NCBI GenBank assembly: GCA_963598795.1
Contig: CAVBUY010000002.1
Location: 78,216 to 142,215 of the forward strand
DNA: 64,000 bases
Direction of reading: 5' to 3'
Source: Alistipes shahii
GTDB taxonomy: Bacteria; Bacillota_I; Bacilli_A; RFN20; CAG-826
In this document: in pieces, positions 1-64,000 of the stretch
How positions within the stretch are numbered: the stretch's first letter is position 1
How the letters are laid out: every line of letters begins with the position of its first letter
Program-made: the position numbers and the translations under genes
The notes under the pieces: generated by a model
Told to the model about the DNA's origin: nothing
What the model saw: only the letters and a program-made list of their open reading frames with translations
Database searches by the model: none

Positions 1-337
1 TTAAGGCATATTCCTTATCATCAATCAATGAAGAGGCCTTTAAAATAGATATCAGCTCATCTGTGTCTTTAAATAAAGGGTATTTGGTTTTTATCTTTTC
101 TTTAAGCGTAAAGGCGGAATAAAGGTTTCTCGAAAGCAAATAACAAGCGTAATCATAAGGCAAGGAAAGCTCGCTTAGGTGCTTCAATCTTTTAATATCT
201 TCATCTTTCAGTAACTTAGAGACATAAAGATGCTCATCCAAAAAGAACGTTTCGTTCAAAGAAACGACCTCATTATCGATATGAATGAGATAAAGGCTTT
301 TCTTTCTTTCAATCTTTGCTACTTTTCTTTCTTTCAT
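1..337 (-). CDS. RecX-like regulatory protein, N-terminal ~112 codons; the gene continues past the left edge
   Basis: My own minus-strand translation from the ATG at 337..335 gives MKERKVAKIERKKSLYLIHIDNEVVSLNETFFLDEHLYVSKLLKDEDIKRLKHLSELSLPYDYACYLLSRNLYSAFTLKEKIKTKYPLFKDTDELISILKASSLIDDKEYAL, with no stop before position 1. The pattern (short N-domain, then 'A..lLs.R..s..el..Kl ... l.DD.eYA' helical repeats) resembles Firmicute RecX. It is absent from the ORF track because no stop lies in the window. It overlaps the 3' end of the glycosyltransferase gene by 29 nt. Confidence 0.4.
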   Translation of the reverse strand, partial: MKERKVAKIERKKSLYLIHIDNEVVSLNETFFLDEHLYVSKLLKDEDIKRLKHLSELSLPYDYACYLLSRNLYSAFTLKEKIKTKYPLFKDTDELISILKASSLIDDKEYAL

Positions 338-1505
338 GTTCTCTTATCGCTAATTCATAGACTTCTTTTATTGAAGAATAGAACTTTTCTTTGGTATATG
401 GCTCCAAAGCCTTATATCCGTTTGAGACTATCCTTTGCAATTCTTTTTCATCCAGATTCCTTATTTTCCCGATTTTTTCTATCAACTCTTCCTTTGACGT
501 ATATAGGAAACCGTTATAGCCATCTTTAATGACATCTTTGTTGCTATCGTCTTTTTTGATCAAAACCGGCAAACCAGAGGCCATGGCTTCAAGATATGTG
601 AGCCCTTGCGTCTCGCTGCTGGAAGAGAAAAGATATAAATCTCCCATATGGTAATATGAAGGGGCGTTTTTTGGCTCAACCCTATTAGTAAAAATAACTT
701 CGTTTATAAGTTTTAAGGATTCGGATATTCCCTTAAGCCTTTTTAAATCCGGTCCACCGCCGGCAATGACTAATTTAACTGAGTCGGATGGATTGATGTC
801 CTTATAATCTTTGAACGCGTAAATCAATTCGTCTATGGACTTTTCCTTAGCCAATCTCCCGAAATAGATAAGGGCGAAATCATTTTCCTTTATTCCATAT
901 GAAGACCTCAGTCTCTCTCTTTCTTCTTTGTTAAACGAATAAAAAGGCGTCAAATCAAAACCGGTAGGGACTACTCTCGTTTCCTTTTCTAAACCAAGAT
1001 TAGACATATAAGAGAATATCTTTTGGCTAGGGACGATAATCTCATCCGCGTTTTTGCCTATGTGCTTAATATATTTCCTCACCACTTTCTTGCTTGTCTT
1101 ATCGAAAAACCAGCCATGGGAAAAATAATAAGTGTAGTCCTCTAGGCAGGTGTGATAGGTGTAGACTATAGCAGCGTTGGTTTTCTTAGCGGCCTTAAAG
1201 CCCATTTGCCCCAAAGGCCCATCGGTTTGGATATGACAAATATCCGGGGCGAATTCCTTTATGATTTTCATCGCCTTCCCATTTATGAAGTTGGAAATGA
1301 CGTAGTTATATAAGAATTTGAAACGAACACCTTTTAGCCGTATCAAGGACGGGGAATAAGATGATTTATAGGCTTTGATGGAATTGCTGGTGACCACCAA
1401 GACTTCTTCCCCGTTTTCCTTTAAGACGGTATAAAGGGAATTGACGGACGTTGCCACCCCGTTGATATCGGGGGTGAAGGTATCGGAAAATATGACAATT
1501 TTCAT
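309..1505 (-). CDS. GT4-family glycosyltransferase, likely diacylglycerol glucosyltransferase (Acholeplasma alMGS-like, 398 aa)
   Basis: The 398-aa ORF has the N-terminus MKIVIFSDTFTPDINGVATSV, typical of GT-B/GT4 lipid glycosyltransferases. It also has a C-terminal E-x7-E-like region (SETQGLTYLEAMASGLPV). Its size and N-terminus match the monoglucosyl-DAG synthase family. Confidence 0.75.
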   Translation of the reverse strand: MKIVIFSDTFTPDINGVATSVNSLYTVLKENGEEVLVVTSNSIKAYKSSYSPSLIRLKGVRFKFLYNYVISNFINGKAMKIIKEFAPDICHIQTDGPLGQMGFKAAKKTNAAIVYTYHTCLEDYTYYFSHGWFFDKTSKKVVRKYIKHIGKNADEIIVPSQKIFSYMSNLGLEKETRVVPTGFDLTPFYSFNKEERERLRSSYGIKENDFALIYFGRLAKEKSIDELIYAFKDYKDINPSDSVKLVIAGGGPDLKRLKGISESLKLINEVIFTNRVEPKNAPSYYHMGDLYLFSSSSETQGLTYLEAMASGLPVLIKKDDSNKDVIKDGYNGFLYTSKEELIEKIGKIRNLDEKELQRIVSNGYKALEPYTKEKFYSSIKEVYELAIREHERKKSSKD

Positions 1506-2863
1506 TTTTCGTCCCCCTTCTTTTTTAAGAAGCGCTTCTTCATCTTCTCTTTGGCTATCTGGCGGTTTATTTGCTTGGTTTCGTAAGCTTTGTCCGCCTC
1601 GATTTTCCTAATCGCGTAAGTTTGATGCTGGATGGTTATGAAGTTCTTCTTGGAGGCGTTCTCGTATTCAACGGAAGGCTTAACTTGGCAACCGACGGAG
1701 ACTATACCGGAAATTATCACCAAGAAATGATATGAAATGGCCCTCCAAAGGATTTGGGTGGAAGCGAGATTCGCCTTAAGGTCGCGGATCAATTCCCCAT
1801 TGGGCCCAATGGTCGGGCCAATGACCGATTGATAGATCAAAACATAGAACAATTCCGAAACTCCCGCCGCGCCGGGAATAGGGAATAACCCCGTTACCAT
1901 CTGATGGAAAGCAGACAAGAAACAAGTGTCGAATAAGGTGATAAAAGAAAATTCCCCAGTGGCTTGGAAGGCAGAGGCTGCAAAATATGGGAAAGAGAAT
2001 TTGACAAACAAGGTTATTTGGAGAATGACAGAAACCAAAATAGCGATTGGGATATTGGTTTGGAGACGCTTAAGTTCGATTTTGAAGTTCTCCACTTGTA
2101 TTCTTAACGATTCCCTCAAGCCATCTGGATTTTTGACTATCTTAAGTTTATGGCCGATGTTCACAAATTTGTTCATGAACCAGTTATGGAACCTATGGGA
2201 ATAGGAAAGCAAAAACAAACCGCCCAAAATAACGAGGTTAACCACGAATCCGATGATGATCAAAGGCAACAAAGTCAAGGAAGCATCCCCGATATGAAAT
2301 TCGAACGAGGCATATTCCGCGATTCGTTTCCATTCAACGATCACAGATAAAATATCGAATATTATGAGATTGATTTGATAAAGGATGAAATACATCACGA
2401 AAATGGAAGCGGCGTTGGATATCTTCACCCCTTGTCTTTTCATGATATAGCTTTGCATTATCTGCCCACCTGAGGCCCCTGGCGTCAAAGCGGAATAGAA
2501 TATTCCAACGAAGGAATTGGCTATGGCTTGGCCGTAATTGTATTTGCGGGTATAAAGCCTAGCGAATATGAATATTATCAAGGCATCTAACAAAACCGAG
2601 AGGATAACCATTCCGATAAAACCTAAGAGCCATTTCCATTCGGCCGTCTTTAAAGCGGTGATGAAAATCATAAAGCCGTCTGGGATATTTCCAGACCCTG
2701 CCGATAAAAACGACAAAATCAAAGAAACGACGGTAAATATGACCGCGATGCTTACGGAAACGATAAGGCGAACCTTGCTGGAAGATTTCTTTTCTCTCGT
2801 TTCCTCAGGTTTTTTTGTTTCTTCTTCTATTTTCAACGATTCTTCTTCGGACATAAAATACAT
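1502..2863 (-). CDS. Polytopic membrane protein, lysylphosphatidylglycerol-synthase TM-region / flippase-like (UPF0104) family
   Basis: The 453-aa ORF has about 8-10 hydrophobic segments and a charged N-terminal tail. It overlaps the downstream GT4 gene by 4 nt. The family call rests on overall architecture only. Confidence 0.5.
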   Translation of the reverse strand: MYFMSEEESLKIEEETKKPEETREKKSSSKVRLIVSVSIAVIFTVVSLILSFLSAGSGNIPDGFMIFITALKTAEWKWLLGFIGMVILSVLLDALIIFIFARLYTRKYNYGQAIANSFVGIFYSALTPGASGGQIMQSYIMKRQGVKISNAASIFVMYFILYQINLIIFDILSVIVEWKRIAEYASFEFHIGDASLTLLPLIIIGFVVNLVILGGLFLLSYSHRFHNWFMNKFVNIGHKLKIVKNPDGLRESLRIQVENFKIELKRLQTNIPIAILVSVILQITLFVKFSFPYFAASAFQATGEFSFITLFDTCFLSAFHQMVTGLFPIPGAAGVSELFYVLIYQSVIGPTIGPNGELIRDLKANLASTQILWRAISYHFLVIISGIVSVGCQVKPSVEYENASKKNFITIQHQTYAIRKIEADKAYETKQINRQIAKEKMKKRFLKKKGDEK

Positions 2864-3101
2864 CAGTATTTTAGCCTTTTAGTTTAAAAGACGAAACAAC
2901 GGCTTGTTTTTAATAAGGCAAAAGATGAATGGGAAAATACAACAAAACGCGGAGAAACGCGTTTGGTCTGAAGAGTCCAAATGAAGTTAAGATTCAAAAA
3001 CTTGAGAAGTTAAAGCACGATAATGGGGAAGCGAGATGCATTAAGCTTCTTAAATGTTTCACATCGTTTGACAGCTAACACCCTCATTAGCACCAATATC
3101 T

Positions 3102-3145
3102 AGAAAAAAGGCACGAACCTATTGAAAGAAAATTTGGTTCATGCC
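3102..3145 (-). terminator. Intrinsic terminator after the secreted-protein gene
   Basis: The minus strand reads AGGCATGAACC-(16-nt loop)-GGTTCGTGCCT followed by TTTTTT. It lies 24 nt after the stop of 3169..3813. Confidence 0.7.
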
Positions 3146-3168
3146 TTAGTTGGGAAGTTGTTAATTAC

Positions 3169-3813
3169 TTAGTTAACACGAGCGAAAAGCTGAATTGAAA
3201 CATAACATTCAGGATTTTTCTCAGTTACATTCCATTCGGTGTTTTTATTTGTATCGTCTAAACTAGTAAGAGTACCGTCGCCACAGAGTGCATTAATTAA
3301 ACTTATATAATCTGATTCTGCAGTGGTACCAGTCGGGCATTTTTCACTTACCCAAGCAAGATTTGGAAGGACTTCAAGAAGATTATCTCCATCAGTCCAT
3401 GTAAGTACATCGTCTTGAGTAAGTTCATAATAAACACTTCCATCACCAGCTTCCTTTGCTTTACTGGTATTCTCAAATGTCACATATTGCGCTAAAACTT
3501 TGCTAATAGCCACAGTGAAGTATTTAGTAACAGTTTTACTGCTTGTATCGACATCAGTAGGTTTGACATATGTTGCGCTAAAAACTTTAAATTCATCAGC
3601 AAGTTTATAAGATACTTTACCATTGTCTAAATAAACATAAACATTATTAGCGTTGTTGACGGTGATCGTTCCGGCGCTGGCGTAAGCGGCTACCTTTACG
3701 CCAACATTCGCACTAGCGGTGGCGGTCCCGGCATAGACCCAGGCCGCGGAGGCGGTTCCGACCAAGGCCAAGCAGGCGGCCGCGGTCAGCATTTTGATTT
3801 TGGATTTCTTCAT
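3169..3813 (-). CDS. Secreted protein of unknown function (signal peptide, no lipobox); possibly TasA/camelysin-like
   Basis: The 214-aa ORF starts MKKSKIKMLTAAACLALVGTASAAWVYAGTATASA, with AXA cleavage motifs. The mature part is rich in beta-strand-like sequence and ends ...YVSIQLFARVN. It has its own terminator and a long upstream non-coding region. Confidence 0.7.
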   Translation of the reverse strand: MKKSKIKMLTAAACLALVGTASAAWVYAGTATASANVGVKVAAYASAGTITVNNANNVYVYLDNGKVSYKLADEFKVFSATYVKPTDVDTSSKTVTKYFTVAISKVLAQYVTFENTSKAKEAGDGSVYYELTQDDVLTWTDGDNLLEVLPNLAWVSEKCPTGTTAESDYISLINALCGDGTLTSLDDTNKNTEWNVTEKNPECYVSIQLFARVN

Positions 3814-3984
3814 TTTCTTTTCCTTTTTCCCATTCGTTTTGTGGGAGGTTGGCGATAGTTCCCTTCATCAATCCTCTTTTATCTTTTCCATAAGCGATTT
3901 CGCGTTGCCATTATCACTATTGACAAGCCACCGCTCTTAAGATAAAAACGTTGATAAAGCCTAAACTTTCGCCTTACGTTTGAA

Positions 3985-4013
3985 ATTATAGGCCCCCCCC
4001 CTTCAAATTTCAA
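3985..4013 (-). promoter_or_regulatory. Sigma-70-type promoter, TTGAAA-N17-TATAAT, with a G9 tract inside the spacer
   Basis: The minus strand reads TTGAAA (4013..4008), then TTTGAAGGGGGGGGGCC (17 nt), then TATAAT (3990..3985). It points toward the 3169..3813 gene, about 170 nt upstream of its ATG. Confidence 0.55.
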
Positions 4014-4135
4014 GAAAGACCTCGCCTTTTGTGTAAGTTTGTTTATTTAAGTTCCCGTTTTTATTCAATCTGGGATTTTTCTTTTGGAAACGTAAGGGAA
4101 AGTTATAATTGGTTGCCGGCCTTCGACGTTAAATA

Positions 4136-4248
4136 AAGGAGAAATTAAAAATAAAGGCCGTCAAAAACAAACATCTTAGACTCGAGGACCGCATAGCCAT
4201 CGAGACGTACCTGGGATATGGGATCCCTATCTTTAAAATAGCGATTGC
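4136..4248 (+). pseudogene. Remnant of an IS30-family transposase N-terminus (HTH_38 region)
   Basis: The plus frame from 4151 reads IKAVKNKHLRLEDRIAIETYLGYGIPIFKIAIA. This matches the conserved IS30 transposase start 'KHLTLEERI.IE.LL..G.S...IA'. An AAGGAG RBS is retained 9 nt upstream, but the start codon is ATA. The similarity ends where the convergent dxs gene stops. Confidence 0.4.
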
Positions 4249-5997
4249 CTATTCAAGAAACGGCTTTAAGGCCGCTTCTATATCTTTTACGTCCATCTTG
4301 GATTCTAAAATCATTGTAGAACCGCTTTTGTTTCGATGAAATTCCTTATCAATTCCAAGAGGCAAAACCTTCATCTCGCTTAAGCCGTAATAACCGGCGA
4401 TCCTTTCTCCGTAACCGCCGTTTTTCACACCGTCTTCTAAAATGACGCAAACCGAATGATTGGCTTTCAAGGATTCGAGCAATTCTTCATCTACGCCAGA
4501 TAAGAACACAGGATTGACGATTGTGGCATTCCCACCTAATTCCTCATCCAATTTCAAGGCAATTTCATATGTGTTTCCAACCACGAATATAACCACTTCC
4601 CGTCCCTTTTTGATTACTTTGGCTTTATTAGTCAAAGAATAATCGGTTTTGTCCATTTGATTATTTGAAATAACTCTGGAAGGGACCCTAATGCAAATAG
4701 GATGTTTAGATTGGCTAAGCGCATAATCCAACATCGAAAGGTATTCCTCTTTGAAAATCGGGGCCAAATGAATCAAATTCGGAATGGAAGACAATAAAGA
4801 AATATCAAATATCCCGGAATGGGTTGGGGTCTTTTGGCCAGATAACCCTCCACCGGAAAAAGTCAAAATGGTAACCGGGGAATTATTCAAGCATATGTCT
4901 TGGGATATTTGGTCATATGTCCTTTGCATAAAGGAGGAACCCACTCCCCAAACGGCTTTTATTCCTTCTTTGGCCATACCGCTAGCCATGGCAGCCGCAT
5001 GTTCCTCGGCAATGCCGACATCGATGAAATGCTTGCCTAATTTTTGCCTTCTTTCTTTATTAGCGGCGAAAACATATCCCGGCGTTCCGGCGTTTATGGC
5101 CACCACCGGCTCTCCGCTTTCGATTTTTTTCTCAAGATATGAGATGGTGATTTCCGCATAAGTCTCGCCATTGCCGTTTTTTACGATCTTTCCCGTTTTT
5201 AAATCAAACGGAGGAGGGCAATGGAAAGCTTCGGGATCCTTCAAGGCAAATTCGCATCCGTTTCCCTTTATGGTATGGACATGCAAAACGATTGGATGGT
5301 CTATATCTTTGACGGATTTTAGGACCTTTATCAATTCCAATATATCGTTACCTTTATCAACATAACGATAATCAAAGCCCAAGGCTTTAAAGAAATTGTT
5401 GGGGGAAGTCCCATTTGTTCTTCTAAGCTCTGCCAAATTGAAAGAATAGCCCCCATGGTTTTCGGCGATGGAATTCTCGTTGTCGTTGACGATGATTATG
5501 GTATTTGTGCCGGTTTCCACCACGTTGTTCAAGCCTTCATAAGCTTCCCCGCCGGAAAGAGATCCATCTCCTATTACGGCGATGACATTTTCTTTGCCTT
5601 TAAGAAAGTCTCTGCCCCTAGCCAAACCGTTAGCCAAAGATATGGCCGTGGAAGTGTGACCAATCTCGAACAAGTCATATTCGGATTCGTTTGGATTGGT
5701 AAAGCCTGAAACCGAATCGTGCTTATCGTCATTTAGATAAGCTTCTTTTCGGCCTGTCAAAATCTTATGGGTATAGCATTGATGGGAAACGTCAAAGACC
5801 AATTTGTCATAAGGCATATCGAAAACGTAATGCAAGGCGATAGTAAGCTCGACCACCCCGAGATTCGGACCGATATGACCACCGAATTTTGAAGTGGATT
5901 TCAATAAGGTTTCCCTTATCTCCTCGCTTAAAAGAACTAATTCTTGATCGCTTAGTTTTTTAACGTCTTTTGGGCTATTGATACGTTCGATGATCAT
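4249..5997 (-). CDS. dxs: 1-deoxy-D-xylulose-5-phosphate synthase
   Basis: The 582-aa ORF contains GGHIGPNLGVVELTIALHYVFDMPYDKLVFDVSHQCYTHKILTGR and a GDG-x-SGG..YEGLNN thiamine-diphosphate motif. These are hallmarks of DXS. Confidence 0.85.
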   Translation of the reverse strand: MIIERINSPKDVKKLSDQELVLLSEEIRETLLKSTSKFGGHIGPNLGVVELTIALHYVFDMPYDKLVFDVSHQCYTHKILTGRKEAYLNDDKHDSVSGFTNPNESEYDLFEIGHTSTAISLANGLARGRDFLKGKENVIAVIGDGSLSGGEAYEGLNNVVETGTNTIIIVNDNENSIAENHGGYSFNLAELRRTNGTSPNNFFKALGFDYRYVDKGNDILELIKVLKSVKDIDHPIVLHVHTIKGNGCEFALKDPEAFHCPPPFDLKTGKIVKNGNGETYAEITISYLEKKIESGEPVVAINAGTPGYVFAANKERRQKLGKHFIDVGIAEEHAAAMASGMAKEGIKAVWGVGSSFMQRTYDQISQDICLNNSPVTILTFSGGGLSGQKTPTHSGIFDISLLSSIPNLIHLAPIFKEEYLSMLDYALSQSKHPICIRVPSRVISNNQMDKTDYSLTNKAKVIKKGREVVIFVVGNTYEIALKLDEELGGNATIVNPVFLSGVDEELLESLKANHSVCVILEDGVKNGGYGERIAGYYGLSEMKVLPLGIDKEFHRNKSGSTMILESKMDVKDIEAALKPFLE

Positions 5998-5998
5998 A

Positions 5999-7867
5999 TT
6001 ATTGCAAATTGATGGCTATTGAATGGATATAGACCGCTTTGGTGATGTTGGTTATTTCGAATTTCACCTTGCCAGCCTTGGGGGTAGATAGAGTTGTGGA
6101 TTTTACTTGAGCCACTCCAGCTTCGTATCCGAGTTTGGAGGTGTTGATCAATTCGTCACCCAGATACATTGCGCAATCATAAGAGGTGCCAGACCCAGCT
6201 GAACCTTTCAAATACATTGATTCCACCAAAGTTTTCTCGGAAACGACAATTTCTTCTTTGCTAGTTATCGTTAAAGTTCCAACCGGTATGGTGGAGGTTC
6301 CGAACGCAACTCCGAAGGTTTTGTTCATACTGCCGATTTTCCCTGCCGCGAAATTGATAATCCAAGTGACTCCACCTAATGTCAGTTCGTTGTCGACGCC
6401 CGGTTTTTCTTTGATTTCGCTCAAATCATTGCCCGCGGCGCTGCCGGTGAAGGTGTAGCTATAGGTGCTATAAACGAACGGATCCATGTCTTTCACTTCG
6501 AACGAATAGCTCAAAGCGTTGTTTTCGGTTTTGATCGTGACCTTTTTTTGTCCGACGGAAGTGAGGCTTTCCCCGTCCGAAACGCCTTCCAAAGTCCAAT
6601 TCGTGTCATTGCCGATTGATAAGTCAGCCCCATATTTTCCAACGACGACATCGTCTTTGGAGAAAACCGAACCAACCTCATAGACGCGTTTTGCTGAAAC
6701 GATGGTCCTTATATCTTCTTTCGGACTGGCGATATTCAAAGCTTCATAAGAAGAGGAAACCAAGCTGAGATTGCCGGGTTTGTCTTTCTTGGAACCGAAA
6801 GCGTATTCGACCAATCCAGGGAAATCGACATAGGGGTTTCTGTTTCCTTGGGCATTGTTCTTGGTTTCGTCACTATGGGTTTTGGGAACGTAAGAATAGA
6901 CTGATTCGTTATGTTGATATTCTCCTAAGTCCACCATAACGGAAGAAGACCAGGAAACCAAATCGCTAAGATTGCCTATCGCGTAAGCATTATAGGTGGC
7001 TTCGTCATAATCCACGTAATCTTCTTGGACTTTCAAGCCAGGATAGAGAACCGTCCCGTCTTCGTTCAATTCGTCTTTGCTATACATGGTAGCCATATAG
7101 AAAATGGCTCTGGATAATCTTCCTTTGTCTTTTTCTGCCGGCTCAAAGTTCTTGCTGTCGTATCTATATCCACCAGAGGAATAGCCCATGTCTTTGAATG
7201 TCGAATCGCTTTGGTTGGCGTTTCCATAGTTTTTGTTTCCCCTGGAAGTGTTGCCAGAGCTAGAAGAAGCGAAAATATTATGGAAATCCGTGGCCCTTCC
7301 TAACGTTTTTACCGCGTTCGTGGTGCTTTTGTTGGTCATTAGGCTAGCTGGCCAAGCGTGTTCTCTTTGCCAAGAAGTGTTGGTCAATGTTGGATCGATG
7401 TTGTCCATGGAATACACGGCGTCCAATCTTTCTCTGTCGTATATGTCTTTGTCAGCCTCTTGGTTGCTCATCCAATTGGTATGGGTTCCGGCATATTCGA
7501 TTGGCTTATATGTCCCGGACGAAATGATGGAATGAAGTTTGTTAATAAGATCTTCTCCGTTGTTCCATGAGGTCAAGGAAAGATAATAGTTATCGTATAG
7601 ATGACATTCGTAATCTTCTATCGAAGCGGAAGATGAGCTCGACGAGGAGTCAGAAGATGAGCTCGAGGACGAGCTCGAGGACGAACTAGACGGAGAACTC
7701 GAAGACGAGGCAGAAGATGAACTTGAAGAATGACTAGATGACGAGTCCGAAGACGCATTGTCGCTAGAAGATACAGACGGTTCCGGAGTGTTGTCACACG
7801 CCCCGAGAAGCAATGACGCGCTCAAAGATAATAATAAAAATATATGTTTTGTTTTCATGAACTCCAT
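5999..7867 (-). CDS. Endonuclease I-family extracellular nuclease lipoprotein with a C-terminal accessory domain
   Basis: The 622-aa ORF has lipobox LLLGAC and a ~45-residue poly-Ser linker. Its nuclease motifs are QREHAWPAS, SRGNKNYG and NRNPYVDFP. About 180 further residues follow the nuclease domain. Confidence 0.8.
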   Translation of the reverse strand: MEFMKTKHIFLLLSLSASLLLGACDNTPEPSVSSSDNASSDSSSSHSSSSSSASSSSSPSSSSSSSSSSSSSDSSSSSSSASIEDYECHLYDNYYLSLTSWNNGEDLINKLHSIISSGTYKPIEYAGTHTNWMSNQEADKDIYDRERLDAVYSMDNIDPTLTNTSWQREHAWPASLMTNKSTTNAVKTLGRATDFHNIFASSSSGNTSRGNKNYGNANQSDSTFKDMGYSSGGYRYDSKNFEPAEKDKGRLSRAIFYMATMYSKDELNEDGTVLYPGLKVQEDYVDYDEATYNAYAIGNLSDLVSWSSSVMVDLGEYQHNESVYSYVPKTHSDETKNNAQGNRNPYVDFPGLVEYAFGSKKDKPGNLSLVSSSYEALNIASPKEDIRTIVSAKRVYEVGSVFSKDDVVVGKYGADLSIGNDTNWTLEGVSDGESLTSVGQKKVTIKTENNALSYSFEVKDMDPFVYSTYSYTFTGSAAGNDLSEIKEKPGVDNELTLGGVTWIINFAAGKIGSMNKTFGVAFGTSTIPVGTLTITSKEEIVVSEKTLVESMYLKGSAGSGTSYDCAMYLGDELINTSKLGYEAGVAQVKSTTLSTPKAGKVKFEITNITKAVYIHSIAINLQ

Positions 7868-7947
7868 TTTGCCATTTATCCTTTTTCAAATAAAGACAAA
7901 TGAAATGGTTTTTGACTTTCTAAAAAAGCCTTCTAATAATAGTCAAC

Positions 7948-8802
7948 ATGAATTACTTACTTTACAATTCCCTTTCTTCTTCCTTAAAAGGAAAAAAGAA
8001 AGCCGAAGAAATCTCATCGACTTTAATCGATAGATTCTCCGATTTAGAAAAAATTGATCTATTGAATATCAACCATGTCGACTTCCTTAATAACCTTAAA
8101 GATGACGATAACGTCGTCATCACCGGAGGGGACGGAACATTAAATCATTTCATAAATAAGATTGATGGAAGGGATCTCCCTTGTCCTTTTTATCTTCTTT
8201 CCAGCGGGACCGGAAACGACTTCGCGAAGGATAACGAAGACAAAAAAGACCAAGATGGCCTAATTAAGCTAAATGACTTGATGCACAATCTTCCAATCGT
8301 TGAAGTCAATGGGAAGAAATACCGCTTCTTCAACGGAGCGGGATTAGGCATAGACGGCGACACCTGCGCGGAGGCCAATAGGCAAAAATCCAAAGGAAAA
8401 GAAAAAATAAGCTACATAGGCATAACCTTGGATCTCATATTAAGAAAATTCAAATCCGCCAAAGCCACGATAGAGGTAAACGGCGAGACTTTGGTGGTTG
8501 ATGACACCTTCTTAGCCTCTGCCATGTATGGCAAATATTTCGGCGGAGGGGTATTAATCGCCGAAAAACAAAAAAGGGAAAATAGAAAGCTAACCCTAGT
8601 CGTAGCCCACGTAAAAGGCAGAATAAGAACCTTATTGGCCTTAAACAAAGTCAACAAAGGCAAGTCGGAGAAAATGAAAAATCAGATAATGAGATACGTG
8701 ACGGATTCGGTCAGCATCAAATTTTCCATCCCCCACGCCTTGCAGATAGATGGCGAAGTCATCGAAAACGTGACCGAATACAAAGCTTATATCAACAATT
8801 AA
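7948..8802 (+). CDS. Diacylglycerol-kinase catalytic-domain lipid kinase (YegS/BmrU family)
   Basis: The 284-aa ORF carries the VVITGGDGTLNHFIN (GGDGT) motif and a GTGNDFA motif. Confidence 0.8.
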   Translation: MNYLLYNSLSSSLKGKKKAEEISSTLIDRFSDLEKIDLLNINHVDFLNNLKDDDNVVITGGDGTLNHFINKIDGRDLPCPFYLLSSGTGNDFAKDNEDKKDQDGLIKLNDLMHNLPIVEVNGKKYRFFNGAGLGIDGDTCAEANRQKSKGKEKISYIGITLDLILRKFKSAKATIEVNGETLVVDDTFLASAMYGKYFGGGVLIAEKQKRENRKLTLVVAHVKGRIRTLLALNKVNKGKSEKMKNQIMRYVTDSVSIKFSIPHALQIDGEVIENVTEYKAYINN

Positions 8803-8806
8803 AGAC

Positions 8807-10261
8807 TTATTTCTTCAATAATTTCATGGCGATGTTTGCGGCGGCTTTTTTGCCAGCGCCCATAGCCAATATCACCGTGGCCGCGCCGGTTACGGCGTCT
8901 CCGCCGGCATAAACGTTTTCTTTCGACGTTTCCGCGGTTTCCTCATTGATTATGATTCCGCCGTGCCTATTAACCTCTAATCCCTCAGTCGTCAGCTTTA
9001 TCAAAGGATTCGGGGAAGTGCCCAAGGACATAATTACCTGATCGGCTTCCAAATCATATTCCGAGCCTTCTATGACTTTCGGGCTCCTTCTACCAGAAGA
9101 ATCCGGCTCCCCGAGTTCCATTTTCACGCAAGTGACGGAAACCACTTCGTTTTTGTCGTTACCGTTAATCTTGGTGGGGTTGTTTAAGAAAGCGAATTTG
9201 ATGCCTTCTTCCTTAGCGTGTTCCACTTCCTCTTTTCTGGCCGGCAGTTCGGCTTCGGTGCGGCGATAAACGATAGTTACGTCTCCTCCGAGACGCTTGG
9301 CGCATCTTGCGGCGTCCATGGCCACGTTTCCTCCGCCCACAACTATGACTTTCTTAGCCCTTTGGATTGGGGTGTCGCTATTTTCTTTGTAAGCCTTCAT
9401 GAGGTTTATGCGGGTCAAGAATTCGTTGGCGGACATGACGTTGTTTAGCCCTTCTCCGTCTATTCCCATGAATTTGGGTAAACCGGCGCCAGAGCCGATG
9501 AATATTGCCTCATATCCGTCATCGAACAATTCGTCTATGGTTAAAGTCCTTCCGATGACGACATCGGTCATGATCTTTACGCCAAGGTTTTTAAGATTCT
9601 CCACTTCCTTTTTGACGATGTCTTTGGGAAGACGGAATTCGGGGATTCCATAAGAAAGAACCCCTCCAGCCACATGCAAAGCTTCGAAAATCGTCACTTC
9701 AAAGCCTTGTTTGGCCAAATCTCCGGCGCATGTCAATCCCGATGGACCCGCGCCGATAATCGCGACTTTATGCCCATTTGGCTGAGGCTTGACGTCATCT
9801 ACTTTGCCATAGGCCATATGATAATCGGCCACGAATCTTTCCAATCTCCCGATTCCAACCGGCTCTGATTGGACTTTGACTATATTTCCGTTTTCGTCTT
9901 TTACGAGTTGCCCATTTATGTCTTTCTTTGGCAATAAGCCTTTGCCCCTGGTACATTTGGATTCGCATTGGCTTTCTTGGGGGCAAACCCTGCCACATAT
10001 GGCCGGCAAAGACGAAGAGAGGCTTATGGTTTTATATGCTCCCTCAAAGTCCTTTTCTTTGATTTTCATAATGAAAGAGGGGATGTCGATATGGACGGGG
10101 CAACCCTCGACGCAAGGTTTATTGAGGCAGTTTAGGCACCTATCGGCCTCGTTGATGGCTATTTCTTCCGTGTAGCCTTTGGCAACTTCGGAGAAATTCT
10201 TATTGCGAATGTCGGCGTCTTCCGTCGGCATCGGATTTTTATAAGGAGTCATGTTAGGCAT
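8807..10261 (-). CDS. NfnB/GltD-like NADPH-dependent oxidoreductase, large subunit (glutamate synthase small-chain family)
   Basis: It has Fe-S Cys clusters (CLNCLNKPCVEGCPV, CGRVCPQESQCESKC) and dinucleotide folds (VAIIGAGPSGLTCAGDLA, VIVVGGGNVAMDAA). I moved the start to the ATG at 10261, 2 nt after the stop of the upstream gene. The ORF-track start at 10327 would overlap that gene by 65 nt. Confidence 0.8.
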   Translation of the reverse strand: MPNMTPYKNPMPTEDADIRNKNFSEVAKGYTEEIAINEADRCLNCLNKPCVEGCPVHIDIPSFIMKIKEKDFEGAYKTISLSSSLPAICGRVCPQESQCESKCTRGKGLLPKKDINGQLVKDENGNIVKVQSEPVGIGRLERFVADYHMAYGKVDDVKPQPNGHKVAIIGAGPSGLTCAGDLAKQGFEVTIFEALHVAGGVLSYGIPEFRLPKDIVKKEVENLKNLGVKIMTDVVIGRTLTIDELFDDGYEAIFIGSGAGLPKFMGIDGEGLNNVMSANEFLTRINLMKAYKENSDTPIQRAKKVIVVGGGNVAMDAARCAKRLGGDVTIVYRRTEAELPARKEEVEHAKEEGIKFAFLNNPTKINGNDKNEVVSVTCVKMELGEPDSSGRRSPKVIEGSEYDLEADQVIMSLGTSPNPLIKLTTEGLEVNRHGGIIINEETAETSKENVYAGGDAVTGAATVILAMGAGKKAAANIAMKLLKK

Positions 10262-10262
10262 G

Positions 10263-11120
10263 TTATTCAGCCTCCTTCTTAAAGAGATTGCAGGTTCTTT
10301 CGTAGGCGTGTTTTTCCCATTCGCCATATTGGCGGTTGCGGCTCATGGCCTCATCGAAATCAACTTCATAAGCGTTGAAATCGGGACCATCAACGCAAGC
10401 GAATCTCATCTCGCGCTTGCCATCTTTATTCAAAGTGAGACGGCATCCTCCGCACATCCCCGTGCCATCCACCATAATGGGGTTCATCGAAACCACACAA
10501 GGGACGTTATAAGGCTTGGCGGTCAAGGCCACGAATTTCATCATGATGAGGGGTCCTATGGCAATGATTAGATCAAAACGCGTCGGATCTTCATTCAAAA
10601 GTTCTTTCAATGGTTGGGTGACATTGCCCTTTGTTCCGTAGCTTCCGTCATCAGTCATCAAATAAAAATGGTCGGAAAAGGATTTGAATTCGTCTTCCAA
10701 AATAACCAAATCCTTGTTTCTAAAACCGATGATCGAAGTAACTTCCGCCCCAAGGGTATGGAATTCCTCGGCTATCGGCATAGCTATGGCGCATCCGACC
10801 CCTCCGCCGATGACGCATACTTTCTTTATTCCTTCCGTTTCAGTCGGGCGACCCAACGGACCGACAAAGTCTGCCAACTCGTCTCCGACATCAAGATGCT
10901 TCAATTTCTCCGTGGACGAGCCAACTACTTGATAGATTATCTTAACCAATCCTTTTTCTTTGTTGACCCCGGCGATGGTAAAAGGGACTCTCTCCCCGTT
11001 TTCGTCCACCCTGAGAATTATAAATTGCCCCGGTTTGGCTTTCTTGGCCACCAAATCGGATTCGACCTCGATTTGAATGACCGAGGGATTTAATATTTTC
11101 TTCGACGCTATCCTATACAT
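10263..11120 (-). CDS. NfnA/PyrK-like FAD/NAD-binding ferredoxin reductase-type subunit with a 2Fe-2S motif
   Basis: The 285-aa ORF contains RVPFTI, a GGGVGCAIAMP nucleotide fold and the C-terminal DGTGMCGGCR...C cluster. It is adjacent to the GltD-like partner. Confidence 0.8.
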   Translation of the reverse strand: MYRIASKKILNPSVIQIEVESDLVAKKAKPGQFIILRVDENGERVPFTIAGVNKEKGLVKIIYQVVGSSTEKLKHLDVGDELADFVGPLGRPTETEGIKKVCVIGGGVGCAIAMPIAEEFHTLGAEVTSIIGFRNKDLVILEDEFKSFSDHFYLMTDDGSYGTKGNVTQPLKELLNEDPTRFDLIIAIGPLIMMKFVALTAKPYNVPCVVSMNPIMVDGTGMCGGCRLTLNKDGKREMRFACVDGPDFNAYEVDFDEAMSRNRQYGEWEKHAYERTCNLFKKEAE

Positions 11121-11208
11121 TCAAAGCATCCTCCTAATGGCTTGGAAAAATGATAACTATCGGCTGTCTTTTGTGGAAAAGCCGATTTGATGCTTTTATT
11201 ATATAAAA

Positions 11209-13290
11209 ATGTTATCGATAAAAAACAAACATCTAGCCAAAGCCATAAAGATAACGCTTCCTTTTCTTATCGTTGGCTTAATGACTCTTTGTTGTTGCTA
11301 TATCTATCTTTTTGAAGGAATAACCAGCGGGGACGACTTCCGCTTCCATATGGGCAATATATATGAGGTCTATTATGGCCTTAAGAATGGCTTAAGTTTG
11401 GATTCCACCAACCATCTTATGATGGGAGCCTACGCTTATAACACCCATTTGTTCTACGCCCCATTGCCCCATTACGCGGCCGGGATAATGATGTACGTTT
11501 TCAATATGGACACCATTGCCGCAATTAAGTGGTTTATGTCATTGATGACTTTTTTTGCCGGGATAATGTTTTATTGCTTGGCTTATAAAATGACCAAAAA
11601 GATGTCGGTATCCTTATTTTCTTCTGCCTTTTTCATGTTTTGCCCTTATAGGATGTTTTGCGGATTGGCAAGATTTGCCTATGCCGAAACTATAGCCATG
11701 TGTTTCGTTCCATGTTTCTTTTATGGAATTTATTCGATCACCCATGACGAAAGCCCCAAAGCCTTTTCTTTTTTATCGATTATAATCGGGGCGTGCGGAT
11801 TAATCCTATCTCACCCTTTCACCGCCATATGCATGGCGTTGTTCGCCATTCTTTATATGGTCGTCAATTTCAAGGGAGTTTGGAAATTCATAAAAACCAA
11901 AAAAGGCATAGTCTATTCCGTTTCCACCGTTATTTTGATAATTCTTGGAGTGGGATTTTACGCCTTCCCGATGGTTAAGGCTTTAGGAAGCGGAATTTAT
12001 AGGGTGTCCGACAATACGGCCATGTGGACCAACTACGCCCACGTTGCCGCCTCAACGAAAAATTCCTCGGCTTTTTCAGGTTTCTTGAACCTCTTCTGGG
12101 TGGCCTCAAAAATCGAGGCGAATGCCTGGAATTTAGAATGGACTCCGGCTTTGCTTTCATTAAGCGTTTCATTGGTGGCTGTAGGCGGGATATTGTCCGC
12201 CATCGCCGATTTGGTTTTGTCTAGGCTCCCGAACAACAAATATTATCGCCTGCCGATAATGATAATCGTCTCTTATCTTCCAATATGTTTCTTCAAGCAA
12301 AGGATAGAAGTCTATTTGGCTATGGCTTTGTTCGATGTCATGTTGATAGTGACGGAATTCATCAAAGACAAAGCCGACGATTATTTTGAGAAAAAAGGTT
12401 GGTTCAAAAGAAACAAAGACATAGTGATCGACGTTTCGTTCCTTTTGATAATATCTGCCTTAACGATGGTCTTCATCTACGTTCCAGAAGCTTGGAAAAA
12501 CGTTCCCTCCGCCTTTTATACCTGCCAATTCGCCTGGAGGCTTTGGTCGGTCATCTCTTTAAGTATGTCTTTGCTCTTTGTCTATGGATTAAACGCGACT
12601 ACCTACATAAAAAAGGTTAAAACCCCGTTCTATTTAGCTTCCTTTATACCGTTCTTGATGTTCTCTGGTTCGCAAGCCTATATGGAAAAGAAATATCTCA
12701 TAGACAATGGAATGACTTGGAAAACGTATGGCGAAAAAGAATGCATCGAAACCAACAACGTGGGAGTCATGAACGAATATATACCATTATCCTTCTATGA
12801 CTCGGATTATATACCGAGTTATTCGAATAGTTTGTGGTATAAAATAAAATCGACCATTGGCTATTCGTATCTTTATCAGCATACCGTGGAAGAATATCTA
12901 ACCCCCGCCTTCTTAGAGGGCTCTGGATCTTCCGTTGTCTTTGAATTAAACACCCCTTCCGTGGATTTTTTGATAACCGCCGAAGAAGATTCTTTAATAC
13001 AAATCCCCCAATTCTATTATGAGGGCTACATAATCACGGCGTATGATGGCAATCGTTCCATATCCATGGAATTGGAAGCCATAAACGTTGATGATCTCGT
13101 CGCTTTCTCTTTGCCAAAAGGAACTTACGATGTTGAAGTCCGCTACGTCGGTCCAACGACCAGAAGGGTGTTCAACATCCTTTTCTATGTAGGGCTGGCT
13201 GGCAGCGTTTCCTTGGCGGGATTTGGGATATATGAGTCCGTTACAAGAAAGAAAAAATATTTGGAGCAAAAAACATATGACCAAAACTAA
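11209..13290 (+). CDS. Large polytopic membrane protein, GT-C-fold glycosyltransferase-like (YfhO / COG5617-like)
   Basis: The 693-aa ORF has at least 12 hydrophobic segments. Its first loop motif, SGDDFRFHMGNIYE, resembles the G-[HD]-D-x-x-FH-x-x-R loop of this class. A ~190-aa C-terminal non-membrane domain precedes a final TM helix. Confidence 0.45.
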   Translation: MLSIKNKHLAKAIKITLPFLIVGLMTLCCCYIYLFEGITSGDDFRFHMGNIYEVYYGLKNGLSLDSTNHLMMGAYAYNTHLFYAPLPHYAAGIMMYVFNMDTIAAIKWFMSLMTFFAGIMFYCLAYKMTKKMSVSLFSSAFFMFCPYRMFCGLARFAYAETIAMCFVPCFFYGIYSITHDESPKAFSFLSIIIGACGLILSHPFTAICMALFAILYMVVNFKGVWKFIKTKKGIVYSVSTVILIILGVGFYAFPMVKALGSGIYRVSDNTAMWTNYAHVAASTKNSSAFSGFLNLFWVASKIEANAWNLEWTPALLSLSVSLVAVGGILSAIADLVLSRLPNNKYYRLPIMIIVSYLPICFFKQRIEVYLAMALFDVMLIVTEFIKDKADDYFEKKGWFKRNKDIVIDVSFLLIISALTMVFIYVPEAWKNVPSAFYTCQFAWRLWSVISLSMSLLFVYGLNATTYIKKVKTPFYLASFIPFLMFSGSQAYMEKKYLIDNGMTWKTYGEKECIETNNVGVMNEYIPLSFYDSDYIPSYSNSLWYKIKSTIGYSYLYQHTVEEYLTPAFLEGSGSSVVFELNTPSVDFLITAEEDSLIQIPQFYYEGYIITAYDGNRSISMELEAINVDDLVAFSLPKGTYDVEVRYVGPTTRRVFNILFYVGLAGSVSLAGFGIYESVTRKKKYLEQKTYDQN

Positions 13291-13741
13291 CGTCATGCGT
13301 TTATTGGACGCGAAAAAGATAAATTACGAATCTAAGGAATACGATCCAAATTTGACCAATGGTATTGAAGTGGCCAAAGCCGTTAATATAGACCCCTCAT
13401 CGGTTTATAAGACCTTGGTGGCCGAAAACGAAAAGAAGGAACATTTCGTTTTCGTCATCCCCGTGGAAAAAGAACTTAATTTAAAGAAAGCCGCAAAGGC
13501 TTCTAGTAGCAAATCCATTGCCATGATTCATCAAAAAGAGCTTCTTCCCTTAACTGGGTATGTCCATGGCGGATGTTCCCCAATCGGCATGAAAAAGCCA
13601 TTTCCGACATATTTTGATTGCTCAATGCAAGGAAAAGAAATGATTTGCGTATCCGGGGGAAGAAAAGGATTCCAAATACAAATCAATCCAAGCGATTTAA
13701 AAGAATATTGCAAAGCCTCATACGTCGAATTGACGGATTAA
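13277..13741 (+). CDS. ybaK: Cys-tRNA(Pro)/Cys-tRNA(Cys) deacylase YbaK
   Basis: It begins MTKTNVMRLLDAKKINYESKEY and contains TGYVHGGCSPIGMKK. I chose the internal ATG at 13277 rather than the ORF-track start at 13223. Confidence 0.8.
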   Translation: MTKTNVMRLLDAKKINYESKEYDPNLTNGIEVAKAVNIDPSSVYKTLVAENEKKEHFVFVIPVEKELNLKKAAKASSSKSIAMIHQKELLPLTGYVHGGCSPIGMKKPFPTYFDCSMQGKEMICVSGGRKGFQIQINPSDLKEYCKASYVELTD

Positions 13742-13745
13742 AGGT

Positions 13746-14252
13746 TTATTTGGCTATTTTTTGAACTTCGACGATAGGCTCGTCAATGGCTTTGGCGTAT
13801 TCGATGACAACCGCTTCCAATGGACGGTCGTTTTTGCTCTTTTTGACAGAGGCTATTTTATCCACCACATCCATTCCGCTTATAACTTTCCCAAAGGCGG
13901 CATATTGCCCATCCAAAAAGAAATCATCCGCGTCGCAAATGAAAAATTGAGAACCTGCGGTGTCTGGAAAGTAGGAGCGGGCCATGGAAACGACCCCTCT
14001 CTCGTGCCTCAATTCATTGTTGACGCCATTGATTTTGAACTCGCCTTTGATTTGATATCCTGGGCCGCCCGTGCCATTTCCGATAGGGCATCCGCCTTGT
14101 ATCATGAAATGTTTGATCACTCTATGAAAGGTTAGCCCATCATAGAATCCTTTGTTGACCAATTCGACGAAATTGGCGCAGGTGTTTGGGGCGGAATCCC
14201 TATCCAATTCGATTTTGATTTCGCCATAATTCTTAATATTCAATATAACCAT
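13746..14252 (-). CDS. ppiB: Cyclophilin-type peptidyl-prolyl cis-trans isomerase
   Basis: It contains FHRVIKHFMIQGGCP and SMARS...GSQFFI motifs. I chose the start MVILNIKNYGEIKIEL at 14252. Confidence 0.85.
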   Translation of the reverse strand: MVILNIKNYGEIKIELDRDSAPNTCANFVELVNKGFYDGLTFHRVIKHFMIQGGCPIGNGTGGPGYQIKGEFKINGVNNELRHERGVVSMARSYFPDTAGSQFFICDADDFFLDGQYAAFGKVISGMDVVDKIASVKKSKNDRPLEAVVIEYAKAIDEPIVEVQKIAK

Positions 14253-14318
14253 AGTTTGTACCTCACAAATAAAATAACACACTAGACGTTTGTCAGAAAC
14301 GGGTTTAATCGAAGAGAA

Positions 14319-14378
14319 AATAATCTTTCGGAAAATCGAATAATCTTTCGGAAAATCAATTATTCTTTCGGGAGATTA
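14319..14378. repeat. Three tandem 20-bp direct repeats in the ppiB/MATE divergent intergenic region
   Basis: The units are AATAATCTTTCGGAAAATCG, AATAATCTTTCGGAAAATCA and ATTATTCTTTCGGGAGATTA. Units 1 and 2 match at 19 of 20 positions and unit 3 is degenerate. Each unit contains the small dyad TTTC-G-GAAA. Confidence 0.8.
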
Positions 14379-14526
14379 ATGAAAAATCCAAAAGAATATT
14401 CGTCTTTTGTCTATGAAAAAATAAAAAACGCTTACGAAGAAAAAATGTTTTGCCTACAATTTCTCAGGCTAATTAATAGCATCACGTTGTACCTCTGGGG
14501 AAGACGCACTCTGGAGGTAAGAAATA

Positions 14527-15927
14527 ATGGAATCCGAAACATACTTGGGCGAGCAAAAGATGGGAAAGCTCATTTTGAAGTTTTCTATACCTTGCGTTCT
14601 TTCTTTGCTAATAAGCGCCTTATATAACGTAGTCGATCAAATATTCATCGGAAATTCATCGGTTGGATCTATAGGAAACACCGCAACAACCATCGTTTTC
14701 CCGCTCACAGTTATTGCTTTGGCTTTTGGTTTGATGCTCGGAGACGGCGCGGCGGCATATATGTCCATATGCTTGGGAGAAGGAAAGAAAGACAAAATCG
14801 ACAAGACTGCCGGAGGGGCTTTGTTTTTGTCCTTTGTCATCTCCTTGGTTTTTTATGCGATTTGCCTTCCTTTGTTAGACCAATTGCTTTCTTTGTTCGG
14901 GGCTAAAACTATCGAGGCGGCGGAAAAGGCCCGTGAATATGGCTTTATCATCGTCTTGGGCTTTCCGGCTTATATCATGATGACCACCATGAATTCGATA
15001 ATAAGGGCGGACGGAGCTCCTAAAATAGCCATGATATCGATGGTGGCTGGCGCAGTAACGAATATCGTTTTGGACGCCTTGATGATATTGGTTTGGAATA
15101 TGGGCTTAACCGGCGCGGCTCTAGCTACCATAATCGGCCAAATCGTTTCCTTTATCATCAGTTTCGTTTATTTCTTTTTCACCAAGACGTTCCGTTTGAA
15201 ATTGAAGGATTTAGTTCCTTCCAAAGATGGCTTTTTATCCACTATAAAGCTCGGCTTTTCATCTTGGCTAACCCAAATTAGCATCGTTATCATCTCAATT
15301 GTGTCGATGAACACCATTGCCAAGTGGGGTGCTAACTCCAAATATGGAATCAACGACCCCCAAGCCATCGTTGGCGTGGTTATGAAAGTCTTCTCGATAG
15401 TGATTAACATCGCCGTTGGAATAGCGGCCGGTGCCCAGCCGATAATCGGCTACAACTATGGGGCCAAATTATTTTCGAGGGTGAGAAAAGGTTTAGTAAT
15501 AATATTGACCTCGTCATTTATAGTTGGGGCTATAGCCTTAATAATATTCCAAATCATCCCCGCTCAAATCGTTTCGATATTTGGGGCTAACACAAGCAAT
15601 GTGGACACATATATGGAATTCGGGGAATATACCGTCCGCATTTATTTGATGTTGATACCCATCACTTGCGTCCAAAAAGCTTCTTCCATCTTCCTCCAAT
15701 CCGTTTCCTCTCCGTTTAAAGCCACTTTGCTTTCATTGATCAGGGACGTTATCTGCTTCGTTCCTTTGACCATCGCCTTGCCTTATGGGCTCGGGATGTT
15801 AGGCATTCTTTATGCCGCTCCGATAAGCGATGCCATCTCTTTGATATTCGCTGCAATATTTATCTATATGGAATTAAAAAACATGAAAAAGAAAGAAATG
15901 GGACAATCGAATAATCAAACTGTGTAA
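14527..15927 (+). CDS. MATE-family efflux transporter
   Basis: The 466-aa ORF has 12 TM-like segments and the N-terminus LGEQKMGKLILKFSIPCVLSLLISALYNVVDQIFIG, typical of MATE pumps. A GGAGG RBS lies upstream. Confidence 0.85.
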   Translation: MESETYLGEQKMGKLILKFSIPCVLSLLISALYNVVDQIFIGNSSVGSIGNTATTIVFPLTVIALAFGLMLGDGAAAYMSICLGEGKKDKIDKTAGGALFLSFVISLVFYAICLPLLDQLLSLFGAKTIEAAEKAREYGFIIVLGFPAYIMMTTMNSIIRADGAPKIAMISMVAGAVTNIVLDALMILVWNMGLTGAALATIIGQIVSFIISFVYFFFTKTFRLKLKDLVPSKDGFLSTIKLGFSSWLTQISIVIISIVSMNTIAKWGANSKYGINDPQAIVGVVMKVFSIVINIAVGIAAGAQPIIGYNYGAKLFSRVRKGLVIILTSSFIVGAIALIIFQIIPAQIVSIFGANTSNVDTYMEFGEYTVRIYLMLIPITCVQKASSIFLQSVSSPFKATLLSLIRDVICFVPLTIALPYGLGMLGILYAAPISDAISLIFAAIFIYMELKNMKKKEMGQSNNQTV

Positions 15928-15953
15928 ACGCTTACAACAGTCATTCTCATAAT

Positions 15954-15999
15954 ATGAGCCTATGCTTTCAAACGTTTTTGGAAACTAGGCTCATTTTTT
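15954..15999 (+). terminator. Hairpin plus T-run between the two MATE genes
   Basis: The sequence is ATGAGCCTA-(23-nt loop)-TAGGCTCAT followed by TTTTTT. The T-run abuts the ATG of the second MATE gene at 16000. Confidence 0.5.
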
Positions 16000-17412
16000 A
16001 TGAAATCGAAAGACATGACAGTGGGGAACCCCTTCAAAATCATATTGTTGTTCTCCATCCCTTTGGTGTTGTCTGCCACCTTGCAGCAGCTTTATAACCT
16101 CGCCGACAACTTCATTGCCGGCCACTTCATCGCCAATTTGGACAGTTTCAATGCCGTTGGAATCGTTTACCCGATTACCGTCGTCTTTTTGGATATAGCC
16201 GTTGGCTTTGGGGTTGGGTGCGGGGTTATCGCCGCCAACCATTTTGGGGCCAAAGACATGAAAAATCTCAAAAAGACTGCTTATGTCGGTTTGATATCCA
16301 CTATCGTTTTAGCTTTGGTGGTAACCGCCATAGGATTCGCCATCATTTCCCCTTTGTTAGGCGCTATGGTTGGCAAAGAAGAGAACCCCGGATGCTATAA
16401 CGAGGCCAACTCCTACATGCTCATTTATATAGCCGGCGTCATATTTTTGTTTTTGTATAACTACTCGATGTACATGTTTCAGGCTTTCGGTAATTCCAAA
16501 ACCCCTTTGTATTTTTTGATTTTCTCCACCGTTTTGAACATCGGTTTGGACATCTTGTTCGTTGTGCCCATAAAGATGGGGAGCGCGGGTTTGGCTTTAG
16601 GCACCATAATCTCCGAGGCCATAGCCGGAATATTGTCGGTTGTCGTTCTTTTTAAATGCATAAACAAGTTCGAACCGGAGAAAACGGAAAAATTCGACAA
16701 AGGCATATTGAAATCGATTATCGGCGTCGCCGCGCCTTCGATATTGCAAGGTTGCTTCATTTCCATTGGAGGAGTGCTTATCACTTCGATTTTGACCAAT
16801 ATCGGCGGAAATAGCGTAGCCGGAGGATATAGTGCCAGCTACAAGATTTGCTATATGGCCATCAATATATTCACGGTTTTATGCAACGCCTTATCAAACT
16901 ATGTTTCCCAAAACGTCGGTGCCAAAAAATACGACAGAATCATGAAAGGCTATTATTCGACTTTGATTCTATCGGCCGCTTTTTGCTTAATAGCTATGGC
17001 CGGCATATTGCCGTTTAGGGAATTTTGGGTAAGAGTGTTTTTAAATAGCGATGCTGAAGGCGACATAGACACGATCATAAATGCTGGAAAGCAATTCATA
17101 TTATGCGTCGTTCCATTCATGGTTTTCTTGGTCATAAAAATGCCATTGGACGGTATTTTGAAAGGCGCGAAAGACATGCTTGGATTCACTTTGGGAACAT
17201 CCGTGGATTTGGTATTAAGGGTCGTATCCGCTTTGATACTCGGAAAATATTTCGGATATGAAGGCATATTCTTCGCTTGGCCTATTGGCTGGGGAGTGGG
17301 GATGTGCGTTTCCATCGCTATGTTTTTCATCGGCAGATGGAAGAAAAAATGCGGTTATCAAATAGAAACGAAAGTCGAAGAAAAGGAAGTCGCAGTAGAA
17401 GAAATCAATTAG
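16000..17412 (+). CDS. MATE-family efflux transporter (second, divergent paralogue)
   Basis: The 470-aa ORF starts MTVGNPFKIILLFSIPLVLSATLQQLYNLADNFIAG and has 12 TM-like segments. Confidence 0.85.
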   Translation: MKSKDMTVGNPFKIILLFSIPLVLSATLQQLYNLADNFIAGHFIANLDSFNAVGIVYPITVVFLDIAVGFGVGCGVIAANHFGAKDMKNLKKTAYVGLISTIVLALVVTAIGFAIISPLLGAMVGKEENPGCYNEANSYMLIYIAGVIFLFLYNYSMYMFQAFGNSKTPLYFLIFSTVLNIGLDILFVVPIKMGSAGLALGTIISEAIAGILSVVVLFKCINKFEPEKTEKFDKGILKSIIGVAAPSILQGCFISIGGVLITSILTNIGGNSVAGGYSASYKICYMAINIFTVLCNALSNYVSQNVGAKKYDRIMKGYYSTLILSAAFCLIAMAGILPFREFWVRVFLNSDAEGDIDTIINAGKQFILCVVPFMVFLVIKMPLDGILKGAKDMLGFTLGTSVDLVLRVVSALILGKYFGYEGIFFAWPIGWGVGMCVSIAMFFIGRWKKKCGYQIETKVEEKEVAVEEIN

Positions 17413-17465
17413 CGAAAAGCGCAGAAGAAAATTCCGCCTTTTTTAAAATCGTTCCGATATTGACT

Positions 17466-19187
17466 TTATCTGACTCGTTCAATGTTATTTCCGTAATTGG
17501 AAATATCGGGTTTGGCATAGCTTGCGCCTGTTGCCTCTTTTGAGTTTTCAAACGTTATTCCCTCGGCGTATGAATTGATATAGCCAACATATGATTCGTC
17601 AATCGCTTTGCCCATAATGGAAATGTTCTTGAAATGGACGTTTTTTACATAATGGGCTTCTTTAACGTAACCGTCTCTGGTCTCCATCGATCCGGTCACT
17701 TTGACTTTGGGGTTTTCGTATCCCGAAAGCACCAAGACATTTGAAACGTCAACGCCGTCTATGTCCCCTAAGGCCGTCTTTTTGTGATTGTCGCTCCAAG
17801 TGGGACTATATGATACGTCGAAATCAAATAGATAAGGATTTCCGTCGCCTTTTCCCATTGAGGCGTCTTCCACCGTTATATTTTCATAACGGACGTTCCT
17901 AATTTTGGCGTTATTGCCGTTATGAATGCTCATGACCGGTTTATGGAAAGCGTGCAAAACGGTGATGTTTGAAAAGGAGATGTCCTCCATCTTTTCGCCA
18001 ATGGTTTCATAACCGATTTCCATGCACTGAGCAAGGTCTGTGACGATTAAGCAATCAGAGAAATGGATTCCCGAAGTGACGCCTTCGGCCCCATTTCGAT
18101 AATCAACGTAATTCTTAACGACCAAGGAATCGTCCCATGTGCGGAGGAAACAGCCTTCGACATTTACGTTTTTGCAGCTTTGGATGGATATTCCATCTCC
18201 GTTGCTGCGGCTGGATATCGTCTTTGTGTTTCTAATGGTGACCCCATTGCCGAAATAAATGTTATAAGCCCAACCAGCCGGATCCATGATGGAAAAGTCC
18301 TCAAGGACGAAATTGCTGCAGAAATTAAAGTCTAACGGAATTAAGGCAGTCCCTTCGTTTGGATTTCTCGGAAAGATCGATCCATCGATGACACCAGGCC
18401 CTTTTATTGAGAAATTGGAGGCGTTATGAGCGGAGAATTTGGCTCTTACAACCGCTCCGTCTTCCAAATAAATATGCTCATTGGAATAAACGACGATCTC
18501 GTTGTTGCTATTTATTCTCGAATCGTTGTCCTTGGTATGAATTCCTCTTTTGAAAACGATTTTGCCTGCCGTATCTTCTTCTTTTATCTCGTTAACGAAA
18601 AGATGCAAAGTCCTTTGCCTTGTTTCGATTAGATATTGTCCTGGGCTATCGATGTCAAACGATATGACCCATCTCGCTTTATCTATTTGATAAGGGATAT
18701 TCTTTCCTAATGGCCTTATGGTCACATCTTCCAAAGGGTTGAAGTTGCATTGCAAAAAGAGCTTTACCTTGCCTTTGATGGCAATAATGGAATAAGCAGA
18801 CATTACGCGAATACCGGCATCAGCCTTCCAAATTCGATTTTCGTTGATATTGACTTTATAAACCGGCACGGATTCCCCGGAAACAAACAATCTCATATTC
18901 GGATAAAGTTCCATTCCCTCAACATAATCTGAAAATTTAACCTTATTCGTTTCTTTTGTATCGGATGGGTCGTTATTGGGAGCGAAATAGCTATGGTCAA
19001 AATCCTTATAGCCGTTTTCGTCCCGAGAATATGAAACATCGGAAGAGGAATCCGAGGCGGATTGACTTCCGTTTTGAGAGGAACTGTCGTTGCTGGAAGA
19101 AAACACAGAGTCGCATCCAGAGAGAGTCAAAGCAATCGTTGACATCAGCAAAGCAAGGAATCGCCGTTTTCTTTTGAAAAGAAGCAT
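17466..19187 (-). CDS. Surface lipoprotein, right-handed beta-helix glycoside hydrolase-like (GH28-like motifs, family uncertain)
   Basis: The 573-aa ORF has signal MLLFKRKRRFLALLMSTIALTLSGC followed by a Ser-rich linker. Its repetitive beta-helix coils contain SNGDGISIQSCKNVNVEGCFLRTWDDSLVVK, resembling the NTDG/GDD-type catalytic motifs of GH28. It is a paralogue of 31310..33967. Confidence 0.65.
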   Translation of the reverse strand: MLLFKRKRRFLALLMSTIALTLSGCDSVFSSSNDSSSQNGSQSASDSSSDVSYSRDENGYKDFDHSYFAPNNDPSDTKETNKVKFSDYVEGMELYPNMRLFVSGESVPVYKVNINENRIWKADAGIRVMSAYSIIAIKGKVKLFLQCNFNPLEDVTIRPLGKNIPYQIDKARWVISFDIDSPGQYLIETRQRTLHLFVNEIKEEDTAGKIVFKRGIHTKDNDSRINSNNEIVVYSNEHIYLEDGAVVRAKFSAHNASNFSIKGPGVIDGSIFPRNPNEGTALIPLDFNFCSNFVLEDFSIMDPAGWAYNIYFGNGVTIRNTKTISSRSNGDGISIQSCKNVNVEGCFLRTWDDSLVVKNYVDYRNGAEGVTSGIHFSDCLIVTDLAQCMEIGYETIGEKMEDISFSNITVLHAFHKPVMSIHNGNNAKIRNVRYENITVEDASMGKGDGNPYLFDFDVSYSPTWSDNHKKTALGDIDGVDVSNVLVLSGYENPKVKVTGSMETRDGYVKEAHYVKNVHFKNISIMGKAIDESYVGYINSYAEGITFENSKEATGASYAKPDISNYGNNIERVR

Positions 19188-20932
19188 ACGTTATCTACAC
19201 GGAAGGAAATTCCGATTTCCGCGCCTTTCTTGAATCGCCCTAAGCCTTCGGTCGATATAATCAAATCTTCATCTTTGCCGTTAACAAAGGCATAAACCAA
19301 TGTTTCTTCGCCGAGTTGCTCAAGCATATTGATTTTGGCTTTGATGTTTTGCTCAACGTAACGCAGATCGCCTTCGACGGAAATGGCTCTCGGACGGATT
19401 CCCATTATTACGTTCAAACCTAAATATTCTTCGTTGAAGCCTTTCATGCGTTCTTTGGGTAGTTCCAACTCTTTGCCATCTAAGAAGTTTGCATAATATT
19501 TACCTTTTTTCTTAGTGACCTTAGCCTCGAAGAAATTCATCTGAGGTGTTCCGATAAAACCGGCCACGAATTGATTTTTCGGATTTAGAAAAACATCTTC
19601 CGGGGAACCGATTTGCTGAATGATTCCATCTTTCAAAACGACGATTTTGCTACCCATTGTCATAGCTTCGACTTGATCGTGCGTAACATAGATAAAGATC
19701 GTTTTAAGCCTATCGTGCAAACGAGTTATTTCACTACGCATCGCAACGCGCATTTTGGCATCCAAATTAGAAAGAGGCTCATCCAAAAGGAAGACTTCCG
19801 GATCACGCACGATTGCGCGTCCCAAGGCGACTCTCTGCCTTTGCCCACCTGACAAATTGGCTGGCTTTCTATCCAAATATTCCGTTAAGCCTATCTTCTC
19901 GGCCGCGGCGTTTACTTTCTCTTTGATTTCTTTTTTGCGGTTTTTGCGGTATTTGAAATCAAAGAAATGCTTGAAGGGGATCTTTTCCACTTCGAGAGGG
20001 AAGGCAATATTTTTGAAAACGCTAAGGTGAGGATAGAGGGCGTAGTTCTGGAAAACCATGGCTATATTGCGGTTTTTGGCTTCTTCGTCAGTGATGTCTT
20101 TATCATCTAAAAAGATAGAACCATTGGTAACGTCCTCAAGACCGCCGATCATTCTTAACACCGTGCTTTTGCCACATCCAGAAGGACCGACGAAAACGAC
20201 GAATTCCTCATCGTAAATATCGAGATTGAAATCCTTGATGGCCGTAACGCCGTTAGGATATGTTTTATATAAAGACTCTATTCTCAAACGAGGGCCGTCA
20301 TCGACGTATTTGAGCAAATCGCTGAGCTTTTTTATGGGGTGGTCAGTGAATTTGCTATTTGAAGCAAAGCCGATTCCAAAAGAGGTGAAACCACCGGCTT
20401 TGGCGGCTTCTACACCAGCGTCGGCATCCTCCACAACGCCGCAATCGCTCGGATCCAAACCCAACTTTTGAGCCGCTAGCAAAAAGACTTCGGGGTTTGG
20501 CTTGGAATTTACGATCATGCTACCATCCACCATAACGTCGAAGAAATCTTTCAAACCGATTTTTTCCAAGATGAATGGGGCATTCTTGCTTCCGCTTCCT
20601 AAAGCCAGCTTGATTCCTTTTTCTCTCAAAGCCTTTAAGCTCGATAAGACATCTTTATCGACGTCGCTGGGCTTTAAAGACTCTAACAAGTGGCGATAAA
20701 TATCGTTTTTCTTGTCGCAAAGCGCTTCTTTTTCTTCTTTTGAATATTTTTTGTCGGCTTTCTCCAAAATGATATTCAATGAATCCATGCGAGAAACGCC
20801 GCGAAGGCGATTGTTTATTTCTTCATCAAAATATATGCCCTCATCATCGGCCATCTTCTTCCAAGCGGCGTAATGAAAATCGTCAGTAGAGATGATAACG
20901 CCATCCAAATCGAAGATAATTCCTTTAATCAT
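19145..20932 (-). CDS. Fusion protein: beta-phosphoglucomutase (HAD) N-domain plus MalK/MsmX-type sugar ABC transporter ATPase
   Basis: A single 595-aa ORF has no internal stop or start at the junction. Residues 1-~205 carry IIFDLDGVI (HAD motif I), LGSGSKN and VVEDADAGVEAAKAGG, typical of PgmB. The remainder carries GPSGCGKST, LSGGQRQRVALGRA, VFLLDEPLSNLD, VTHDQ and a MalK-like C-terminal regulatory domain. Confidence 0.8.
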   Translation of the reverse strand: MIKGIIFDLDGVIISTDDFHYAAWKKMADDEGIYFDEEINNRLRGVSRMDSLNIILEKADKKYSKEEKEALCDKKNDIYRHLLESLKPSDVDKDVLSSLKALREKGIKLALGSGSKNAPFILEKIGLKDFFDVMVDGSMIVNSKPNPEVFLLAAQKLGLDPSDCGVVEDADAGVEAAKAGGFTSFGIGFASNSKFTDHPIKKLSDLLKYVDDGPRLRIESLYKTYPNGVTAIKDFNLDIYDEEFVVFVGPSGCGKSTVLRMIGGLEDVTNGSIFLDDKDITDEEAKNRNIAMVFQNYALYPHLSVFKNIAFPLEVEKIPFKHFFDFKYRKNRKKEIKEKVNAAAEKIGLTEYLDRKPANLSGGQRQRVALGRAIVRDPEVFLLDEPLSNLDAKMRVAMRSEITRLHDRLKTIFIYVTHDQVEAMTMGSKIVVLKDGIIQQIGSPEDVFLNPKNQFVAGFIGTPQMNFFEAKVTKKKGKYYANFLDGKELELPKERMKGFNEEYLGLNVIMGIRPRAISVEGDLRYVEQNIKAKINMLEQLGEETLVYAFVNGKDEDLIISTEGLGRFKKGAEIGISFRVDNVCFFSKENGDSLLC

Positions 20933-23036
20933 TATTTGTTTCCTCCACCTTGGCTTCTTTTTTATTTATGCAAACCTTGTAGGTTTTATTCTTAACTTTT
21001 ATTTTATAACACATCGATTCAATTTCTTTTGGCAACCGATTCGAGCATGACACATTGCCTTCCTTGTCGATTTTTAAACCGCTGAACCCATATGTTGCCG
21101 ACATATATGCTCCGCCGGCGCTAGCAGGATGCGTCCCTCCGATATAAATCCCACCGGCATATAATTTTTGAGGGCCATATAAATCGATGGATGCGCTTTT
21201 TCTAAACATCGAATAAGCATATTCTCTATCGCCTATTGTAACGGCAAGCAGCGAATACATGGCGCTAGACAAACTTGATCCATGTTCTGTGCGTGGCAAG
21301 TAATAATCATAGTTGGCTTTTTTAACCGATAATGGGAATTCGTCGCTTAATAATGCCAATAAGGCCACCACGTCCGCTTGTTTAATTATTTGGGTTTCGC
21401 TAGCTGGCCCATCCTTGCCGCCCCAATATTGTTTGGGGTCTTTTATGCGACCTTTCAAAGTCTCTAAAGAACAATCTTCTTTTTTGAAATATCCTTCGAA
21501 TTGTTCGATGACGCCATTTTCGTTCGGCTTAGGCAAATAAATGCCAGAAACGAATTCTTCGAGTTTAGAAATTATCATTTCGGAATCGTTTATTAATGAC
21601 GAGTTTCTTTTTAATGAATCGATGGTGAATCTTATTATGTGAGCCACCATATAGTTGGTGAATGCGTTGTCGTTGACTCTTTCGTGATATTCATCGGGGC
21701 CGATTACGTCATCGATGTGATAAAGGCCGTCTTTTCTCTTTTTGGCGTAGCTTAGGAAAAACAAAGAACATTCAACCAATACATTCAAAGCCCCTTCATG
21801 CAATATCGATTCATCGCCAGTGATCTTAATGTAATTTTCGATAGCGTAAGGGATATCCGCGCTGATATGTATTTGCTTTTCGTTGAAATAGGTGCGGATG
21901 GGCTTGCCGGTTTTATAGTCGGTTACATTATATTTCGAACAAGCTTCCGATCCGTCATCTTGGCTTTCCCAAGAATAAAAGGCTCCTTCGTAACCGAATT
22001 CTTTGGCTTTCGCCTTTGCGCCTTCTAAAGTATTTATCCTATATAAAATCAAATTGCGGGCAACCTCAGGCTCATTTAAAGCAAAAAACGGCAGCAAGAA
22101 TATCTCGGTGTCCCAGAAAATGGCTCCTTTGTATGTTTGCCCGGAAACTCCGCGAGCCGGAATGCTCCTGGCTCTGTTTTTATCTCCCAAAATCAATAAT
22201 TCATATATTGAGTAACAAAGTTCGGCTTCCCCATCTTTATCCCCTGAAAGAGAAATTTTCGCTTGGTTATATAACGACGAAAAAGCGTTTATATGCGCTT
22301 CTTTTTCCTTTTGGTATCCGCTTTTAATAAGCTTTTCCATCTCTTTGGAAAAATTAGCTTCCTTTTCGAAAATTAAGGAGAAAATACGAAGCTCGAATTT
22401 CTCGCCTTTTTTAAGCTTTAAGTCGATTTCATAAAGCCCGTTTCTTAATGTTGCCTTGCCTTTGGAAAAAGAATAATTCACGGCCTCATACAATGTTTTG
22501 CCTTCGTTTGTTTTTCCCTCGAACACCAAGCAATTGGACTCTTCTCTGACGTTTTTTAGAACAAAATGGGGCCCGTTGATTTCGTAAATATCCAAATCGA
22601 GGCCGAAAACGAATCGGTATTCGCCCTCTTTTTTCGCTTCAATCTCAATAAAAGAAGACAAGAGATTGTCTTTGCTTTTAGAAAGAAAACGTTCGGTTTT
22701 TATTACATAAGACGGAAATTCGCTCCGTCTTACCAAAATCGCCTCATTTAGATGCAGCGTCAATTCATGAGACAAAGGCTCGGTCGTATTGACGGTTTCT
22801 TCTTTAGAACCGATGAAAGTCTTAAAAGAAATCGGATCTGGCAAATTGATGGATTCTCTCCATTTATCGCCCCTCCTATCGTAAACCCCTACGAGGTTAA
22901 AACCTTTCATGGAGGATTTTCCTTCTTCTTCCAAAACCCCGCGATAACCCAAGTGTCCGTTTCCAATAAGAAAACGATTCCCTTCTTCAACACGGCTTAA
23001 TTTGTTGAATTCAAGAACGCTTAGCGAATCGCTCAT
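20925..23036 (-). CDS. GH65 glycoside phosphorylase (shorter paralogue, 703 aa)
   Basis: It contains FWDTEIFLLPFF and the catalytic-acid region VIGPDEYHERVNDNAFTNYM, typical of GH65 (maltose, kojibiose and nigerose phosphorylases). It overlaps its neighbours by 4 and 8 nt. Confidence 0.8.
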   Translation of the reverse strand: MSDSLSVLEFNKLSRVEEGNRFLIGNGHLGYRGVLEEEGKSSMKGFNLVGVYDRRGDKWRESINLPDPISFKTFIGSKEETVNTTEPLSHELTLHLNEAILVRRSEFPSYVIKTERFLSKSKDNLLSSFIEIEAKKEGEYRFVFGLDLDIYEINGPHFVLKNVREESNCLVFEGKTNEGKTLYEAVNYSFSKGKATLRNGLYEIDLKLKKGEKFELRIFSLIFEKEANFSKEMEKLIKSGYQKEKEAHINAFSSLYNQAKISLSGDKDGEAELCYSIYELLILGDKNRARSIPARGVSGQTYKGAIFWDTEIFLLPFFALNEPEVARNLILYRINTLEGAKAKAKEFGYEGAFYSWESQDDGSEACSKYNVTDYKTGKPIRTYFNEKQIHISADIPYAIENYIKITGDESILHEGALNVLVECSLFFLSYAKKRKDGLYHIDDVIGPDEYHERVNDNAFTNYMVAHIIRFTIDSLKRNSSLINDSEMIISKLEEFVSGIYLPKPNENGVIEQFEGYFKKEDCSLETLKGRIKDPKQYWGGKDGPASETQIIKQADVVALLALLSDEFPLSVKKANYDYYLPRTEHGSSLSSAMYSLLAVTIGDREYAYSMFRKSASIDLYGPQKLYAGGIYIGGTHPASAGGAYMSATYGFSGLKIDKEGNVSCSNRLPKEIESMCYKIKVKNKTYKVCINKKEAKVEETNND

Positions 23037-25297
23037 CGTTTAATCTCCACACATCCTGAAATCAAAGTCTTTTTGCCATAAACGACAATTTCCACCGGCT
23101 CGCCTTTTAGATCGATCTGAATAGAATCTGGATAAACGTCAATGCGCAAATGACTATGGCGATAATTGAGCTTGACGGAATAATGTTTCCATTTGCTTGG
23201 CAAGGTGGGATTTATTAGCAATTCTTCGCGATCGCTTCTTAAACCGAGATAACCATAAACGATATTCATCCAGGCGGCCGCTATGCTGGTCATATGAAGG
23301 CCTTCGGAAGTGTTGCGGTTATAATCGTCCAAATCCAAACGGGTGGCAAAACCAAAGAATTTCAAAGCTTCTTGCTCTTTGCCCAATTCTTGGGCGATGA
23401 TGCTATGAACGCTGGGAGACAAGGAAGATTCGTGAATGCAACGTGGCTCATAATATTCATAGTTGGCCTTTTTGACATCCAACGAATAATCTTGAGCGTA
23501 AAGGAAAATGAACATTAAGACATCCGGTTGTTTGATCATGTCGTTTCGATAAATGCGATCATATGACCAATTGTTGTATAGTGGGAAATCCGTGACGGGA
23601 ATCTTATCTACGTCGATATGTGGAAGATCGTAAAAGCCTTGATGCTGTTCATATAATTTCGTTTCGTTGTTATAAAGAATCAGCATTTTTTCCATTTTTT
23701 CTTTCATCTCGTCGATTTTTTTATAATCGAAACCGACTTCCCGCATGATTTCGTCTTTGCGGACCCGATAATCATCAAGGACTCTCAAAGTATATTCGAA
23801 CGTCTTCTTGGCCATGATGTTGGTGTACATATTGTGGTTGACCATGACCTCGAATTCGTCCGGACCCATAACTCCGTAATAGCCGAAATGTTCATGAGTT
23901 TGATTCCATTGCCCACGAGTCAGCAAAAATTTGTCGATTTCAAGCAACATCTTCAATCCATAGTGATTCATGAAATCCCAATCGGAATAAAGGTTCATGT
24001 AATGGAAGATGGCATACGCGACGGCGGTCGTAGGCTGGATTTGGGTAGAAGCGTGTTGCCAAAGGGTGCAAGCTTCTTCCCCATTTCTGGTGGCGATCGG
24101 AAAACAAGCGCCTTCGCAATCCAATTCCTTTGCCCTTTCTTTGGCTTTATCTAAGGTATTGAATCTGAACAACAGCAAATCTTTGGCCGCTTTTTGATTG
24201 GTGAAAAGATAATAAGGCAAACAATATGTCTCGCTATCCCAAAAGGCATGACCGCTATAAGCTTCGCCCGTTAGTCCTTTGGCGCCTATGTTATTGTCCG
24301 GGGCTAGTCCGTTATAAGCCTGTTGGAGGTTAAACAAGCAAAAACGGACGCCCTGCTGATCGTCTTCATCTCCGTCTATCTCTATATCGCTTTCTTTTAT
24401 GCGCTCCGCAAAGAATCCTTCATTTTCTTTTAAAAGCCCTTCAAAGCCTTTTTCTTTGAGAACCGATAGTTTTTTAATGGCTTCTTTAATCATTTCTTCG
24501 CCATTTTCGTCGCTATGCTTGTCGATTAGATTCTCAACATAGCGGGTAAAGACTGTCTCTTTTCCTTTATCTAAAACGAATTCATATTTCGAGGTTATGG
24601 TCTTATCCTCGCAAACATTGGCTAACGGCCCATAAGCGGATTCCACATCCATCAAAGTCACTATGGATTGATGAGTGGTCAAAGTTTTCATGAAAAGGCC
24701 ATATTTGCCTTCGTTTTTAATATAGCTACCCAAATTCCAATAGCAACGGTCGTTCCAATGGAGAATGCTTCCGTCAATAGATAAAGATAGTTTGATCTTA
24801 ACTTCTTCGTCAGATTTAAAGCTTATCCTTTGGACCGCGGATTCAGGCGATTTCATGCCCAATAAGCGTTCGAAAACGATTTTTATTTCTTTCTTTGAAG
24901 AGGTGTGCCAAACGAACGAACGTCTAAGCAAGCCGTTTCTGAAATCCAGCGATCTTTCGAAATCCGAAATATCAGCATTTGCCAAGTCCAATTTTTCCCC
25001 GTCCGCGACAATTTCGCATTTTAGATAATTCGGGGAATTGATGGTGAAATGGCTTCTTTTCGCTATACCTTTATAAGCGTTCGGGGTCTCGGTAGGCGAA
25101 TATTCGATTATGCCATTATAGTAAGTGCCGATAAGGGTTGGCAAAGAAACGCCCTCTTCCAAGAAACCACGGACTCCGCTATATTCGTTTCCCAAGGAAA
25201 AAATGGATTCGCTGACTTTGTTGCGATCTTTATGGAATCCCTTTTCGACCACTCTCCAAGGTTCCACTTCCAAATATCTGTTACGTATTTTGCCCAT
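23033..25297 (-). CDS. GH65 glycoside phosphorylase (754 aa; kojibiose/nigerose/maltose phosphorylase-like)
   Basis: Its N-terminus is YLEVEPWRVVEKGFHKDRNKVSESIFSLGNEYSGVRG. It contains FWDSETYCLPYY and GVMGPDEFEVMVNHNMYTN. These are canonical GH65 features. Confidence 0.85.
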   Translation of the reverse strand: MGKIRNRYLEVEPWRVVEKGFHKDRNKVSESIFSLGNEYSGVRGFLEEGVSLPTLIGTYYNGIIEYSPTETPNAYKGIAKRSHFTINSPNYLKCEIVADGEKLDLANADISDFERSLDFRNGLLRRSFVWHTSSKKEIKIVFERLLGMKSPESAVQRISFKSDEEVKIKLSLSIDGSILHWNDRCYWNLGSYIKNEGKYGLFMKTLTTHQSIVTLMDVESAYGPLANVCEDKTITSKYEFVLDKGKETVFTRYVENLIDKHSDENGEEMIKEAIKKLSVLKEKGFEGLLKENEGFFAERIKESDIEIDGDEDDQQGVRFCLFNLQQAYNGLAPDNNIGAKGLTGEAYSGHAFWDSETYCLPYYLFTNQKAAKDLLLFRFNTLDKAKERAKELDCEGACFPIATRNGEEACTLWQHASTQIQPTTAVAYAIFHYMNLYSDWDFMNHYGLKMLLEIDKFLLTRGQWNQTHEHFGYYGVMGPDEFEVMVNHNMYTNIMAKKTFEYTLRVLDDYRVRKDEIMREVGFDYKKIDEMKEKMEKMLILYNNETKLYEQHQGFYDLPHIDVDKIPVTDFPLYNNWSYDRIYRNDMIKQPDVLMFIFLYAQDYSLDVKKANYEYYEPRCIHESSLSPSVHSIIAQELGKEQEALKFFGFATRLDLDDYNRNTSEGLHMTSIAAAWMNIVYGYLGLRSDREELLINPTLPSKWKHYSVKLNYRHSHLRIDVYPDSIQIDLKGEPVEIVVYGKKTLISGCVEIKR

Positions 25298-25300
25298 AAT

Positions 25301-26233
25301 TTATTCTTTGCTTCCTTTATTGGCTCCAACGCCCATAATCTGACGTTGGAAGATGAGAAATATGATGACTTGAGGAATGATGGATAAGACCAATAACATA
25401 AGGAATTCCTCAGGCTTTAATATGTCTCCGGCGTTTCCGATATCATAAATCCCGACCATTAACGTCTTCAGTTTGTCGTTCTGCAATACGAGGTATGGCA
25501 ACAAGAAGTCGCTATAAGAGGCAGTCATCGAGAAGATGGCGACGATGCCGATGATCGGTTTGGACAAAGGAAGGACGACGCGAGCGAATATCTGCATGCG
25601 GTTTGCTCCATCCATGCTGGCGGCTTCTATCAATGATTTGGGAAGCCTTGAGAAATAGTCTTTGAATAAGGTGTAGTAATAAGCATTGGCCCCAAAGCTT
25701 AGCCATAACGACAAGAACATAAGGTAAGATTCGTTGTCGGCCTGCAATAGTCCGATGGCGTTTATTTCCCTAATAAGCGGGAAGATGTTTAATACCGCCG
25801 GAATCATATAACCCAAGAAAATCAATTTATCGATTATTTTGTGGCCAACCGGTTTTATTATAGCTATTGCATAAGCAAGCAAACTGTTGAATACGACTGC
25901 GCAGATAACCGCGCCGATAACATAAACGAAGGTATTTAGGTAATAACGGCCGAAATCAATCTTTTGCCATAGTTCAACAACCTTATTCCAGTCCCAGACT
26001 TTAGGCCAAAACGTGTAGGTGGCGCTATAAATTTCCCCAGGGCTCTTTAATGAGCTCGCAAACAGATAAATGATGGGGAAAAGAGCCATGAAGGAGAAAA
26101 TACATAGGAATATGATAATCATTCCATAACCCGCTTTATGCCATGGGCTACGGTAATCGGCGAAGTTCAAGAATCCGCCGCGCTTGTCCTTCAAAAGTGG
26201 GAAGGTATATTTCTTCTTTTCTTTCCTTTTCAT
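25301..26233 (-). CDS. Carbohydrate ABC transporter permease (MalG-like)
   Basis: It has six TM-like segments and the EAA loop LIEAASMDGANRMQIFARVVLPLSKP. I chose the ATG at 26233, directly after the upstream stop. Confidence 0.85.
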   Translation of the reverse strand: MKRKEKKKYTFPLLKDKRGGFLNFADYRSPWHKAGYGMIIIFLCIFSFMALFPIIYLFASSLKSPGEIYSATYTFWPKVWDWNKVVELWQKIDFGRYYLNTFVYVIGAVICAVVFNSLLAYAIAIIKPVGHKIIDKLIFLGYMIPAVLNIFPLIREINAIGLLQADNESYLMFLSLWLSFGANAYYYTLFKDYFSRLPKSLIEAASMDGANRMQIFARVVLPLSKPIIGIVAIFSMTASYSDFLLPYLVLQNDKLKTLMVGIYDIGNAGDILKPEEFLMLLVLSIIPQVIIFLIFQRQIMGVGANKGSKE

Positions 26234-27147
26234 TTGCCTTCCCTCTTTTTTAAGAAACGATCTAACCATGCGTAAGCCAATGTAAAGGCAACGATAATGG
26301 CGGCCAAAACCATGGCGCAGGCTGCGCTCTTTCCATATTCAAAATCTTCGAAAGCGTATAGATAGGATAAAAGCATCAATGACATCGAGCTATTTAGCGG
26401 ACCGCCTTTAGGGCCGATGATCAAAGGCTCATAAAAAACTTGGAAAACGCTGATAATCTGCAAAACCAGCAAAGTCAGCATCGTCCCCCTCAAAGCGGGA
26501 ATGGTAACGCGCCAAAACCTCTGCCATGAACTGGCTCCGTCGATACGAGCGGCTTCATACATCGAATCGTCGATGGATTGGAAGGCGCTTAAATAAATTA
26601 ACGCAGTGCTTCCGGCCCCCTTCCAAGTCATGGCTAGCACTATCAAAGGGATAATCAAAGAAGTGGATCCCTTCCAAGGATGGGCTTCACCTCCAAATTT
26701 GGTGATTATCCAATTGAATAAGTCGTTGCTGGAATCCCCGTACATAGAATTGAACAAGAAGACCACGGCCATTCCGCTAATCATGCACGGAAGATACAAA
26801 ATAATGCGGAATAAGCCTTTCGCATGTATCACTTCGCTTAATAGGAAACCTAGGATTACCGGCACCAAATAGCCGATTGCCAAGGACCATAAAATATATA
26901 AGAAGGTGTTTTTCAAAGCGCTTAAGAACGTAGGGTCCTCAAAAATGGCTTTGAAGTTGGCAAAACCGACGAATTGGGGATCGTCATAGCCATCTTGAAA
27001 GGACAATATGGCGTTTCTTATCATCGGATACCAAACGAAAAAGGCAAACAAAACGAGAGGGACAATCATAAAGGCCCAGCCGATAAGGTTCTTTTTTAAA
27101 GAAGCCTTCCAATTCTTTTTTCGTTTTAGGTTGCCTTTCCTTTTCAT
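26230..27147 (-). CDS. Carbohydrate ABC transporter permease (MalF-like)
   Basis: The 305-aa ORF has the EAA loop YEAARIDGASSWQRFWRVTIPAL and six TM-like segments. Confidence 0.85.
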   Translation of the reverse strand: MKRKGNLKRKKNWKASLKKNLIGWAFMIVPLVLFAFFVWYPMIRNAILSFQDGYDDPQFVGFANFKAIFEDPTFLSALKNTFLYILWSLAIGYLVPVILGFLLSEVIHAKGLFRIILYLPCMISGMAVVFLFNSMYGDSSNDLFNWIITKFGGEAHPWKGSTSLIIPLIVLAMTWKGAGSTALIYLSAFQSIDDSMYEAARIDGASSWQRFWRVTIPALRGTMLTLLVLQIISVFQVFYEPLIIGPKGGPLNSSMSLMLLSYLYAFEDFEYGKSAACAMVLAAIIVAFTLAYAWLDRFLKKREGK

Positions 27148-27155
27148 AAATAAGG

Positions 27156-28568
27156 TTATTTATTGATAGTCTTATCCAATTCTTTCTGAAGGGTTTGAGA
27201 CGCGGTTTGCAACAAAGCTTTGCAATTGGCATTCTCTAGGTTGGCAAAGACGCTTTGGAGGGCGGTATCCAAGGCTTCATACATCTCCTGAGCCGCGTAT
27301 GGCTCTTCGCTTTTTTTGTTGCTTTGTATAGAAGAAAAGAACGGAGAATAGTCAGTCATGTCGACCGTAATATATCGTTGTTCTAATTCATTGGCTTTTG
27401 CCAAATAATCGGCGTCCTTCCAAGGCATGATGGTTGGTAATACTGGCTGATTCTTGTTCTTAGCCACTTCATAACCTTCTTCCTTGGCTTTCATGTTGTT
27501 GTCGCTAATGGACGGGGAACGGCCAATATAATCGAAAAACTTAAGGATGCCTTCGACTTTTTCGTCGGAAACGTTCTTGGTGAAAACATATGGAGTTCCG
27601 CCATAAAGGGAATAATGATGGGTCCCATCTCCGGTTGGCATCGGGACAAAGGCCAAGTCGGACATGTCAACGTCCCCTTGAAGTTTGGCTTGCTGGAGGA
27701 CATCGCTTCCAACGACTGCCATAGCGACCTTCTCGCCGATATTGGCATACCAGTCGTTATAAACGCAGCTTACGGCATCTTGGATGATCCCGTCGACTTT
27801 CATCTTCTTGATCCATTCAAGCGCCGATACGGCTCCCGCGCAATCGAGATTGGCTTTCCATTTGCCACTTTCTTGAACTTCCAATTCGGCCCCAAAATTC
27901 CAAGCGATGTTGGAAAAAACCCAACCGCCGTTCTTGTTGGCGCTATACATCAAAAAGCCTTTGGCGGAGTCTTCATTCTCATTTACGATGGTATTTCCAT
28001 ATTCATAAACCTGCTCCCAAGTAGTCGGATAAGCCGGGGTGCCGTCAGATTTGAAAATGTTATAAGTATGGTCGGCATTTTCCGGCAATAAGCCATTGTC
28101 GCCCAAAATTTTCTTATTTATCAATAATCCCAATCCATAGCCATCGCGTGGAATGCCATAGATTTCATTGTCAAAAGTCAAAGATTCTTTCATCTCGTCA
28201 TCCATCTTTTGATCCCAACCCAAGGCTCTTAGCTGAGTGGTGATTGAACGGATGATTTTCTTATCCATCAATTTCTCTGGCTCGGTAAACCATGTCTGCC
28301 AAACATCCGGAAGGCTGCCGGTACTGGCCTTTTGCCCAACGGTCTCGGTGCTATAGGTATATGGCATGCCTTTGATCTTATATTGAGGGTTTTCGTCTTC
28401 GAAACGCTTGGCCCAGACCTCATACATCGCCACATCTTGCTTAGAGGCGCTTTCCGGCCAAAAACCTATTTTCAAAACAATCTTATCGCCATCGCCTCCG
28501 CCATCACAGGAAGCCAATAAAACGCAGGCTAACGCTGATAAAATTTTTAAACTGTGGTTCTTTTTCAT
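27156..28568 (-). CDS. Sugar ABC transporter substrate-binding lipoprotein (family 1 SBP)
   Basis: The 470-aa ORF has lipobox VLLASC and the size and composition typical of an SBP. It sits immediately upstream of the two permease genes. Confidence 0.8.
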   Translation of the reverse strand: MKKNHSLKILSALACVLLASCDGGGDGDKIVLKIGFWPESASKQDVAMYEVWAKRFEDENPQYKIKGMPYTYSTETVGQKASTGSLPDVWQTWFTEPEKLMDKKIIRSITTQLRALGWDQKMDDEMKESLTFDNEIYGIPRDGYGLGLLINKKILGDNGLLPENADHTYNIFKSDGTPAYPTTWEQVYEYGNTIVNENEDSAKGFLMYSANKNGGWVFSNIAWNFGAELEVQESGKWKANLDCAGAVSALEWIKKMKVDGIIQDAVSCVYNDWYANIGEKVAMAVVGSDVLQQAKLQGDVDMSDLAFVPMPTGDGTHHYSLYGGTPYVFTKNVSDEKVEGILKFFDYIGRSPSISDNNMKAKEEGYEVAKNKNQPVLPTIMPWKDADYLAKANELEQRYITVDMTDYSPFFSSIQSNKKSEEPYAAQEMYEALDTALQSVFANLENANCKALLQTASQTLQKELDKTINK

Positions 28569-28589
28569 AAAACTGCCCCTTATAAATCA

Positions 28590-28617
28590 GGGGGAAGGGT
28601 GTCCTTCCCCCTTTTTT
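28590..28617 (+). terminator. GC-rich hairpin with a T6 run in the plus orientation only, inside the minus-strand operon
   Basis: The sequence is GGGGGAAGG-GTGT-CCTTCCCCC followed by TTTTTT on the plus strand. On the minus strand the same stem is followed by TGATTTAT. Confidence 0.4.
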
Positions 28618-28648
28618 AAGTATAACTTCAATCTTTAAGGCTAAAGAT

Positions 28649-31276
28649 CTATTCGGCTGGAGTAACGGTCTCCCAAGCCTGGTTGTAGTTGGCTACGCCG
28701 TTTTCGTAAGGATATTCTTTGGCAAGAACCTTGGAGGCTCCCAAAGAAAGTTTCCAAGCATGAGTTTGAGAATTATGGAAGTGGAGAACATCACCTTTTA
28801 CGAAGTTAATACCGGCGGCCTTCAAATCAATAACGATCGTTTTGGCTGCGGAAGTAAGCATAGCGGATAGATCAACGGCTGTACCATCAACGTTTTTGAT
28901 AAACCCAGCAACGTCTTTGGCCCAAATAGCTTCCTGTTCGCTATTCTTTGAGATCCTGAATTGATATAAATCGGATGAACCGTCGCTAGAAGAGACATCG
29001 ACATAAATTCTGTCGACGTTGGAAGTTACATCCCATCCACCAACGTAGTTGTATCCAGCGTCGCTTTCAACGTCTTTCGCGCCCATGCCATCATACATAT
29101 AGCCTGAGCTGGCTTTGAAGAATTCGATGAACTTGATGGTGCCACCGCCCAGTTCGGCATCGCCGGAGTGAATATGCATCCAACCATCACCTTCGGTCGG
29201 GAAAACACTCAAATCGGCATAGTAAGTGGTTGCTTCGGCCGGGATAACGGTGTCTGCAGAAACCTTAGATCCATTCTCATCATAGATGGTGATGGCGTTA
29301 TCTTTCGGCCATAAAGTCTTGCCATTCTGCTGGAAGCGGAGAGACTTTAAGGTAGCGTTGGTGCCATCGCCTTGAACGGTGAATCCAAGGTAATCGCCAT
29401 CAAAAGCTGGACCACAGTTGCCGGCATAGAAATAAGCGGTCATATCGTGTTCGGCGGCGGAATCAGCCCAACCGGAGACGACCTTTTCCGCGCTGAAGGA
29501 GTTAGCGTAGAAGATGGAATCAATAGATATGGCCTTAGCGCCTGTGTAATAGATATTGATAAGATCTTTAGCCACCAAGTTGTGCAAGCTTAAATCGACG
29601 ACATACCAGGTATAGCCATTGGCGTCCTTATAAGGGCTTTGGATGTTTTCGTCGCCATAGGTCTTAACGCCTTCCATAGCCAATGCGGAGTTAAACCAAA
29701 CAGCTTGTGCGCCTGAACCAAGTTCGAAACGGAAACTGGACAAGTCATAGCCTTCTTCGCCAGTGATGGCAAAGACCAGATATTGAGCGCCGCTTAGAAC
29801 GTGAGTGGAGCCAATAGTAACCTCGTCATAATTATCGGTAGCAGGCAAATGCAACGCGCCATTGCTGGTCGAGATATTTGCGCCATTGGAATAAGAAATA
29901 AAGCCATTGATGCCAGCCTTGATGTTTCTTTCATCGGCAGCGGAAGCGTCCCAATTGTCATCTAAGGAAGCAAAGTCACGATTGAAGTTATCAAAAGTGA
30001 CGGCATTCGCGGTATTCAAATGAGGGTATTTCTTATCGAGCTGTGGCTCTTCAAAGTCCGTCATGAAGACATTGGCAATATTCAATTCGTTCTTGCCATC
30101 GTTTTTTATGGTGATGGTCTTGATGTTGACATTGTCCGCGGCTTTGAAGATAGAAAGATCGATAGCCAAAGGCGCATAGGCGCCATCAACGGCATTAACG
30201 ACAGCCTTATCGGTTTTGGCTTTAAGATCAGCGAAAGGCAATTCCTTCTTCGTCTCATTGTCATAAGCCACCTCGATAGAAGCGCCGCTCATATCGCCCA
30301 AAACATCGAAAACGACGTGGGAATAGGCTCTTTGCTTTTCGCTTAATGTCGGAGTTGTGTATTTTTTGCCATCCGAGATTTCGATACCTTTGCGGACCAA
30401 AACGGCGTCAGCGCAATCAGTCGGACCCCAATAAACGTTGGGATTTCCACCGATCTTATCGCGGGCAAAATCATCTATGACGACTGTGGAATCGCCTTTG
30501 CTATAAGAAACCTCAGCGATTTCGATAACGGCTGAGACATCAGCGTCGGCCTTTACATAAAGGTGCATGCCCAAAGCGGATTCGAGAACCTTCAATTGGG
30601 TATCCGGGAATAATGTGTTTTCATCGCCGATTGATTCGGAAATGGAAATTGACAAAGTCTGGAATTCGTCAGTGAGTTCCGGAAGGGCTTCTTGATCTCC
30701 ATCGACGGCCTTATCCAAAGCGATTGGATAAACGTGAGCGCTGTTATCGTCGCTTGGACGAATAGCGAAAATCAAATCCTTGAGGGCTAATTTTCCTTCG
30801 ATCACGCGCATTTTGAAATTGACGACGGATTGTCCTAAGAGGGTCTTATCGCCATCGAAGGCGCTGCTGGCCATCTTATAAATGGCGGCGTCCGGGCTAT
30901 TTTGGAAGCTCGTCAATTTGCTATCGACAACTTCCCTCAATATGCCTTTATGCAAAACGCCATCGGAAACGCCATTGATGGATTCGCCGGAGAAATCCTC
31001 GACGATTGCGTCAAAACGCTCATCATATTCGCGAGTGATGGCGCCATCCCCCAACGTCTTAGTCAGTCCGTCTCTATGTTGGACTGGGTCTGTTGGGGTC
31101 GGAGTCGGGATACTCGAAGACGAGCTGCCCGGATCGGATGAGGATGAAGATGGGGCTATAGAAGAAGTGTCGTCCCCACCTTTGCTGGATGTGGAGGAAT
31201 CATCGTCGTTGCAACCAGCCATAATCAAGCTGGCAGCAAGCGGCAACATGACCCACAAGATTTTTTTACCTTTCAT
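28649..31276 (-). CDS. Large multi-module surface lipoprotein of unknown function (candidate glycan-binding protein)
   Basis: The 875-aa ORF has lipobox LIMAGC and a Ser-rich linker. It then has about five beta-sandwich-sized modules. Several open with a CBM-like 'hydrophobic-[DE]-[DN]-F' motif (IVEDFSGE, VIDDFARD, TFDNFNRD). Confidence 0.6.
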   Translation of the reverse strand: MKGKKILWVMLPLAASLIMAGCNDDDSSTSSKGGDDTSSIAPSSSSSDPGSSSSSIPTPTPTDPVQHRDGLTKTLGDGAITREYDERFDAIVEDFSGESINGVSDGVLHKGILREVVDSKLTSFQNSPDAAIYKMASSAFDGDKTLLGQSVVNFKMRVIEGKLALKDLIFAIRPSDDNSAHVYPIALDKAVDGDQEALPELTDEFQTLSISISESIGDENTLFPDTQLKVLESALGMHLYVKADADVSAVIEIAEVSYSKGDSTVVIDDFARDKIGGNPNVYWGPTDCADAVLVRKGIEISDGKKYTTPTLSEKQRAYSHVVFDVLGDMSGASIEVAYDNETKKELPFADLKAKTDKAVVNAVDGAYAPLAIDLSIFKAADNVNIKTITIKNDGKNELNIANVFMTDFEEPQLDKKYPHLNTANAVTFDNFNRDFASLDDNWDASAADERNIKAGINGFISYSNGANISTSNGALHLPATDNYDEVTIGSTHVLSGAQYLVFAITGEEGYDLSSFRFELGSGAQAVWFNSALAMEGVKTYGDENIQSPYKDANGYTWYVVDLSLHNLVAKDLINIYYTGAKAISIDSIFYANSFSAEKVVSGWADSAAEHDMTAYFYAGNCGPAFDGDYLGFTVQGDGTNATLKSLRFQQNGKTLWPKDNAITIYDENGSKVSADTVIPAEATTYYADLSVFPTEGDGWMHIHSGDAELGGGTIKFIEFFKASSGYMYDGMGAKDVESDAGYNYVGGWDVTSNVDRIYVDVSSSDGSSDLYQFRISKNSEQEAIWAKDVAGFIKNVDGTAVDLSAMLTSAAKTIVIDLKAAGINFVKGDVLHFHNSQTHAWKLSLGASKVLAKEYPYENGVANYNQAWETVTPAE

Positions 31277-31309
31277 AATGTTTTCCTTTCTGAAAGTTTT
31301 TAATCATTT

Positions 31310-33967
31310 TTATTTCACTCCATAAGCGCTGATTTCGGATATCTGCGCGCCATATCCTCCGGCGTTGTCGTTGGAGTAAACGACTATTTTCAGGAATCGG
31401 CAGCTAACGTTGCCCATATCGATGAGAACGCGATTGCCGGTCTGAGGATCGAAGAGATAATCGGCTTTTTCTTTAACGGTCGTGAAAGTCGTGCTTGAGG
31501 CGTTATATTCGAGGTTGCTGTCGCTTACCAAAATCTCGATGTTTTGGGTACGAGCCGTCCAAGTTAGGATCGGAGGCAAGCAAAGAACCACCTTTTCCAA
31601 TTTATAAACGTCTCCCAAATCAATCACGATGTGAGCGGGGAGAGACTTGCTCTCGTAGTAGCTGGTCCCGCTTGGCTCGCCGTCAACAACGTTGCCAACC
31701 GGATAGACGTCGTTATGCTCAGTGGAATCCACGATCGACTTCATGTAAGTCAGAGAAGGCGGGTAAAATTCGACTTCGCTGACAATGTAATGCTTCGGGG
31801 CGCGTAAGCCTTCGGTTCTGACGAAACGGAGTTGAATGCCTCCAAAATCCTGAGTCGGAAGGTTAATATCTACGACATTGCCGTTAGATGGGGACATCGT
31901 ATAACTCTTGGTCGTGACCAAACGAGTGTATTTATCGCTTATTTCAGTCGTACCGGATTTCTTTTTCCTAGCCCAAATCTGGACGCTATATGTAAGGCTA
32001 TATTCGTTGTCTTGGTCACCGAACAAGCGGATGACGCCGACATTGGTCACAGAATCGAAATCCAAAGTCAATGTCGCGAATTCGTTATCCTCGTTTTTCC
32101 ATTCGCCAGAAATATATTTGGTTGTTTTATCGCCATCAAAGGCATAGTTGGCTTGGCTGCCTTCACTAATGAATTCGCCACTTCCATCATCGCCCGGCGT
32201 GGTGGTTTTGGTACCGGCGCCATGGGTGGCGGTAGCCGTTCCTCCAACCGAAGCTTTTACGCCGATGAAGCTAGGCTCACCGGTGTAATAAGCGAATTTT
32301 GGAACGATTAACCCTTCTTGAGATATGGAGTCGATTTCGGTTTTATTAACGTTTTTGTCAGTCAAATTGGATTTATAGGGCAAAGTGACATACGCTCCAT
32401 GCACTTTATCCATTTTTGAGAAAGTCAAACCACTCACGTATTCGTTGCTTGCTAAGCCGATCTGAGAAGCGGAGGTAATCTGATTACCTTCGATTTCCAA
32501 TCCTTTGATTTCGACGTTTTTAAAAGAACTGGTTTCGTCTTCTCCACGGATTCTGGCTGTGACGGTATCGGCCATTTCATAAACCTTAACATTCTCGACA
32601 TGGATGCCGTCGACTGAGCCGCGCTTATCGCCGCTCTTGGTCCATTCGGCATTATAAGCAATGGTGAAATCGAACAAGAAATCGTTTTCGCCATCATTGC
32701 GATCGTCTCCCAAACATTCGGCGTCTTCTACGGTTATGTTCTAATATGTGACGTTGGTGATCTTGGCTTGATCGCAATTATGGAGGGAAATGACGGCTTT
32801 ATGTTTAGCATGAACGACGATGATGTTTTCGAATTTGATATTATCCATCGTCGGACCATATGTCTCATATCCGACTTCCATGGATTGGGCAAGATCCGTC
32901 CAAACCACGACGTCATGGATATTTATGTTGCTGGTAGAGCCCATATCGCTGTTCTTAACGACCAAAGAGTCATCCCAAGTGCGGACATATCCGCCGCTTA
33001 CTTCCACGTCCGAGCAGCTTTGGACAGAGATACCATCGCCATTGCTTCTGGCGGTGATGATCTTGACGTTGTTAACTTTGACCGATTGGCATTTCCAAAG
33101 ATGCAAAGCCCATCCGGCCGGATCGAAGAAAGCTATGTCTTCGATAGTGAGATTGCTTACGCTTCTCATAACGACTGGGATGGTATATTCGTTTGAACTG
33201 TTTCTGCTATAGATGCTGCCGGAAACGATGCCTCTCCCGCGGATGGTGACGTTCTTGACCGCTTCGGCGGAGAATTGGCCATAAACATAAGCTCCACCGG
33301 CCAAATAGATGGTCGTGTTGTCCTTTATCGGGAAAACGCCGGCGTCATAAATGCCAGGACCGACATAGATGATATTGTCGTCTTTATCGGCTTCTTCTTT
33401 AGTAATTGGGTCTTTCTCGATTGGATTTGCGAAGATTTGGATAGCCGAATCGCTGTTATCGTTATATTCGAGGACGTAGTTTCCGCTATGAGTCAAATCG
33501 AAGGAAATGGTATGTTCCGTAAAACTTGGGGCAATGCCATAAACGCTTGGACGGAGAATGGCGCTGCTAATAGTCGTTTCTAAGATGGTAACGTCCAAAT
33601 GAACAGTGCCTTCAAAATCGAAGATGACGGCTTGGGTCATGGTCGTTGGGGCAGCCCAAGAAAAGACACGGCCATGATTGACGCGTGTCTCATAAACGAA
33701 TAAATCAACGTCGTTGACCTTGACGCTTACTGTTTTGGAGCTTTCTAAGAGAGCAGGTCCATCGTAAGTCACCAGTTTGGTGGTGTTTACTTCATTAGTC
33801 GGGGTGATAAAGGCTTCGGCATCGTAATGATCGTTGGTAGTGGACGAACTAGAATCGTCAGACGAAGACACATCGTCATTGCAGCCGCAAGCCAAAGAAG
33901 CGATGAGACCGAAAAGGACGAAAGCAGAAGCTTTCTTCATGGTCGTCAAAAGATTTTTTTCTTTCAT
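31310..33967 (-). pseudogene. Beta-helix glycoside hydrolase lipoprotein with two F5/8-type-C (discoidin) modules, interrupted by one in-frame TAG at 32741..32743
   Basis: The ORF-track pieces 32741..33967 (408 aa, lipoprotein signal plus beta-helix) and 31310..32713 (467 aa) are in the same frame. The minus strand reads ...ITNVTY-TAG-NITVEDAECLGDDRNDGENDFLFDF. The intact paralogue (17466..19187) reads ...IRNVRYENITVEDASMGKGDGNPYLFDF, so the TAG sits where it has Glu. The C-terminal part contains discoidin-like NYAFDGDKTTKY and VVDGEPSGTSYYES. Confidence 0.7.
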
Positions 33968-33999
33968 GGCTTTTCTCTTTTGTATGTCTGGTTGTCTAA

Positions 34000-34028
34000 A
34001 TTATTTCACCGCCACACATCTTTGTAAA
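34000..34028 (-). promoter_or_regulatory. Candidate promoter of the glycan-utilisation operon, TTTACA-N17-AATAAT
   Basis: On the minus strand the -35 TTTACA is at 34028..34023, the spacer is 17 nt, and the -10 AATAAT is at 34005..34000. The -10 element lies about 30 nt upstream of the ATG at 33967. Confidence 0.4.
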
Positions 34029-34035
34029 GAAGAAA

Positions 34036-34049
34036 GTTAACCGCTTAAC
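34036..34049. promoter_or_regulatory. Candidate LacI-family operator, GTTAA-N4-TTAAC
   Basis: The 14-bp dyad GTTAACCGCTTAAC abuts the -35 element of the operon promoter. The same dyad type occurs twice upstream of the LacI gene. Confidence 0.45.
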
Positions 34050-34115
34050 CCATCGATAAAATGTATCAAAAAATCATTGAATCAAAAAATGTCCAAGGAA
34101 GATGAGATATTATTC

Positions 34116-35135
34116 TTACTTAAGTTTCGAGGTGCTTTGTCTTACCAAAATACTCGACTCGATAACATATGTTTTCTTGCTGCTGGATTTATTTTCGATC
34201 TCGTCAAGGATCGTCTTGGCGCTCAAAATGCCTTTCTCACGAATGTCTTGATGGACGGTAGTCAAGGTTGGGTGAATATATTGGGCCGGCTGAATATCGT
34301 CGAAACCGATAACCGACAATTTCTTTGGCAATTCGACTCCCAATTCCAACAAACGTCTGATCAAACCGATGGCGACGATATCGGCATCCACCACAATCGC
34401 GGTCATCTTATCTAATTTTTCTTTGATAGCGTCGCCAACGGAATAACCGCCATCTAAACTGGTCAAGGTGTGAAAGACGATATCTTTATCTATGGGGAGA
34501 TTGGATTCCTTTAAGGCTTTCTCATATCCCAAATAACGTTCGTGGTTAAGGAATGAGGTGCTCAATCCCCCAAGGAAGCCTATCTTTTCATGGCCTAATT
34601 CAATGAGGTGACGAACGGCTAGATATTCCCCTTTTTCATCATCGATGCGGATATTAGGAAGTGGGGCGGAATAGTCTTCGTAAACATCAACCAAAACAGT
34701 CGGAGCATTCATATCGACCAATGCTTTTTCGATATCCTTGGACAATGAGCCCAACACAACGATGCCATCCAATCCACGGGATTTATACCAATGCTCAAAC
34801 CCTGATGCCGTTTGGTTCGAGCACATGATAACGTCATAGCCTTTCTCTTGAAGGACGCTTTCGAAGGCACCCAAGAATTCACCATAGAAAGGGTTGTTGA
34901 AAAAAGCCTCGCTGTTAGCGTTAAGAGGAAGGGCAACGCCAATCAAATAGCTCTTTCCGGTTGATAGAGATACCGCCGCATGATCGCGGGTATATCCCAA
35001 TTCGGCCATTGCCTTATAAATGCGCTTTCTCGTGGCTTCCGAGGCTTTGCCCTCCTTGCCATTCAAAACATAAGAAACCGTCGCGCTGGAGACGTTCACT
35101 CGTTTGGCAATGTCATAAATGCTCGGCTTTCTCAT
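34116..35135 (-). CDS. LacI-family transcriptional regulator
   Basis: The 339-aa ORF has the N-terminal HTH SIYDIAKRVNVSSATVSYVLNGK followed by a periplasmic-binding-protein-like sugar-binding domain. Confidence 0.9.
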   Translation of the reverse strand: MRKPSIYDIAKRVNVSSATVSYVLNGKEGKASEATRKRIYKAMAELGYTRDHAAVSLSTGKSYLIGVALPLNANSEAFFNNPFYGEFLGAFESVLQEKGYDVIMCSNQTASGFEHWYKSRGLDGIVVLGSLSKDIEKALVDMNAPTVLVDVYEDYSAPLPNIRIDDEKGEYLAVRHLIELGHEKIGFLGGLSTSFLNHERYLGYEKALKESNLPIDKDIVFHTLTSLDGGYSVGDAIKEKLDKMTAIVVDADIVAIGLIRRLLELGVELPKKLSVIGFDDIQPAQYIHPTLTTVHQDIREKGILSAKTILDEIENKSSSKKTYVIESSILVRQSTSKLK

Positions 35136-35155
35136 TTCATAAGAATAATCTTTTG

Positions 35156-35169
35156 GTTAATGTTTTAAC
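35156..35169. promoter_or_regulatory. Candidate LacI-family operator, GTTAA-N4-TTAAC
   Basis: GTTAATGTTTTAAC lies about 20 nt upstream of the LacI ATG. Confidence 0.4.
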
Positions 35170-35223
35170 AAGCAAAAAATGAATAACCACCGCATTAAAT
35201 TGGTGCTTATAAATACTATCCTC

Positions 35224-35247
35224 GTTAACCTGTTAACTTTGGTTAAC
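35224..35247. promoter_or_regulatory. Candidate LacI-family operator, GTTAA-N4-TTAAC, plus an extra GTTAAC half-site
   Basis: GTTAACCTGTTAAC is at 35224..35237, followed by GTTAAC at 35242..35247. Confidence 0.4.
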
Positions 35248-35266
35248 TAAATTGTATTCACATAAA

Positions 35267-35306
35267 GAAAAAAAGAGCAGAGGGCCGATGTTGGCCAACT
35301 GCTCTT
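35267..35306 (-). terminator. Intrinsic terminator after the Big_2 lipoprotein gene
   Basis: The minus strand reads AAGAGCAG-(inner GGCC..GGCC stem)-CTGCTCTT followed by TTTTTTT. It lies 22 nt after the stop. Confidence 0.7.
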
Positions 35307-35327
35307 CTAATGCTTATGGATTAGGAA

Positions 35328-38300
35328 TTATTGCTTAGTGATGGTTGCATTTTTAAATTCAGAATAATCGTACATAAACATGTCGTCGGTTTCCGTGGAT
35401 TCAATGGTCACAGTCATCGCGTCAAAGTCGATAGTAACAGTGGCTTCAATGCTTCCGCCGGCACAACTATCCTCCAATTGTCCTTCATACACATAAGCGT
35501 TGCCACTAGAACTCTTTTTGGTAATTGTACCTTCCAATGTTCCTGATCCATAAGAATCAATGGCATATACTTCGCAAGTGTTTCCCGAATCGGAAATAGT
35601 GATTTCCAATTCGCTTCCATACCCGGTCGTATCAGAGGCTACATAGGTTCCATCGAAAGAAGATGTTGCTTCGGTGATGGTCAACGTTGCTTGGCCAACG
35701 ATTCCAGAACCATCTGATGCAGTGGCGATGATATCAACCGTGCCAGTGGCCAAAGTGGTCACGACGCCTTTGCTATTGACGGTCGCTATTTCTTCATTGG
35801 AAGTGGACCAGGTGACGGCTTTGTTGTCAGCGTTATCTGGGGCAACTACCGCAGTCGCGGTAACGCTGCTTCCCTTAGTGACGGAAGTAGCGCTTAAGGT
35901 AACGGTGATACCGGTAACCTTCTGAGGTTCGGCTACGGTGATATCGACGGTGCTCTTTAGGCCGAATTCGGAAGTGAGGGTCAAAGTGGCAGTGCCAGCA
36001 GCGACACCGATGGCGGAAACAACACCATTATCGTTGGAAATGGAAACGATATCTTCGTTGGAAGAAGTAACAGACCAAGTCTCGTTATAGCAATTCTTGG
36101 GTCCGAAGTCAGCGGACAAAGTGGTCTTAGCGCCGACCTTTATCTCGGTCTTGCTAGCCTTCAAAGTAACGCTCTCGGCTTTCTTGGCGAGAGTGGAGCT
36201 TTGAGTATAGATATTGGCCTTATGCTCATTGTCTCCTACTTTGATGTTGTAGATGTATTCAACTTTGTTAGTTTCAGAAGAAGAAACCTTGGCTAAGAAA
36301 TAGCCAGCAGTGACCTTGTCGGCATATTCACCGAAGACGGCATAGCCATCATCGTTGATATCGGCAAAAGCGAGTTCGGTTTCATCGCCATTAGCGAATT
36401 TGATCTTAACTTTTTCACCGTCAATCACAAAACTGTTGGCGGTCGGATAGTCATCTTCAAGCCAAGTGCCTTTTAAGCCATCGGCAACAGCGGCAGCTTC
36501 TTTAACGGTGATGGTTATCTCGTTCGATTCTACAGGGGTAGCGGTCGCGCCATGATAAGAAGAAGCTTTGACTTTTACGGTGCCTACGGCAACCGGGGTG
36601 AGAATACCATCGGAAGAGATGGTGGCGACATTGGTGTCGGAAACGCTCCAAACCACTGCTTTGGAAGTAGCGTTGCTAGGCAAGATACCAGCGGAGAAGC
36701 TCAAAGTCTTGCCGAGTCTCACGGAAGTGGCGCCGCTATTTTCTGAAATGGTTACGGAAGTAACCGGAGTGGCATCGGCGACGAAGTGGTCGTTGCAGCT
36801 ATCGTTGGCGGCAAAGACCAATTTGTCCATGCTCATTTCCATGCTATCTCCGATCATCGAGCCACGCATGACGATTCTGACTTGGCTAGCGGGGGCAAAG
36901 GTTTTCTGAATGAGGTGCAAGTTATCGCTCGAGATGTTTTCTTTAACTTCGTCGGTGATATCGATGACTTCGGCTTCGGCCCAAGTCTGAGATGGGTTTT
37001 TGGCTTCGATGGCGACCTTGCTGACATACTCAGGTTTGAAAGAATTGCCATAGACCGAGCCATAGTGGAAACCGATGCCGGAGACTTGCTGGTCGTCGAA
37101 ATCGAAGAGAGAGACGGCGTCAGAGGAAGTGCTCTCTCCATCGAAGGTCTCGTTCAAAGTATCTTGGACGCCGGTCTTCATGACCAAGGTCTTCTTGCCA
37201 CCAAAGATAGCGCTTCTGGATGGAGCGGTGACGACGTTGACGCCCTTATTGACTTTGATGGAGAATGGGAGCGAGGAATTGAGCGAATTGGAAGCGAACG
37301 GATCGGCGCCCAATTCGGAATTCGCGTCGAAGGTGATGTCATAGACGGCGTCGGTCATATCGATGTCGGCTAGACCGTTGACGTGGATCTTGATTTCGTT
37401 CGATTTGGCGGCAAGACCGGTTTCTGGGTTGGTTTTACCTTGGATATAGACGGTGCAGTCGCCGGCAGCGACAGCCATGATAACGCGATTATAGTCCTTG
37501 TCTAAACCGACGGTCGCGACCTTTTCGTCGCTGGAAACGTAGGTAAGTTCGCTTTCTTTTATCCATCGTGCTTCTTCAACGCCTTCCGGAGCGTCATAAG
37601 TGACGGTATAGGTGTATTTGAGACCCTTCTCGATCTCTAAGACATAGGTGTCACCGTCCTTGGTGGCGGAAGCATCAGGAACTATTTCGATGGTCTTTGG
37701 ATAGACGTGGACCTGCGGGCCGGACCATCCTTTGTATTGCCAATATTCTTTAACCGTGTCGGCATTTGGCGCATCGGGCAAGGTGGCACCGCTTGGAACT
37801 ACGGTCGTCGCGAAATTAGTTAATTTGATTTCGAGCAAGTCCTCTTCGGCATCCTCGCCGAAGGCTTTTATGACGGAGATATAACCATTGGAATCGAGTT
37901 GGATGTAGAAATCGAGGATTTCGGTATCGTAGAAAGATTCAAAGACAGTATTTACCGTATCGTCGAACTTGGCGGTGTTAGAGAAAACATAGTAGCCGCT
38001 CACGTAAGTAAAGTCGGCCGGGACGACGTTTTTAAGGAAGACATCAAATGACCAATAGAAATGTGAAAGGGTACAGCTGACGCCATCATAAACAGAATTC
38101 AGCCAAGCTGGACCACCTGGTTCGGTAGCGTCGTCGAAATAACGATAGTTCTTTCCCTCATAGTCATGATAGTAATCCCATAAACCTTCGTCACCGGAGA
38201 TATCGTAAATGATATCGAAGCCATTGACGTGGTAATCATACCAAGCCAACTCAGATTCGCCAAAGGAACCTTGGCTGCCGATGTTGCCTATTGTGGCGGT

Positions 38301-38513
38301 GTAGTTCGAATAATTCTTTTGGAAGGCTCTTTGCAAAGCGGAAGAATGATCTACCGGGGTGCTGCTGCTATCGCTGCTCGGCTCAGCAGAAGAGGAAGAG
38401 CCGGAATCGATAGGGGGGGTGTCGGAGGAGCTGGAATCTTTGCCGTTGTCGCAACCGGCAAGAGCAGCAATGGACCCGCACAAGAAGATTAGGGCCAGTT
38501 TGTTTGCTTTCAT
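35328..38513 (-). CDS. Giant surface lipoprotein with multiple bacterial Ig-like (Big_2) domains
   Basis: The 1061-aa ORF has lipobox IAALAGC and a Ser/Pro linker. At least four Big_2-like repeats are visible, for example VTSVTISENSGATSVRLGKTLSFSAGILPSNATSKAVVWSVSDTNVATISSDGILTPVAVGTVKVKASS. The N-terminal ~250 aa are unassigned. Confidence 0.8.
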   Translation of the reverse strand: MKANKLALIFLCGSIAALAGCDNGKDSSSSDTPPIDSGSSSSAEPSSDSSSTPVDHSSALQRAFQKNYSNYTATIGNIGSQGSFGESELAWYDYHVNGFDIIYDISGDEGLWDYYHDYEGKNYRYFDDATEPGGPAWLNSVYDGVSCTLSHFYWSFDVFLKNVVPADFTYVSGYYVFSNTAKFDDTVNTVFESFYDTEILDFYIQLDSNGYISVIKAFGEDAEEDLLEIKLTNFATTVVPSGATLPDAPNADTVKEYWQYKGWSGPQVHVYPKTIEIVPDASATKDGDTYVLEIEKGLKYTYTVTYDAPEGVEEARWIKESELTYVSSDEKVATVGLDKDYNRVIMAVAAGDCTVYIQGKTNPETGLAAKSNEIKIHVNGLADIDMTDAVYDITFDANSELGADPFASNSLNSSLPFSIKVNKGVNVVTAPSRSAIFGGKKTLVMKTGVQDTLNETFDGESTSSDAVSLFDFDDQQVSGIGFHYGSVYGNSFKPEYVSKVAIEAKNPSQTWAEAEVIDITDEVKENISSDNLHLIQKTFAPASQVRIVMRGSMIGDSMEMSMDKLVFAANDSCNDHFVADATPVTSVTISENSGATSVRLGKTLSFSAGILPSNATSKAVVWSVSDTNVATISSDGILTPVAVGTVKVKASSYHGATATPVESNEITITVKEAAAVADGLKGTWLEDDYPTANSFVIDGEKVKIKFANGDETELAFADINDDGYAVFGEYADKVTAGYFLAKVSSSETNKVEYIYNIKVGDNEHKANIYTQSSTLAKKAESVTLKASKTEIKVGAKTTLSADFGPKNCYNETWSVTSSNEDIVSISNDNGVVSAIGVAAGTATLTLTSEFGLKSTVDITVAEPQKVTGITVTLSATSVTKGSSVTATAVVAPDNADNKAVTWSTSNEEIATVNSKGVVTTLATGTVDIIATASDGSGIVGQATLTITEATSSFDGTYVASDTTGYGSELEITISDSGNTCEVYAIDSYGSGTLEGTITKKSSSGNAYVYEGQLEDSCAGGSIEATVTIDFDAMTVTIESTETDDMFMYDYSEFKNATITKQ

Positions 38514-38534
38514 ATATATTTTCCTTTCTAAGCA

Positions 38535-39338
38535 CTAATTGTTAGAGACACGTAGAGCCATCATGCTCGTGTCGGCGTCGTAATAGTAAGAGATGGTGTA
38601 GCTATTATCTGGGGATACCGCGGAATAGACGACCACGCTAGAAGTGTAATAGGTGATCTGATATCCGCCGTTCTCCAACAATGACGTATACTCCTTTATA
38701 CACGAAGATGGCAAACCTTCAATATTTATGTAGAGACTTCCGTCATCGTTATATTGAATGTAATAGTAAGTTCCCTCTAAATGGGGAATGCTAGATAAGC
38801 CGGTATAATGTTTGATTACGGCTTCCGGCCATGAGGAATAGCGGTAATTGCTTAGATAGAGATTCAAGGCTAAGGAATAGCCGCTACTGGCGTTTCCTTG
38901 GGCGAAGGTAACGATAAGATAGCGGGTATCGTCAAGTTCCTTATAACGGAGGTAACTGCTCCCCGAATCCTGAGAAAAGAAGCCTGAGGCCGTCAAGACA
39001 ACCCCATATAATCTCGCCTCATTGCCGGAGACATTATCGCTTAAGCAATAGATAGTCGTGTATTCGATTGAGGAAGAGGAATCCTTGGTATTATTTCCCT
39101 TATATGAATCCGATTCGAAGACTGGCAATAACTTAAGTCCATCTTCGGTAATGGTCTCATTCAACAACGAATCGATTTCCTCGCTCCAATATATTTTGGC
39201 TTGAGAGGAGGGGGAAGAAGAAGAAGAAGAAGAAGAGCTACCATCTTCCGGGACTGATGAAGAACTATCCTTGGCATCGCAAGAGACCAACATTCCGGCA
39301 ACCAACATCAACAAAGCGCATGTTTTGAATTTTTTCAT
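38535..39338 (-). CDS. Small surface lipoprotein of unknown function (paralogue of 41205..42071)
   Basis: The 267-aa ORF has lipobox GMLVSC and a poly-Ser linker. It shares the C-terminal motif EYTSLLENGGYQITYY with the other protein, which has TYKTLLESNGYTVKYV. Confidence 0.65.
   Translation of the reverse strand: MKKFKTCALLMLVAGMLVSCDAKDSSSSVPEDGSSSSSSSSSPSSQAKIYWSEEIDSLLNETITEDGLKLLPVFESDSYKGNNTKDSSSSIEYTTIYCLSDNVSGNEARLYGVVLTASGFFSQDSGSSYLRYKELDDTRYLIVTFAQGNASSGYSLALNLYLSNYRYSSWPEAVIKHYTGLSSIPHLEGTYYYIQYNDDGSLYINIEGLPSSCIKEYTSLLENGGYQITYYTSSVVVYSAVSPDNSYTISYYYDADTSMMALRVSNN
39214..39234. repeat. Perfect (GAA)7 trinucleotide repeat, which reads (TCT/TTC)n on the coding strand, within the poly-Ser linker
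   Basis: The sequence gaagaagaagaagaagaagaa at 39214..39234 lies inside the linker-coding part of 38535..39338. Confidence 0.9.
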
Positions 39339-39353
39339 ATCTAAGTCTCCTTT

Positions 39354-41174
39354 TTATCGGAGGCGGGAGATTCTGATCTCCGCCCCGTTTTCATCTATTT
39401 TTCCCATTTCGATCTTAAAGTCGAAAATATCTTTTTGGGAGTTGCTTACCTGAAATTTGTTTAAGGCGTTGCTCTTAGTCGGCATAAGTTCTCTATAGGG
39501 GCTCGAAGGGCTTAAATCGAAGCTGTCACCTTCAAAGAACAAACTATCGTCAGGGGATTGCAACCTGCTCGGTTTCCCATCGCCTCTGTCTTTGAATCGG
39601 ATGGCGTTATAGTATTTCCTATTAATATCCAGGACTTTATATTCGGCCGTCGATATGTTCTTTTGCATGATCGTATTTTGATACATGGCCCTTTTGTCAT
39701 TTCCTTCATCTAGGAATCTGGTATATCCGGGATGAGCCGTATTGGAGATGGGGTCATTATAGAAATTGGCATAATCGGATTCGAACATCGAAGAAGAATT
39801 TACCACTCGGTTATCGATGTGGGAGATTCTTATTCCTGGCTTAGAATACCCTTGTATGCCATTTCCATTATACGGCGATGAATAATCTTCCTTATTGAGT
39901 CCGTCCGGAGTGATGTATTCGATGGTGAAGAATTCGTCGAAGGCCGTCCCATTGAAGTTGTCATTGGTAAGAAGGATAAAGTCCCCATTTTCTTCAAAGG
40001 AAGGCAAGGTAATGGTCTTTTCTTCTTTCACCACAATTGGCTTTGACCAGCCAAGAGCAAACTTGGTAAAGGCCGAATGATCGCCGATGTTGTTGTCCAT
40101 CATATCGATGCAACCGGCTGGAGAATCATAAGGAGATAAGGCCGAATAGTAATCCTTTAAGCCCAATAGGTGTCCGGTTTCGTGGATATAGGTGTGAGCG
40201 TCTAAATTCCCATCCCCAAACTCATCCATGAAGTCCAGCCCCGCCCAAGAAATCATCTTGGCCACCGGGTCCTCAATATTATGCTTCTTTTCGCCCATAA
40301 GGTAATTGGACAAGGTGTAAGCCCAGAAACCGTTGATATCGATATTCGGATATTTCCTTTCGTAATAATCCGAATCGTTAGGCATGACCGGGGCGGAATA
40401 TATCATCCATATTCCGTCGATGCAGCCATCCTTATCCAAATCGAATTCCTTCATATTTTGCTGAGGGTATGTCTTTTTGTACCAATCAACTGCTAGGAGG
40501 GCGAGGTTCGAAACGCCTAAGTCGTCTTTGGTAGCTAAAGCCTGAAGTTCGTCTGGAGTAAGCCCCGAATCGTACCACTTATCCGGAATCGAGAAATTCA
40601 GATTTAGTTGGCCATATGAACTCTTGCGGTAATAGGAAGAAACGCTTTCGAATTTTTCTAGGCTATCGGAATTGAAACACTTATCGATTCTATCTAAATT
40701 CTCGGCCGTCGCCCTATCTTCAAACCCTTCGATGCTTATCGGCAAGACCAAGATATTTACATCCCCTTTGGATGGGGTCGAATGATATCGGTATGGTCTT
40801 TGGTCGAAGTCATGATAGGTGAAATCGATCGTTTCGCCTTTCTTAACCGAGAATGTGGTTTCGCCATAGACGGACTCGAAATCCTTTAGGAAAACCCTTA
40901 TTTTGGCTTCGCCGACCTTCTTGGCTTTCATCAATCCTACTTCGTTTATTTCGATGATCGAAGGGTCGCTGGAAGAATAGGAAAAAACCCCGTTTTTGAT
41001 GTCTGAAGCCTGAATCTCTATTTGTTTTGATTCATATAAAGACAGTTCGTTTGTGGAATTGGAGATGATTATACGGGCGGATTCGACATCCACCGATTGT
41101 CCGCCATTATCCTTACCGCATGAAAAAATAAGAAGTGGGAGCAAAGACAATGCCAACAATCTTTCTTTCTTCAT
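39354..41174 (-). CDS. Surface lipoprotein: Big_2 domain plus M6 (immune inhibitor A)-like zinc metalloprotease domain
   Basis: The 606-aa ORF has lipobox LLIFSC. It has an N-terminal Big_2-like module (...SSSDPSIIEINEVGLMKAKKVGEAKIRVF). It then has GDVNILVLPISIEGFED and the zinc site YIHETGHLLGLKDYY, an HExxH motif as in M6-family domains. Confidence 0.65.
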   Translation of the reverse strand: MKKERLLALSLLPLLIFSCGKDNGGQSVDVESARIIISNSTNELSLYESKQIEIQASDIKNGVFSYSSSDPSIIEINEVGLMKAKKVGEAKIRVFLKDFESVYGETTFSVKKGETIDFTYHDFDQRPYRYHSTPSKGDVNILVLPISIEGFEDRATAENLDRIDKCFNSDSLEKFESVSSYYRKSSYGQLNLNFSIPDKWYDSGLTPDELQALATKDDLGVSNLALLAVDWYKKTYPQQNMKEFDLDKDGCIDGIWMIYSAPVMPNDSDYYERKYPNIDINGFWAYTLSNYLMGEKKHNIEDPVAKMISWAGLDFMDEFGDGNLDAHTYIHETGHLLGLKDYYSALSPYDSPAGCIDMMDNNIGDHSAFTKFALGWSKPIVVKEEKTITLPSFEENGDFILLTNDNFNGTAFDEFFTIEYITPDGLNKEDYSSPYNGNGIQGYSKPGIRISHIDNRVVNSSSMFESDYANFYNDPISNTAHPGYTRFLDEGNDKRAMYQNTIMQKNISTAEYKVLDINRKYYNAIRFKDRGDGKPSRLQSPDDSLFFEGDSFDLSPSSPYRELMPTKSNALNKFQVSNSQKDIFDFKIEMGKIDENGAEIRISRLR

Positions 41175-41204
41175 ACGTGTTCTTCTTTTAGTAAGTGGTC
41201 GGTT

Positions 41205-42071
41205 TCAGATGTTGAAGTAGTCGCGAATATCACCTTTAGCGACGTTTATATCGATATAGTCGCGTGTTCCGTCGTTTCCGGAATCTAGTTGGATATAAAA
41301 GGTGTCATTTCTCCAAGCAAGGTAATAATCATCGGTATCTTCGACATATTTGACGGTGTAGCCATTGGATTCCAACAAAGTCTTGTAAGTTGTTAGTCCA
41401 TCGAAACCAGCACCGTAAACGACGATGCTAACATAGTTGCCAAAATCGTCGTCATGAATCTCATTGGAGGAATAGGTTATGCCTTCACCTGTTAAAGCCG
41501 GAACATCGGCTTTGAAACCCAAAACATAATCTAGAAGGTCTTCAGGCCAAACATATGGATCAACGGTGACGTCGGAGGTAAGGAACAAACCCAAATAATC
41601 TTCTGCCTCTCCGTCTCCATCGGCGTCCATGCCGCCATATAGGCACTGGATATGAAGGGTCATGCAGCTGTTATACGGAATGGAGCAATCATAGGCCGGG
41701 TGACCGTTGTCATAATCCATAGGTATGACGTTGTAACCGGATTCGACCGCATAATCGGCATAAGCCTCCACCGCGGCGTCTATAGCATCAGCATCTTCTT
41801 CGAAATCACAAAGAATCACGATCATCGGATCGCCATAATTATCCTTCATGACGCCATACTTAGCGCCCTTAGCACCGGTTGGGAATGGTATGTCCATGCC
41901 GTAATGTTCGTAGATGATTGAATATAGCTTTTCGCCCCATGGAGAAACGTAACTGACGCTACTACTCTCAACGCCAGAACTGCCGCCACTGTCTGCTGGA
42001 ATGTTGTCGCAAGCGGTAATCCCAAACATCAAAGCCGTTAAGATAACCGGTCCAAGCTTTTTTAATTTCAT
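41205..42071 (-). CDS. Small surface lipoprotein of unknown function (paralogue of 38535..39338)
   Basis: The 288-aa ORF has lipobox MFGITAC. It has two copies of a 'Y..x..E.GY.V' module (AVEAYADYAVESGYNVIPM and TYKTLLESNGYTVKYV). Confidence 0.65.
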   Translation of the reverse strand: MKLKKLGPVILTALMFGITACDNIPADSGGSSGVESSSVSYVSPWGEKLYSIIYEHYGMDIPFPTGAKGAKYGVMKDNYGDPMIVILCDFEEDADAIDAAVEAYADYAVESGYNVIPMDYDNGHPAYDCSIPYNSCMTLHIQCLYGGMDADGDGEAEDYLGLFLTSDVTVDPYVWPEDLLDYVLGFKADVPALTGEGITYSSNEIHDDDFGNYVSIVVYGAGFDGLTTYKTLLESNGYTVKYVEDTDDYYLAWRNDTFYIQLDSGNDGTRDYIDINVAKGDIRDYFNI

Positions 42072-42240
42072 GGTTTGTCTCCCGGGGTTTCAAGAAAAAA
42101 CCTCTGTTTGTTTTAATGGCGCGAGTATACCATGTTCTTCGAAAATGCCTAATGTTATTTGAAAAAGCCGCTTTTTAATTGTCAAACGATACGAAATATT
42201 TGAGAAAGTATACCTTCTATTATTCTTAACGACGTTTTGC

Positions 42241-43470
42241 TTATATACCCGCTAATGGGATGACATATATATCTTTATCTAGTGGATAAACGACATCGGT
42301 ATTGCAAATGATCACAGATGTGCTCAAAAGATATTTCGTTTTCTCAACGCATTTGAAGCTTCTTATAGAAGACATATCGAAAGTAATTCCTGATTTACAC
42401 TCAATGCGATGAAGCCTACCGTCTTCGAGAACGATTAAATCGATCTCATTTAACTTGCTGTCCCTATAGTAATAAAAATTAGGTGTTTTTCCGTTATTTA
42501 AATACGATTTTCTTATTTCGTTAATTATATAAGTTTCAACGAAGCTTCCGCTTAAAAAACTCGAACTAAGCATTTCGGGTGACGCCACTTTGGCCAAATA
42601 AGCGGCAAGCCCCGTGTCGGAGAAATAGATTTTCGGTCTCTTGACGATTCTCTTTTTCATCGATGTTTCGTTATATGGTTCAAGGAGATAAATGATGTCA
42701 CCGGCCAATAACACCGAAATCCACGATTTGACTGTTTTCGCATCAATGCCAAGGCTATTCGAAATATTATCGTAGATAAGTTCTTGCCCGGTTAACGAAG
42801 CGAGAAGCTCCATAAACTTTCTAAAGGCAAACTTGTCTTTGACGTTAATCATTTGGCAGACATCTCTCTCAATATATGTCTCTATATAATCGGAATAAAA
42901 CATATCCGAGGTGAGAAGCTCGTTTGAATATAATTCTGGGTAAAAGCCTTTCACGATGTTCTTAAAAAGTTCATCCACAGACAATGGGTTATTTTTGGCT
43001 CTCTCCCCGATCCTTCGAACATCGAAATCGAATTTTGTTTCCTCTCGGTTAAGCAGTTCGCTCCTTGAAAGCGGAGGGAGATGTATTATTGCCACCCTCC
43101 CTGACATAGACTCAGAAACGCCTTTCATCAGATTGTACATCTGCGAACCGGTGAGAATATACATCCCATAATTGCTGGGATTCCTCATCTTTTCATTGTT
43201 TACGACCTCTTCGATTGCATTGAATAGTCCGGGGGCTTTTTGAACTTCGTCAATGATTAGTGGCCATTTGTGGATTTGTAAAAACATTTGAGGGTCTTTC
43301 AAAGCGACCTCTAGCTCTCTGGAGTTGTCTAACGAAACATAGGAAAAACCAGATTTCATGAACAATTGTGCAATAGTCGATTTCCCGACTTGTCTAGCTC
43401 CCGTGATGAGCGTTACCGGCCTGCATTTAATGGCCAATTCAACATGTTTCAAGATTGTTCTGTTTATCAT
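42241..43470 (-). CDS. AAA-type ATPase with a DUF4143-like C-terminal domain
   Basis: The 409-aa ORF has Walker A TGARQVGKST and Walker B-like LIIDEVQK. The architecture is typical of AAA_14 plus DUF4143 proteins. The local sequence is visibly AT-rich. Confidence 0.7.
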   Translation of the reverse strand: MINRTILKHVELAIKCRPVTLITGARQVGKSTIAQLFMKSGFSYVSLDNSRELEVALKDPQMFLQIHKWPLIIDEVQKAPGLFNAIEEVVNNEKMRNPSNYGMYILTGSQMYNLMKGVSESMSGRVAIIHLPPLSRSELLNREETKFDFDVRRIGERAKNNPLSVDELFKNIVKGFYPELYSNELLTSDMFYSDYIETYIERDVCQMINVKDKFAFRKFMELLASLTGQELIYDNISNSLGIDAKTVKSWISVLLAGDIIYLLEPYNETSMKKRIVKRPKIYFSDTGLAAYLAKVASPEMLSSSFLSGSFVETYIINEIRKSYLNNGKTPNFYYYRDSKLNEIDLIVLEDGRLHRIECKSGITFDMSSIRSFKCVEKTKYLLSTSVIICNTDVVYPLDKDIYVIPLAGI

Positions 43471-43717
43471 AAATTACCACCGACAATATTATGCTGGTGC
43501 AAAAAACGGATTTCAATTCCCCTTTTTGCACTTTTCTTAAAAACCTTTGATTTCATGCTTTGTTTTAAAGGCCATGTCCCGTTAACAATTCCTTCAATGT
43601 GACTGTTGGCATGTAAATTGGTTCAATTATAAGTTTTGGGTTAGCAACCAAGATTTAAAGTCATTTGTCTTATGTTAACGCTTAAAAGCAGCCTCACCAT
43701 CGAGTATAAAAATGGAC

Positions 43718-43743
43718 AAAAAAAGACTAGCGAATAGCTAGCC
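43718..43743 (-). terminator. Intrinsic terminator after tRNA-Leu
   Basis: The minus strand reads GGCTAGC-TATTC-GCTAGTC followed by TTTTTTT. Confidence 0.65.
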
Positions 43744-43755
43744 TCATATATTCGG

Positions 43756-43839
43756 TGGTGCTCGGTACAGGAATCGAACCTGCACGGGAATCCCATTAGA
43801 TCCTAAGTCTAACGCGTCTGCCAGTTCCGCCAACCGAGC
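43756..43839 (-). tRNA. tRNA-Leu (anticodon UAG), class II with a long variable arm, CCA encoded
   Basis: I folded it by hand. The acceptor stem is GCTCGGT/ACCGAGC and the anticodon stem is TTAGA/TCTAA with loop CTTAGGA. The variable arm is 13 nt, the T-loop is TTCGATT, and the 3' end is ACCA. Confidence 0.85.
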
Positions 43840-43987
43840 GCGTGGTTATTGTATAACTTTATCTTCGATATTGAAAGAATCGACCTTTTCTCTTAACTGT
43901 CGAATTCTTATGTGGGGCAAAATTGAGGAAAACGTTTCACATAAGAATACGAACGGCTAAAGTCTATGTGAAACAAACTTGATTAAG

Positions 43988-44048
43988 AAAAAAGGAGCCC
44001 ATCTGGGTTCCTTTTGATTTCGGGTTTTGTAGGGGAATGCTCCCCTAC
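43988..44048 (-). terminator. Two tandem hairpins after the 34-codon ORF; the second is followed by T6
   Basis: The hairpin GTAGGGGA-ATGC-TCCCCTAC lies at 44029..44048. On the minus strand GGAACCCA-GA-TGGGCTCC is followed by TTTTTT at 43988..44011. Confidence 0.55.
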
Positions 44049-44052
44049 GGCT

Positions 44053-44157
44053 TTAGAACTCGTATTTGTTGTCGATAAGAGAAGCGACATAGGCAAGGAA
44101 CAAGTTGTTCCCGACTTTACTCTCTTTCTTCGAGTTCTTCAGCGTCTTTTTGATCAT
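44053..44157 (-). CDS. Candidate small protein (34 aa): MIKKTLKNSKKESKVGNNLFLAYVASLIDNKYEF
   Basis: It falls below the ORF-track cutoff. A GGAGG RBS lies 9 nt upstream of the ATG at 44157. The ORF is bracketed by a terminator upstream (for rarA) and hairpins downstream. Confidence 0.35.
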   Translation of the reverse strand: MIKKTLKNSKKESKVGNNLFLAYVASLIDNKYEF

Positions 44158-44176
44158 AACGAGCGACCTCCTAGCA

Positions 44177-44201
44177 TTTTAAAACCCCTCTTTTCAAGGG
44201 G
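44177..44201 (-). terminator. Short hairpin plus T-run after rarA
   Basis: The minus strand reads CCCCT-TGAAAAG-AGGGG followed by TTTTAAAA. It lies 46 nt after the rarA stop. Confidence 0.45.
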
Positions 44202-44246
44202 TGAGGTTGAAGTATACGCCCAAAATCAAGAATAGCAACAACTTCT

Positions 44247-45527
44247 TTATTTGATTTTTCCGTGGCTTTTTAGACTAGATAAATCCGAAGAACGACCATT
44301 TTTAATCATTCTCTCATAGTTGTCATTCAAGGCCTTTTCATAAGAGGATTTGCTCATCTTGTTTGGCTCATAGAATTTCATTTCCTTAAGGAATTCAGGC
44401 AAATATTGAATCTTCTCCCATATGTCCGGACGATCGTATGGGTATTTATCTTCTTCTTTCATGTTCACCGGCGTGAGCTTTAGGTAATCTTGAACCATGA
44501 AAGGCTTGCTTCTTGCCAAATCCATGGCCTTTTGGATGCTAAGATCGGCCGCTTTGCTCTTTGGGGACAAGGCCAATTCGCAGACGGTGAAGCCAAGAGG
44601 GATAACCGCTTCAGGGAAACCGATCTGTTCGGAGGCTTGTATGGCTAGCTGGCAACGCTGAACGGCACTTGGATTAGCTAATCCGACATCTTCATAAGCC
44701 GTTACCAATAAGCGGCGTTTTATGCTGTCTAAATCTTCGGCCACGCACAATCTGGCTAAATAATATAAAGCGGCGTTGACATCCGAGCCTCTGATAGATT
44801 TTTGCAAAGCGGATACGGAGTCGTAATGTTCTTCTTCGTTCTTATCCATCGCATAGTTAGGAACGCGCTCAATGGATAGGATGTCCTCTTTATCGATAAT
44901 CTTGCTATTTCCGAATTGAATATAGGCAGATTCTAATAAGTTAAGAGCGAATCTAAGATCCCCGCCGCTTAACTTAGCGATAATCTCATATGCCTTATCG
45001 GTCAATTGGATTTCTCCTTTAAGACCTTCTCTGGAAGAGACCGCTCTTTTGAGTCCAAAGACAATCTCTTTTTCATTTAAGGGTTCGACTTCCAATAAAC
45101 GGCATCTAGATCTAATGGCCCTATTGATGGCGATATAGGGGTTCGCAGTGGTGGCCCCCACCAAGTAAAAAGTCCCATTTTCCACGAAAGGAAGCAATAG
45201 ATCTTGCTTGGTTTTATCCAATCTATGGACTTCATCCATGATGATTATGGCGTGCCCATATAACTTACAAGATTCAATCGCCTCCATCATCTCTTTCTTA
45301 TCGGTCGTAACTGCGTTAAGACGAATGAAATGAAGACCAGTCGATCTTGCATACGCTTCGGCGATAGTGGTTTTTCCCGTCCCAGGAGGGCCAAACAAAA
45401 TAATCGACGTCGGGAGTTTCTTTTCCACCGAACTACGTAAAAAGCCAGAAGGACCGACTAAGTCTTCTTGGCCAATGATGTCATCTAAGGTTTTAGGGCG
45501 AACGCGAAAGGCTAAAGGATCAAACAT
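44247..45527 (-). CDS. rarA: Replication-associated recombination protein A (MgsA/RarA AAA+ ATPase)
   Basis: The 426-aa ORF starts MFDPLAFRVRPKTLDDIIGQEDLVGP. It has Walker A FGPPGTGKTT and the MgsA C-terminal region (HYDSVSALQKSIRGSDVNAALYYLARL). Confidence 0.9.
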   Translation of the reverse strand: MFDPLAFRVRPKTLDDIIGQEDLVGPSGFLRSSVEKKLPTSIILFGPPGTGKTTIAEAYARSTGLHFIRLNAVTTDKKEMMEAIESCKLYGHAIIIMDEVHRLDKTKQDLLLPFVENGTFYLVGATTANPYIAINRAIRSRCRLLEVEPLNEKEIVFGLKRAVSSREGLKGEIQLTDKAYEIIAKLSGGDLRFALNLLESAYIQFGNSKIIDKEDILSIERVPNYAMDKNEEEHYDSVSALQKSIRGSDVNAALYYLARLCVAEDLDSIKRRLLVTAYEDVGLANPSAVQRCQLAIQASEQIGFPEAVIPLGFTVCELALSPKSKAADLSIQKAMDLARSKPFMVQDYLKLTPVNMKEEDKYPYDRPDIWEKIQYLPEFLKEMKFYEPNKMSKSSYEKALNDNYERMIKNGRSSDLSSLKSHGKIK

Positions 45528-45702
45528 AAGTCTAATTTTAGATTAGATGTCCTTTTAATTAAACACTCGGCCTTTATTTCTTAAAAGTTTGGAAAGTTCC
45601 ATTTTTTTAATCCATAAAGCATTGGAAAGTTCCTAAATAAAGAAAATAATGTCGTTATTCTTCCCATTTACATGATTATGTTCATATGAAACTTATGATA
45701 AT

Positions 45703-45728
45703 AAAACAGGGCCTCAACCCTGTTTTTT
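45703..45728 (-). terminator. Bidirectional-looking hairpin after tRNA-Thr
   Basis: The stem is ACAGGG-CCTCAA-CCCTGT, flanked by an A-run and a T-run. Confidence 0.5.
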
Positions 45729-45737
45729 GATTGTAAT

Positions 45738-45813
45738 TGGTGCCGCCTAGCGGAATCGAACCACCAACCTATTGATTACAAATCAATTGCTCTGCCAATT
45801 GAGCTAAAGCGGC
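45738..45813 (-). tRNA. tRNA-Thr (anticodon UGU), CCA encoded
   Basis: I folded it by hand. The acceptor stem is GCCGCTT/AGGCGGC and the anticodon stem is ATTGA/TCAAT with loop TTTGTAA. The T-loop is TTCGATT. Confidence 0.85.
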
Positions 45814-45816
45814 AAA

Positions 45817-45891
45817 TGGTGGGTGTTATTGGGATCGAACCAATGACCTCTTCCGTGTGAAGGAAGCGCTCTCCCGCTGAGCCAAACACCC
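45817..45891 (-). tRNA. tRNA-Val (anticodon CAC), CCA encoded
   Basis: I folded it by hand. The acceptor stem is GGGTGTT/AACACCC and the anticodon stem is CTTCC/GGAAG with loop TTCACAC. The T-loop is TTCGATC. It lies 3 nt upstream of tRNA-Thr. Confidence 0.85.
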
Positions 45892-45899
45892 GCTAGGGA

Positions 45900-45929
45900 A
45901 TAATACCCCGATTATTCCCTTAAGTCCAA
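45900..45929 (-). promoter_or_regulatory. Candidate promoter for the tRNA-Val/Thr pair, TTGGAC-N18-TATTAT
   Basis: On the minus strand the -35 is at 45929..45924 and the -10 at 45905..45900. It overlaps a 10-bp inverted repeat, AGGGAATAAT/ATTATTCCCT (45895..45920). Confidence 0.4.
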
Positions 45930-45940
45930 TGGCAGATGAA

Positions 45941-47278
45941 CTAAGCCATGTGGAATTCTTTTATATAAGTTGCCGCATCGCTGTTAGCAGCTATTTTGAA
46001 ATACGGCTTTTGAGATATATTGTAGTAATAATAATCGCCATTTTTGGAAGCTTCAGCTTCGGTAGTGGGATTGCTTGCGTCCCCATAAGTTACGACAGGC
46101 ACGATATTATCAGTTATTTTTAACGCTATATAGTCGTATCCGGATAAAGCGCTACTGTTATAAAAGTAGCCGCTTCCTCTTTTCATCTGAATCACGCCAG
46201 ATTTGTAAGAGGTGCCAACATTATTTCCGACGAAGCTCACCTCGCCGCTCGTGAATGAAACGTTAGTTCCATATGTAGAGGGCCAATCAGAAATGTCAAA
46301 GGTCTTTTTGAATGAGACATCACCACCGCTGCTGGATGAAGAACCGCTGGATGAAGAGCTACTCGAAGAAGAACTAGATGAAGAAACATAACTGGAGGAC
46401 GAAGAACTGCTTCCATCCACCGTAATGATATATTGGCTAGTTCTCAAACCGTTTTCATCCCAAATGAAATTGGCATATTCCGGATGCTCAACGAAAGGAT
46501 TTCTGGCATAACCCATATTGGCGTATCTATCATTGACGGTCTTTTCGAATTCCGTCGGCCTATATTCGTTATTCCATTTAAGCAAGGTCTTAAGAGTTCC
46601 CATGGTCTTAAGCTGATTCCAATTGTCGCTTGGGTTGTTGGATAAGCTCAATCCCTTGGAATAATAGCGACAAGCCGCATACAAAATCACGCGAGCCGCT
46701 TCGCCCCTGGCCCCGGCATAAGAAGAGCCGTTCGCGGTTTTCGAGGCCGGATCGAATTCGTTGCTGACGGTATTTCCGTAAAAATAATTTCCGCGGGCCG
46801 AATTATCCTTCGTCACTGTCGGACGAATGACAAGCGGGTCGGTTTCGATCAAACCCCCTCCGCGGGAGTTTGGCCAACAATGTTCTCTGTTACAGCTGCC
46901 GATAGTAACCTTTTCGGAATCCTTAGCTTCGTGATAGAAAGGGATGAAAGTGGACGAATTCGCGTTTGGGTAGGCCGCGGCTTTCGCGCCCACCGAAAGA
47001 CAATTGCTATATGATGTGGTATTCCCGGTTATCAAGGAAGCCAATTTGTTTCTGAATGTCACGCCATAAGTCGTAAAATCCAATCCAGGGTAACGGCTGT
47101 CGATCAATTCGCTGGTATCAATGGAAGTAGACGACCAAGGAGAGGAAGAAGTTTGAGAGCTAGTCGATCCATTGCTTGAAGCGCTATCGCCGGAATCGAT
47201 GTCTGGATTACAACCTGCAAGGGTAAACGAACCCAGCAAACCTAGGGTGAGAATCAAACGTTTGGCAAAGCTCTTCAT
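45941..47278 (-). CDS. Endonuclease I-family extracellular nuclease lipoprotein with a C-terminal accessory domain
   Basis: The 445-aa ORF has lipobox FTLAGC and a Ser-rich linker. Its nuclease motifs are NREHCWPNSRGG, ARGNYFYG and ARNPFVEHPEYANFIW. A second poly-Ser run separates a ~125-aa C-terminal module. Confidence 0.8.
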   Translation of the reverse strand: MKSFAKRLILTLGLLGSFTLAGCNPDIDSGDSASSNGSTSSQTSSSPWSSTSIDTSELIDSRYPGLDFTTYGVTFRNKLASLITGNTTSYSNCLSVGAKAAAYPNANSSTFIPFYHEAKDSEKVTIGSCNREHCWPNSRGGGLIETDPLVIRPTVTKDNSARGNYFYGNTVSNEFDPASKTANGSSYAGARGEAARVILYAACRYYSKGLSLSNNPSDNWNQLKTMGTLKTLLKWNNEYRPTEFEKTVNDRYANMGYARNPFVEHPEYANFIWDENGLRTSQYIITVDGSSSSSSSYVSSSSSSSSSSSSSGSSSSSGGDVSFKKTFDISDWPSTYGTNVSFTSGEVSFVGNNVGTSYKSGVIQMKRGSGYFYNSSALSGYDYIALKITDNIVPVVTYGDASNPTTEAEASKNGDYYYYNISQKPYFKIAANSDAATYIKEFHMA

Positions 47279-47397
47279 AAAGGGAAACCTTCCTTGAAAT
47301 CCTAAGATTTCATCAACGGTTTAAAAGAATACACCAAAAAGAGGTTTCTTTAAATAAGAAAGGGCTTCATACAAAATTGTTTTCTAGGCTAGGAGGC

Positions 47398-48933
47398 TTA
47401 TCTATAGCTTCCCCATATTTTATCAACGGCTTCTGGGTGGTCTATAAACGGGTTTCTGTTGTTTTGTATCTTATAAACCGCTTCGTTTCTCTTTATCTCT
47501 TTTTCGGAAACAGGGTCCATATCATTCCAAGCCAAATAAGTCTTTATGGCCCATGAAGCAAGAGATGGATAGGTAGTCTTGTTAAATGCAGCGTAATTGA
47601 CGGAAGGGATATAGCTTTGATATCTGGTCACGAAATAGAAATAGGAACGAGCGAAGTCTCCCTTATATTCGTCGATGACTTCAAAAACCGTCCCACTATA
47701 GCCATTGTTGCTGCCGGTTCCTAATTTGGAGCCGTTTTTAGATGTATATTCGGCAGAAGAGACATTGCCATGAGGGAAAGAGCTTCTTCTGTTATTGACG
47801 TATCCGTCCGTCGGAACGACATGGAAGAGATCGCATTTCATCGAGGATGCCCCACTGGTGCTTTTCCATGAAGATTGGGGAATGGTATGCTCCCTGTTAT
47901 AGACGTCTCCCTCGTCTTTGTAGTTGCCGGCCCTATCGTTTCTGGGATTGAATTTTTCATTCGAATACATATCCCAAATATAACCTTCATCGGTTAAATC
48001 GGTTGATTCGTAAGCAGACCATAAGGCATCGTAGCCAATGGCCTTCGCGCCTTTTGATATAACGGAAGACAAGGCCGTCTTTAAGGTAGCTCCGGTAGAA
48101 TTCCAATTGACTCCAGCGTAATATCCGCTCGGATCGATGTCTGGCGTGCTATCGGAACTCGAAGACGAAGATGACGATGAAGAAGAGGAATCAGCAGAAG
48201 AGGACGACGACGACGATGACGAGGAATCGGGGTCCGTCGAACCGCCTGAATTCAAAACCAAGAAATCTATTTTATAAACATAGATGCGTCCCTTGGCTGA
48301 AGCGGAAAAAGTCATAGAATCAGAAGCCGTGTTGGTTTCGTTGTCCATATATAAATAGGTATATTTGGAAACTGAGTCGCTATCGATTGTTATTTCCATT
48401 CCGTTGGTATTAGCGCTTGTTTGACATTTGTAATTGACGGAGGAATCTCCCTCGAATTTCGAAGCATATATCTCAACTTGCTTGATTATGTATTTTTTAT
48501 TGAAATTAATCGTGAAATTGCCATTTTTCTTGCTGGATCCCATCTTCAACGCATAGGATTCCTCATTAGTGGATTCGCGTTTTTGGCCAAAGCAATTGTT
48601 GAAAGTCGCGCCTTTTACGTCGATTCCGTCCGCAAAATAGCTTTCCGAGCTTGGTGTTTCGGAATTGGTTTTGGATACCAGCTCCCCAAAATACAATGTG
48701 TATCTCTTTATTGTTTCTTCAGGATTCGACGAAGAAGATGAAGATGACGATGAAGAAGAGGAAGAGGAGCTGGATGAGCTACTAGAAGAGGACTGCCCAC
48801 CAGAGGAAGACGAAGAATTTATATTAGTGGAATCCGAATCGTTCGATGAAGAGGAATCTGGATTGTCTATACACGAAGACAACGACAAAATGGCCGTGAT
48901 GGCCAACATTGATATAAAGGGGATCTTTTTCAT
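47398..48933 (-). CDS. Endonuclease I-family extracellular nuclease lipoprotein with an N-terminal accessory domain
   Basis: The 511-aa ORF has lipobox LSLSSC and two poly-Ser linkers. A ~150-aa module precedes the nuclease domain. The nuclease motifs are NREHTIPQSSW, VNNRRSSFPHG and NNRNPFIDHPEAVDKIW. Confidence 0.8.
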   Translation of the reverse strand: MKKIPFISMLAITAILSLSSCIDNPDSSSSNDSDSTNINSSSSSGGQSSSSSSSSSSSSSSSSSSSSSSNPEETIKRYTLYFGELVSKTNSETPSSESYFADGIDVKGATFNNCFGQKRESTNEESYALKMGSSKKNGNFTINFNKKYIIKQVEIYASKFEGDSSVNYKCQTSANTNGMEITIDSDSVSKYTYLYMDNETNTASDSMTFSASAKGRIYVYKIDFLVLNSGGSTDPDSSSSSSSSSSADSSSSSSSSSSSSDSTPDIDPSGYYAGVNWNSTGATLKTALSSVISKGAKAIGYDALWSAYESTDLTDEGYIWDMYSNEKFNPRNDRAGNYKDEGDVYNREHTIPQSSWKSTSGASSMKCDLFHVVPTDGYVNNRRSSFPHGNVSSAEYTSKNGSKLGTGSNNGYSGTVFEVIDEYKGDFARSYFYFVTRYQSYIPSVNYAAFNKTTYPSLASWAIKTYLAWNDMDPVSEKEIKRNEAVYKIQNNRNPFIDHPEAVDKIWGSYR

Positions 48934-48960
48934 ACAGGCTATTATATCCGTTTATGGGGC

Positions 48961-48987
48961 AAATAAAAAGCCTGACTAAGTCAGGCT
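48961..48987 (-). terminator. Intrinsic terminator after tRNA-Ile
   Basis: The minus strand reads AGCCTGAC-TTA-GTCAGGCT followed by TTTTTATTT. Confidence 0.65.
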
Positions 48988-48998
48988 GATGTTCGATT

Positions 48999-49075
48999 TG
49001 GTGGGCCTTAATGGGCTTGAACCATCGACCTCACGCTTATCAAGCGTGCGCTCTAACCAACTGAGCTAAAGGCCC
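48999..49075 (-). tRNA. tRNA-Ile (anticodon GAU), CCA encoded
   Basis: I folded it by hand. The acceptor stem is GGGCCTT/AAGGCCC and the anticodon stem is CACGC/GCGTG with loop TTGATAA. The T-loop is TTCAAGC. Confidence 0.85.
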
Positions 49076-49098
49076 ATCGCGCCAAAACGCGCTTAAAT

Positions 49099-49127
49099 AA
49101 TATACAACCACGGCAATTTATTGCCAA
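49099..49127 (-). promoter_or_regulatory. Candidate promoter for tRNA-Ile, TTGGCA-N17-TATATT
   Basis: On the minus strand the -35 is at 49127..49122 and the -10 at 49104..49099. The -10 element lies about 24 nt upstream of the mature tRNA 5' end. Confidence 0.5.
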
Positions 49128-49359
49128 GAGCCAATTTCATTAACTGTGAATTCCAAAACTTAAGTCAGTTTATTAACCATAACCGGAAATAAGTCCTGCA
49201 AACTAGCCGTTTTTCAAAAATAGAATTAACTATAAAATTGTCAATTCAATGCCTTGTGTCAAGAAATCCCCCAGTTTCTTTTACGCATTTCCCCCACTTT
49301 CTTTTAAATCATCGATGTGGTTTAGCAAAAAAGGCGCCAACTAACGCAATTTCATTAGT

Positions 49360-50598
49360 TTAGTAAACGAGGTTGGTAACGTCTTTCCAATTAGAGACAA
49401 TAAAAGCCACTTCTTTTTTCAAATCTTCTTGGCTTTTGTTCCCTTTTAAGGCGTCATCGATTATATGGGCTATCTTTATAGCATCTTCCTTGCTGCACCC
49501 CCTGGAAGTCGAGGCGGCGAATCCCAAACGGATCCCAGAACAAAGATTTGGTTTCAATGTGTCGTTATGAATCATGTTTTTGTTGCTGGTGATTCCGATT
49601 TCTTCCAATTTGATTTGGGCGTCCTTGCCGCTGATTCCATAACTCTTCAAGACATTGAGCAAAAACAAATGGTTGTCACTTCCGGAGACTGTCGCTCCAA
49701 GTTTTTCCAATTCGTCGTTGCAGGCTTTGGTGTTTTCCAAAACGTGCCTCATATATTCTTTGAATTCCGGCTTCAAAGCTTCTTTGAAAGCCACGGCTTT
49801 GGCTAAGATAACATGCTCCAAAGGCCCGCCTTGGGAATAAGGGAACACGGCTTTGTCCACTTTTTTCCCAAGCTCCAAATCATTGCTTAATATCATTCCG
49901 CCCCTAGGGCCTCTTAAGGTTTTATGGGTGGTAGTGGTTACCAAGTCGGCGTAAGAGCAGGGATTTTCGCACAATCCCGCGGCGACTATTCCCGCAATAT
50001 GGGCCATATCGACCATAAATAGGACGTTTTTGCCGTTTTTCTTATTATATGAATCGATGATCGAACGAATTCTGGAGAAGCTTATCTCATATGGATAGGC
50101 CGAATATCCGGTTAACACCAAATCGGGATCGAATGCGTTTATCTCTCTTTCGATCTCTGAATAATCCAAATGGGCGTCCGAGCCCAAAGGATAAAAGGAA
50201 AATTCATAATCGTGCGAGGAAAAAGATACTGGGGAGCCATGGGTCAAATGCCCTCCGTCTGATAAAACCAACGCCAAGATTTTGCCGCCATTCGGCAATA
50301 AGGCGCGATAGGCGGCGTAGTTGGCTTGGGAGCCTGAATGAGGCTGGACGTTTATATAAGCGCAATGAAAGAGTTCTTTGGCTTTTTCTATCGCCAAATT
50401 CTCGCCTTTGTCGATATTCACGCATCCGCCGTAATAACGTTTGTTTGGATAACCTTCCGCGTATTTGGCGGTGAAAATCGAACCCTGGGCTTCCATAACG
50501 TCCTTGGAGGGATAATTTTCCGAAGCGATCAATTCGATGCCTTCGTTTTGCCTTTTCGTTTCGTCTTCTATCAAAGCTTTGATTTCTTTGTCTAACAT
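49360..50598 (-). CDS. glyA: Serine hydroxymethyltransferase
   Basis: The 412-aa ORF contains IELIASENY, YAEGYPNKRYYGGC and the PLP-lysine region VTTTTHKTLRGPRGG. Confidence 0.95.
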   Translation of the reverse strand: MLDKEIKALIEDETKRQNEGIELIASENYPSKDVMEAQGSIFTAKYAEGYPNKRYYGGCVNIDKGENLAIEKAKELFHCAYINVQPHSGSQANYAAYRALLPNGGKILALVLSDGGHLTHGSPVSFSSHDYEFSFYPLGSDAHLDYSEIEREINAFDPDLVLTGYSAYPYEISFSRIRSIIDSYNKKNGKNVLFMVDMAHIAGIVAAGLCENPCSYADLVTTTTHKTLRGPRGGMILSNDLELGKKVDKAVFPYSQGGPLEHVILAKAVAFKEALKPEFKEYMRHVLENTKACNDELEKLGATVSGSDNHLFLLNVLKSYGISGKDAQIKLEEIGITSNKNMIHNDTLKPNLCSGIRLGFAASTSRGCSKEDAIKIAHIIDDALKGNKSQEDLKKEVAFIVSNWKDVTNLVY

Positions 50599-50613
50599 AA
50601 ATAACCCTCCTTA

Positions 50614-50648
50614 TAAGAAAAGAAAGCCCAACGATCGTGGGCTTTCTC
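50614..50648 (-). terminator. Intrinsic terminator after rpsI
   Basis: The minus strand reads AGAAAGCCCA-CGATCGT-TGGGCTTTCT followed by TTTCTTAT. Confidence 0.6.
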
Positions 50649-50656
50649 GTAATTGC

Positions 50657-51046
50657 TTAACGCTTGCTGAATTGCGGGGCGCGACGAGCGGCTTTGAGAC
50701 CGTACTTCTTACGTTCTTTGGAGCGGGCGTTGCGGGTGAGCATGCCAGCCACTTTCAAAGTCTTTCTGTCTTCGCCGGCTTCCAATAAGGCGCGGGCGAT
50801 GCCTAAGCGGATAGCTTCGGCCTGTCCGGTGAAGCCGCCGCCTTTGACGATAGCTTCGATGTCATATTTGTCTTCGGTGCCAGTCAAAGCAAGAGGTTGC
50901 TTGAGGTTTTGAACCAAAGTCGCGTAAGGCATATATTCGTTGACGTCGCGATCGTTGACCGTGATCTTGCCAGTGCCTTTGGAGACATAGACGCGAGCGA
51001 TTGAGCTCTTTCTGCGTCCGGTGCCGTAATATTTAGTATTAGCCAT
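50657..51046 (-). CDS. rpsI: 30S ribosomal protein S9
   Basis: It begins [21 protein letters not shown] and ends ...[17 protein letters not shown] chose the ATG at 51046, 10 nt after an AGGAG motif. Confidence 0.95.
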
Positions 51047-51060
51047 CTTCATCTATCTCC

Positions 51061-51501
51061 TTATTTGCTGAGGTCAAGAGCGACGGGTTGCTGAGCTTTC
51101 TGTTCGTGCTCGGCTCCGGCATAAACGAATAATTTCTTGATCTCTTTGCGGCCGAGAGGTCCTTTTGGCATCATGCCCCAGACGGCTCTTTCGACCATTT
51201 CGACAGGGAATTCGCGAAGCATGGTTCCCGAGGAACGGGTACGCAAGCCGCCGTTATATCCGCTGACGTTGTAATAATTCTTCTTGTGTTCGACATCCCC
51301 GGTCAATTTGACCTTGGAAGCATTCACGATGATGACGTAGTCTCCGGTATCTTCGTTCGGAGTGTAAATTGGCTTGGTTTTGCCCATCAAAATCTGAGCG
51401 ACTTTGGAAGCGAGACGGCCGAGCGGGATGTCGGTGGCGTCCACGACGTACCAGGCGCGCTTGAGTTCTAATGGTTTAGCCATTGTAGTTTGACGCTGCA
51501 T
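51061..51501 (-). CDS. rplM: 50S ribosomal protein L13
   Basis: It contains KRAWYVVDATDIPLGRLASKVAQILMGK and SGYNGGLR, typical of L13. Confidence 0.95.
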   Translation of the reverse strand: MQRQTTMAKPLELKRAWYVVDATDIPLGRLASKVAQILMGKTKPIYTPNEDTGDYVIIVNASKVKLTGDVEHKKNYYNVSGYNGGLRTRSSGTMLREFPVEMVERAVWGMMPKGPLGRKEIKKLFVYAGAEHEQKAQQPVALDLSK

Positions 51502-51592
51502 GTTTTCTTCTCTTTTCTAGTCTTAATTAGCGACTTTCTCTTTTGGATTGGACCTTACCGGGGTTTGCTCTTTCAAAGTAGTGCCGAGTGAT

Positions 51593-51621
51593 ATTATCCA
51601 TACCATAAGGTATGTTGTAAA
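51593..51621 (-). promoter_or_regulatory. Promoter of rplM-rpsI, TTTACA-N17-GATAAT, with a TG-extended -10
   Basis: On the minus strand the -35 is at 51621..51616 and the -10 at 51598..51593, preceded by TG. It would leave a leader of about 85 nt before the rplM ATG. Confidence 0.55.
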
Positions 51622-51635
51622 GGGAAACTTAAAGG

Positions 51636-51663
51636 CGAAAAGAAAACCCTGCTAAGCAGGGCC
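51636..51663 (-). terminator. Intrinsic terminator after the yebC-family gene
   Basis: The minus strand reads CCCTGC-TTA-GCAGGG followed by TTTTCTTTTCG. Confidence 0.55.
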
Positions 51664-51675
51664 TTCGTTTGCTCA

Positions 51676-52380
51676 TTAAGCGTTTTCGACGTTATGATAG
51701 ACGGCTTGAACGTCTTCGGCTTCGTCCAATTCGGCCAACATTTTCTTAAATGTCGCCAAATGTTCGTCATCGAGGGTGATGTAGTCGTTTGGAACCATGG
51801 TGGTCTCGTTGCGTTCGAAATCGCTGATTCCGATTTCCTTGAGCACATCCGTGGCTTTGCCTAAATCATTCGGGGCTACCGTCACTTCGATGATGCCGTC
51901 TTCCAATTCGACGGATTTGACATCGACGTCGCCCATGATCAAAGCTTCTTCGACCTCATCACGGTTCTCGCCCTTGAAGTCGATCAACCCGAGATATTCG
52001 AAATTGTAGGCCACCGAACTCATCTTGCCGCCTTTTCTCGTAACGATTGTTCTCACCGTGACCAAGGCGCGGTTGACGTTATCGGACAAGGTATCGACGA
52101 TAACATATGAATTTCCGGCGCCATAGAATTCGTAACGGCCTTGGATATAAGCCACGGCGTCTCCGCCCTTGGCTTTTTCAATGGCTCTGTCAATGACGTC
52201 TTTCGGACATTGTTTGCGGTATTTTTCGATAGCGCTTCTTAACGCGAGATTGGCTTCAGGGTCAGGAACACCCGCCTTCGCCGCAGCGTAGATTTCTTTT
52301 GAAGCACGCATGTAGACCGCGCTTTTTGCTTTGGCACTGGCCGCCATCGCAGCGGCTCTGACTTCGAAATGTCTGCCCAT
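51676..52380 (-). CDS. YebC/PmpR-family DNA-binding transcriptional regulator
   Basis: It has the characteristic family start MGRHFEVRAAAMAASAKAKSAVYMRASKEIY. I chose the ATG at 52380, which follows an AAGGAG motif. Confidence 0.85.
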   Translation of the reverse strand: MGRHFEVRAAAMAASAKAKSAVYMRASKEIYAAAKAGVPDPEANLALRSAIEKYRKQCPKDVIDRAIEKAKGGDAVAYIQGRYEFYGAGNSYVIVDTLSDNVNRALVTVRTIVTRKGGKMSSVAYNFEYLGLIDFKGENRDEVEEALIMGDVDVKSVELEDGIIEVTVAPNDLGKATDVLKEIGISDFERNETTMVPNDYITLDDEHLATFKKMLAELDEAEDVQAVYHNVENA

Positions 52381-52457
52381 AATCCTGTTCTCCTTAATTT
52401 TTGACAAGTGGTATTCTACCACTCGATAACCTGCATTCTAGATTTTTTTGAAAATCT

Positions 52458-53261
52458 TCAGCATTCCCCTTGATTGACGAAAAACCCAAATTCTTTTTCA
52501 TCTGGTTTCTCATAGCCGACTTCAACGAAAGTCAACCCTTCCGCCGGAGCCTTGAAATTGATGATGTTTCTTTCTAAAGAATTGAGATGCGACTTAAATT
52601 CGTCCAAAGTCATGTTCCCAAAACCAACGCGGAAAGCTGCCCCCATCATGATGCGGACTTGGTAGGTCATAAACCTATTTCCCTTGAATTTGACCGAAAT
52701 CAATTTTGGATCGTTCTTATCGTCTATATTCACATCTATACGGTAAATGGTTCTGACATAATCCCCGACGTCTTCCATTTTATTGGTGAAATCCCAAAAT
52801 TTGTGGGTCCCAACCAATAACTTCAAAGAAGATAGGAAGTCACTTAAAAAGAATTCCCTTGTTCCCATTTGAGCCACGGTCACGGATTCCAAAGGCTTTT
52901 TTTCTCCCAGGCGGAACGAGTAGAGATACGTTTTGCTTGTCGAAGAATGCCTGGCATGGAAATCCTCGTCTTTTTCTTCGATGGACAATATGGAAATGTC
53001 GCTGGGAAGAAGGCGATGGTTCATGGCGTACAAAAACGACTCTTTTGAAGGGATGGGCCTTTCTGAATGAAAAGAAAAGACCTGTCCCAAAGCGTTTACC
53101 CCGGCATCCGTCCTTCCTCCTCCGGAGATAGAAATGGGAGAATCAAAATAAAGCGATAGACATTCTTCTATCTTTCCTTGGACGGTATTTAGACCAGGCT
53201 GCTTCTGCCAGCCTTTGTAGGAATGGCCAAGGTAAGAGACGATACAAAGGTAATTCATCAT
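52458..53261 (-). CDS. truA: tRNA pseudouridine(38-40) synthase
   Basis: It contains YLGHSYKGWQKQPG and the catalytic-Asp motif GGGRTDAGVNALGQV. Confidence 0.9.
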   Translation of the reverse strand: MMNYLCIVSYLGHSYKGWQKQPGLNTVQGKIEECLSLYFDSPISISGGGRTDAGVNALGQVFSFHSERPIPSKESFLYAMNHRLLPSDISILSIEEKDEDFHARHSSTSKTYLYSFRLGEKKPLESVTVAQMGTREFFLSDFLSSLKLLVGTHKFWDFTNKMEDVGDYVRTIYRIDVNIDDKNDPKLISVKFKGNRFMTYQVRIMMGAAFRVGFGNMTLDEFKSHLNSLERNIINFKAPAEGLTFVEVGYEKPDEKEFGFFVNQGEC

Positions 53262-54139
53262 TTGACCACGACGCCGAATATGGCGAATATGTTGAAATTA
53301 GTAACGGAAGCGGCGATTGCCAATCCCAAGATCACGCAAGCGAAAGATAGGCCGATTATATCTCTCCAGCTAAATTTGGCGACGCGGTAACGGCTTCTTT
53401 TTGCCCTTGGGTCATATCCGCGGCATTCCATGGCATCCGCCAATTCCTCGCTACGGATGAAAGCCGAAACGAATAGTGGGACGATTAAAGCCACGACCGC
53501 CCTTATTTTGGTTCCTAATCCGCCATGAGCGAAATCCACGCCCCTGGAAGCCTGCGCATTCATTATCCTTTGGGTGTCTTCCAATATGGTTGGGATAAAG
53601 CGCAAAGCAATCGAAAGAATCATCGCCAATTCATGTGTTGGCAAGCCAATGAGTTTAAAGGGGGTAAGATACCATTCGAAGGCATCAGTCATTTCCAATG
53701 GCTTGGTGGTCGCGGTCAAGACCATCATTATGGTTATCATCGACATAAGCCTTATCAATATCCTCGCCGCATCCAATAACGATGCCCAATAAATGGGGAA
53801 ATCTTTGATTTTGAAGGCTATCCAATCGGTATAAGTAGTCCTCGGAATAACACAATAGATTATCAAAACGAATATGGCCATAAACCATAGGTGTCTCAAT
53901 GATTTGAACAAAGAGAGAATAGATCCTTTGGAAATAAGCAACAAAATGACGGAAAGAATTAAAAGAAGGCCGTTTATGATGAAAGTCATGGTGTAGTAGC
54001 CTTCTTCCCCAATCGTTCCGTAATTCAAAAAGATAGGGACCATCAGAGCGATCAACGCAAAGATTTTTACCCTCGCATCCAATTTATGGATAAAGGTGTT
54101 ATATGGCGCATAGCGGCCCAAGGTGATGCTAGTCGCCAT
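53258..54139 (-). CDS. ecfT: ECF transporter transmembrane (T) component
   Basis: The 293-aa polytopic protein contains AQASRGVDF and ADAMECRGY (the Ala-Arg-Gly coupling motifs). It follows the two ECF ATPase genes. Confidence 0.85.
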   Translation of the reverse strand: MATSITLGRYAPYNTFIHKLDARVKIFALIALMVPIFLNYGTIGEEGYYTMTFIINGLLLILSVILLLISKGSILSLFKSLRHLWFMAIFVLIIYCVIPRTTYTDWIAFKIKDFPIYWASLLDAARILIRLMSMITIMMVLTATTKPLEMTDAFEWYLTPFKLIGLPTHELAMILSIALRFIPTILEDTQRIMNAQASRGVDFAHGGLGTKIRAVVALIVPLFVSAFIRSEELADAMECRGYDPRAKRSRYRVAKFSWRDIIGLSFACVILGLAIAASVTNFNIFAIFGVVVK

Positions 54140-54992
54140 TTTTTAGCGCCTCCTTGATGACTTCCGCCAAATCTTCTACGGTATTAAGCTCTTTTTTCTT
54201 CAAATCAAGACCTTTGGCCTTCAATTCCTTGTACGTTCTATAAACGTCAGGATTATCCAAAGAATACTGTTCCAAATCCAATTCGAACAAATCGGTCGGT
54301 TTTCCGTCGAAAGCGATGTTTCCGTCCGCGACTACTATGACTCTGTTGGCATATCTAGCCACCAAATTCATATCGTGGGTAACCAATATCAAATCCATGC
54401 CCTCTTCTTCGTGAATTTTCTTAAAGAGATCCATGGTGTCTATGGATGCGGCGGGATCCAAACCAGCTGTAGGCTCATCCAAGACCAAAACATCGGGTTT
54501 GGCCGCCAAAATGCCGGCGATCGCCACTTTCCTTTTTTCTCCTCCGCTCAATTCAAAAGGCGAACGTGAATAAAAGGATTCGTCCAATCCGACCATCGTT
54601 AAAGCTTCGTGCGCCCGTTTGATGGATTCTTCCTTGGAAACGCCGAAATTTTTCGGAGCAAAGGAAACATCCTTTTCCACCGTCTCTTCGAAGAGTTGAT
54701 ATTCAGGGAATTGAAAAACCATCCCGATTTTGGAACGCAAGGCCTTTATGGGTTTTCCCTTGAGTTTGTTTTTGGGTCCATTTACGAAATCGTCGACCCT
54801 CACTTCTCCGCTGCTGGGACGGAGAAGGGCGTTTATATGCTGTATTAAGGTTGATTTCCCAGACCCCGTTCTTCCGACTATGGCGATAAAAGAGCCTTTT
54901 TCGATTTCGAGGGAGACATCTTTGAGGGCTTCGAATTCAAATGGGGTTTTCTTGCTGAAAACATGGGACACATGATCAAAGATTATCGACAT
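54129..54992 (-). CDS. ecfA2: ECF transporter ATPase component A2
   Basis: It has Walker A GRTGSGKST, signature LSGGEKRKVAIAG and Walker B VLVLDEPTAGLD. Confidence 0.85.
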   Translation of the reverse strand: MSIIFDHVSHVFSKKTPFEFEALKDVSLEIEKGSFIAIVGRTGSGKSTLIQHINALLRPSSGEVRVDDFVNGPKNKLKGKPIKALRSKIGMVFQFPEYQLFEETVEKDVSFAPKNFGVSKEESIKRAHEALTMVGLDESFYSRSPFELSGGEKRKVAIAGILAAKPDVLVLDEPTAGLDPAASIDTMDLFKKIHEEEGMDLILVTHDMNLVARYANRVIVVADGNIAFDGKPTDLFELDLEQYSLDNPDVYRTYKELKAKGLDLKKKELNTVEDLAEVIKEALKNGD

Positions 54993-55804
54993 AGGTAATC
55001 CTCCAATTGCTCCATGTTTTCGATTGAATCGGGGATATTCACTCCCCTAGTTTTCAAAGCGTCTTTAAGTTGGATGAAGAACGGCACGCCCAAGCGTATT
55101 TCCTTTAAAGTTTCTTTTTGTCCGAATACCTCGTCAGGGGTTCCGACCGAGACGATTTCTCCTTTGTTCAAAACCATGACTTTGTCTGCCGAAGCGGCTT
55201 CTTCCACATCATGCGTGACCGATAAAATGGTAAGATCCAGGTTCTTTTCTTTCATCGAATCGATAAGCGACAATATCTCGCGTTTGCCTTTTGGGTCCAA
55301 CATTGAGGTCGCCTCGTCCAAGATCAATAAATCGGGCTTTAAGGCCAAAACCCCGGCGATGGCCACTCTTTGTTTCATCCCGCCGGAAAGGTTTTCTGGC
55401 GCGGAATCCTTGAATTTTTCCATCCCGACTTCCTTTAAAACCTGATCGATGATTTGGTCCATCTCTTCTTTTTTGACGCAACGGTTTTCCAAGCCAAAGG
55501 CGATGTCTTCCACCACCGTAGAGGCAACAAACTGGTTATCTGGGTTTTGGAAAACTATCCCGACTTTCTTATGTATTTCGTTGATGTTGTCTTTGTTTAC
55601 CGGCATATCGAAGACTTTGACATCCCCGGTGAATTTGCTATGCAACCCAACCAACACTTTAGTTAAGGTCGATTTCCCAGAACCATTATGGCCAATCAAG
55701 GCCACATGTTCGCCTTTTTCGATATTGAAAGAAAGGCCATTGAGGGTGTTTTTCTCATGGTCGTAACTAAAAACCAGGTTTTTGACTTCTATCGCGTGGC
55801 TCAT
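54983..55804 (-). CDS. ecfA1: ECF transporter ATPase component A1
   Basis: It has Walker A GHNGSGKST, signature LSGGMKQRVAIAG and Walker B LLILDEATSMLD. Confidence 0.85.
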   Translation of the reverse strand: MSHAIEVKNLVFSYDHEKNTLNGLSFNIEKGEHVALIGHNGSGKSTLTKVLVGLHSKFTGDVKVFDMPVNKDNINEIHKKVGIVFQNPDNQFVASTVVEDIAFGLENRCVKKEEMDQIIDQVLKEVGMEKFKDSAPENLSGGMKQRVAIAGVLALKPDLLILDEATSMLDPKGKREILSLIDSMKEKNLDLTILSVTHDVEEAASADKVMVLNKGEIVSVGTPDEVFGQKETLKEIRLGVPFFIQLKDALKTRGVNIPDSIENMEQLEDYLCR

Positions 55805-56016
55805 TGCTCGTTATCTTTATTTTTCTTTTGCTTCTTATATATCAGTAATTCGTTGACTATCACAAAGATGAGCCATAGGCCCGCCAAACATCCCCCGACT
55901 ATCCAATAAGTGATATCCGGGTCGTCTTTTCCGGCATTTGGGGCGAAGGCTACAGCCGCCACGATCCCAAGGATGATGATATAGATTATTATTCGATAAA
56001 GTACTCGGTTCTTCAT
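55801..56016 (-). CDS. Small two-TM membrane protein (71 aa)
   Basis: The sequence is MKNRVLYRIIIYIIILGIVAAVAFAP...WIVGGCLAGLWLIFVIVNELLIY. Its ATG overlaps the comEB-like stop (TAATG) and its stop overlaps the ecfA1 start. The longer 125-aa ORF-track version is Arg-rich and overlaps the deaminase gene. Confidence 0.55.
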   Translation of the reverse strand: MKNRVLYRIIIYIIILGIVAAVAFAPNAGKDDPDITYWIVGGCLAGLWLIFVIVNELLIYKKQKKNKDNEQ

Positions 56017-56501
56017 TATTTTATGCTTATGTCGATTTCTTTTCCTTTGTATTGGCGAAGCTTGACTCCAGCAAGATCCAATATTTTGCGGGAAGCTTTG
56101 TAAATGACGTCGTTGTTGTGGAAATCGGATAGATATACCACTTCTTTTATTCCGACTTGGACGATGGCTTTGGCGCATTCGTTACACGGGAATAAGGTGA
56201 CATATAAGGTGCAATCCTTCAAAGCCGTTCCTTGGCGATTGTTCAATATCGCGTTGAATTCCGCATGGCAAACGAAGAGATATTTGGAATCCAATCCTTC
56301 TCCATGCCCCCAGGGAACGTCGTTGTCGCTGACTCCTCTTGGCATGCCATTATATCCGACGGAAACTATTTTTTTGTCATTGTCAACAATGCAGGCCCCA
56401 ACTCTGGTAGAAGGGTCTTTGCTACGGAGAGACGATAACACGGCAAGGCCCATAAAATATTCGTCCCAATTGATATTGTCGGTTCTGAAAGTCTCTTCCA
56501 T
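56016..56501 (-). CDS. dCMP deaminase (ComEB-type)
   Basis: It contains NWDEYFMGLAVLSSLRSKDPSTRVGAC, the zinc motif HAEFNAI and PCNECAK. I chose the ATG at 56501, which follows an AAGGAG motif. Confidence 0.85.
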   Translation of the reverse strand: MEETFRTDNINWDEYFMGLAVLSSLRSKDPSTRVGACIVDNDKKIVSVGYNGMPRGVSDNDVPWGHGEGLDSKYLFVCHAEFNAILNNRQGTALKDCTLYVTLFPCNECAKAIVQVGIKEVVYLSDFHNNDVIYKASRKILDLAGVKLRQYKGKEIDISIK

Positions 56502-56621
56502 AAGGTCTCTCCTTCCGCGTAAAGCATACGCTTTAGGGAAATTATCGCAACAAAAGAAAAAAAGAGAAAGATTCTCCAATGATTGAAAGAGCCGGCTTAG
56601 CCGACTCTCTTAGCCAAGTCT

Positions 56622-58100
56622 TTATGCCTCCCACGGCACGGAATTGTATCTCGCCTCGAAGTTGTCCAAGCATATCCGGCCTTTGTTTCTGTCTCCGGAC
56701 GGATTTGAATGGGTGGCGAGGAATCTTATTCTCGTCGTGTCTTTCGGAAACATGGCGACATATCGGTTCGGCACGGTTTTGTCCGGCAATTGGTCGGGGT
56801 CTATGGAAATGTGGTTTTTCCAGCCGTCATCGTAATATTGGAGCATAAATGTCTCATTAGCCATGCCTTCGTTGAATCCCCAAGCCGACGCGTCGAAGGT
56901 AAGCTTCGAGGCCTTGGTCGGGAACGAGATGTCGATGTAGGCCATCCCGGCTCCGCTTCTGTTCGGCGACATCACGAGGTATTGATTCTCGATATAGCTT
57001 GCCCTCAGCCTCTCCGTCGAAAGCGAGGTCCCGTTCCCCAAAGCGACGGTAGCAGTCTTCGACGCGAAGAAATACTGGCCCCCGCCGGAATCGTTGACGA
57101 ACGAGGAGCTGAAGTCCGAGGCTGCAAAGTCATAGTTTTCCTCGTAATGCGGGTTGTAGGTTACTATTCCCGAATATATGTGATTCAATGCATCGGCGTC
57201 GCAATAATATTCGCGTTCCCATCCAAAGTTCAATCTAGCCTTCACGAACTTTTTGGTCAGTCTGTCGCCGCCACCGGTCGGTATGCCAACCCAAGTCTCG
57301 TATCCGTAAATATTTGAATAATGATTGGCAAACGATCCCAAGCTGCTATCTGCGCCGGTCAGCATCGAAACCGGCAGGCCATCGTCGATGTTGGAGACGA
57401 CGTCGTCCCAAAATTCCGATCCCCTGCCGCCGAACATTGAGAGCTTGTAAGTGGCTTGTATGGATAGGTCCCTGTCGAGGATGACGGAATTGAAGCCACT
57501 CGCCATATCCCAGGGCCACACGGTCGAATTGTTCAAAGACCCGGTAATCGAATAATGCGTGTTCGACATTACTTCAGCCGCTAATTCTATCCTTTTGGCT
57601 GAATCATTCGCGTCATCGATGATCTCCGAATAGCCCAAGTATCTGGCGAAGTAATCCAAAACGCCGATCGCGGCGATGGGCCCACATCCGCCATAGTCCG
57701 TTTTGTCTTGGACGCCGGCCATCGCAATGGCCTGATTAAGTTCGGAACGAGTATAATAAAACCGTTTCATTTCAATGGGCTCGTAGCCAGAAACGCGGTT
57801 CGTATCTTTGCAAAGCGCGTCGTTTCTCGACCAAACGTAATTCGGATACCTTTCGGCTAAAGTCGCCGAAACGTCTATAATCCCTTCGAAATCGGACCAG
57901 CTCCCTGTTTGATTTTGGCCGGCAAGCGTCGCCATATTTCGTTCAACGTAGTTTTCGTAATCGCCCCAGCTGTCGATTCCCGACGATGCGGCAAAAGCCG
58001 CTTCGTCTCCCGCCGAATGGGAGATAACGGATTCGAATGCCACATTAGGCGAATTCGAAAACGACGCGATGGCGCCAAGCAAAAGCAACGGATTAAACAT
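56622..58100 (-). CDS. Exported protein with a papain-fold/C39-like cysteine peptidase-like N-domain and an unassigned beta-rich C-domain
   Basis: The 492-aa ORF has a hydrophobic N-terminus, MFNPLLLLGAIASF. The candidate nucleophile context is DYGGCGPIAAIGVLDY and the candidate His context is SFANHYSNIYGYE. The sequence is visibly GC-richer than neighbouring housekeeping genes. Confidence 0.4.
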   Translation of the reverse strand: MFNPLLLLGAIASFSNSPNVAFESVISHSAGDEAAFAASSGIDSWGDYENYVERNMATLAGQNQTGSWSDFEGIIDVSATLAERYPNYVWSRNDALCKDTNRVSGYEPIEMKRFYYTRSELNQAIAMAGVQDKTDYGGCGPIAAIGVLDYFARYLGYSEIIDDANDSAKRIELAAEVMSNTHYSITGSLNNSTVWPWDMASGFNSVILDRDLSIQATYKLSMFGGRGSEFWDDVVSNIDDGLPVSMLTGADSSLGSFANHYSNIYGYETWVGIPTGGGDRLTKKFVKARLNFGWEREYYCDADALNHIYSGIVTYNPHYEENYDFAASDFSSSFVNDSGGGQYFFASKTATVALGNGTSLSTERLRASYIENQYLVMSPNRSGAGMAYIDISFPTKASKLTFDASAWGFNEGMANETFMLQYYDDGWKNHISIDPDQLPDKTVPNRYVAMFPKDTTRIRFLATHSNPSGDRNKGRICLDNFEARYNSVPWEA

Positions 58101-58103
58101 GTA

Positions 58104-58607
58104 TCATTCTCCTCTCATGTCCAAGCCAAAATGGTAGTCATCAGTTTCACAAATCCGGACATCATAACAATAATGGTTCCATTCATCATCGATATCGGAA
58201 TGGTACTTCCATATGAACTTAACAGGGTCGATGCTTATATGACCATCGGTATACGAAATAGGAAGGGCGACAACACCTTCATAATAATCAACAAGCTTCC
58301 CTATCTCGTATTTGGTCCTCGTCCCATCCGAATCGGTGACATAAAGCTCCAATGCGTAGTATTTTGAGGTCACCAAATCCTTGACGACGTTTTGAAAGTT
58401 GGAAGAAAGATATTGTTCGGAATTGATTTCGGTCACAAAGAACTCGCATTTCACCGTCCCGCTCAGCGAATCGTAGCCTTCGAAAACCCCTGGCACGAAT
58501 ACATTTCTCTTTTTAGTGCCTCGATAGCAAGAAGACAAACTAAATGACAGCGTCGTCAACAAAAACGCGGTGAGTATAAAATTTCTTTTCCGACGATTTT
58601 TTTCCAT
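58104..58607 (-). CDS. Small lipoprotein of unknown function
   Basis: The 167-aa ORF has signal MEKNRRKRNFILTAFLLTTLSFSLSSC. It ends 3 nt before the start of the peptidase-like gene. Confidence 0.65.
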   Translation of the reverse strand: MEKNRRKRNFILTAFLLTTLSFSLSSCYRGTKKRNVFVPGVFEGYDSLSGTVKCEFFVTEINSEQYLSSNFQNVVKDLVTSKYYALELYVTDSDGTRTKYEIGKLVDYYEGVVALPISYTDGHISIDPVKFIWKYHSDIDDEWNHYCYDVRICETDDYHFGLDMRGE

Positions 58608-58705
58608 TGGAATGAATGACTTTGTGTCTCCATACTAACATGAAACTTTGAATAGTCAAAAACTCAACCGTAAATAATTCGTCAATTTATTTGTTTTATT
58701 ACATT

Positions 58706-58727
58706 AAAAAAGCCCTCCTAGGAGGGC
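58706..58727 (-). terminator. Palindromic hairpin GCCCTCCTAGGAGGGC followed by T6 on the minus strand
   Basis: The perfect 16-bp palindrome lies at 58712..58727 with an A6 run at 58706..58711 on the plus strand. It lies 24 nt after the small ORF 58751..58909. Confidence 0.6.
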
Positions 58728-58750
58728 AAGGGAACAAAATCTAACAAATA

Positions 58751-58909
58751 TCAATATTCATCATTGTCGAAGGCCGAAATCATGATTTTGCTCGTTTGAT
58801 GAACGGCCTCCACCATCTCACATTCGGAAATGTAGTCCTCTTTGCTGGCTCTGGACCTTTTGTCTTCATCAACACGGAAAGGGAAACTATCTGGATTGAA
58901 CATAATCAT
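58751..58909 (-). CDS. Candidate small acidic protein (50-52 aa)
   Basis: My own translation gives M(IM)FNPDSFPFRVDEDKRSRASKEDYISECEMVEAVHQTSKIMISAFDNDEY. A GAGAGG motif lies upstream of the second ATG (58903) and a strong terminator lies downstream. It falls below the ORF-track cutoff. Confidence 0.35.
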   Translation of the reverse strand: MIMFNPDSFPFRVDEDKRSRASKEDYISECEMVEAVHQTSKIMISAFDNDEY

Positions 58910-59013
58910 TGCCTCTCAACGATAAGTAATTTTGATAGAAAAAATAAGCTAGCTCAACGATGCTTATTTTACACTGTATAAATAAAGTCCAAAGGGCTTA
59001 GAAATCACCTAAA

Positions 59014-59337
59014 CTATTTCTTTTTAGAAGGTTTCAAAACATATCCGAAGCCATAGACGGAAACGATTTTCGCTAGCTTGATTTTATTAAGTTTTCCCCT
59101 TAAGGAAGAAATGTGCACATCAACGATTCTGCTGTTGTCGTTATGATCATTCTTCTTAAGAAGACTTAAAAGAAAATCTCTCGATACGGGTTTTCCGACA
59201 TTGAAATAAAGGCCCTTTAGCAAAGACCATTCCATTGTGGTAAAGGAAGAAGACTTCCCGTTAAAATAAACGACTCTTTCGTCAGAGTCCACCTTAACCC
59301 TTTCCCCGTCGTCGCGGATAAGTTCGAGAAACGCCAT
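59014..59337 (-). CDS. Stand-alone OmpR/PhoB-type winged-helix DNA-binding domain protein (no receiver domain)
   Basis: The 107-aa ORF contains ...FTTMEWSLLKGLYFNVGKPVSRDFLLSLL...RIVDVHISSLRGKLNK...VYGFGYVLK. This matches the trans_reg_C pattern (T..E..LL..L......v.sr..L......vdvhis.LR.Kl...i.tv.g.GY.l). Confidence 0.7.
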   Translation of the reverse strand: MAFLELIRDDGERVKVDSDERVVYFNGKSSSFTTMEWSLLKGLYFNVGKPVSRDFLLSLLKKNDHNDNSRIVDVHISSLRGKLNKIKLAKIVSVYGFGYVLKPSKKK

Positions 59338-59338
59338 A

Positions 59339-59497
59339 TCATTTGCCTTTCAAGACCACGACAACGATAATGCAGGCGATGATTAAAAGGATAAGAACGG
59401 AAAAATAGATGATTCCCCTTATTTTCCCTTTCTTTGCGGCTTTTATATCTTCTTCGTCCATGTCGACGACTTGCATTTTCTCTTCTTCTTCAGTCAT
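59339..59497 (-). CDS. Candidate small single-pass membrane protein (52 aa)
   Basis: My own translation gives MTEEEEKMQVVDMDEEDIKAAKKGKIRGIIYFSVLILLIIACIIVVVVLKGK. The ATG lies 2 nt after the smpB stop, and its stop lies 1 nt before the ATG of the wHTH gene. Confidence 0.45.
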   Translation of the reverse strand: MTEEEEKMQVVDMDEEDIKAAKKGKIRGIIYFSVLILLIIACIIVVVVLKGK

Positions 59498-59499
59498 AA

Positions 59500-59973
59500 C
59501 TATCTATAATCCGCGGCTTTCATTTTTTGCATGTCGCGGTCCTCATCGCGTTTCTTGATTGATTCCCTCTTGTCGTAAAGTTTCTTGCCTTTGGCCAAAG
59601 CGATTTCCAATTTGGCGTATCCATGCATCAAAAACAATTTGGTCGGAACGCAAGTATAACCGCCGTCCTTTAGGCTATTCCCCAATTTCTTGATTTCGCT
59701 TTTCGAAAGAAGGAGCTTTCTGTCCCTAAGATGATCCACATTATGGATATTGCCTTCCTTATAGGGGGCGATATGCATATTGCAGATAAAAGCCTCGTTG
59801 TTCCTGACTTGGACATAAGAATCCGAAATTCCGGCATTATGGGCGCGAAGCGACTTGATTTCGGTCCCGGTCAATACGATTCCAGCGGTAAGGAAATCAC
59901 TGAGGAAATACTCATAATGAGCCCTCCTATTTTCCAATAAAACCGAATTGTCTTTCTTTCTTCCCATAAGCAA
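59500..59973 (-). CDS. smpB: SsrA-binding protein
   Basis: It contains ENRRAHYEYFL, LTGTEIKSLR and a basic C-terminal tail. The true start may be the third codon (59967). Confidence 0.9.
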   Translation of the reverse strand: MLMGRKKDNSVLLENRRAHYEYFLSDFLTAGIVLTGTEIKSLRAHNAGISDSYVQVRNNEAFICNMHIAPYKEGNIHNVDHLRDRKLLLSKSEIKKLGNSLKDGGYTCVPTKLFLMHGYAKLEIALAKGKKLYDKRESIKKRDEDRDMQKMKAADYR

Positions 59974-60055
59974 AGGTGATTATATCACACAATCTTAAGC
60001 GCCTCACTTGTCTAGATGTCATCTTTCCCTTAAATTTAAGGAGGAGGACATAATT

Positions 60056-60412
60056 ATGAAAGACATCAAATTTTACAAAACCGCGGAAGGGAAAATACTT
60101 TTGGATCTCGTTCCTAGCAAAGATAGTGAAGGTTTAAAGGAATTGATTCCCGGAGAGGTCGACGCCGCCAGAGAAAAGCACGTTCCTGAAATAAGCTTCA
60201 AAGACAATAAAGTTATTGTCGACATCGGTTCTATCGAGCATCCGATGATGGATGTGCATTATATACAGTTCATCGCTTTAATTACCGATAGAGGCGTGGA
60301 AGTAGTCAATCTAAAACCAGGTGAAAAACCACACGCGGAATTTGAAATAGCCGAGCATGGAATCGTTTACGAATATTGCAACCTCCATGGACTTTGGAAG
60401 AAAGAATTCTAA
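60056..60412 (+). CDS. Superoxide reductase (neelaredoxin / desulfoferrodoxin centre-II type)
   Basis: The 118-aa ORF starts at the ATG preceded by AAGGAGGAGG. It contains EKHVP, HPMMDVHYI and CNLHGLW, the iron-ligand motifs. Confidence 0.8.
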   Translation: MKDIKFYKTAEGKILLDLVPSKDSEGLKELIPGEVDAAREKHVPEISFKDNKVIVDIGSIEHPMMDVHYIQFIALITDRGVEVVNLKPGEKPHAEFEIAEHGIVYEYCNLHGLWKKEF

Positions 60413-60425
60413 GTTAAGATTTGAC

Positions 60426-60463
60426 AAAAAGGGACCCGAGAAATTGTCGGGTCCCTTTTAAAA
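60426..60463. terminator. Bidirectional intrinsic terminator between the convergent sor and gpmA genes
   Basis: The sequence is AAAAA-GGGACCCGA-GAAATTG-TCGGGTCCC-TTTTAAAA. Confidence 0.7.
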
Positions 60464-60466
60464 CGC

Positions 60467-61174
60467 TTATAGATAATATTTGTTCAATACCTTCAAATCC
60501 TTCTCATCCAATTCGTATACCAAAGGTTTTCCGGTCGGGATTTCGACATTGATGATTTCGTTTGGGGTCATATGCTCAAGTTCCATGACCAAGGCTCTTA
60601 AAGAGTTGCCATGCGCGGCGATGATTATGCGCTTGCCTTCCTTTATGGCCGGGACAATATGCTCCAAGAAATACGGACGGAAACGATTGGCGGTGTCGAT
60701 AAGGCATTCGGTGGTCGGAAGTTCTTCTTCCTTCATTTCGCCGATCTTTACGAGATTCTGATATTTTTCCTGATTGCCGGGGAATCTCTCGTCATCTTTG
60801 GAAAGGGCAGGAGGTTGAACGTCGGCCGACCTTCTCCAAATATGGACTTGCTCATCTCCCCATTTCTTGGCGGATTCCGCTTTATTTAGACCTTGAAGGG
60901 CGCCATAATGACGTTCATTCAATCTCCAGGTGTAATGTTTGGGCAAATCGGATTGTCCCAATTCCCCCAAAGCGTAATCCAAGGTCTTATTGGCACGCAT
61001 CAAGACGGAAGAATATCCTTCATCGAACACGAACCCGGCATCTTTTAAGGCCTTTCCGGCGGCTTTTGCCTCATTTATACCATTAGGGGAAAGGTCGACG
61101 TCTGTCCAACCGGTGAATTTGTTTTCGAGGTTCCACATGGATTGCCCATGTCTAAGCAATACTAATTTGATCAT
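60467..61174 (-). CDS. gpmA: 2,3-bisphosphoglycerate-dependent phosphoglycerate mutase
   Basis: It begins [29 protein letters not shown] and contains ERHYGALQG and [10 protein letters not shown]. Confidence 0.95.
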
Positions 61175-61188
61175 TAACTTTTCTCCAA

Positions 61189-62088
61189 CTATTTATTCAA
61201 GAACTCCAATATGTCGTTCATGACTTCTTCTTTCTTTTCTTCGTTCAATATCTCGTGGCGCATATGCTCGTAGATTTTGACCGTGCAGTCTTTCATGCCC
61301 AAGGATTTATACAATTCTCCCAAGGCTTTGGGGCCTTTGCCCATCTTACCGACCGGATCCCCGTCCCCTGCAACGATTAAGACATGTTCGTCTTTCGAAA
61401 TGCACTTAAGGTATTTCTTCTTGTGAATGAGGGTCATGCCTTTAAGGAATTCTTTCCAGAAGCCTTTGGTGTTGGTATGTCCCAAATAAGGGTCCGCCAA
61501 ATAGTTTTTGACATTCTCTTCATTATAAGAGAGCCAATCAACGTCCGTTTTCCTATCTTTCACGGCTTTGGTATAAGCACCGAGGCTGAGATTCGTGATG
61601 AATTTGGAAGGCTTATCGCGGTTCTTTTCGTTAACCGTCAATTTGGCGAGGAAATAACCCGCTCCAATAAGCATTTTGTCCGGTCCGTTCGAACCCATGA
61701 TAATCACTTTATCGGCCGTATTAGGATAGACCTCAATATAATGCTGAACCATGAAGCTTCCCATCGAATGACCCATCAAACATGTAGGAAGGCCATCTTT
61801 TTTAAGTTCTTCAATCTTAATATGCAAAGCGTTAACTGAATCAAAGAAAGCTCCCTTAGGCCAAATCTGAAGATCTTTTTCGCTTTCTGCGTTAAAGCCT
61901 TGGCCATGGGCGTCCATAACATAGACGTCGATGCCGTTATTGTTTAAAAAAGTGGCGAATTCCTCATATCTGGTGGCCTTTTCTTGCATTCCGGTATGAA
62001 CAACCAAATGCATTCTCGGATTCGGAATCTTATAGGCCGCGCCATATAAGGTCCTGCCGTTTTCCAATTGGACGCTGAATTTTTCCAT
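61189..62088 (-). CDS. Alpha/beta-hydrolase (lysophospholipase / monoacylglycerol lipase-like)
   Basis: The 299-aa ORF has HTGMQEK, the nucleophile elbow GHSMGS and a C-terminal H in YEHMRHEIL. Confidence 0.75.
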
Positions 62089-62105
62089 TTCGTTTCTCCT
62101 TTTCT

Positions 62106-63125
62106 TTATTCAATCCCATTTGGGTTTTTCTTTTGGAAATTGTAGGAATCGTAACATGCTTGTTCGATGCTGAGATTCGTTTTCCAATGTAATTCTTCCA
62201 AGGCTTTGTCGCAATTGGCATATGAGACTGGCACATCGCCGTCTCTTCTGCCTTTTATCTGATAATTGATTTTGACTCCGGTTGCTTTTTCGAAAGCCTT
62301 TACCATTTCTAGCACCGAGGTTCCTTTCCCGGAGCCTAGGTTATAAATAACCAAGCCGGGATTTTCCTCGAGTTTATTTAAAGCCGAAACGTGGCCTTTT
62401 GCCAAGTCGACCACATGAATGTAGTCGCGGATAGCGGTTCCATCGGGTGTGTCATAATCGTCGCCATATACGTTTAAGTAAGGCAATGACCCTATGGCCA
62501 CCTTGGTTATATAAGGCATTAGATTGTTTGGAATGCCGTTTGGATCTTCGCCCAATAACCCGGATGGATGGGCCCCAATTGGGTTAAAATAACGGAGAAC
62601 CGCGATGTTTAGATCATCGTATTTGCTCGTAAACGTCTCACATATATGCTCGCATTCGATTTTGGTCAAGCCATAGGGGTTGGCGGCTTCGCCTATCGGA
62701 TCTTTCTCGGTCAAAGGCAGTTTCTTTGGGTTGCCATAAACGGTCGCCGAAGACGAGAAAACGAAATTATTCACTTTGAATTCTCTCATCAGAGACAGAA
62801 CAATCGTTAGAGAACCGACGTTATTTAACATATATTCTTGCGGCTTTTTGACCGATTCCGCCACCGATTTGAAGGCAGCGAAATGTATGACGGCGTCAAT
62901 TTTCGTTTTGGCAAACACTTCACGCATCGAATCGATGTCACGACAGTCATATTGATAGAAAAGGGGCGATACACCCGTAATTTTTTCAATTCTTTGCAAT
63001 ACGGCTTTCTTCGAATTGGAGAGATTGTCCACGATGATGGGGTTATATCCATTTTCAATAAGCTCCACCACCGTTTCGCTTCCTATAAAGCCTAACCCGC
63101 CGGTGACTAAAACGTTTTTGATCAT
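62106..63125 (-). CDS. galE: UDP-glucose 4-epimerase
   Basis: It contains VLVTGGLGFIGS and PYGLTKIECE (the YxxxK motif). Its length of 339 aa fits the family. Confidence 0.9.
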   Translation of the reverse strand: MIKNVLVTGGLGFIGSETVVELIENGYNPIIVDNLSNSKKAVLQRIEKITGVSPLFYQYDCRDIDSMREVFAKTKIDAVIHFAAFKSVAESVKKPQEYMLNNVGSLTIVLSLMREFKVNNFVFSSSATVYGNPKKLPLTEKDPIGEAANPYGLTKIECEHICETFTSKYDDLNIAVLRYFNPIGAHPSGLLGEDPNGIPNNLMPYITKVAIGSLPYLNVYGDDYDTPDGTAIRDYIHVVDLAKGHVSALNKLEENPGLVIYNLGSGKGTSVLEMVKAFEKATGVKINYQIKGRRDGDVPVSYANCDKALEELHWKTNLSIEQACYDSYNFQKKNPNGIE

Positions 63126-63128
63126 AAT

Positions 63129-64000
63129 TTACCTCTTCTTCAATTCCTCGATTAAGGTCTTGGACACTTCGGCTGGGTTGACTTTGCCTTGTGAAGCCTT
63201 CATAACTTGGCCAACCAAGAATCCCAAAGCCCTGTCTTTGCCACCTTTCCAGTCAATAATTGACTGAGGGTTGGCATCCAATACTTTATTAACGAAATCC
63301 AAAATGATGGAACCGTCAGATATCTGGGCTTTGATACCCAAAGCCTCTTTGGCTTCTTCCGGAGTTTCGCCGGTTTCCAAAACCTTGTTTAAAATTTGAA
63401 CGCATTGCTTATGTTGCAAGCCTTTTTCTTCTTGCATCAAAACGATTTCCGCCAATGTCTTAGCCTTTAAAGGCAACGACTCGATGGAAAAGCCGTTTTT
63501 ATTTAGATATCCATTTATTTCGACAATTAAGAAATTGGCCAAATCCTTGGCGTTTTTAACTGCTCCCATGCCTTCTTCAAAATACGAGGACATCTTGGTG
63601 TCGGATAAAATGATGGAAGCGTCCGCTTCGTTAAGCCCGGCGGAAAGATAACGCTCCTTTTTGGAATCGTACAATTCCGGGCATGTGGCGATAGCTTTAT
63701 CAACGAATTCATCAGACAAAGCAATTGGGGTTATGTTCGGCTCGCAGAAGTATTTGTAATCCACGGCGTCCGTCTTAACGCGCATCAAAACGGTCTTCCC
63801 GCTCGATTCGTCGTAACGTCTGGTTTCTTGTTGGACTTCTCCGCCGGAAAGAATGACCTTGCTTTGCCTTTCTATTTCGAAATCAAGCGCTTCTTGGATA
63901 TTTTTCAATGAATTGAGGTTTTTGACTTCGACTTTCGTTCCGAATTCTTTTTGCCCGAAAGGACGGATGGAAACGTTGACGTCGCAACGCAAAGAACCTT
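63129..64000 (-). CDS. gatB: Asp/Glu-tRNA amidotransferase subunit B, C-terminal part (the gene continues past the right edge)
   Basis: It contains ...RCDVNVSIRPFGQKEFGTKVEVKNLNS... and a GatB/YqeY C-terminal domain (IIDWKGGKDRALGFLVGQVMKASQGKVNP). The frame stays open to position 64000. Confidence 0.9.
   Translation of the reverse strand, partial: GSLRCDVNVSIRPFGQKEFGTKVEVKNLNSLKNIQEALDFEIERQSKVILSGGEVQQETRRYDESSGKTVLMRVKTDAVDYKYFCEPNITPIALSDEFVDKAIATCPELYDSKKERYLSAGLNEADASIILSDTKMSSYFEEGMGAVKNAKDLANFLIVEINGYLNKNGFSIESLPLKAKTLAEIVLMQEEKGLQHKQCVQILNKVLETGETPEEAKEALGIKAQISDGSIILDFVNKVLDANPQSIIDWKGGKDRALGFLVGQVMKASQGKVNPAEVSKTLIEELKKR

What the first reader, a model, noticed from the sequence alone, without database searches (positions are those of the whole stretch)
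3985..4013. Near-consensus promoter whose 17-nt spacer is built around a G9 homopolymer: candidate phase-variation switch
The minus strand from 4013 to 3985 reads TTGAAA-TTTGAAGGGGGGGGGCC-TATAAT. That is a 5/6 match to the -35 consensus, a perfect -10, and a spacer of exactly 17 nt. Nine of the spacer bases are one G run (C9 on the plus strand, 3993..4001). This is the longest G/C homopolymer I saw in the window. It sits in a 435-bp non-coding stretch about 170 nt upstream of the secreted-protein gene 3169..3813. Length changes in a spacer homopolymer by slipped-strand mispairing are an established ON/OFF or volume switch. Known examples are Neisseria porA and opc (poly-G/C) and Mycoplasma hyorhinis vlp (poly-A). 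With G9 the spacing is optimal; G8 or G10 would give 16 or 18 nt.
Basis: partly seen in the sequence, partly recalled or inferred. Interest (0 to 1): 0.8.

Follow-up and report, generated by a model that had tools for sequence, protein, structure and literature searches.

The report
Poly-G promoter switch candidate, secreted-protein gene
A run of nine G's sits exactly between the two recognition boxes of the only promoter of a secreted-protein gene. Relatives carry other slippery repeats at the same spot, so this is very probably a known kind of stochastic expression switch, here in an uncultured gut-type bacterium, but switching itself is not yet shown.

Summary
The minus strand 4013..3985 reads TTGAAA-17 nt-TATAAT, and G9 (3993..4001) lies inside the spacer. 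It is the only G/C run of 8 or more in 64 kb (expected 0.07-0.11).

An 11/12 promoter match alone is at chance level. Conservation makes it credible:
- In homologous genes from other metagenome assemblies, similarity starts at the -35 box and runs through the 5'UTR and the first 150 coding bases.
- Identities are 87%, 82% and 91-94% for those three segments, against 57% on either side.

The gene belongs to a small, unannotated family of secreted proteins with an almost invariant N-terminus. In some loci the family gene sits next to a SipW-like signal peptidase.

Every family promoter I recovered has a simple repeat in the spacer: G9 (three times, spacers 17, 16, 16), A16, A8, A10G8, (TA)7 and (TA)5. 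Two low-coverage contigs end exactly at the G tract.

This supports a slipped-strand expression switch of the porA / tp0126 / vlp / Vmm kind. No length variation of the G tract itself was seen (G9 in 3 of 3), and raw reads could not be examined.

Verdict: a real feature, a new member of a known kind, partly supported. Confidence is about 0.6.

The parts
4008..4013 (-). -35 hexamer TTGAAA (5/6 match to TTGACA)
   Evidence: It is identical in L005b and L022, and conservation between homologues begins here.
3991..4007 (-). 17-nt spacer TTTGAAGGGGGGGGGCC
   Evidence: The homologous promoters L005b and L022 have TTTCAGGGGGGGGGAC, which is 16 nt.
3993..4001 (-). G9 homopolymer (C9 on the plus strand), the proposed slippage-prone element
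   Evidence: It is the only G/C run of 8 or more in the window, with 0.07-0.11 expected. G9 is also present in L005 (4544-4552) and L022 (441-449).
3985..3990 (-). -10 hexamer TATAAT (6/6)
   Evidence: It is identical in L005b, L022, L002 and L023.
3977..3979 (-). Predicted transcription start (inferred, 6-8 nt after the -10 box)
   Evidence: Inferred from promoter geometry only; not tested.
3851..3973 (-). Long hairpin at the 5' end of the leader (GGCGA...TCGCC), a possible mRNA stabiliser
   Evidence: The 176-nt leader (3980..3805) folds at -48.5 kcal/mol, z = -4.55, and 0 of 200 shuffles fold as well. The consensus fold is kept in 4 homologues with few compensatory changes. There is no Rfam match.
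3821..3826 (-). Shine-Dalgarno-like AAAGGA, 7 nt before the ATG
3169..3813 (-). Target gene: a 214-aa secreted protein of an unannotated family, with an almost invariant N-terminal 50 aa and a variable remainder
3102..3146 (-). Intrinsic terminator (12-bp stem, then a T run) that closes a one-gene transcription unit
   Evidence: sequence; fold, -17.9 kcal/mol.

Best explanation
This is a sigma-70-type promoter whose -35/-10 distance is set by a mutable G9 tract, and it is the only promoter of a monocistronic gene for a secreted protein.

Proposed mechanism (inferred, not shown): slipped-strand mispairing during replication adds or removes a G. The spacer then changes from the optimal 17 nt to 16 or 18 nt, and transcription drops. 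A clonal population would therefore always contain cells with high and low expression of this protein. That is a reversible 'volume' or ON/OFF control, as in N. meningitidis porA, T. pallidum tp0126, M. hyorhinis vlp (poly-A) and M. mycoides Vmm ((TA)n).

Shown here: the anatomy, the conservation of the promoter block, and the recurrence of simple repeats with differing lengths at this position across the gene family.

Inferred: the transcription start, the slippage rate and the effect on expression.
For: 1. Anatomy. TTGAAA-17-TATAAT with G9 wholly inside the spacer. It is the only promoter-like site upstream of the gene. A terminator follows directly after the stop codon.
2. G9 is a strong outlier. 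No other G/C run reaches 8 in 64 kb, and 0.07-0.11 are expected.
3. Conservation. Against L005b and L022 the upstream region is 57% identical, the core promoter 87%, the 5'UTR 82%, coding bases 1-150 91-94% and the rest of the gene 57-59%. Selection or gene conversion therefore keeps the block that starts at the -35 box.
4. Family-wide simple repeats at the same promoter position:
- window: G9, spacer 17
- L005b and L022: G9, spacer 16
- L021: TTG-A16-TAAC-TATAAT, spacer 17
- L008: homologous promoter with A8 only, spacer 9
- L024: TTGATT-TTC-A10-G8-CTTC-TATAAT, spacer 25
- L003: TTGACT-17-TATAAT containing (TA)7
- L007: orthologous promoter with (TA)5
In 128 kb of family loci, 8 of the 12 long simple repeats lie in these promoters.
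5. Two low-coverage SPAdes contigs from different samples begin with 'GACTATAAT' and 'CTATAAT'. That is exactly at the 3' edge of the tract.
6. The target fits the pattern. It is a variable secreted protein of a multigene family, found in some loci in an operon with a SipW-like signal peptidase.
7. Literature. Poly-G tracts of 8-9 are hypermutable, and nine is their modal length in C. jejuni (PMC3401435, abstract). The T. pallidum tprL tract is mostly G9 with 7-11 minorities, and the tp0126 poly-G between -35 and -10 works best at a 17-nt spacing (PMC7864442). A shared consensus of G9 therefore does not argue against switching.
Against: - The tract is G9 in all three assemblies that span it (window, L005b, L022), so no length polymorphism of this tract was observed.
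- The 16 versus 17 nt spacer difference comes from a non-tract indel (GAA versus CA).
- The breaks at the tract in low-coverage contigs can also be explained by Illumina errors at poly-G.
- The large differences in the low-GC homologues (A16 versus A8; A10G8 giving 25 nt) are many steps apart. They may be evolutionary decay rather than switching.
- An 11/12 promoter match is at chance level in this window.
- There is no evidence on the transcription start or on expression.
- The organism is unidentified, and it is unknown whether it has mismatch repair.
Confidence: 0.6

Rival explanations
1. It is a fixed, constitutive strong promoter. The G9 is a tolerated or relict spacer sequence kept by gene conversion together with the rest of the conserved 5' module. 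Slippage is too rare, or too weak in effect, to matter biologically.
For: G9 in 3 of 3 spanning assemblies. The whole 5' block, including synonymous sites of the first 150 coding bases, is 91-94% identical. That points to homogenisation rather than selection on the tract itself. Spacers of 16 and 17 nt are both compatible with activity.
Against: Long G/C runs are otherwise strongly avoided in this genome: none of length 6 and one of length 7 in 64 kb. Unrelated repeat types (A16, A10G8, (TA)7) occupy the same spacer in diverged homologues, which mere hitch-hiking does not explain. A modal G9 is what hypermutable tracts show elsewhere (PMC3401435, PMC7864442).
Confidence: 0.25
2. The tract acts mainly as a structural element or protein-binding element of the promoter, for example a rigid G:C block that affects melting or a regulator site. 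Regulation would then be by a factor, with length playing at most a secondary role (opc-like or tprL-like rather than porA-like).
For: In N. meningitidis opc and T. pallidum tprL, poly-C and poly-G tracts act without simply changing the -35/-10 spacing (PMC7864442, discussion). L024 has A10G8 with a 25-nt distance, which cannot work by simple spacing.
Against: In the window, L005b, L022, L021 and L003 the repeat lies strictly between good hexamers at 16-17 nt. The base composition of the repeat is not conserved across the family (G, A, TA), which argues against a sequence-specific binding site. No regulator gene lies next to the gene.
Confidence: 0.1
3. The tract is a sequencing or assembly artefact (a poly-G artefact of two-colour chemistry, or a misassembly).
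For: Poly-G is a known Illumina artefact, and two related contigs end at the tract.
Against: The tract is internal, with unique conserved flanks on both sides. It recurs as G9 in two further independent assemblies from different samples and next to different genes.
Confidence: 0.02

Closest known systems
Neisseria meningitidis porA promoter (poly-G between -35 and -10) and Treponema pallidum tp0126 (poly-G between -35 and -10, best at 17 nt)
   Same: Same anatomy: a poly-G of about 9-11 inside the spacer of a sigma-70 promoter of a surface or secreted protein gene, with 17 nt as the optimal distance (described in PMC7864442; window anatomy).
   Different: The host here is a Shine-Dalgarno-using, gut-type uncultured bacterium, and the target family is unrelated and unannotated. 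No length variation or expression data exist here.
Mycoplasma hyorhinis vlp genes (poly-A tract in the promoter spacer)
   Same: A multigene family in which each gene has its own promoter with a homopolymer in the spacer (PMC10502178). In vlp, from my own knowledge of Citti & Wise 1995, the 5' block of promoter, leader and signal peptide is highly conserved and the remainder is variable. The window shows that same modular pattern. The low-GC homologue L021 actually uses poly-A (A16).
   Different: The tract is poly-G in this lineage. The protein has no clear lipoprotein signal and no C-terminal tandem repeats. Only one copy lies in this window.
Mycoplasma mycoides Vmm and Haemophilus influenzae hifA/hifB ((TA)n in the promoter spacer)
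   Same: The homologues L003 and L007 carry (TA)7 and (TA)5 between -35 and -10, partly forming the -10 box. Vmm is switched by dinucleotide insertions or deletions in the promoter spacer (PMC2628566, PMC10502178).
   Different: This applies to relatives, not to the window's own promoter. The hif example rests on my own knowledge (van Ham et al. 1993).
Bacillus subtilis tapA-sipW-tasA (SipW-dependent secreted fibre protein)
   Same: In L005, L006 and L008 the family gene sits between a small paralogue and a SipW-like signal peptidase. The N-terminal motif ...LALVGTASAAWVYAG resembles SipW-type signal peptides (my own knowledge).
   Different: The predicted fold does not match TasA or anything else in the PDB (TasA fibre 8aur_A, E = 4). 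The SipW hits are below NCBIfam cut-offs. There is no peptidase gene in the window. tasA is not known to be phase-variable through a simple repeat.

Membership tests
Promoters made phase-variable by a simple repeat in the spacer (porA / tp0126 / vlp / Vmm class) | The simple repeat lies between the -35 and -10 hexamers of the gene's promoter | tested here: met
   TTGAAA-TTTGAA G9 CC-TATAAT. The hexamers are conserved in homologues and the conserved block starts at the -35 box.
Promoters made phase-variable by a simple repeat in the spacer (porA / tp0126 / vlp / Vmm class) | The tract is long enough to be hypermutable (poly-G/C of about 7-8 or more) | tested here: met
   G9. G8 and G9 tracts switch at high rates, and nine is the modal length in C. 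jejuni (PMC3401435, abstract).
Promoters made phase-variable by a simple repeat in the spacer (porA / tp0126 / vlp / Vmm class) | The repeat number varies within and between populations | tested here: inconclusive
   G9 in 3 of 3 spanning assemblies. Spacers are 17 versus 16 nt through a non-tract indel. Homologues differ widely: A16, A8, A10G8, (TA)7 and (TA)5. Two contigs break at the tract.
Promoters made phase-variable by a simple repeat in the spacer (porA / tp0126 / vlp / Vmm class) | Transcription starts downstream of this -10 box, and its level depends on tract length | not testable with these tools
   Needs 5' RACE or dRNA-seq and reporter fusions with G8, G9 and G10.
Promoters made phase-variable by a simple repeat in the spacer (porA / tp0126 / vlp / Vmm class) | The controlled gene encodes a surface-exposed or secreted product | tested here: met
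   There is an N-terminal basic plus hydrophobic signal-like segment, the remainder is variable, and a SipW-like peptidase lies in related operons. Export itself is inferred.
vlp-type variable surface protein gene family (Mycoplasma hyorhinis) | A conserved 5' module (promoter, leader, signal peptide) joined to a variable body | tested here: met
   Segment identities are 87%, 82% and 91-94% for the module against 57-59% for the flanks and the gene body.
vlp-type variable surface protein gene family (Mycoplasma hyorhinis) | A lipoprotein signal peptide and in-frame tandem repeats in the C-terminal region | tested here: not met
   There are no tandem repeats in the protein and no repeat families in the gene. 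Cys14 is invariant but is preceded by only about 6 hydrophobic residues and an A-A-A motif, which is not a typical lipobox. There is no sequence homology to any annotated family.
TasA / SipW-dependent secreted proteins | A cognate SipW-type signal peptidase gene next to the gene | tested here: inconclusive
   Present in L005, L006 and L008. The best NCBIfam hit is SipW (E = 2.8e-15 and 2.9e-5), but below the curated cut-off. Absent from the window.
TasA / SipW-dependent secreted proteins | A TasA/camelysin fold or sequence homology | tested here: not met
   The AlphaFold model has a mean pLDDT of 81.6, with most of the core above 90. No PDB match has E below 0.5, and the TasA fibre scores E = 4. 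There are no Pfam or NCBIfam hits.

The most novel reading that the evidence does not exclude
A whole, so far undescribed family of SipW-type secreted proteins (possibly fibre subunits) in uncultured, Shine-Dalgarno-using gut bacteria is run as a set of contingency loci. Each gene or operon would carry a simple repeat in its promoter spacer. The repeat motif would turn over with genome composition: poly-G at 40-43% GC; poly-A, A10G8 or (TA)n at 25-30% GC. A conserved 5' expression module (promoter, hairpin leader, signal peptide with GC3 of 0.74-0.82) would be recombined onto low-GC variable domains (GC3 of 0.22-0.31) that look imported from the low-GC relatives.
Probability: 0.35. Interest if true: 0.65.

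Novelty: new member of a known kind. Interest (0 to 1): 0.5.

Why it matters
Switches based on simple repeats are documented mainly in pathogens such as Neisseria, Haemophilus, Campylobacter, Treponema and Mycoplasma. A clear, family-wide case in uncultured gut-type commensals would have three consequences:
- It would show that the same bet-hedging strategy shapes surface structures in the microbiota.
- It would flag this unannotated protein family as an exposed, host- or phage-facing structure.
- It would warn that metagenome assemblies break at these sites or freeze one state of them.

The hypothesis can be tested directly from existing read sets.

Tried and rejected
- The exact-protein look-up of the 214-aa product found nothing.
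- The dxs look-up gave one Logan contig that stops about 110 nt short of the tract, so it is uninformative.
- Look-ups of two NCBI-sourced homologues were not on record.
- The GTDB genome scan returned only two low-GC contigs titled 'Phocaeicola dorei', apparently mis-binned, and not the source species.
- The JGI metagenome scan with the family profile found nothing.
- The scan with the conserved 19-mer of the leader found only unrelated marine chance matches.
- IMG/VR scans found nothing related.
- The plasmid and phage collections gave no match.
- Rfam found nothing in the leader.
- Pfam and NCBIfam found nothing for the protein.
- Foldseek against the PDB found no fold match.
- A riboswitch reading of the leader was considered and not supported: there is no Rfam hit and almost no covariation.
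- An invertible-promoter or shufflon reading was rejected: no inverted repeats flank the promoter and the window holds no second copy.
- The artefact reading was rejected because of independent assemblies.
- The organism could not be named.

Full report
**1. Observation**

The minus strand from 4013 to 3985 reads TTGAAA TTTGAAGGGGGGGGGCC TATAAT. The consensus scan scores it 11 of 12 with a 17-nt spacer. It is the only promoter-like site on that strand between the end of dxs (4249) and the ATG at 3813.

The G9 (C9 on the plus strand, 3993..4001) is the longest homopolymer of any base in the window:
- G/C runs: 32 of length 5, none of length 6, one of length 7, one of length 9.
- A/T runs stop at 7.
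- Expected number of G/C runs of 9 or more: 0.07 by extrapolating the decay, 0.11 under an independent-base model.

An 11/12 promoter match on its own is at chance level: 2 observed against 1.5 +/- 1.1 in shuffles. The case therefore rests on the conjunction of features and on conservation, not on the hexamers alone.

**2. The transcription unit**

- The promoter is followed by a leader of about 165 nt.
- The leader folds into one long hairpin (3973..3851). The 176-nt stretch folds at -48.5 kcal/mol, z = -4.55, and no shuffle of 200 folds as well.
- An AAAGGA Shine-Dalgarno-like motif lies 7 nt before the ATG at 3813.
- The gene is 214 codons long (3813..3169).
- A 12-bp-stem terminator follows (3146..3102).

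The unit sits between dxs and a glycosyltransferase / LPG-synthase-like pair. Rfam has no match in the leader.

About half of the long ORFs in the window have GGAGG-type ribosome-binding sites. The gene content is gut-like, with GH65, GH28 and Big_2 domains. The host is thus very probably a Shine-Dalgarno-using bacterium for which the TTGACA/TATAAT model is appropriate. I could not name the organism.

**3. The gene**

The product has no Pfam or NCBIfam match. It belongs to a small family:
- 61 clusters in the 5.8-billion-protein search.
- In the search of 1.84 billion representatives, 15 with E of 1e-30 or better and 73 with E of 1e-3 or better.

The first 50 or so residues (MKKSKIKMLTAAACLALVGTASAAWVYAGTATASANIGVKVA.YASAG) are nearly invariant, and the rest is variable. 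This also shows that the true start is 3813, not the Met8 used in the database.

AlphaFold gives a confident core with a mean pLDDT of 81.6; residues 1-41 are of low confidence. Nothing in the PDB matches it, and the best E-value is 0.5.

In L005, L006 and L008 the family gene lies in an operon between two other genes:
- A short paralogue, with an hhalign probability of 93.6%.
- A protein whose best NCBIfam hit is signal peptidase SipW (E = 2.8e-15 and 2.9e-5, below the curated cut-off).

The family is therefore plausibly a set of SipW-processed extracellular proteins. That statement is about how they may work. It is not a claim of membership in the TasA family.

**4. Comparative evidence on the promoter**

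Three further contigs from a 40-42% GC lineage carry the same 5' block. In L005b (sample ERZ15610580) and L022 (ERZ15610587) the promoter reads TTGAAA-TTTCA G9 AC-TATAAT. That is G9 again, with a 16-nt spacer.

Segment identities between the window and these two (alignment):

| Segment | Identity |
|---|---|
| Upstream of the -35 box | 57-58% |
| Core promoter | 87% |
| Leader (5'UTR) | 82% |
| Coding bases 1-150 | 91-94% |
| Rest of the gene | 57-59% |

The conserved block thus starts at the -35 box. This is the best available evidence that the promoter is real.

Two other contigs from different samples, both at about 2.5x coverage, begin with 'GACTATAAT' (L002) and 'CTATAAT' (L023). That is exactly at the 3' edge of the tract. 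It fits either length heterogeneity or poly-G sequencing trouble, and I cannot separate the two.

**5. Relatives at 25-30% GC**

The homologous promoters in the low-GC relatives carry other simple repeats at the same place:

| Locus | Promoter | Spacer |
|---|---|---|
| L021 | TTG-A16-TAAC-TATAAT | 17 nt |
| L008 | Homologous promoter, only A8, then TATACT | 9 nt |
| L024 | TTGATT-TTC-A10-G8-CTTC-TATAAT | 25 nt |
| L003 | TTGACT-17-TATAAT containing (TA)7 | 17 nt |
| L007 | Orthologue with (TA)5; an IS element replaces the -35 box | not defined |

Across 128 kb of family loci there are only 12 long simple repeats (A/T of 9 or more, G/C of 7 or more, dinucleotide of 5 or more units). Eight of them lie in these promoters.

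A repeat in the spacer is therefore a family trait, while its motif and length are fluid. That is what loci that evolve by slippage look like.

**6. What is missing**

- The G tract itself is G9 in all three assemblies that span it.
- The 16 versus 17 nt difference comes from a neighbouring indel.
- The literature softens the first point. Nine is the modal poly-G/C length of proven phase-variable genes in C. jejuni, and G8 and G9 tracts switch at high rates (PMC3401435, abstract). The T. pallidum tprL tract is mostly G9 within strains, with minorities of 7-11 (PMC7864442).
- Read-level heterogeneity, the transcription start and the dependence of expression on tract length remain untested.
The look-ups were exhausted, and the JGI metagenome, IMG/VR, plasmid and phage collections held nothing related.

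**7. Mechanism and comparison**

The best-supported reading is a porA / tp0126-type switch. Slippage changes the -35/-10 distance around the 17-nt optimum and so changes transcription of a secreted protein (mechanism as described in PMC7864442).

The family organisation works like M. hyorhinis vlp: a conserved promoter-leader-signal module with its own repeat on each gene or operon, joined to a variable body (poly-A in the promoter, PMC10502178). The (TA)n relatives work like Vmm (PMC2628566, PMC10502178).

It is not a member of those protein families. There is no homology, no clear lipobox and no C-terminal repeats.

Rival readings:
- A fixed promoter with a hitch-hiking tract (0.25).
- A structural or regulator-dependent role for the tract (0.1).
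- An artefact (0.02).

**8. Verdict**

The mechanism would be a new member of a known kind. My confidence in the switch is 0.6 and the interest score is 0.5.

Noticed in passing
window 3169..3813 (-); also L002, L005 4731-5381, L022 630-1295: There is a sharp codon-usage mosaic inside the gene. The first 150 nt have a GC3 of 0.74-0.82 and the rest 0.22-0.31, while other window genes have 0.43-0.55. The variable body resembles the 25-30% GC relatives (GC3 of 0.12-0.19). This suggests that imported or recombined variable domains sit on a conserved 5' module.
   Followed up: partly
window 3851..3973 (-): The leader forms a long, stable hairpin that starts within about 5 nt of the predicted 5' end. 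The 176-nt leader folds at -48.5 kcal/mol with z = -4.55. The hairpin is conserved in 4 homologues but shows almost no covariation, and there is no Rfam family. It may be an mRNA-stabilising 5' stem-loop.
   Followed up: partly
L005 744-3858, L006 680-2544, L008 4525-6869: In related genomes the family gene lies in an operon: small paralogue, family gene, SipW-like signal peptidase (best NCBIfam hit SipW, below the cut-off), and in L005 a 419-aa unknown protein. The window has no such peptidase.
   Followed up: partly
window 38413..38419: This is the second-longest G/C run (G7 on the plus strand, C7 on the coding strand). It lies in the Ser/Pro-rich linker just after the lipobox of a 1061-aa Big_2 lipoprotein (35328..38513). 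It is too short to call a switch and was not examined further.
   Followed up: no
window 5999..7867 and 47398..48933 (-): There are two Endonuclease I-domain proteins. The first has a lipoprotein-like signal and a long poly-Ser linker, which shows up as 12-nt periodic repeats at 7623-7755.
   Followed up: no
L003, L004 (GTDB records titled Phocaeicola dorei): These contigs have 27-30% GC and strong AGGAG ribosome-binding sites. They cannot be Phocaeicola, so the contigs or bins are mislabelled or contaminated.
   Followed up: partly
L003 2254-3381, L007 1717-3171, L021 2352-3287: Transposase genes lie directly upstream of family genes in three loci. In L007 the insertion replaces the -35 box of the (TA)n promoter. 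Fic and AAA_14/DUF4143 genes also recur nearby.
   Followed up: no
L023 500-665: The 3' part of this 665-nt contig is almost free of G, and the reading frame of the family gene ends abnormally. The contig is probably chimeric or artefactual.
   Followed up: no
window 3792..3813: The public protein collection calls this gene from Met8 (207 aa, P0001). The family alignment shows that MKKSKIKM is conserved, so the start is at 3813.
   Followed up: yes

Follow-up and report, generated by a model that had tools for sequence, protein, structure and literature searches.

Which polysaccharide is degraded by a locus that encodes surface-anchored beta-helix enzymes, a sugar importer and two GH65 proteins side by side? 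We analysed such a locus of an uncultured bacterium from the gut or rumen in a window of 64 kb, which is the whole stretch of DNA under study, by domain and motif searches, structure models and comparison with related loci.

Gene content and conservation of the locus

The genes reported by the first-pass annotation, from the LacI regulator through the second beta-helix lipoprotein, were all found on the minus strand in the order given there (Table 1), and their content supports its description as a Gram-positive-type glycan utilisation operon with a LacI-type regulator. Content, order and short gaps of the "uninterrupted string" were likewise reproduced, but the first beta-helix gene (BH1) is broken by an in-frame TAG. 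The phrase "built entirely from lipoproteins" applies to the four exported proteins, whose signal peptides are lipobox-like and lead into Ser-rich linkers, but not to the remaining proteins. Spacing ranges from overlaps up to 148 nt, with the maximum between the LacI and BH1 genes; the LP875 gene is flanked by gaps of 33 nt and 80 nt, and from the SBP gene through BH2 the genes overlap or are at most 8 nt apart. The genes are presumably co-transcribed. The gene beyond the terminator-like hairpin that follows BH2 is convergent.

Table 1. Genes and candidate control elements of the locus, numbered by position in the window
Feature	Position	Strand	Remarks
LacI regulator gene	34116-35135	minus	
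BH1 (beta-helix and two F5/8-type-C/discoidin modules)	31310-33967	minus	
LP875, 875-aa lipoprotein	28649-31276	minus	
SBP, solute-binding lipoprotein	27156-28568	minus	
ABC permease 1	26230-27147	minus	
ABC permease 2	25301-26269	minus	likely start 26233
GH65-1, 754 aa	23033-25297	minus	
GH65-2, 703 aa	20925-23036	minus	
Beta-phosphoglucomutase::MalK-type ABC ATPase fusion	19145-20932	minus	
BH2, second beta-helix lipoprotein	17466-19187	minus	likely start 19145
Palindrome GTTAACAGGTTAAC	35224-35237		5' of LacI gene; candidate operator (autoregulation); kept in L082
Second palindrome GTTAAAACATTAAC	35156-35169		5' of LacI gene
Palindrome GTTAAGCGGTTAAC	34036-34049		candidate LacI operator directly 5' of BH1 -35 box
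Promoter-like TTTACA-17-AATAAT, extended -10 TG	34000-34028	minus	10/12 matches; consensus match only
Hairpin, 10-bp stem with 7 GC pairs, stable	28589-28612		between LP875 and SBP genes
Terminator-like hairpin	17421-17437	minus	3' of last gene (BH2); consensus match only

About 33 related loci of different species share the order SBP-permease-permease-GH65-GH65-fusion-beta-helix, indicating that the arrangement is not due to chance; a BH2-type gene directly follows GH65-GH65-fusion in about 33 species. About 40 loci, from uncultured Clostridia and some Bacilli/Acholeplasmatales MAGs, carry a BH-BH-LP875 block without any GH65 gene within 10 kb, so that outer and inner modules are not universally linked. 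Related loci derive from the guts of reindeer and other ruminants, where lichen and microbial glucans occur.

Two GH65 phosphorylases with different specificity motifs

All three GH65 domains of Pfam are present in both GH65-1 and GH65-2. Both retain the catalytic Glu, together with the phosphate-site residues (Lys or Arg, Ser-Ser, His) by which GH65 phosphorylases are told apart from hydrolases (PMC11442529), and these active-site residues support their assignment as phosphorylases. Residues W356, E357 and F384 of GH65-2, invariant in 31 orthologues, correspond to W-E-F at positions 391, 392 and 417 of CsKP. Among the published subsite motifs, W-E-F is that of nigerose phosphorylases, as opposed to WET, MVI and WRA for kojibiose, maltose and trehalose phosphorylases, respectively (PMC11442529). 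GH65-2 also has the long loops 3 and 11 published for nigerose phosphorylases, and inspection of the specificity residues did not find the glucosylglycerol-specific Phe-Phe. GH65-2 is thus predicted to be nigerose-phosphorylase-like.

GH65-1 has a short loop 3 and F-A-R-T-Q-S at the six correlated specificity positions, compared with FAITQA in ChGP, a characterised alpha-1,3-oligoglucan phosphorylase (PMC8537180). Four of the six (F, A, T, Q) are identical; the other two positions differ, with R or L in place of I at 394 and S, T or A in place of A at 585. By hand count, the loop-3 block starting with PIATRNGEEACTLWQHAS is about 61% identical to a reconstructed ChGP sequence and about 31% identical to L. 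brevis maltose phosphorylase. Local matches between GH65-1 and an error-ridden machine-read ChGP sequence have only about 38-43% identity. From these motifs, GH65-1 appears to be alpha-1,3-oligoglucan-phosphorylase-like. Genes for nigerose and alpha-1,3-oligoglucan phosphorylases are often found side by side according to a review (PMC11442529), and such adjacency has been published as a hallmark of alpha-1,3-glucoside catabolism.

Motif comparison detected neither the kojibiose (W-E-T, EEAP) nor the maltose or trehalose motifs in the two enzymes. Residues and motifs therefore uphold the earlier assignment of phosphorylases that are not of the plain maltose or trehalose type, and of the two linkages proposed initially, they speak for alpha-1,3 and against alpha-1,2. 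Database names would instead suggest a system for kojibiose or other alpha-1,2-glucosides. GH65-1 scores 906 bits against 6w0p, named kojibiose phosphorylase by its depositors, but this entry is unpublished and from an uncultured bacterium (PMC8950772), so that the name is an annotation only. The kojibiose phosphorylase YcjT belongs to the ycj locus, which has homologues of the transporter, mutase and ATPase in the same order, although both GH65 proteins are just 25-28% identical to YcjT. Nigerose phosphorylases have minor kojibiose activity (PMC11442529); where kojibiose enzymes have W-E-T, GH65-1 has I-A...H and GH65-2 has W-E...F, and EEAP occurs in neither. We consider an alpha-1,2-specific system quite improbable.

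The beta-helix enzymes resemble GH49 and GH28

In the lipoprotein BH2, an N-terminal beta-sandwich precedes the beta-helix (AF2 model, pLDDT 90); unlike BH1, it has no discoidin modules. Foldseek identified GH49 enzymes, which act on alpha-glucans, as its closest folds along the entire protein, N-terminal sandwich included: Aspergillus niger isopullulanase (1wmr/3wwg; E 2e-15, TM 0.58-0.62) and dextranases (6nzs, 1ogm), together spanning E 2e-15 to 5e-10 and TM 0.48-0.62. GH49 shares the sandwich followed by a right-handed beta-helix, with 13-15% identity to BH2; GH49 is a member of clan GH-N, in which an Asp triad is used. The NGDG...WDDS motif noted at first is real and invariant over 35 family members (N329 G330 D331 G332 and D352 D353), including the catalytic Asp residues of GH28. 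The family profile matches both GH28 and GH49, reaching dextranase 1ogm by sequence in the first coils only; Pfam GH49 models gave no match to the beta-helix proteins at E up to 0.01. At least 412 species genomes encode relatives of the family.

Could these proteins be divergent members of GH28 whose substrate is a pectic or some other non-glucan polymer, with the GH65 pair serving a glucosylated side chain such as Glc-alpha-1,3-Rha? Pfam GH28 matches are weak but above the gathering score (31-34 vs 22.9 bits), the best PDB sequence matches of the family are exo-polygalacturonases, and the loci without nearby GH65 genes would fit such a role. The catalytic coils and the N-x-D-G and D-D motifs align with those of Thermotoga maritima exo-polygalacturonase (3jur), which lacks the extra N-terminal sandwich domain. 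On the other hand, the family alignment lacks the uronate-binding GHG and RIK motifs of GH28, with A-Q in place of the GHG His and S-I-H, whose His is invariant, in place of the RIK Arg/Lys. NCBIfam pectinase equivalogs reach 56-65 bits against cut-offs of 600, about a tenth, and the full-length fold is nearer to GH49. The gene context is alpha-glucoside catabolism rather than pectin, and domain searches of the locus found no uronate or rhamnose catabolic genes. Neither GH65 protein combines the Val 392 and His 417 of GH65 subgroup 7 (PMC8537180 supplement), a single sequence for which PMC8537180 does not name glucosyl-rhamnose phosphorylase activity and for which we infer it. A pectic substrate is thus unlikely, and the earlier expectation that these are not clean GH28 pectinases is borne out. 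The weak GH28 scores, the missing uronate motifs and a model nearest to GH49 together define an uncharacterised family. We regard BH2 as a putative extracellular endo-alpha-glucanase of this clan GH-N family; endo-action is predicted for both beta-helix enzymes.

The nearest solved folds argue against a purely alpha-1,3-linked substrate because they cut alpha-1,6 (dextran) or alpha-1,4 (pullulan) rather than alpha-1,3 bonds. The GH87 enzymes Agl-KA (5zru) and Agl-FH1 (6k0q), which act on alpha-1,3-glucan and are also extracellular beta-helix proteins, match the BH2 fold only weakly (E 3e-6 to 4e-5, TM 0.30-0.37), and no sequence match between GH87 and the family was found in sequence and profile searches of the PDB. 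Some GH87 enzymes bear discoidin-type binding modules. The substrate could instead be a mixed-linkage alpha-glucan with alpha-1,3 bonds, such as nigeran or isolichenan (alpha-1,3/1,4), alternan, or alpha-1,3-branched dextran (alpha-1,3/1,6), in which the GH49-like enzymes would cut alpha-1,4 or alpha-1,6 bonds, the GH65 pair would take only alpha-1,3-linked glucose and enzymes encoded outside the locus would complete degradation. Besides the GH49 folds and the 1ogm match, this reading gains from the elongation of several disaccharides by ChGP, nigerose not alone (PMC8537180, PMC8950772), and from the ruminant origin of the related loci, with their lichen and microbial glucans. Domain searches, however, found no alpha-1,6- or alpha-1,4-glucosidase gene in the operon, which alone could then not fully degrade mixed-linkage fragments, and an enzyme of the strict W-E-F type suggests that free nigerose is an end product. 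We therefore view a mixed-linkage substrate as possible but rather doubtful.

The lipoprotein BH1 combines a beta-sandwich at the N-terminus with a catalytic beta-helix domain (PF00295, 31 bits) and two F5/8-type-C modules (PF00754 in two stretches). The TAG at 32741-32743 divides it into parts of 408 aa and 476 aa, whereas AAG (Lys) stands at this position in a strain of 98% DNA identity and in an 82% relative, whose intact orthologue has 885 aa. The TAG is either an error in the sequence or a true nonsense mutation, and in the latter case BH1 is probably inactive here. BH1 is also disrupted, but differently, in the nearest strain, where GH65-2 is split. These defects may reflect decay or poor assemblies.

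Predicted surface binding, import and regulation

LP875 consists of about six beta-sandwich modules (all-beta AF2 model, pLDDT 85.3). Pfam and NCBIfam gave no match, and Foldseek matched it only weakly, to multi-CBM proteins, and detected no catalytic fold. In 39-43 related loci its gene adjoins one of the BH1 type, and LP875 is a putative surface glycan-binding protein. The hairpin downstream of its gene is kept in L083 with both arms changed and is possibly a partial terminator or an mRNA-stabilising element.

SBP is a lipoprotein of a CUT1-type ABC importer (PF01547, E 4e-13), with E. coli YcjN as its best solved relative (8vqk, E 4e-8). The permeases (both PF00528) are 28% and 27% identical to YcjO and YcjP, respectively; the permease 2 orthologue is called as 310 aa. 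The fusion protein joins a beta-phosphoglucomutase (residues 1 to about 210; 42% identical to YcjU) to a MalK/UgpC-type ATPase (about 216-595; 52% identical to YcjV). It contains the Pfam domains HAD, ABC_tran and OB_MalK, scores 245 bits with TIGR01990, above the equivalog cut-off of 189, and 421 bits with PRK11650. The fusion is conserved in all related loci compared (31 of 31).

The LacI regulator (339 aa; PF00356 HTH, E 8.5e-17; PF13377, E 1e-30) is 25% identical to E. coli YcjW. With up to one mismatch, the pattern GTTAANNNGTTAAC occurs at only three sites in 64 kb, all flanking the LacI gene (six strand-hits vs 0.97 expected; 0 of 100 shuffles reach six). The GTTAAGCGGTTAAC site and its spacing are identical in L082 and L083, and similar sites lie beside LacI genes of the distant loci L017, L024 and L025; the BH1 promoter-like site is kept in L083. 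The palindromes likely mark operators of the regulator.

Proposed pathway and comparison with known systems

Taken together, we lean, by a little more than an even chance, toward a LacI-controlled operon for an alpha-glucan from which alpha-1,3-linked gluco-oligosaccharides (nigero-oligosaccharides) are imported. Alpha-1,3-glucan is our best guess for the polymer, with a fungal, lichen or bacterial source likely. This model builds on direct observations of gene content, order and conservation, phosphorylase active sites, specificity motifs, the BH2 fold and the fusion. BH1 and BH2, surface-anchored lipoprotein glycanases of one family, would cut the polymer outside the cell with a GH28/GH49-type inverting Asp triad, while LP875 would keep the glycan at the surface. 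SBP and the two permeases would take up the oligosaccharides, powered by the ATPase fused to beta-phosphoglucomutase. GH65-1 would release glucose units as beta-glucose-1-phosphate from oligomers of DP >=3 down to nigerose, GH65-2 would convert nigerose to beta-glucose-1-phosphate and glucose, and the fused mutase would turn beta-glucose-1-phosphate into glucose-6-phosphate at the transporter. The LacI protein would hold the promoter off via GTTAAnnnnTTAAC palindromes until an inducer sugar is present.

The genes for transport and phosphorolysis have homologues arranged alike in the E. coli ycj locus (ycjN-O-P ... ycjT-U-V, ycjW), which likewise has SBP, two permeases, GH65, mutase and MalK-type ATPase in this order as well as a LacI regulator. 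Unlike the present locus, it has a single GH65 (YcjT), additional dehydrogenase and epimerase genes and no extracellular glycanases, and ycjU and ycjV are separate genes (ycjV is a pseudogene in K-12).

The pathway design has a precedent in Lachnoclostridium phytofermentans, for which a phosphorylase pair, beta-phosphoglucomutase, ABC importer, LacI and extracellular beta-helix glucanase have been described or proposed (PMC11442529, PMC9061262). This bacterium has a cluster with the nigerose phosphorylase Cphy_1874 and adjacent genes for nigerose (Cphy_3313) and alpha-1,3-oligoglucan (Cphy_3314) phosphorylases (PMC11442529, PMC9061262, PMC8950772); the nigerose phosphorylase cluster also encodes LacI regulators, an ABC transporter and a beta-helix protein that is a putative GH87 alpha-1,3-glucanase (PMC9061262). 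Judged from published descriptions and motifs, the two systems share side-by-side nigerose-type and oligoglucan-type GH65 enzymes yielding beta-glucose-1-phosphate, as well as an ABC importer and LacI; in both, extracellular beta-helix endo-glucanase activity is proposed to supply the oligosaccharides. In contrast to L. phytofermentans, the present locus has no GH31 alpha-1,3-glucosidase, joins mutase and transporter ATPase in one protein, encodes only lipoproteins among its exported proteins, and has a pair from the uncharacterised GH28/GH49-like family in place of the putative GH87 enzyme. The type of pathway is thus already known, and the outer beta-helix enzymes represent an unstudied family.

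Gene content and integrity of the locus

The genes listed below are almost certainly those of an alpha-glucoside uptake and phosphorolysis system with surface glycanases, laid out as a predicted operon. The first-pass annotation had already listed these genes, and the list was borne out by our ORF listing and profile searches. From the gene of the solute-binding lipoprotein (SBP) to that of the second beta-helix lipoprotein (BH2), all neighbours lie at most 8 nt apart or overlap. Wider gaps follow LacI (148 nt to the first beta-helix gene, BH1), BH1 (33 nt to the gene of the 875-aa lipoprotein LP875), and LP875 (80 nt to the SBP gene). A terminator-like hairpin and then a converging gene are found 3' of BH2. 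Two tandem MATE-family transporter genes (14527-17412, plus strand) converge on the operon end, and the related locus L001 has the same neighbours.

Genes of the predicted operon and its regulator
Feature	Position	Strand	Observation
LacI regulator	34116-35135	minus	LacI HTH and sugar-binding domains
BH1, beta-helix with two F5/8-type-C modules	31310-33967	minus	weak GH28 match, two discoidin stretches
LP875, 875-aa lipoprotein	28649-31276	minus	without family match
Solute-binding lipoprotein SBP	27156-28568	minus	PF01547
ABC permease 1	26230-27147	minus	PF00528
ABC permease 2	25301-26269	minus	PF00528
GH65-1, 754 aa	23033-25297	minus	three GH65 domains
GH65-2, 703 aa	20925-23036	minus	GH65 N-terminal and catalytic domains
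Beta-phosphoglucomutase::MalK-type ATPase	19145-20932	minus	TIGR01990, 245 bits against a cut-off of 189
BH2, second beta-helix lipoprotein	17466-19187	minus	weak GH28 match

The string of genes had been described as uninterrupted, which does not hold for BH1, broken by an in-frame TAG at 32741-32743. At this position, the related loci L082 (98% DNA identity) and L083 (82%) read AAG (Lys), and the L083 orthologue is intact with 885 aa. We rejected stop-codon reassignment, since the relatives have AAG and table 11 leaves every other gene open. The nearest strain (L082, L001) has other defects: indels cut its BH1 short at 818 aa, and its GH65-2 is in two parts of 194 and 516 aa. The TAG and the defects of the nearest strain stem either from errors of MAG assembly or from a decay of the locus that is specific to the lineage.

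Upstream of LacI, and on its strand, are three more genes for lipoproteins of 1061, 267, and 606 aa (35328-41174). Two of the three proteins contain Big_2 Ig-like repeats, all three share one and the same Ser-rich linker after the lipobox, and the 1061-aa protein is retained only in the closest relatives (L020, L082). No enzyme domains were found in the three proteins, and for this reason and their restriction to the closest relatives we excluded them as members of the system. Four minus-strand tRNA genes (43759-43839, 45741-45813, 45820-45891, and 49002-49075) were the only Rfam matches at threshold in the window.

The two GH65 proteins resemble a published phosphorylase pair

Both GH65 proteins matched the catalytic-domain profile PF03632 (E 1e-104 and 5e-99) as well as PF03636, and GH65-1 also matched PF03633. 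A phosphate site composed of Lys/Arg, Ser-Ser, and His separates GH65 phosphorylases from hydrolases (PMC11442529). In alignments to 3wiq, numbered after the Caldicellulosiruptor kojibiose phosphorylase (CsKP), both proteins keep the catalytic acid Glu (E483), and the phosphate site K/R330, S631, S632, and H675 replaces the catalytic base. The Glu, K/R, and Ser-Ser are invariant among 31-34 GH65 orthologues, the His being read from pairwise alignments only.

Two published sets of positions distinguish the substrates of GH65 phosphorylases. CsKP positions 391, 392, and 417 hold W-E-T in kojibiose, M-V-I in maltose, W-R-A in trehalose, and W-E-F in nigerose phosphorylases (PMC11442529). Six correlated specificity positions (64, 392, 394, 402, 416, and 585) read FAITQA in ChGP, a characterised alpha-1,3-oligoglucan phosphorylase, KV[MF]NES in maltose, EEAPxx in kojibiose, and TRIGPP in trehalose phosphorylases (PMC8537180).

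GH65-2 carries W356, E357, and F384 at the first set of positions, and none of the 31 orthologues departs from this W-E-F. Among solved structures, the glucosylglycerol phosphorylase 4ktp matches GH65-2 best (368 bits); the two align without gaps in loops 3 and 11, and loop 11 of GH65-2 is five residues longer than that of CsKP. Long loops 3, 7, and 11 are a trait of nigerose phosphorylases, as in glucosylglycerol phosphorylase (PMC11442529). Judged by its motif and its long loops, GH65-2 is a predicted nigerose phosphorylase. We rejected 2-O-alpha-glucosylglycerol phosphorylase for GH65-2, in which Tyr-Asn replaces the glycerol-binding Phe395-Phe396 and Glu replaces Ile at the 392-equivalent position.

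For alpha-1,3-oligoglucan phosphorylases, a short loop 3 and a gene beside that of a nigerose phosphorylase have been used as criteria (PMC11442529), and GH65-1 has both a short loop 3 and a nigerose-type neighbour gene. Its loop 3 is as short as in maltose phosphorylase, with an 11-residue gap relative to CsKP. Oligoglucan phosphorylase genes often adjoin nigerose phosphorylase genes, the first enzyme trimming chains to nigerose and the second splitting nigerose (PMC11442529); the 4-nt overlap of the GH65-1 and GH65-2 genes corresponds to this side-by-side arrangement. At the six correlated positions, GH65-1 reads F-A-R-T-Q-S and equals the published ChGP motif at four of six. Among GH65-1 orthologues, F, A, and Q are invariant, position 394 is R or L, and position 585 is S, T, or A. 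For loop 3, the ChGP gene came from an indel-ridden, machine-read text (PMC8537180 supplement), of which only local matches and a region that we reconstructed and checked against FAITQA are usable. The loop-3 block reads PIATIDGTESCTLWQHAN in the reconstructed ChGP, PIATRNGEEACTLWQHAS in GH65-1, and PMVTFDGIECHNEWEITF in the maltose phosphorylase of L. brevis. For its different loop 3, we discarded MiGP, a member of a neighbouring GH65 subgroup, as the model nearest to GH65-1.

Maltose phosphorylase was likewise rejected for GH65-1, which reads I-A...H and C-T-L against 1h54 and shares only the Ser at 585; none of the maltose motifs sought in GH65-1 (M-V-I, H-N-E, and KV[MF]NES) was present. 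The first-pass annotation had proposed an unusual alpha-glucan, a proposal that plain maltose or trehalose phosphorylases would contradict. It stands in this respect, with GH65-1 lacking M-V-I and GH65-2 having W-E-F rather than W-R-A. The closest solved structure to GH65-1 is 6w0p (906 bits), an unpublished entry from an uncultured bacterium for which "kojibiose phosphorylase" is an annotation only (PMC8950772). A kojibiose reading of the locus, to which this name might point, is disfavoured: W-E-T and EEAP are absent from both GH65 proteins, GH65-1 having I-A...H and GH65-2 having W-E...F, Q394, and S402. We consider alpha-1,3-linked gluco-oligosaccharides derived from alpha-1,3-glucan to be the most probable substrate, with a confidence slightly above even. 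The main rival substrate, mixed-linkage alpha-glucans containing alpha-1,3 bonds, appears rather unlikely.

The beta-helix lipoproteins lie between GH28 and GH49

The Pfam GH28 (PF00295) scores of BH1 and BH2, 31.1 and 34.4 bits, lie just above the gathering score of 22.9, and the NCBIfam pectinase equivalogs scored 56-65 bits for the beta-helix proteins, about a tenth of their cut-off of 600. N-G-D-G and W-D-D, the acid triad of GH28/GH49 type, are invariant in an alignment of 35 family members and correspond to the catalytic Asp motifs N-T-D and D-D of GH28. In GH28 enzymes, the His of G-H-G and the Arg/Lys of R-I-K bind the uronate. The corresponding positions of the beta-helix family hold A-Q and S-I-H (compared with 3jur and 5olp). 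Weak Pfam matches, the low equivalog scores, and the missing G-H-G and R-I-K mean that the two proteins do not fall cleanly among the GH28 pectinases, the other outcome that would have spoken against an unusual alpha-glucan. Pectin as the substrate, which the GH28 matches might suggest, is disfavoured.

The AlphaFold model of BH2 has a mean pLDDT of 90. Its top PDB fold matches by Foldseek are GH49 enzymes, namely isopullulanase (E 2e-15, TM 0.58-0.62) and then dextranases; these matches (3wwg, 1wmr, 6nzs, and 1ogm) extend over the full length, including the N-terminal beta-sandwich. GH28 enzymes rank after GH49, and the GH87 alpha-1,3-glucanases are a weaker Foldseek match (TM 0.30-0.37). At the sequence level, PDB sequence and profile searches found no GH87 match to the beta-helix proteins, and the Pfam GH49 models gave no match at E up to 0.01. 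A profile of the beta-helix family matches GH28 in the catalytic coils and the GH49 dextranase 1ogm in the first coils, over 80 residues only. Because the profile matches both families and the fold of BH2 is closest to GH49, we place the family in clan GH-N between GH28 and GH49. Literature searches found no published, assayed member, and the relatives listed all bear the source name "hypothetical protein". A PDB sequence search with the discoidin half of BH1 gave nothing at E up to 0.01.

LP875 and the mutase-ATPase fusion

No family match was obtained for LP875 in profile searches. Its model (pLDDT 85) is a chain of about six beta-sandwich modules, in which Foldseek found no catalytic fold. 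Because the Foldseek matches, to proteins with several carbohydrate-binding modules, are weak and of low TM, no function can be claimed beyond beta-sandwich repeats; a putative surface glycan-binding protein is the most economical reading of the model.

The beta-phosphoglucomutase half of the fusion scored 245.2 bits with TIGR01990, above the equivalog cut-off of 189.4, and contains the DxD nucleophile motif as "FDLDGVI" at residues 7-13. The in-frame fusion to the MalK-type ATPase occurs in all 31 related loci having both parts (in the range L001-L076). Through such a fusion, a catabolic enzyme would sit on the importer, and its conservation makes it a tidy case in which to study metabolic channelling at an ABC importer.

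Distribution and regulation

Relatives of BH2 were collected by scanning one genome per species, which gave at least 412 species-level genomes or stretches, and the best 80 loci were examined. These derive mostly from gut and rumen MAGs of uncultured Bacilli and Clostridia, the Bacilli being recorded as Mollicutes, Acholeplasmatales, Anaeroplasma, and "Candidatus Enteromonas". Two blocks recur among the best 80 loci. Block A (SBP-permease-permease-GH65-GH65-mutase::ATPase-BH2) is found in about 33 loci, and block B, in which an LP875 homologue comes after a BH1-type gene bearing discoidin modules, in 39-43. In several Bacilli block A is directly followed by block B. Block B is usually followed by a YesN-like AraC-type response regulator and a YesM-like histidine kinase (L026:17755-20678 and about 32 others). 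In the window, block B comes ahead of the SBP gene, and LacI stands instead of the two-component system. LacI is found in the window and its closest relatives as opposed to the usual YesM/YesN elsewhere; one structural module has thus exchanged its regulator.

About 40 loci, from uncultured Clostridia and some Bacilli/Acholeplasmatales MAGs, have block B without a GH65 gene within 10 kb; here a BH2-type gene, and often also a MalK-like ATPase, comes before block B. The MalK-like ATPases before the beta-helix pair in these GH65-free loci have 616-727 aa (L029:8046-9899, L031, L075:7741-9921, and L017:7860-10001), with a C-terminal extension of 250-350 residues without a Pfam match. No substrate-revealing enzymes were found beside the clostridial loci, where the neighbours are housekeeping genes, leucine-rich-repeat/TPR proteins, and the MalK-like ATPase.

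The LacI protein has HTH_LacI and sugar-binding domains, and a palindrome, GTTAAnnnnTTAAC, lies near a promoter-like element. It occurs at only three sites within the 64-kb window, all flanking the LacI gene: one adjoins the -35 box of the promoter-like element in front of BH1, and two are upstream of the LacI gene. The BH1-side palindrome is identical in L082 and L083, and in L017, L024, and L025, which are more distant loci, the LacI genes have similar palindromes next to them. These features are those expected of a LacI-family repressor, for which the palindrome is a candidate operator. A GC-rich, stable hairpin at 28589-28612 in the LP875-SBP gap is kept in L083 with both arms changed; no good U-tract was found after it on the coding strand. 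This hairpin may attenuate transcription or stabilise the message.

Comparison with known systems and implications

The alpha-1,3-glucoside loci of L. phytofermentans, compared through their published descriptions, follow the same pathway logic as the window locus. Their phosphorylases are of nigerose and oligoglucan type, and they have LacI regulators, an ABC importer, and a putative endo-glucanase of GH87 (PMC11442529, PMC9061262). The transport and phosphorolysis half of the locus is homologous in order to the E. coli ycj locus. E. coli YcjN is the best solved relative of the SBP, and the ATPase and mutase halves of the fusion are 52% and 42% identical to YcjV and YcjU, respectively. The genes ycjU and ycjV are adjacent but separate in E. 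coli, and their counterpart in the window is a single fusion. What sets the locus apart from the known systems is its extracellular enzyme family, the partner lipoprotein of that family, and the conserved fusion, all of them new.

We tentatively propose, as a possibility short of an even chance, that the beta-helix lipoproteins found a new GH-N family or divergent subfamily of endo-alpha-1,3- or other alpha-glucanases, that they form a surface module with LP875, and that the fusion physically couples import to the first committed metabolic step. If true, this surface module would be widespread and previously unrecognised, and uncultured, Mollicutes-like gut and rumen Bacilli together with some Clostridia would exploit it to obtain alpha-glucan from microbes or fungi. 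In fungal cell walls and biofilms, alpha-1,3-glucan is a major polymer, and to our knowledge only GH71 and GH87 enzymes cut it. The locus is a complete and directly testable candidate gene set. If its substrate is ordinary, it is one more Gram-positive sugar operon; it would gain in interest should the beta-helix proteins turn out to constitute a new family of alpha-glucanases. As a third type of such enzymes, they would represent a new enzyme class and reveal a nutrient niche for poorly known, wall-less-like gut Bacilli.

What the first reader, a model, noticed from the sequence alone, without database searches (positions are those of the whole stretch)
19145..20932. Beta-phosphoglucomutase fused in-frame to the MalK-type ABC transporter ATPase
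A single 595-aa ORF joins a complete HAD beta-PGM to a complete sugar-ABC ATPase. The beta-PGM part has DLDG nucleophile motif IIFDLDGVI, LGSGSKN and EDADAGVEAA. The ATPase part has GPSGCGKST, LSGGQRQR, LLDEP, VTHD and a MalK-like regulatory C-domain. The junction ...LLKYVDDGPRLRIESLYKTY... contains no stop, start or RBS. This would physically couple import energisation to the enzyme that converts the GH65 product, beta-glucose-1-phosphate, into glucose-6-phosphate. I do not recognise this architecture as described. The ATPase also has an extra basic insertion (IPFKHFFDFKYRKNRKKEIK) after the Q-loop region.
Basis: partly seen in the sequence, partly recalled or inferred. Interest (0 to 1): 0.7.

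Follow-up and report, generated by a model that had tools for sequence, protein, structure and literature searches.

The report
Sugar-phosphate mutase fused to transporter ATPase
One gene in an uncultured gut bacterium really does join the enzyme beta-phosphoglucomutase to the ATP-burning motor of a sugar importer; the join is conserved in many relatives and seems unreported, but it most likely arose by simply losing the stop codon between two neighbouring genes.

Summary
The 595-aa ORF at 19145..20932 (-) is real. Residues 1-210 are a complete beta-phosphoglucomutase: it scores above NCBI's curated cutoff and all catalytic residues are present. Residues 216-595 are a complete MsmX/MalK-type ABC ATPase with its regulatory domain. 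About five residues join the two halves.

It is not an assembly artefact. More than 130 distinct full-length fused proteins (45-99% identical) occur in independent assemblies and in at least 14 species-level genomes of uncultured gut Bacilli. All sit in the same operon: binding protein, two permeases, two GH65 enzymes, fusion. Both halves are under purifying selection.

The origin is clear. A close relative (L052) keeps the two genes split by TAATAA-AGGAGG-ATG. E. coli has ycjT-ycjU-ycjV in the same order with a 13-nt gap. One E. coli-type contig is fused by a 1-nt deletion.

The 13-aa basic insertion is real, but it is separable from the fusion in both directions.

The best reading is a bifunctional protein: the operon's own transporter ATPase carrying an active beta-PGM at fixed 1:1 stoichiometry. 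Allosteric coupling between the halves is not shown.

I found no paper describing this architecture. It is a new variant of known kinds, of moderate interest.

The parts
19145..20932 (-). Whole fused gene (595 aa plus stop): beta-phosphoglucomutase joined to an MsmX/MalK-type ABC ATPase
   Evidence: ORF and sequence; Pfam and NCBIfam domains; more than 130 full-length fused homologues
20303..20932 (-). beta-PGM domain, aa 1-210 (HAD core plus helical cap)
   Evidence: TIGR01990 scores 245 bits against a cutoff of 189. Aligns to L. lactis beta-PGM 1lvh residues 1-190 at E 9e-48, with D8, D10, T16, H20, G45/V46/R48, S113/S115/K116/N117, K144 and E168-D169 present. All of these are invariant in 120 members except V46 and K116, which are at least 90% conserved. 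The stand-alone beta-PGM of L052 ends opposite V210.
20288..20302 (-). Junction, aa 211-215 (DDGPR): a short linker in the position of the former intergenic spacer
   Evidence: AF2 places helix 203-210, then strand 216-224, with pLDDT about 88. The split relative L052 has TAATAA-AGGAGG-N9-ATG at this point. This is the fastest-evolving segment by dN. Linker length and sequence vary among family members but always stay in frame.
19553..20287 (-). ABC nucleotide-binding domain, aa 216-460 (Walker A, Q-loop, LSGGQ, Walker B, D-loop, H-switch)
   Evidence: PF00005 at E 2e-34. 48-50% identity to Clo1313_2554 (7x0q) and B. subtilis MsmX (6yir), with Foldseek TMt 0.85-0.91. Motif residues are invariant in 120 members.
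19937..19975 (-). 13-aa basic/aromatic insertion FKHFFDFKYRKNR (aa 320-332) in the helical subdomain, between its first and second helices
   Evidence: Aligns to a gap in the four best PDB homologues. Near-invariant in L001-L014 and absent from unfused L015-L026. Also present in the unfused P0122, absent from fused P0121/P0270/P0271/P0272, and replaced by a 35-36-aa insertion in P0273/P0274.
19148..19552 (-). C-terminal MalK-type regulatory (OB/TOBE-like) domain, aa 461-595
   Evidence: PF17912 OB_MalK scores 39 bits against a cutoff of 27. Alignments to MsmX/MalK run to the C-terminus. AF2 gives a beta-rich fold with pLDDT above 90.
20925..23036 (-). GH65b (703 aa), immediately upstream; its stop overlaps the fusion's start by 8 nt
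   Evidence: Pfam Glyco_hydro_65N and 65m. Best PDB hit is 4ktp (deposited as 'Glycoside hydrolase family 65 central catalytic') at E 6e-109, then kojibiose phosphorylase 3wiq. Adjacent to the fusion in every locus.
23033..25297 (-). GH65a (754 aa)
   Evidence: Pfam GH65 N, m and C domains. Hits PDB 6w0p, deposited as 'Kojibiose phosphorylase', at E 1e-271, and maltose phosphorylase 1h54 at E 2e-129. Synteny is conserved.
25301..27147 (-). Two ABC permease genes (26230..27147 and 25301..26269, overlapping by 40 nt)
   Evidence: PF00528 BPD_transp_1 on both; conserved synteny
27156..28568 (-). Extracellular solute-binding protein (470 aa)
   Evidence: PF01547 SBP_bac_1; conserved synteny
17466..19187 (-). 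Downstream beta-helix (GH28-like) protein with a lipoprotein-type N-terminus; its start overlaps the fusion's 3' end by 43 nt
   Evidence: PF00295 at E 2e-8; weak PDB hits to exo-polygalacturonosidase and pectate lyase folds. It follows the fusion in most loci.

Best explanation
The gene encodes a truly bifunctional polypeptide.

Its C-terminal 380 residues are the nucleotide-binding subunit of the ABC importer encoded just upstream (binding protein plus two permeases). No other ATPase gene lies in the operon. Like MalK or MsmX, it should dimerise under the permeases and power uptake of an alpha-glucoside.

Its N-terminal 210 residues are a catalytically competent beta-phosphoglucomutase. This enzyme converts beta-glucose-1-phosphate, which the two upstream GH65 enzymes are inferred to release if they are phosphorylases, into glucose-6-phosphate.

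The fusion arose by loss of the stop codon and spacer between an adjacent pgmB-like gene and a ycjV/msmX-like gene. The former intergenic region became a linker of about five residues.

The consequences are fixed 1:1 synthesis (two mutase domains per transporter) and tethering of the mutase at the cytoplasmic face of the importer. The two activities most likely run independently. The benefit is matched expression and co-localisation in small, compact genomes, not obligatory allosteric or channelling coupling.

Shown here: the architecture, its conservation, intact catalytic motifs, operon context and evolutionary route. Inferred: both activities, which transporter the ATPase serves, the phosphorylase activity of the GH65 enzymes, and the absence of allostery.
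For: Architecture and completeness:
- The beta-PGM model TIGR01990 scores above its curated cutoff.
- Residue-by-residue alignment to L. lactis beta-PGM shows the nucleophile/acid-base pair (D8/D10), the hinge (T16, H20), distal-phosphate binders (R48, S115, K116, N117), K144 and the Mg site (E168-D169).
- All ABC motifs and the regulatory domain are intact.
- These residues are invariant or at least 90% conserved in 120 family members.

Not an artefact:
- At least 132 full-length fused proteins were retrieved, 45-99% identical to the query.
- 14 species-level genomes carry it.
- Identical fused genes were recovered from ENA and separate Logan assemblies.

Selection:
- dN/dS is at most 0.15 in the mutase, NBD and C-domain wherever dS could be computed.
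- dS is mostly saturated, yet the reading frame is kept. The linker evolves fastest.

Operon:
- SBP, two permeases, GH65a, GH65b and the fusion occur in that order in every locus long enough to show it, down to about 45-50% identity, with no other NBD gene in the cluster.

Origin:
- L052 has a 211-aa beta-PGM (58% identical), then TAATAA, AGGAGG, 9 nt and ATG, then an ATPase 52% identical overall to the query's ATPase half (61% over matched stretches) with the same insertion.
- E. coli K-12 has ycjT (GH65), ycjU (beta-PGM), a 13-nt gap, then ycjV (ABC ATPase). These are 42% and 52% identical to the two halves.
- An E. coli-type contig (P0277/L051) is fused by a single-base deletion 17 nt before the ycjU stop.

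Structure:
- AF2 gives mean pLDDT 91, pTM 0.76 and a confidently modelled junction.
- The ATPase half superposes on MsmX/MalK at TMt 0.85-0.91.
Against: - No activity of either half was measured, and none can be with these tools.
- The very short linker (about 5 residues between the last mutase helix and the first NBD strand) and a pTM of 0.76 suggest a defined inter-domain arrangement. That would also fit functional coupling.
- I could not read inter-domain contacts or PAE from the model. I also could not model the dimer with the permeases, so steric compatibility with NBD dimerisation and permease docking is assumed, not shown.
- One genome (L010) has a second, stand-alone MsmX-like ATPase 4 kb away. 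It is therefore not proven which ATPase serves which transporter.
- Cap residue K45 of the L. lactis enzyme is Arg here (R44, invariant in the family).
- The GH65 enzymes are assigned as phosphorylases only from their closest solved homologues, and some bacterial GH65 enzymes are hydrolases.
Confidence: 0.6

Rival explanations
1. Regulatory coupling. The mutase domain is active or semi-active and also works as a built-in sensor. Substrate-driven cap closure or the phospho-enzyme state (beta-G1P, beta-glucose-1,6-bisphosphate, G6P) is passed through the short linker to the NBD. Import is throttled when sugar phosphates accumulate. This resembles trans-inhibition by the C-terminal domains of MetN and ModC, or inhibition of MalK by EIIA-Glc.
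For: - The linker is very short and confidently modelled, and pTM is 0.76 for a three-domain chain.
- The fusion persists over divergence with saturated synonymous sites and in several sub-lineages.
- The main family carries a conserved basic/aromatic insertion in the helical subdomain.
- From general knowledge, beta-G1P accumulation is harmful in L. lactis pgmB mutants, so feedback on uptake would be useful.
Against: - There is no direct evidence.
- The insertion is separable from the fusion both ways, so it is not a fusion-specific interface.
- The split state in L052, E. coli and the Acholeplasmataceae MAG L032 shows the system works without covalent linkage.
- All catalytic residues are kept, as expected for a plain enzyme.
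Confidence: 0.18
2. Transport metabolon. The tethered mutase recruits the GH65 phosphorylases to the importer. Imported oligosaccharide is then phosphorolysed and isomerised at the membrane, with substrate channelling.
For: - GH65a, GH65b and the fusion are adjacent in every locus examined.
- In the window their stop and start codons overlap, by 4 nt between GH65a and GH65b and by 8 nt between GH65b and the fusion. This suggests co-translation and balanced synthesis.
Against: - No interaction data or interface prediction was possible.
- Operon adjacency is equally expected without any complex.
- Split systems exist.
Confidence: 0.08
3. One half is degenerate. Either the mutase domain is a non-catalytic appendage, or the ATPase is inactive and transport is powered by a separate shared MsmX-type ATPase.
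For: - A second MsmX-like ATPase lies near the operon in L010.
- NCBIfam UgpC (421 bits against 432) and MalK (376 against 568) models fall below their cutoffs.
- K45 of the L. lactis enzyme is Arg here.
Against: - All catalytic and nucleotide-binding residues are invariant across 120 members.
- dN/dS is at most 0.15 in both halves.
- TIGR01990 scores above its cutoff.
- The R44 substitution is also found in stand-alone relatives (L032 and L052).
Confidence: 0.05
4. Assembly, sequencing or gene-calling artefact. A frameshift or lost stop merges two separate genes in this window only.
For: A single-contig E. coli-type 'fusion' (P0277) differs from K-12 by one deleted base and could itself be a sequencing error. 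Such artefacts are therefore possible in principle.
Against: - More than 130 distinct fused sequences from NCBI, ENA, JGI and Logan assemblies and 14 species-level genomes all keep one frame, despite 45-99% identity and in-frame length variation in the linker.
Confidence: 0.01

Closest known systems
E. coli ycj cluster: YcjT (GH65 kojibiose phosphorylase), YcjU (beta-phosphoglucomutase), YcjV (ABC ATPase)
   Same: The gene order is the same (GH65, then beta-PGM, then ABC ATPase), in a cluster that also encodes a binding protein and two permeases. YcjU is 42% identical to aa 2-188 and YcjV is 52% identical to aa 215-552. Functions are as summarised in PMC11543891.
   Different: In E. coli these are two separate genes with a 13-nt spacer, and ycjV is a pseudogene in K-12. 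There is one GH65 rather than two, only 25-28% identical to the window's GH65s. The cluster has extra ycjQRS/ycjM enzymes and OmpG, and no insertion in the ATPase.
Split pgmB-ATPase pair on metagenome contig L052 (P0122)
   Same: This is the closest unfused state found. The beta-PGM is 58% identical and ends exactly where the window's linker starts. The ATPase is 52% identical overall to the query's ATPase half (61% over matched stretches) and carries the same 13-aa insertion.
   Different: A double stop TAATAA, a canonical AGGAGG Shine-Dalgarno sequence and an ATG separate the two genes. The ATPase has an extra insertion of about 45 aa in its regulatory domain. Only a 2.7-kb contig is available, so the wider context is unknown.
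Lactococcus lactis beta-phosphoglucomutase (PgmB; PDB 1lvh, 2wf5 and others)
   Same: It has the same HAD fold class with a helical cap. All catalytic and phosphate-binding residues align over residues 1-190 at E 9e-48.
   Different: It is a stand-alone 221-aa soluble monomer. Its K45 is Arg here. The window's domain has its C-terminal helix joined directly to an ABC NBD.
MsmX/MsmK-type sugar-importer ATPases (B. subtilis MsmX 6yir; C. thermocellum Clo1313_2554 7x0q) and MalK
   Same: They share the NBD plus OB/TOBE regulatory domain, at 48-50% identity (41% to E. coli MalK) and TMt 0.85-0.91.
   Different: They are stand-alone proteins of about 365 aa. From general knowledge, MsmX/MsmK are typically encoded away from the transporter operons and shared by several importers. 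The window's ATPase is encoded inside one operon, has an N-terminal enzyme domain and carries a 13-aa insertion in the helical subdomain.
ABC proteins with accessory domains (general knowledge: MetN C2 and ModC trans-inhibition domains, OpuAA CBS domains, C39-peptidase domains of PCAT exporters)
   Same: An extra domain sits on the ABC polypeptide and links transport to cytoplasmic chemistry or to processing.
   Different: The importer examples are C-terminal, non-catalytic ligand sensors. The PCAT peptidase is N-terminal but belongs to exporters and acts on the cargo itself. Here a central-metabolism enzyme acting two steps downstream of import sits N-terminal to an importer NBD. No sensor role is shown.

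Membership tests
beta-phosphoglucomutase (HAD superfamily, NCBIfam TIGR01990 equivalog) | Score above the curated equivalog cutoff over the full model | tested here: met
   245.2 bits against a cutoff of 189.4; aa 2-188 cover model positions 1-187 of 187
beta-phosphoglucomutase (HAD superfamily, NCBIfam TIGR01990 equivalog) | HAD motif I DxDG: Asp nucleophile and Asp+2 general acid/base | tested here: met
   D8 and D10 align to D8/D10 of 1lvh and are invariant in 120 members
beta-phosphoglucomutase (HAD superfamily, NCBIfam TIGR01990 equivalog) | HAD motifs II-IV (Ser/Thr, Lys, acidic Mg2+ pair) | tested here: met
   S113, K144 and E168-D169 align to S114, K145 and E169-D170 of 1lvh and are invariant
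beta-phosphoglucomutase (HAD superfamily, NCBIfam TIGR01990 equivalog) | Cap and hinge residues that bind the sugar and the distal phosphate (T16, H20, G46, V47, R49, S116, K117, N118 in L. lactis numbering) | tested here: met
   All are present. T16, H20, G45, R48, S115 and N117 are invariant; V46 and K116 are at least 90% conserved. L. lactis K45 is Arg (R44) here and also in stand-alone relatives.
beta-phosphoglucomutase (HAD superfamily, NCBIfam TIGR01990 equivalog) | Catalyses beta-G1P to G6P via beta-glucose-1,6-bisphosphate | not testable with these tools
   Needs an enzyme assay
MalK/MsmX/UgpC-type (CUT1) ABC importer ATPase | Walker A, Q-loop, LSGGQ signature, Walker B with catalytic Glu, D-loop, H-switch | tested here: met
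   GPSGCGKST, MVFQNYALYPH, LSGGQRQR, FLLDEP, SNLDA and VTHDQ are all present and invariant in the family
MalK/MsmX/UgpC-type (CUT1) ABC importer ATPase | C-terminal OB/TOBE regulatory domain | tested here: met
   PF17912 scores 39.2 bits against a cutoff of 27. Alignments to MsmX/MalK reach the C-terminus. Foldseek TMt is 0.85-0.91 over about 380 columns.
MalK/MsmX/UgpC-type (CUT1) ABC importer ATPase | Encoded with a binding protein and two BPD_transp_1 permeases | tested here: met
   SBP_bac_1 and two PF00528 genes lie upstream, conserved in all loci
MalK/MsmX/UgpC-type (CUT1) ABC importer ATPase | Orthology to E. coli MalK or UgpC (NCBIfam curated cutoffs) | tested here: not met
   UgpC subfamily 421.4 bits against 432; MalK equivalog 375.6 against 568. 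It is therefore a family member but not a named MalK or UgpC orthologue. YcjV is the nearest named E. coli protein, at 52% identity.
MalK/MsmX/UgpC-type (CUT1) ABC importer ATPase | ATP hydrolysis that energises transport with the cognate permeases | not testable with these tools
   Needs reconstitution
Shared 'multitask' MsmX/MsmK ATPase | Single stand-alone ATPase encoded apart from the transporter operons and serving several importers | tested here: not met
   The gene sits inside one conserved operon. L010 has a separate stand-alone MsmX-like gene nearby. Whether the fusion also serves other importers cannot be tested here.

The most novel reading that the evidence does not exclude
The tethered beta-phosphoglucomutase is more than a passenger enzyme. 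It acts as a catalytic sensor that gates the importer. Its cap-open/closed or phospho-enzyme state, set by beta-G1P, beta-glucose-1,6-bisphosphate and G6P levels, is passed through the five-residue linker to the NBD. Uptake is thereby matched to downstream capacity. This would be a new kind of trans-regulation of an ABC importer, by an N-terminal metabolic enzyme domain.
Probability: 0.15. Interest if true: 0.7.

Novelty: new variant of a known kind. Interest (0 to 1): 0.4.

Why it matters
1. **Annotation.** Pipelines name these proteins for one half only: 'beta-phosphoglucomutase' at NCBI and 'multiple sugar transport system ATP-binding protein' at JGI. Metabolic reconstructions of these uncultured gut Bacilli will therefore miss either the transporter's ATPase or the mutase.

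2. **Functional linkage.** The fusion is a natural 'Rosetta stone'. It ties YcjV-type ATPases to GH65/beta-PGM alpha-glucoside pathways. That supports the view that E. coli's poorly characterised ycjNOP-ycjV transporter belongs functionally with YcjT/YcjU.

3. **A test system.** A central-metabolism enzyme covalently attached to an importer NBD is unusual. It offers a simple way to ask whether tethering a downstream enzyme to a transporter changes flux, or whether the enzyme's state feeds back on transport.

4. **Evolution.** Split, sporadically fused and stably fused states of the same gene pair are all available. Together they make a clean example of how operon compaction creates multidomain proteins.

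Tried and rejected
- **Assembly or frameshift artefact: rejected.** The same fused frame appears in more than 130 distinct proteins, several data sources and 14 species-level genomes.
- **Internal translation start producing a separate ATPase: rejected for this window.** The window has no Shine-Dalgarno-like sequence at the junction. The codon at the equivalent of the ATPase start varies (ttg, tta, atc, atg, gtt, att) across 18 genes. A few members (L012, with GGAGG upstream of GTG-ATG, and L006, L014) could retain relic signals.
- **The 13-aa insertion as a fusion-specific interface: rejected.** It is present in the split P0122 and absent from or different in fused P0121, P0270-P0274.
- **Single versus multiple origins of the fusion: unresolved.** A neighbour-joining tree of ATPase halves groups the main family with the P0278 group, P0271-P0274 and the split P0122. 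It places P0121/P0270 with unfused ATPases. Internal branches are very short, no better tree software was available, and all lineages share the same operon core. Only the E. coli-type P0277 is clearly independent.
- **My recollection that PDB 6w0p is E. coli YcjT: wrong.** YcjT is only 25-28% identical to GH65a/b, whereas 6w0p matches GH65a at E 1e-271.
- **A solved structure containing both halves: none found**, by sequence or by fold.
- **Literature: six full-text searches found nothing on the fusion**.
- **Long MsmX-like proteins as reverse-order fusions: rejected.** Proteins of 600-870 aa in the exhaustive search have Pfam-less C-terminal extensions and no HAD domain.
- **dN/dS:** synonymous sites are saturated for most pairs, so only some ratios could be computed.

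Full report
**1. Observation**

The window carries a 595-codon ORF at 19145..20932 on the minus strand. It has an ATG start and no internal stop.

Pfam finds a HAD hydrolase domain at aa 2-185, ABC_tran at 233-387 and the MalK OB-fold at 461-514. NCBIfam's beta-phosphoglucomutase equivalog TIGR01990 matches aa 2-188 over its whole length, at 245 bits against a cutoff of 189. UgpC/MalK-type models match aa 216-590.

Window GC is 43.5%, and the two halves do not differ in composition.

**2. Are both halves complete and plausibly active?**

The N-terminal half aligns to Lactococcus lactis beta-PGM (PDB 1lvh) over residues 1-190 at E 9e-48. It has the nucleophile D8, the acid/base D10, hinge residues T16 and H20, the cap loop G45-V46-S47-R48, the S113/S115/K116/N117 loop, K144 and the Mg2+ pair E168-D169. 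Only K45 of the lactococcal enzyme differs: it is R44 here. The same Arg occurs in stand-alone relatives.

The C-terminal half aligns end to end with C. thermocellum Clo1313_2554 (7x0q, E 4e-112), B. subtilis MsmX (6yir, E 2e-107) and MalK, with every ABC motif intact.

In an alignment of 120 family members, these catalytic residues are invariant or at least 90% conserved in both halves.

dN/dS is at most 0.15 for the mutase, NBD and C-domain wherever dS could be estimated. dS is saturated for most pairs, and the linker evolves fastest.

An AlphaFold2 model built on the family alignment has mean pLDDT 91.3 and pTM 0.76, with about 88 across the junction. It places helix 203-210, a five-residue connection, then strand 216-224.

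Foldseek against the PDB matches only the ATPase half (TMt 0.85-0.91, TMq at most 0.57). No solved chain contains both halves by fold or by sequence.

**3. Artefact?**

No.
- A search of 5.8 billion proteins returned at least 120 clusters of 586-603 aa, 55-99% identical over 100% of the query. All carry HAD plus ABC_tran, nearly all with OB_MalK as well.
- With the divergent members found later, 132 full-length fused proteins were retrieved.
- 14 species-level genomes carry the full gene.
- Identical copies were recovered from ENA and from separate Logan assemblies.
- Linker length and sequence vary but always stay in frame.

At 50% clustering, the exhaustive search shows essentially one representative (P0070) plus a divergent one (P0121). 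This is a compact family.

The carriers are uncultured gut Bacilli. MAG labels include Bacilli, Bacillales, Candidatus Enteromonas, Erysipelotrichaceae, Anaeroplasmataceae and Mollicutes. A few 'cleanbin' labels such as Alistipes or Faecalibacterium look like mislabelled bins.

**4. Context**

The gene order is the same in every locus long enough to show it, down to about 57% identity:
- an 875-aa protein of unknown family
- a solute-binding protein
- two permeases
- GH65a
- GH65b
- the fusion
- a beta-helix (GH28-like) lipoprotein

In the more divergent fused lineages P0104, P0121, P0272 and P0274, the core from the binding protein to the fusion is kept.

No other ABC ATPase gene lies in the operon. 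The only other ABC ATPases in the window are ECF-type genes at 54129..55804.

GH65a matches PDB 6w0p (deposited as 'Kojibiose phosphorylase') at E 1e-271, and maltose phosphorylase at E 2e-129. GH65b is closest to 4ktp, which I recall as a 2-O-alpha-glucosylglycerol phosphorylase, and to kojibiose phosphorylase 3wiq.

The inferred pathway is: import of an alpha-glucoside, phosphorolysis to beta-G1P, then isomerisation to G6P. The exact substrate is not established. The phosphorylase assignment rests only on these closest homologues.

Genes in the operon overlap repeatedly: 4 nt, 8 nt, 40 nt and 43 nt.

**5. Origin of the fusion**

Three observations define the route.

(a) *The split state in a close relative.* Contig L052 encodes a 211-aa beta-PGM, 58% identical to window aa 2-210 and ending opposite V210. 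It is followed by TAATAA, AGGAGG, nine bases and ATG. Then comes an ATPase that is 52% identical overall to the query's ATPase half (61% over matched stretches in the exhaustive search) and carries the same 13-aa insertion. The window's DDGPR linker sits exactly where that spacer is.

(b) *The same order in E. coli.* E. coli K-12 has ycjT (GH65 kojibiose phosphorylase), ycjU (beta-PGM), a 13-nt gap and ycjV (ABC ATPase). The same cluster holds a binding protein and two permeases. YcjU and YcjV are 42% and 52% identical to the two halves.

(c) *A one-step fusion.* An E. coli-type Logan contig (P0277/L051) is fused by a single-base deletion 17 nt before the ycjU stop, so the old Shine-Dalgarno region is translated as linker. 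This shows one mutation is enough. It is a single contig and may be a sequencing error.

An Acholeplasmataceae MAG (L032) has the orthologous operon with a stand-alone beta-PGM at the end, and an ATPase placed between the permeases and GH65a.

Whether the stable fusion arose once or several times is unresolved. A neighbour-joining tree of ATPase halves groups most fused lineages with the split P0122, but puts P0121/P0270 among unfused ATPases on very short internal branches. All fused lineages share the same operon core.

**6. The insertion**

FKHFFDFKYRKNR (aa 320-332) lies between the first and second helices of the NBD's helical subdomain. It is missing from the four best-matching solved homologues, the ones whose alignments I inspected. 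It is nearly invariant in the main fused family and absent from unfused relatives in other Clostridia and Bacillota.

However, it is not tied to the fusion:
- It is present in the split P0122.
- It is absent from fused P0121, P0270 and P0271/2.
- It is replaced by a 35-36-aa insertion in fused P0273/4.
- The stand-alone MsmX-like ATPase in L010 has a roughly 60-aa insertion at the same site.

This site is therefore an insertion hot spot in this lineage's sugar ATPases. From memory, and not tested here, this part of MalK lies near the permease coupling helices, so the insertion may concern permease or membrane contact rather than the mutase.

**7. Mechanism**

Best explanation (confidence about 0.6): this is a bifunctional protein. 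Its ATPase half is the operon's own NBD, and its mutase half is an active beta-PGM. The fusion was created by loss of the stop and spacer between adjacent genes. It is kept because it gives matched 1:1 synthesis and membrane-proximal localisation at no cost in compact genomes. The domains work independently.

Rivals:
- The mutase acts as a catalytic sensor that gates the ATPase (0.18).
- A transporter-GH65-mutase metabolon (0.08).
- One degenerate half (0.05).
- An artefact (0.01).

The short, confidently modelled linker keeps the sensor model alive. Working split systems, and the fact that the insertion is separable from the fusion, argue against obligatory coupling.

**8. Novelty**

Both domains are textbook families, and the gene pair is known as separate genes in E. 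coli. The covalent architecture is present in public databases, but only under single-function names. Six full-text searches found no description of it.

It is a new variant of known kinds. It is moderately interesting as a natural enzyme-on-transporter fusion, and it is of practical relevance for annotation.

Noticed in passing
window 17466..35135 (- strand): The fusion is part of a larger conserved carbohydrate locus. It contains a LacI-family regulator (34116..35135), two beta-helix GH28-like proteins (32741..33967, and 17466..19187 with a lipoprotein-type N-terminus), an F5/8-type-C (discoidin) protein (31310..32713) and an 875-aa protein with no Pfam or PDB sequence match (28649..31276). 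That last gene sits just upstream of the transporter genes in 11 of the 14 full-length genome loci and in the P0104 loci. This looks like an extracellular glycan-degrading front end feeding the GH65 pathway. The polysaccharide is unknown.
   Followed up: partly
window 19145..27147: Neighbouring genes overlap repeatedly: GH65a/GH65b by 4 nt, GH65b/fusion by 8 nt, the two permeases by 40 nt, and the fusion with the downstream lipoprotein ORF by 43 nt. This suggests tight translational coupling and genome compaction, the setting in which a stop-loss fusion is easy. The 40-nt and 43-nt overlaps depend on which start codon is really used.
   Followed up: no
L010 15698..16708: A second, stand-alone MsmX-like ATPase lies 4 kb from the fusion in one related genome. 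It is 48% identical to the fusion's NBD and has an insertion of about 60 aa at exactly the site of the window's 13-aa insertion. This site appears to be an insertion hot spot in sugar ATPases of this lineage.
   Followed up: partly
proteins P0123-P0157 (exhaustive search): Many MsmX/MalK-like proteins of 600-870 aa have a normal N-terminal ATPase plus regulatory domain, followed by 250-480 residues with no Pfam match. Their origin and function were not examined.
   Followed up: partly
L051 2837..4591 (Logan ERR2754043) compared with L044 (E. coli K-12 ycjU-ycjV): An E. coli-type contig carries ycjU and ycjV as one 584-aa ORF, caused by a single-base deletion 17 nt before the ycjU stop. It may be a real variant or a sequencing error. 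The ATPase half is 98.9% identical to an intact unfused YcjV-like protein (P0169), whereas K-12's ycjV is a pseudogene.
   Followed up: yes
L032 1064..10621 (Acholeplasmataceae MAG WOFB19): This is an orthologous operon with a different layout: binding protein, two permeases, unfused ATPase (39% identical), GH65a, GH65b, then a stand-alone beta-PGM (57% identical). The ATPase position differs between lineages, so the fused lineages either rearranged the operon or recruited a different ATPase paralogue.
   Followed up: partly
window 35328..42071 (- strand): A 1061-aa protein with three Big_2 (bacterial Ig-like) repeats is followed by three ORFs (267, 606 and 288 aa) with no Pfam match at E up to 1e-5. 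They could be a surface or adhesion-related cluster.
   Followed up: no
window 53258..55804 (- strand): Two tandem ABC ATPase genes (54983..55804 and 54129..54992), 28-30% identical to the fusion's NBD, are followed by a 293-aa ORF. The layout resembles an ECF-transporter energising module (EcfA1-EcfA2-EcfT). This was not verified with family models.
   Followed up: no
L012 junction (about 10600-10660), also L006 and L014: In a few family members the linker still contains a GGAGG-like stretch followed by GTG-ATG or ATG at the equivalent of the ATPase start. Many linkers are Glu/Lys-rich, encoded by purine-rich DNA (for example GAAAAGGAAGAC). This fits the linker being a translated relic of the old ribosome-binding site. 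Residual internal initiation in those members cannot be excluded.
   Followed up: partly
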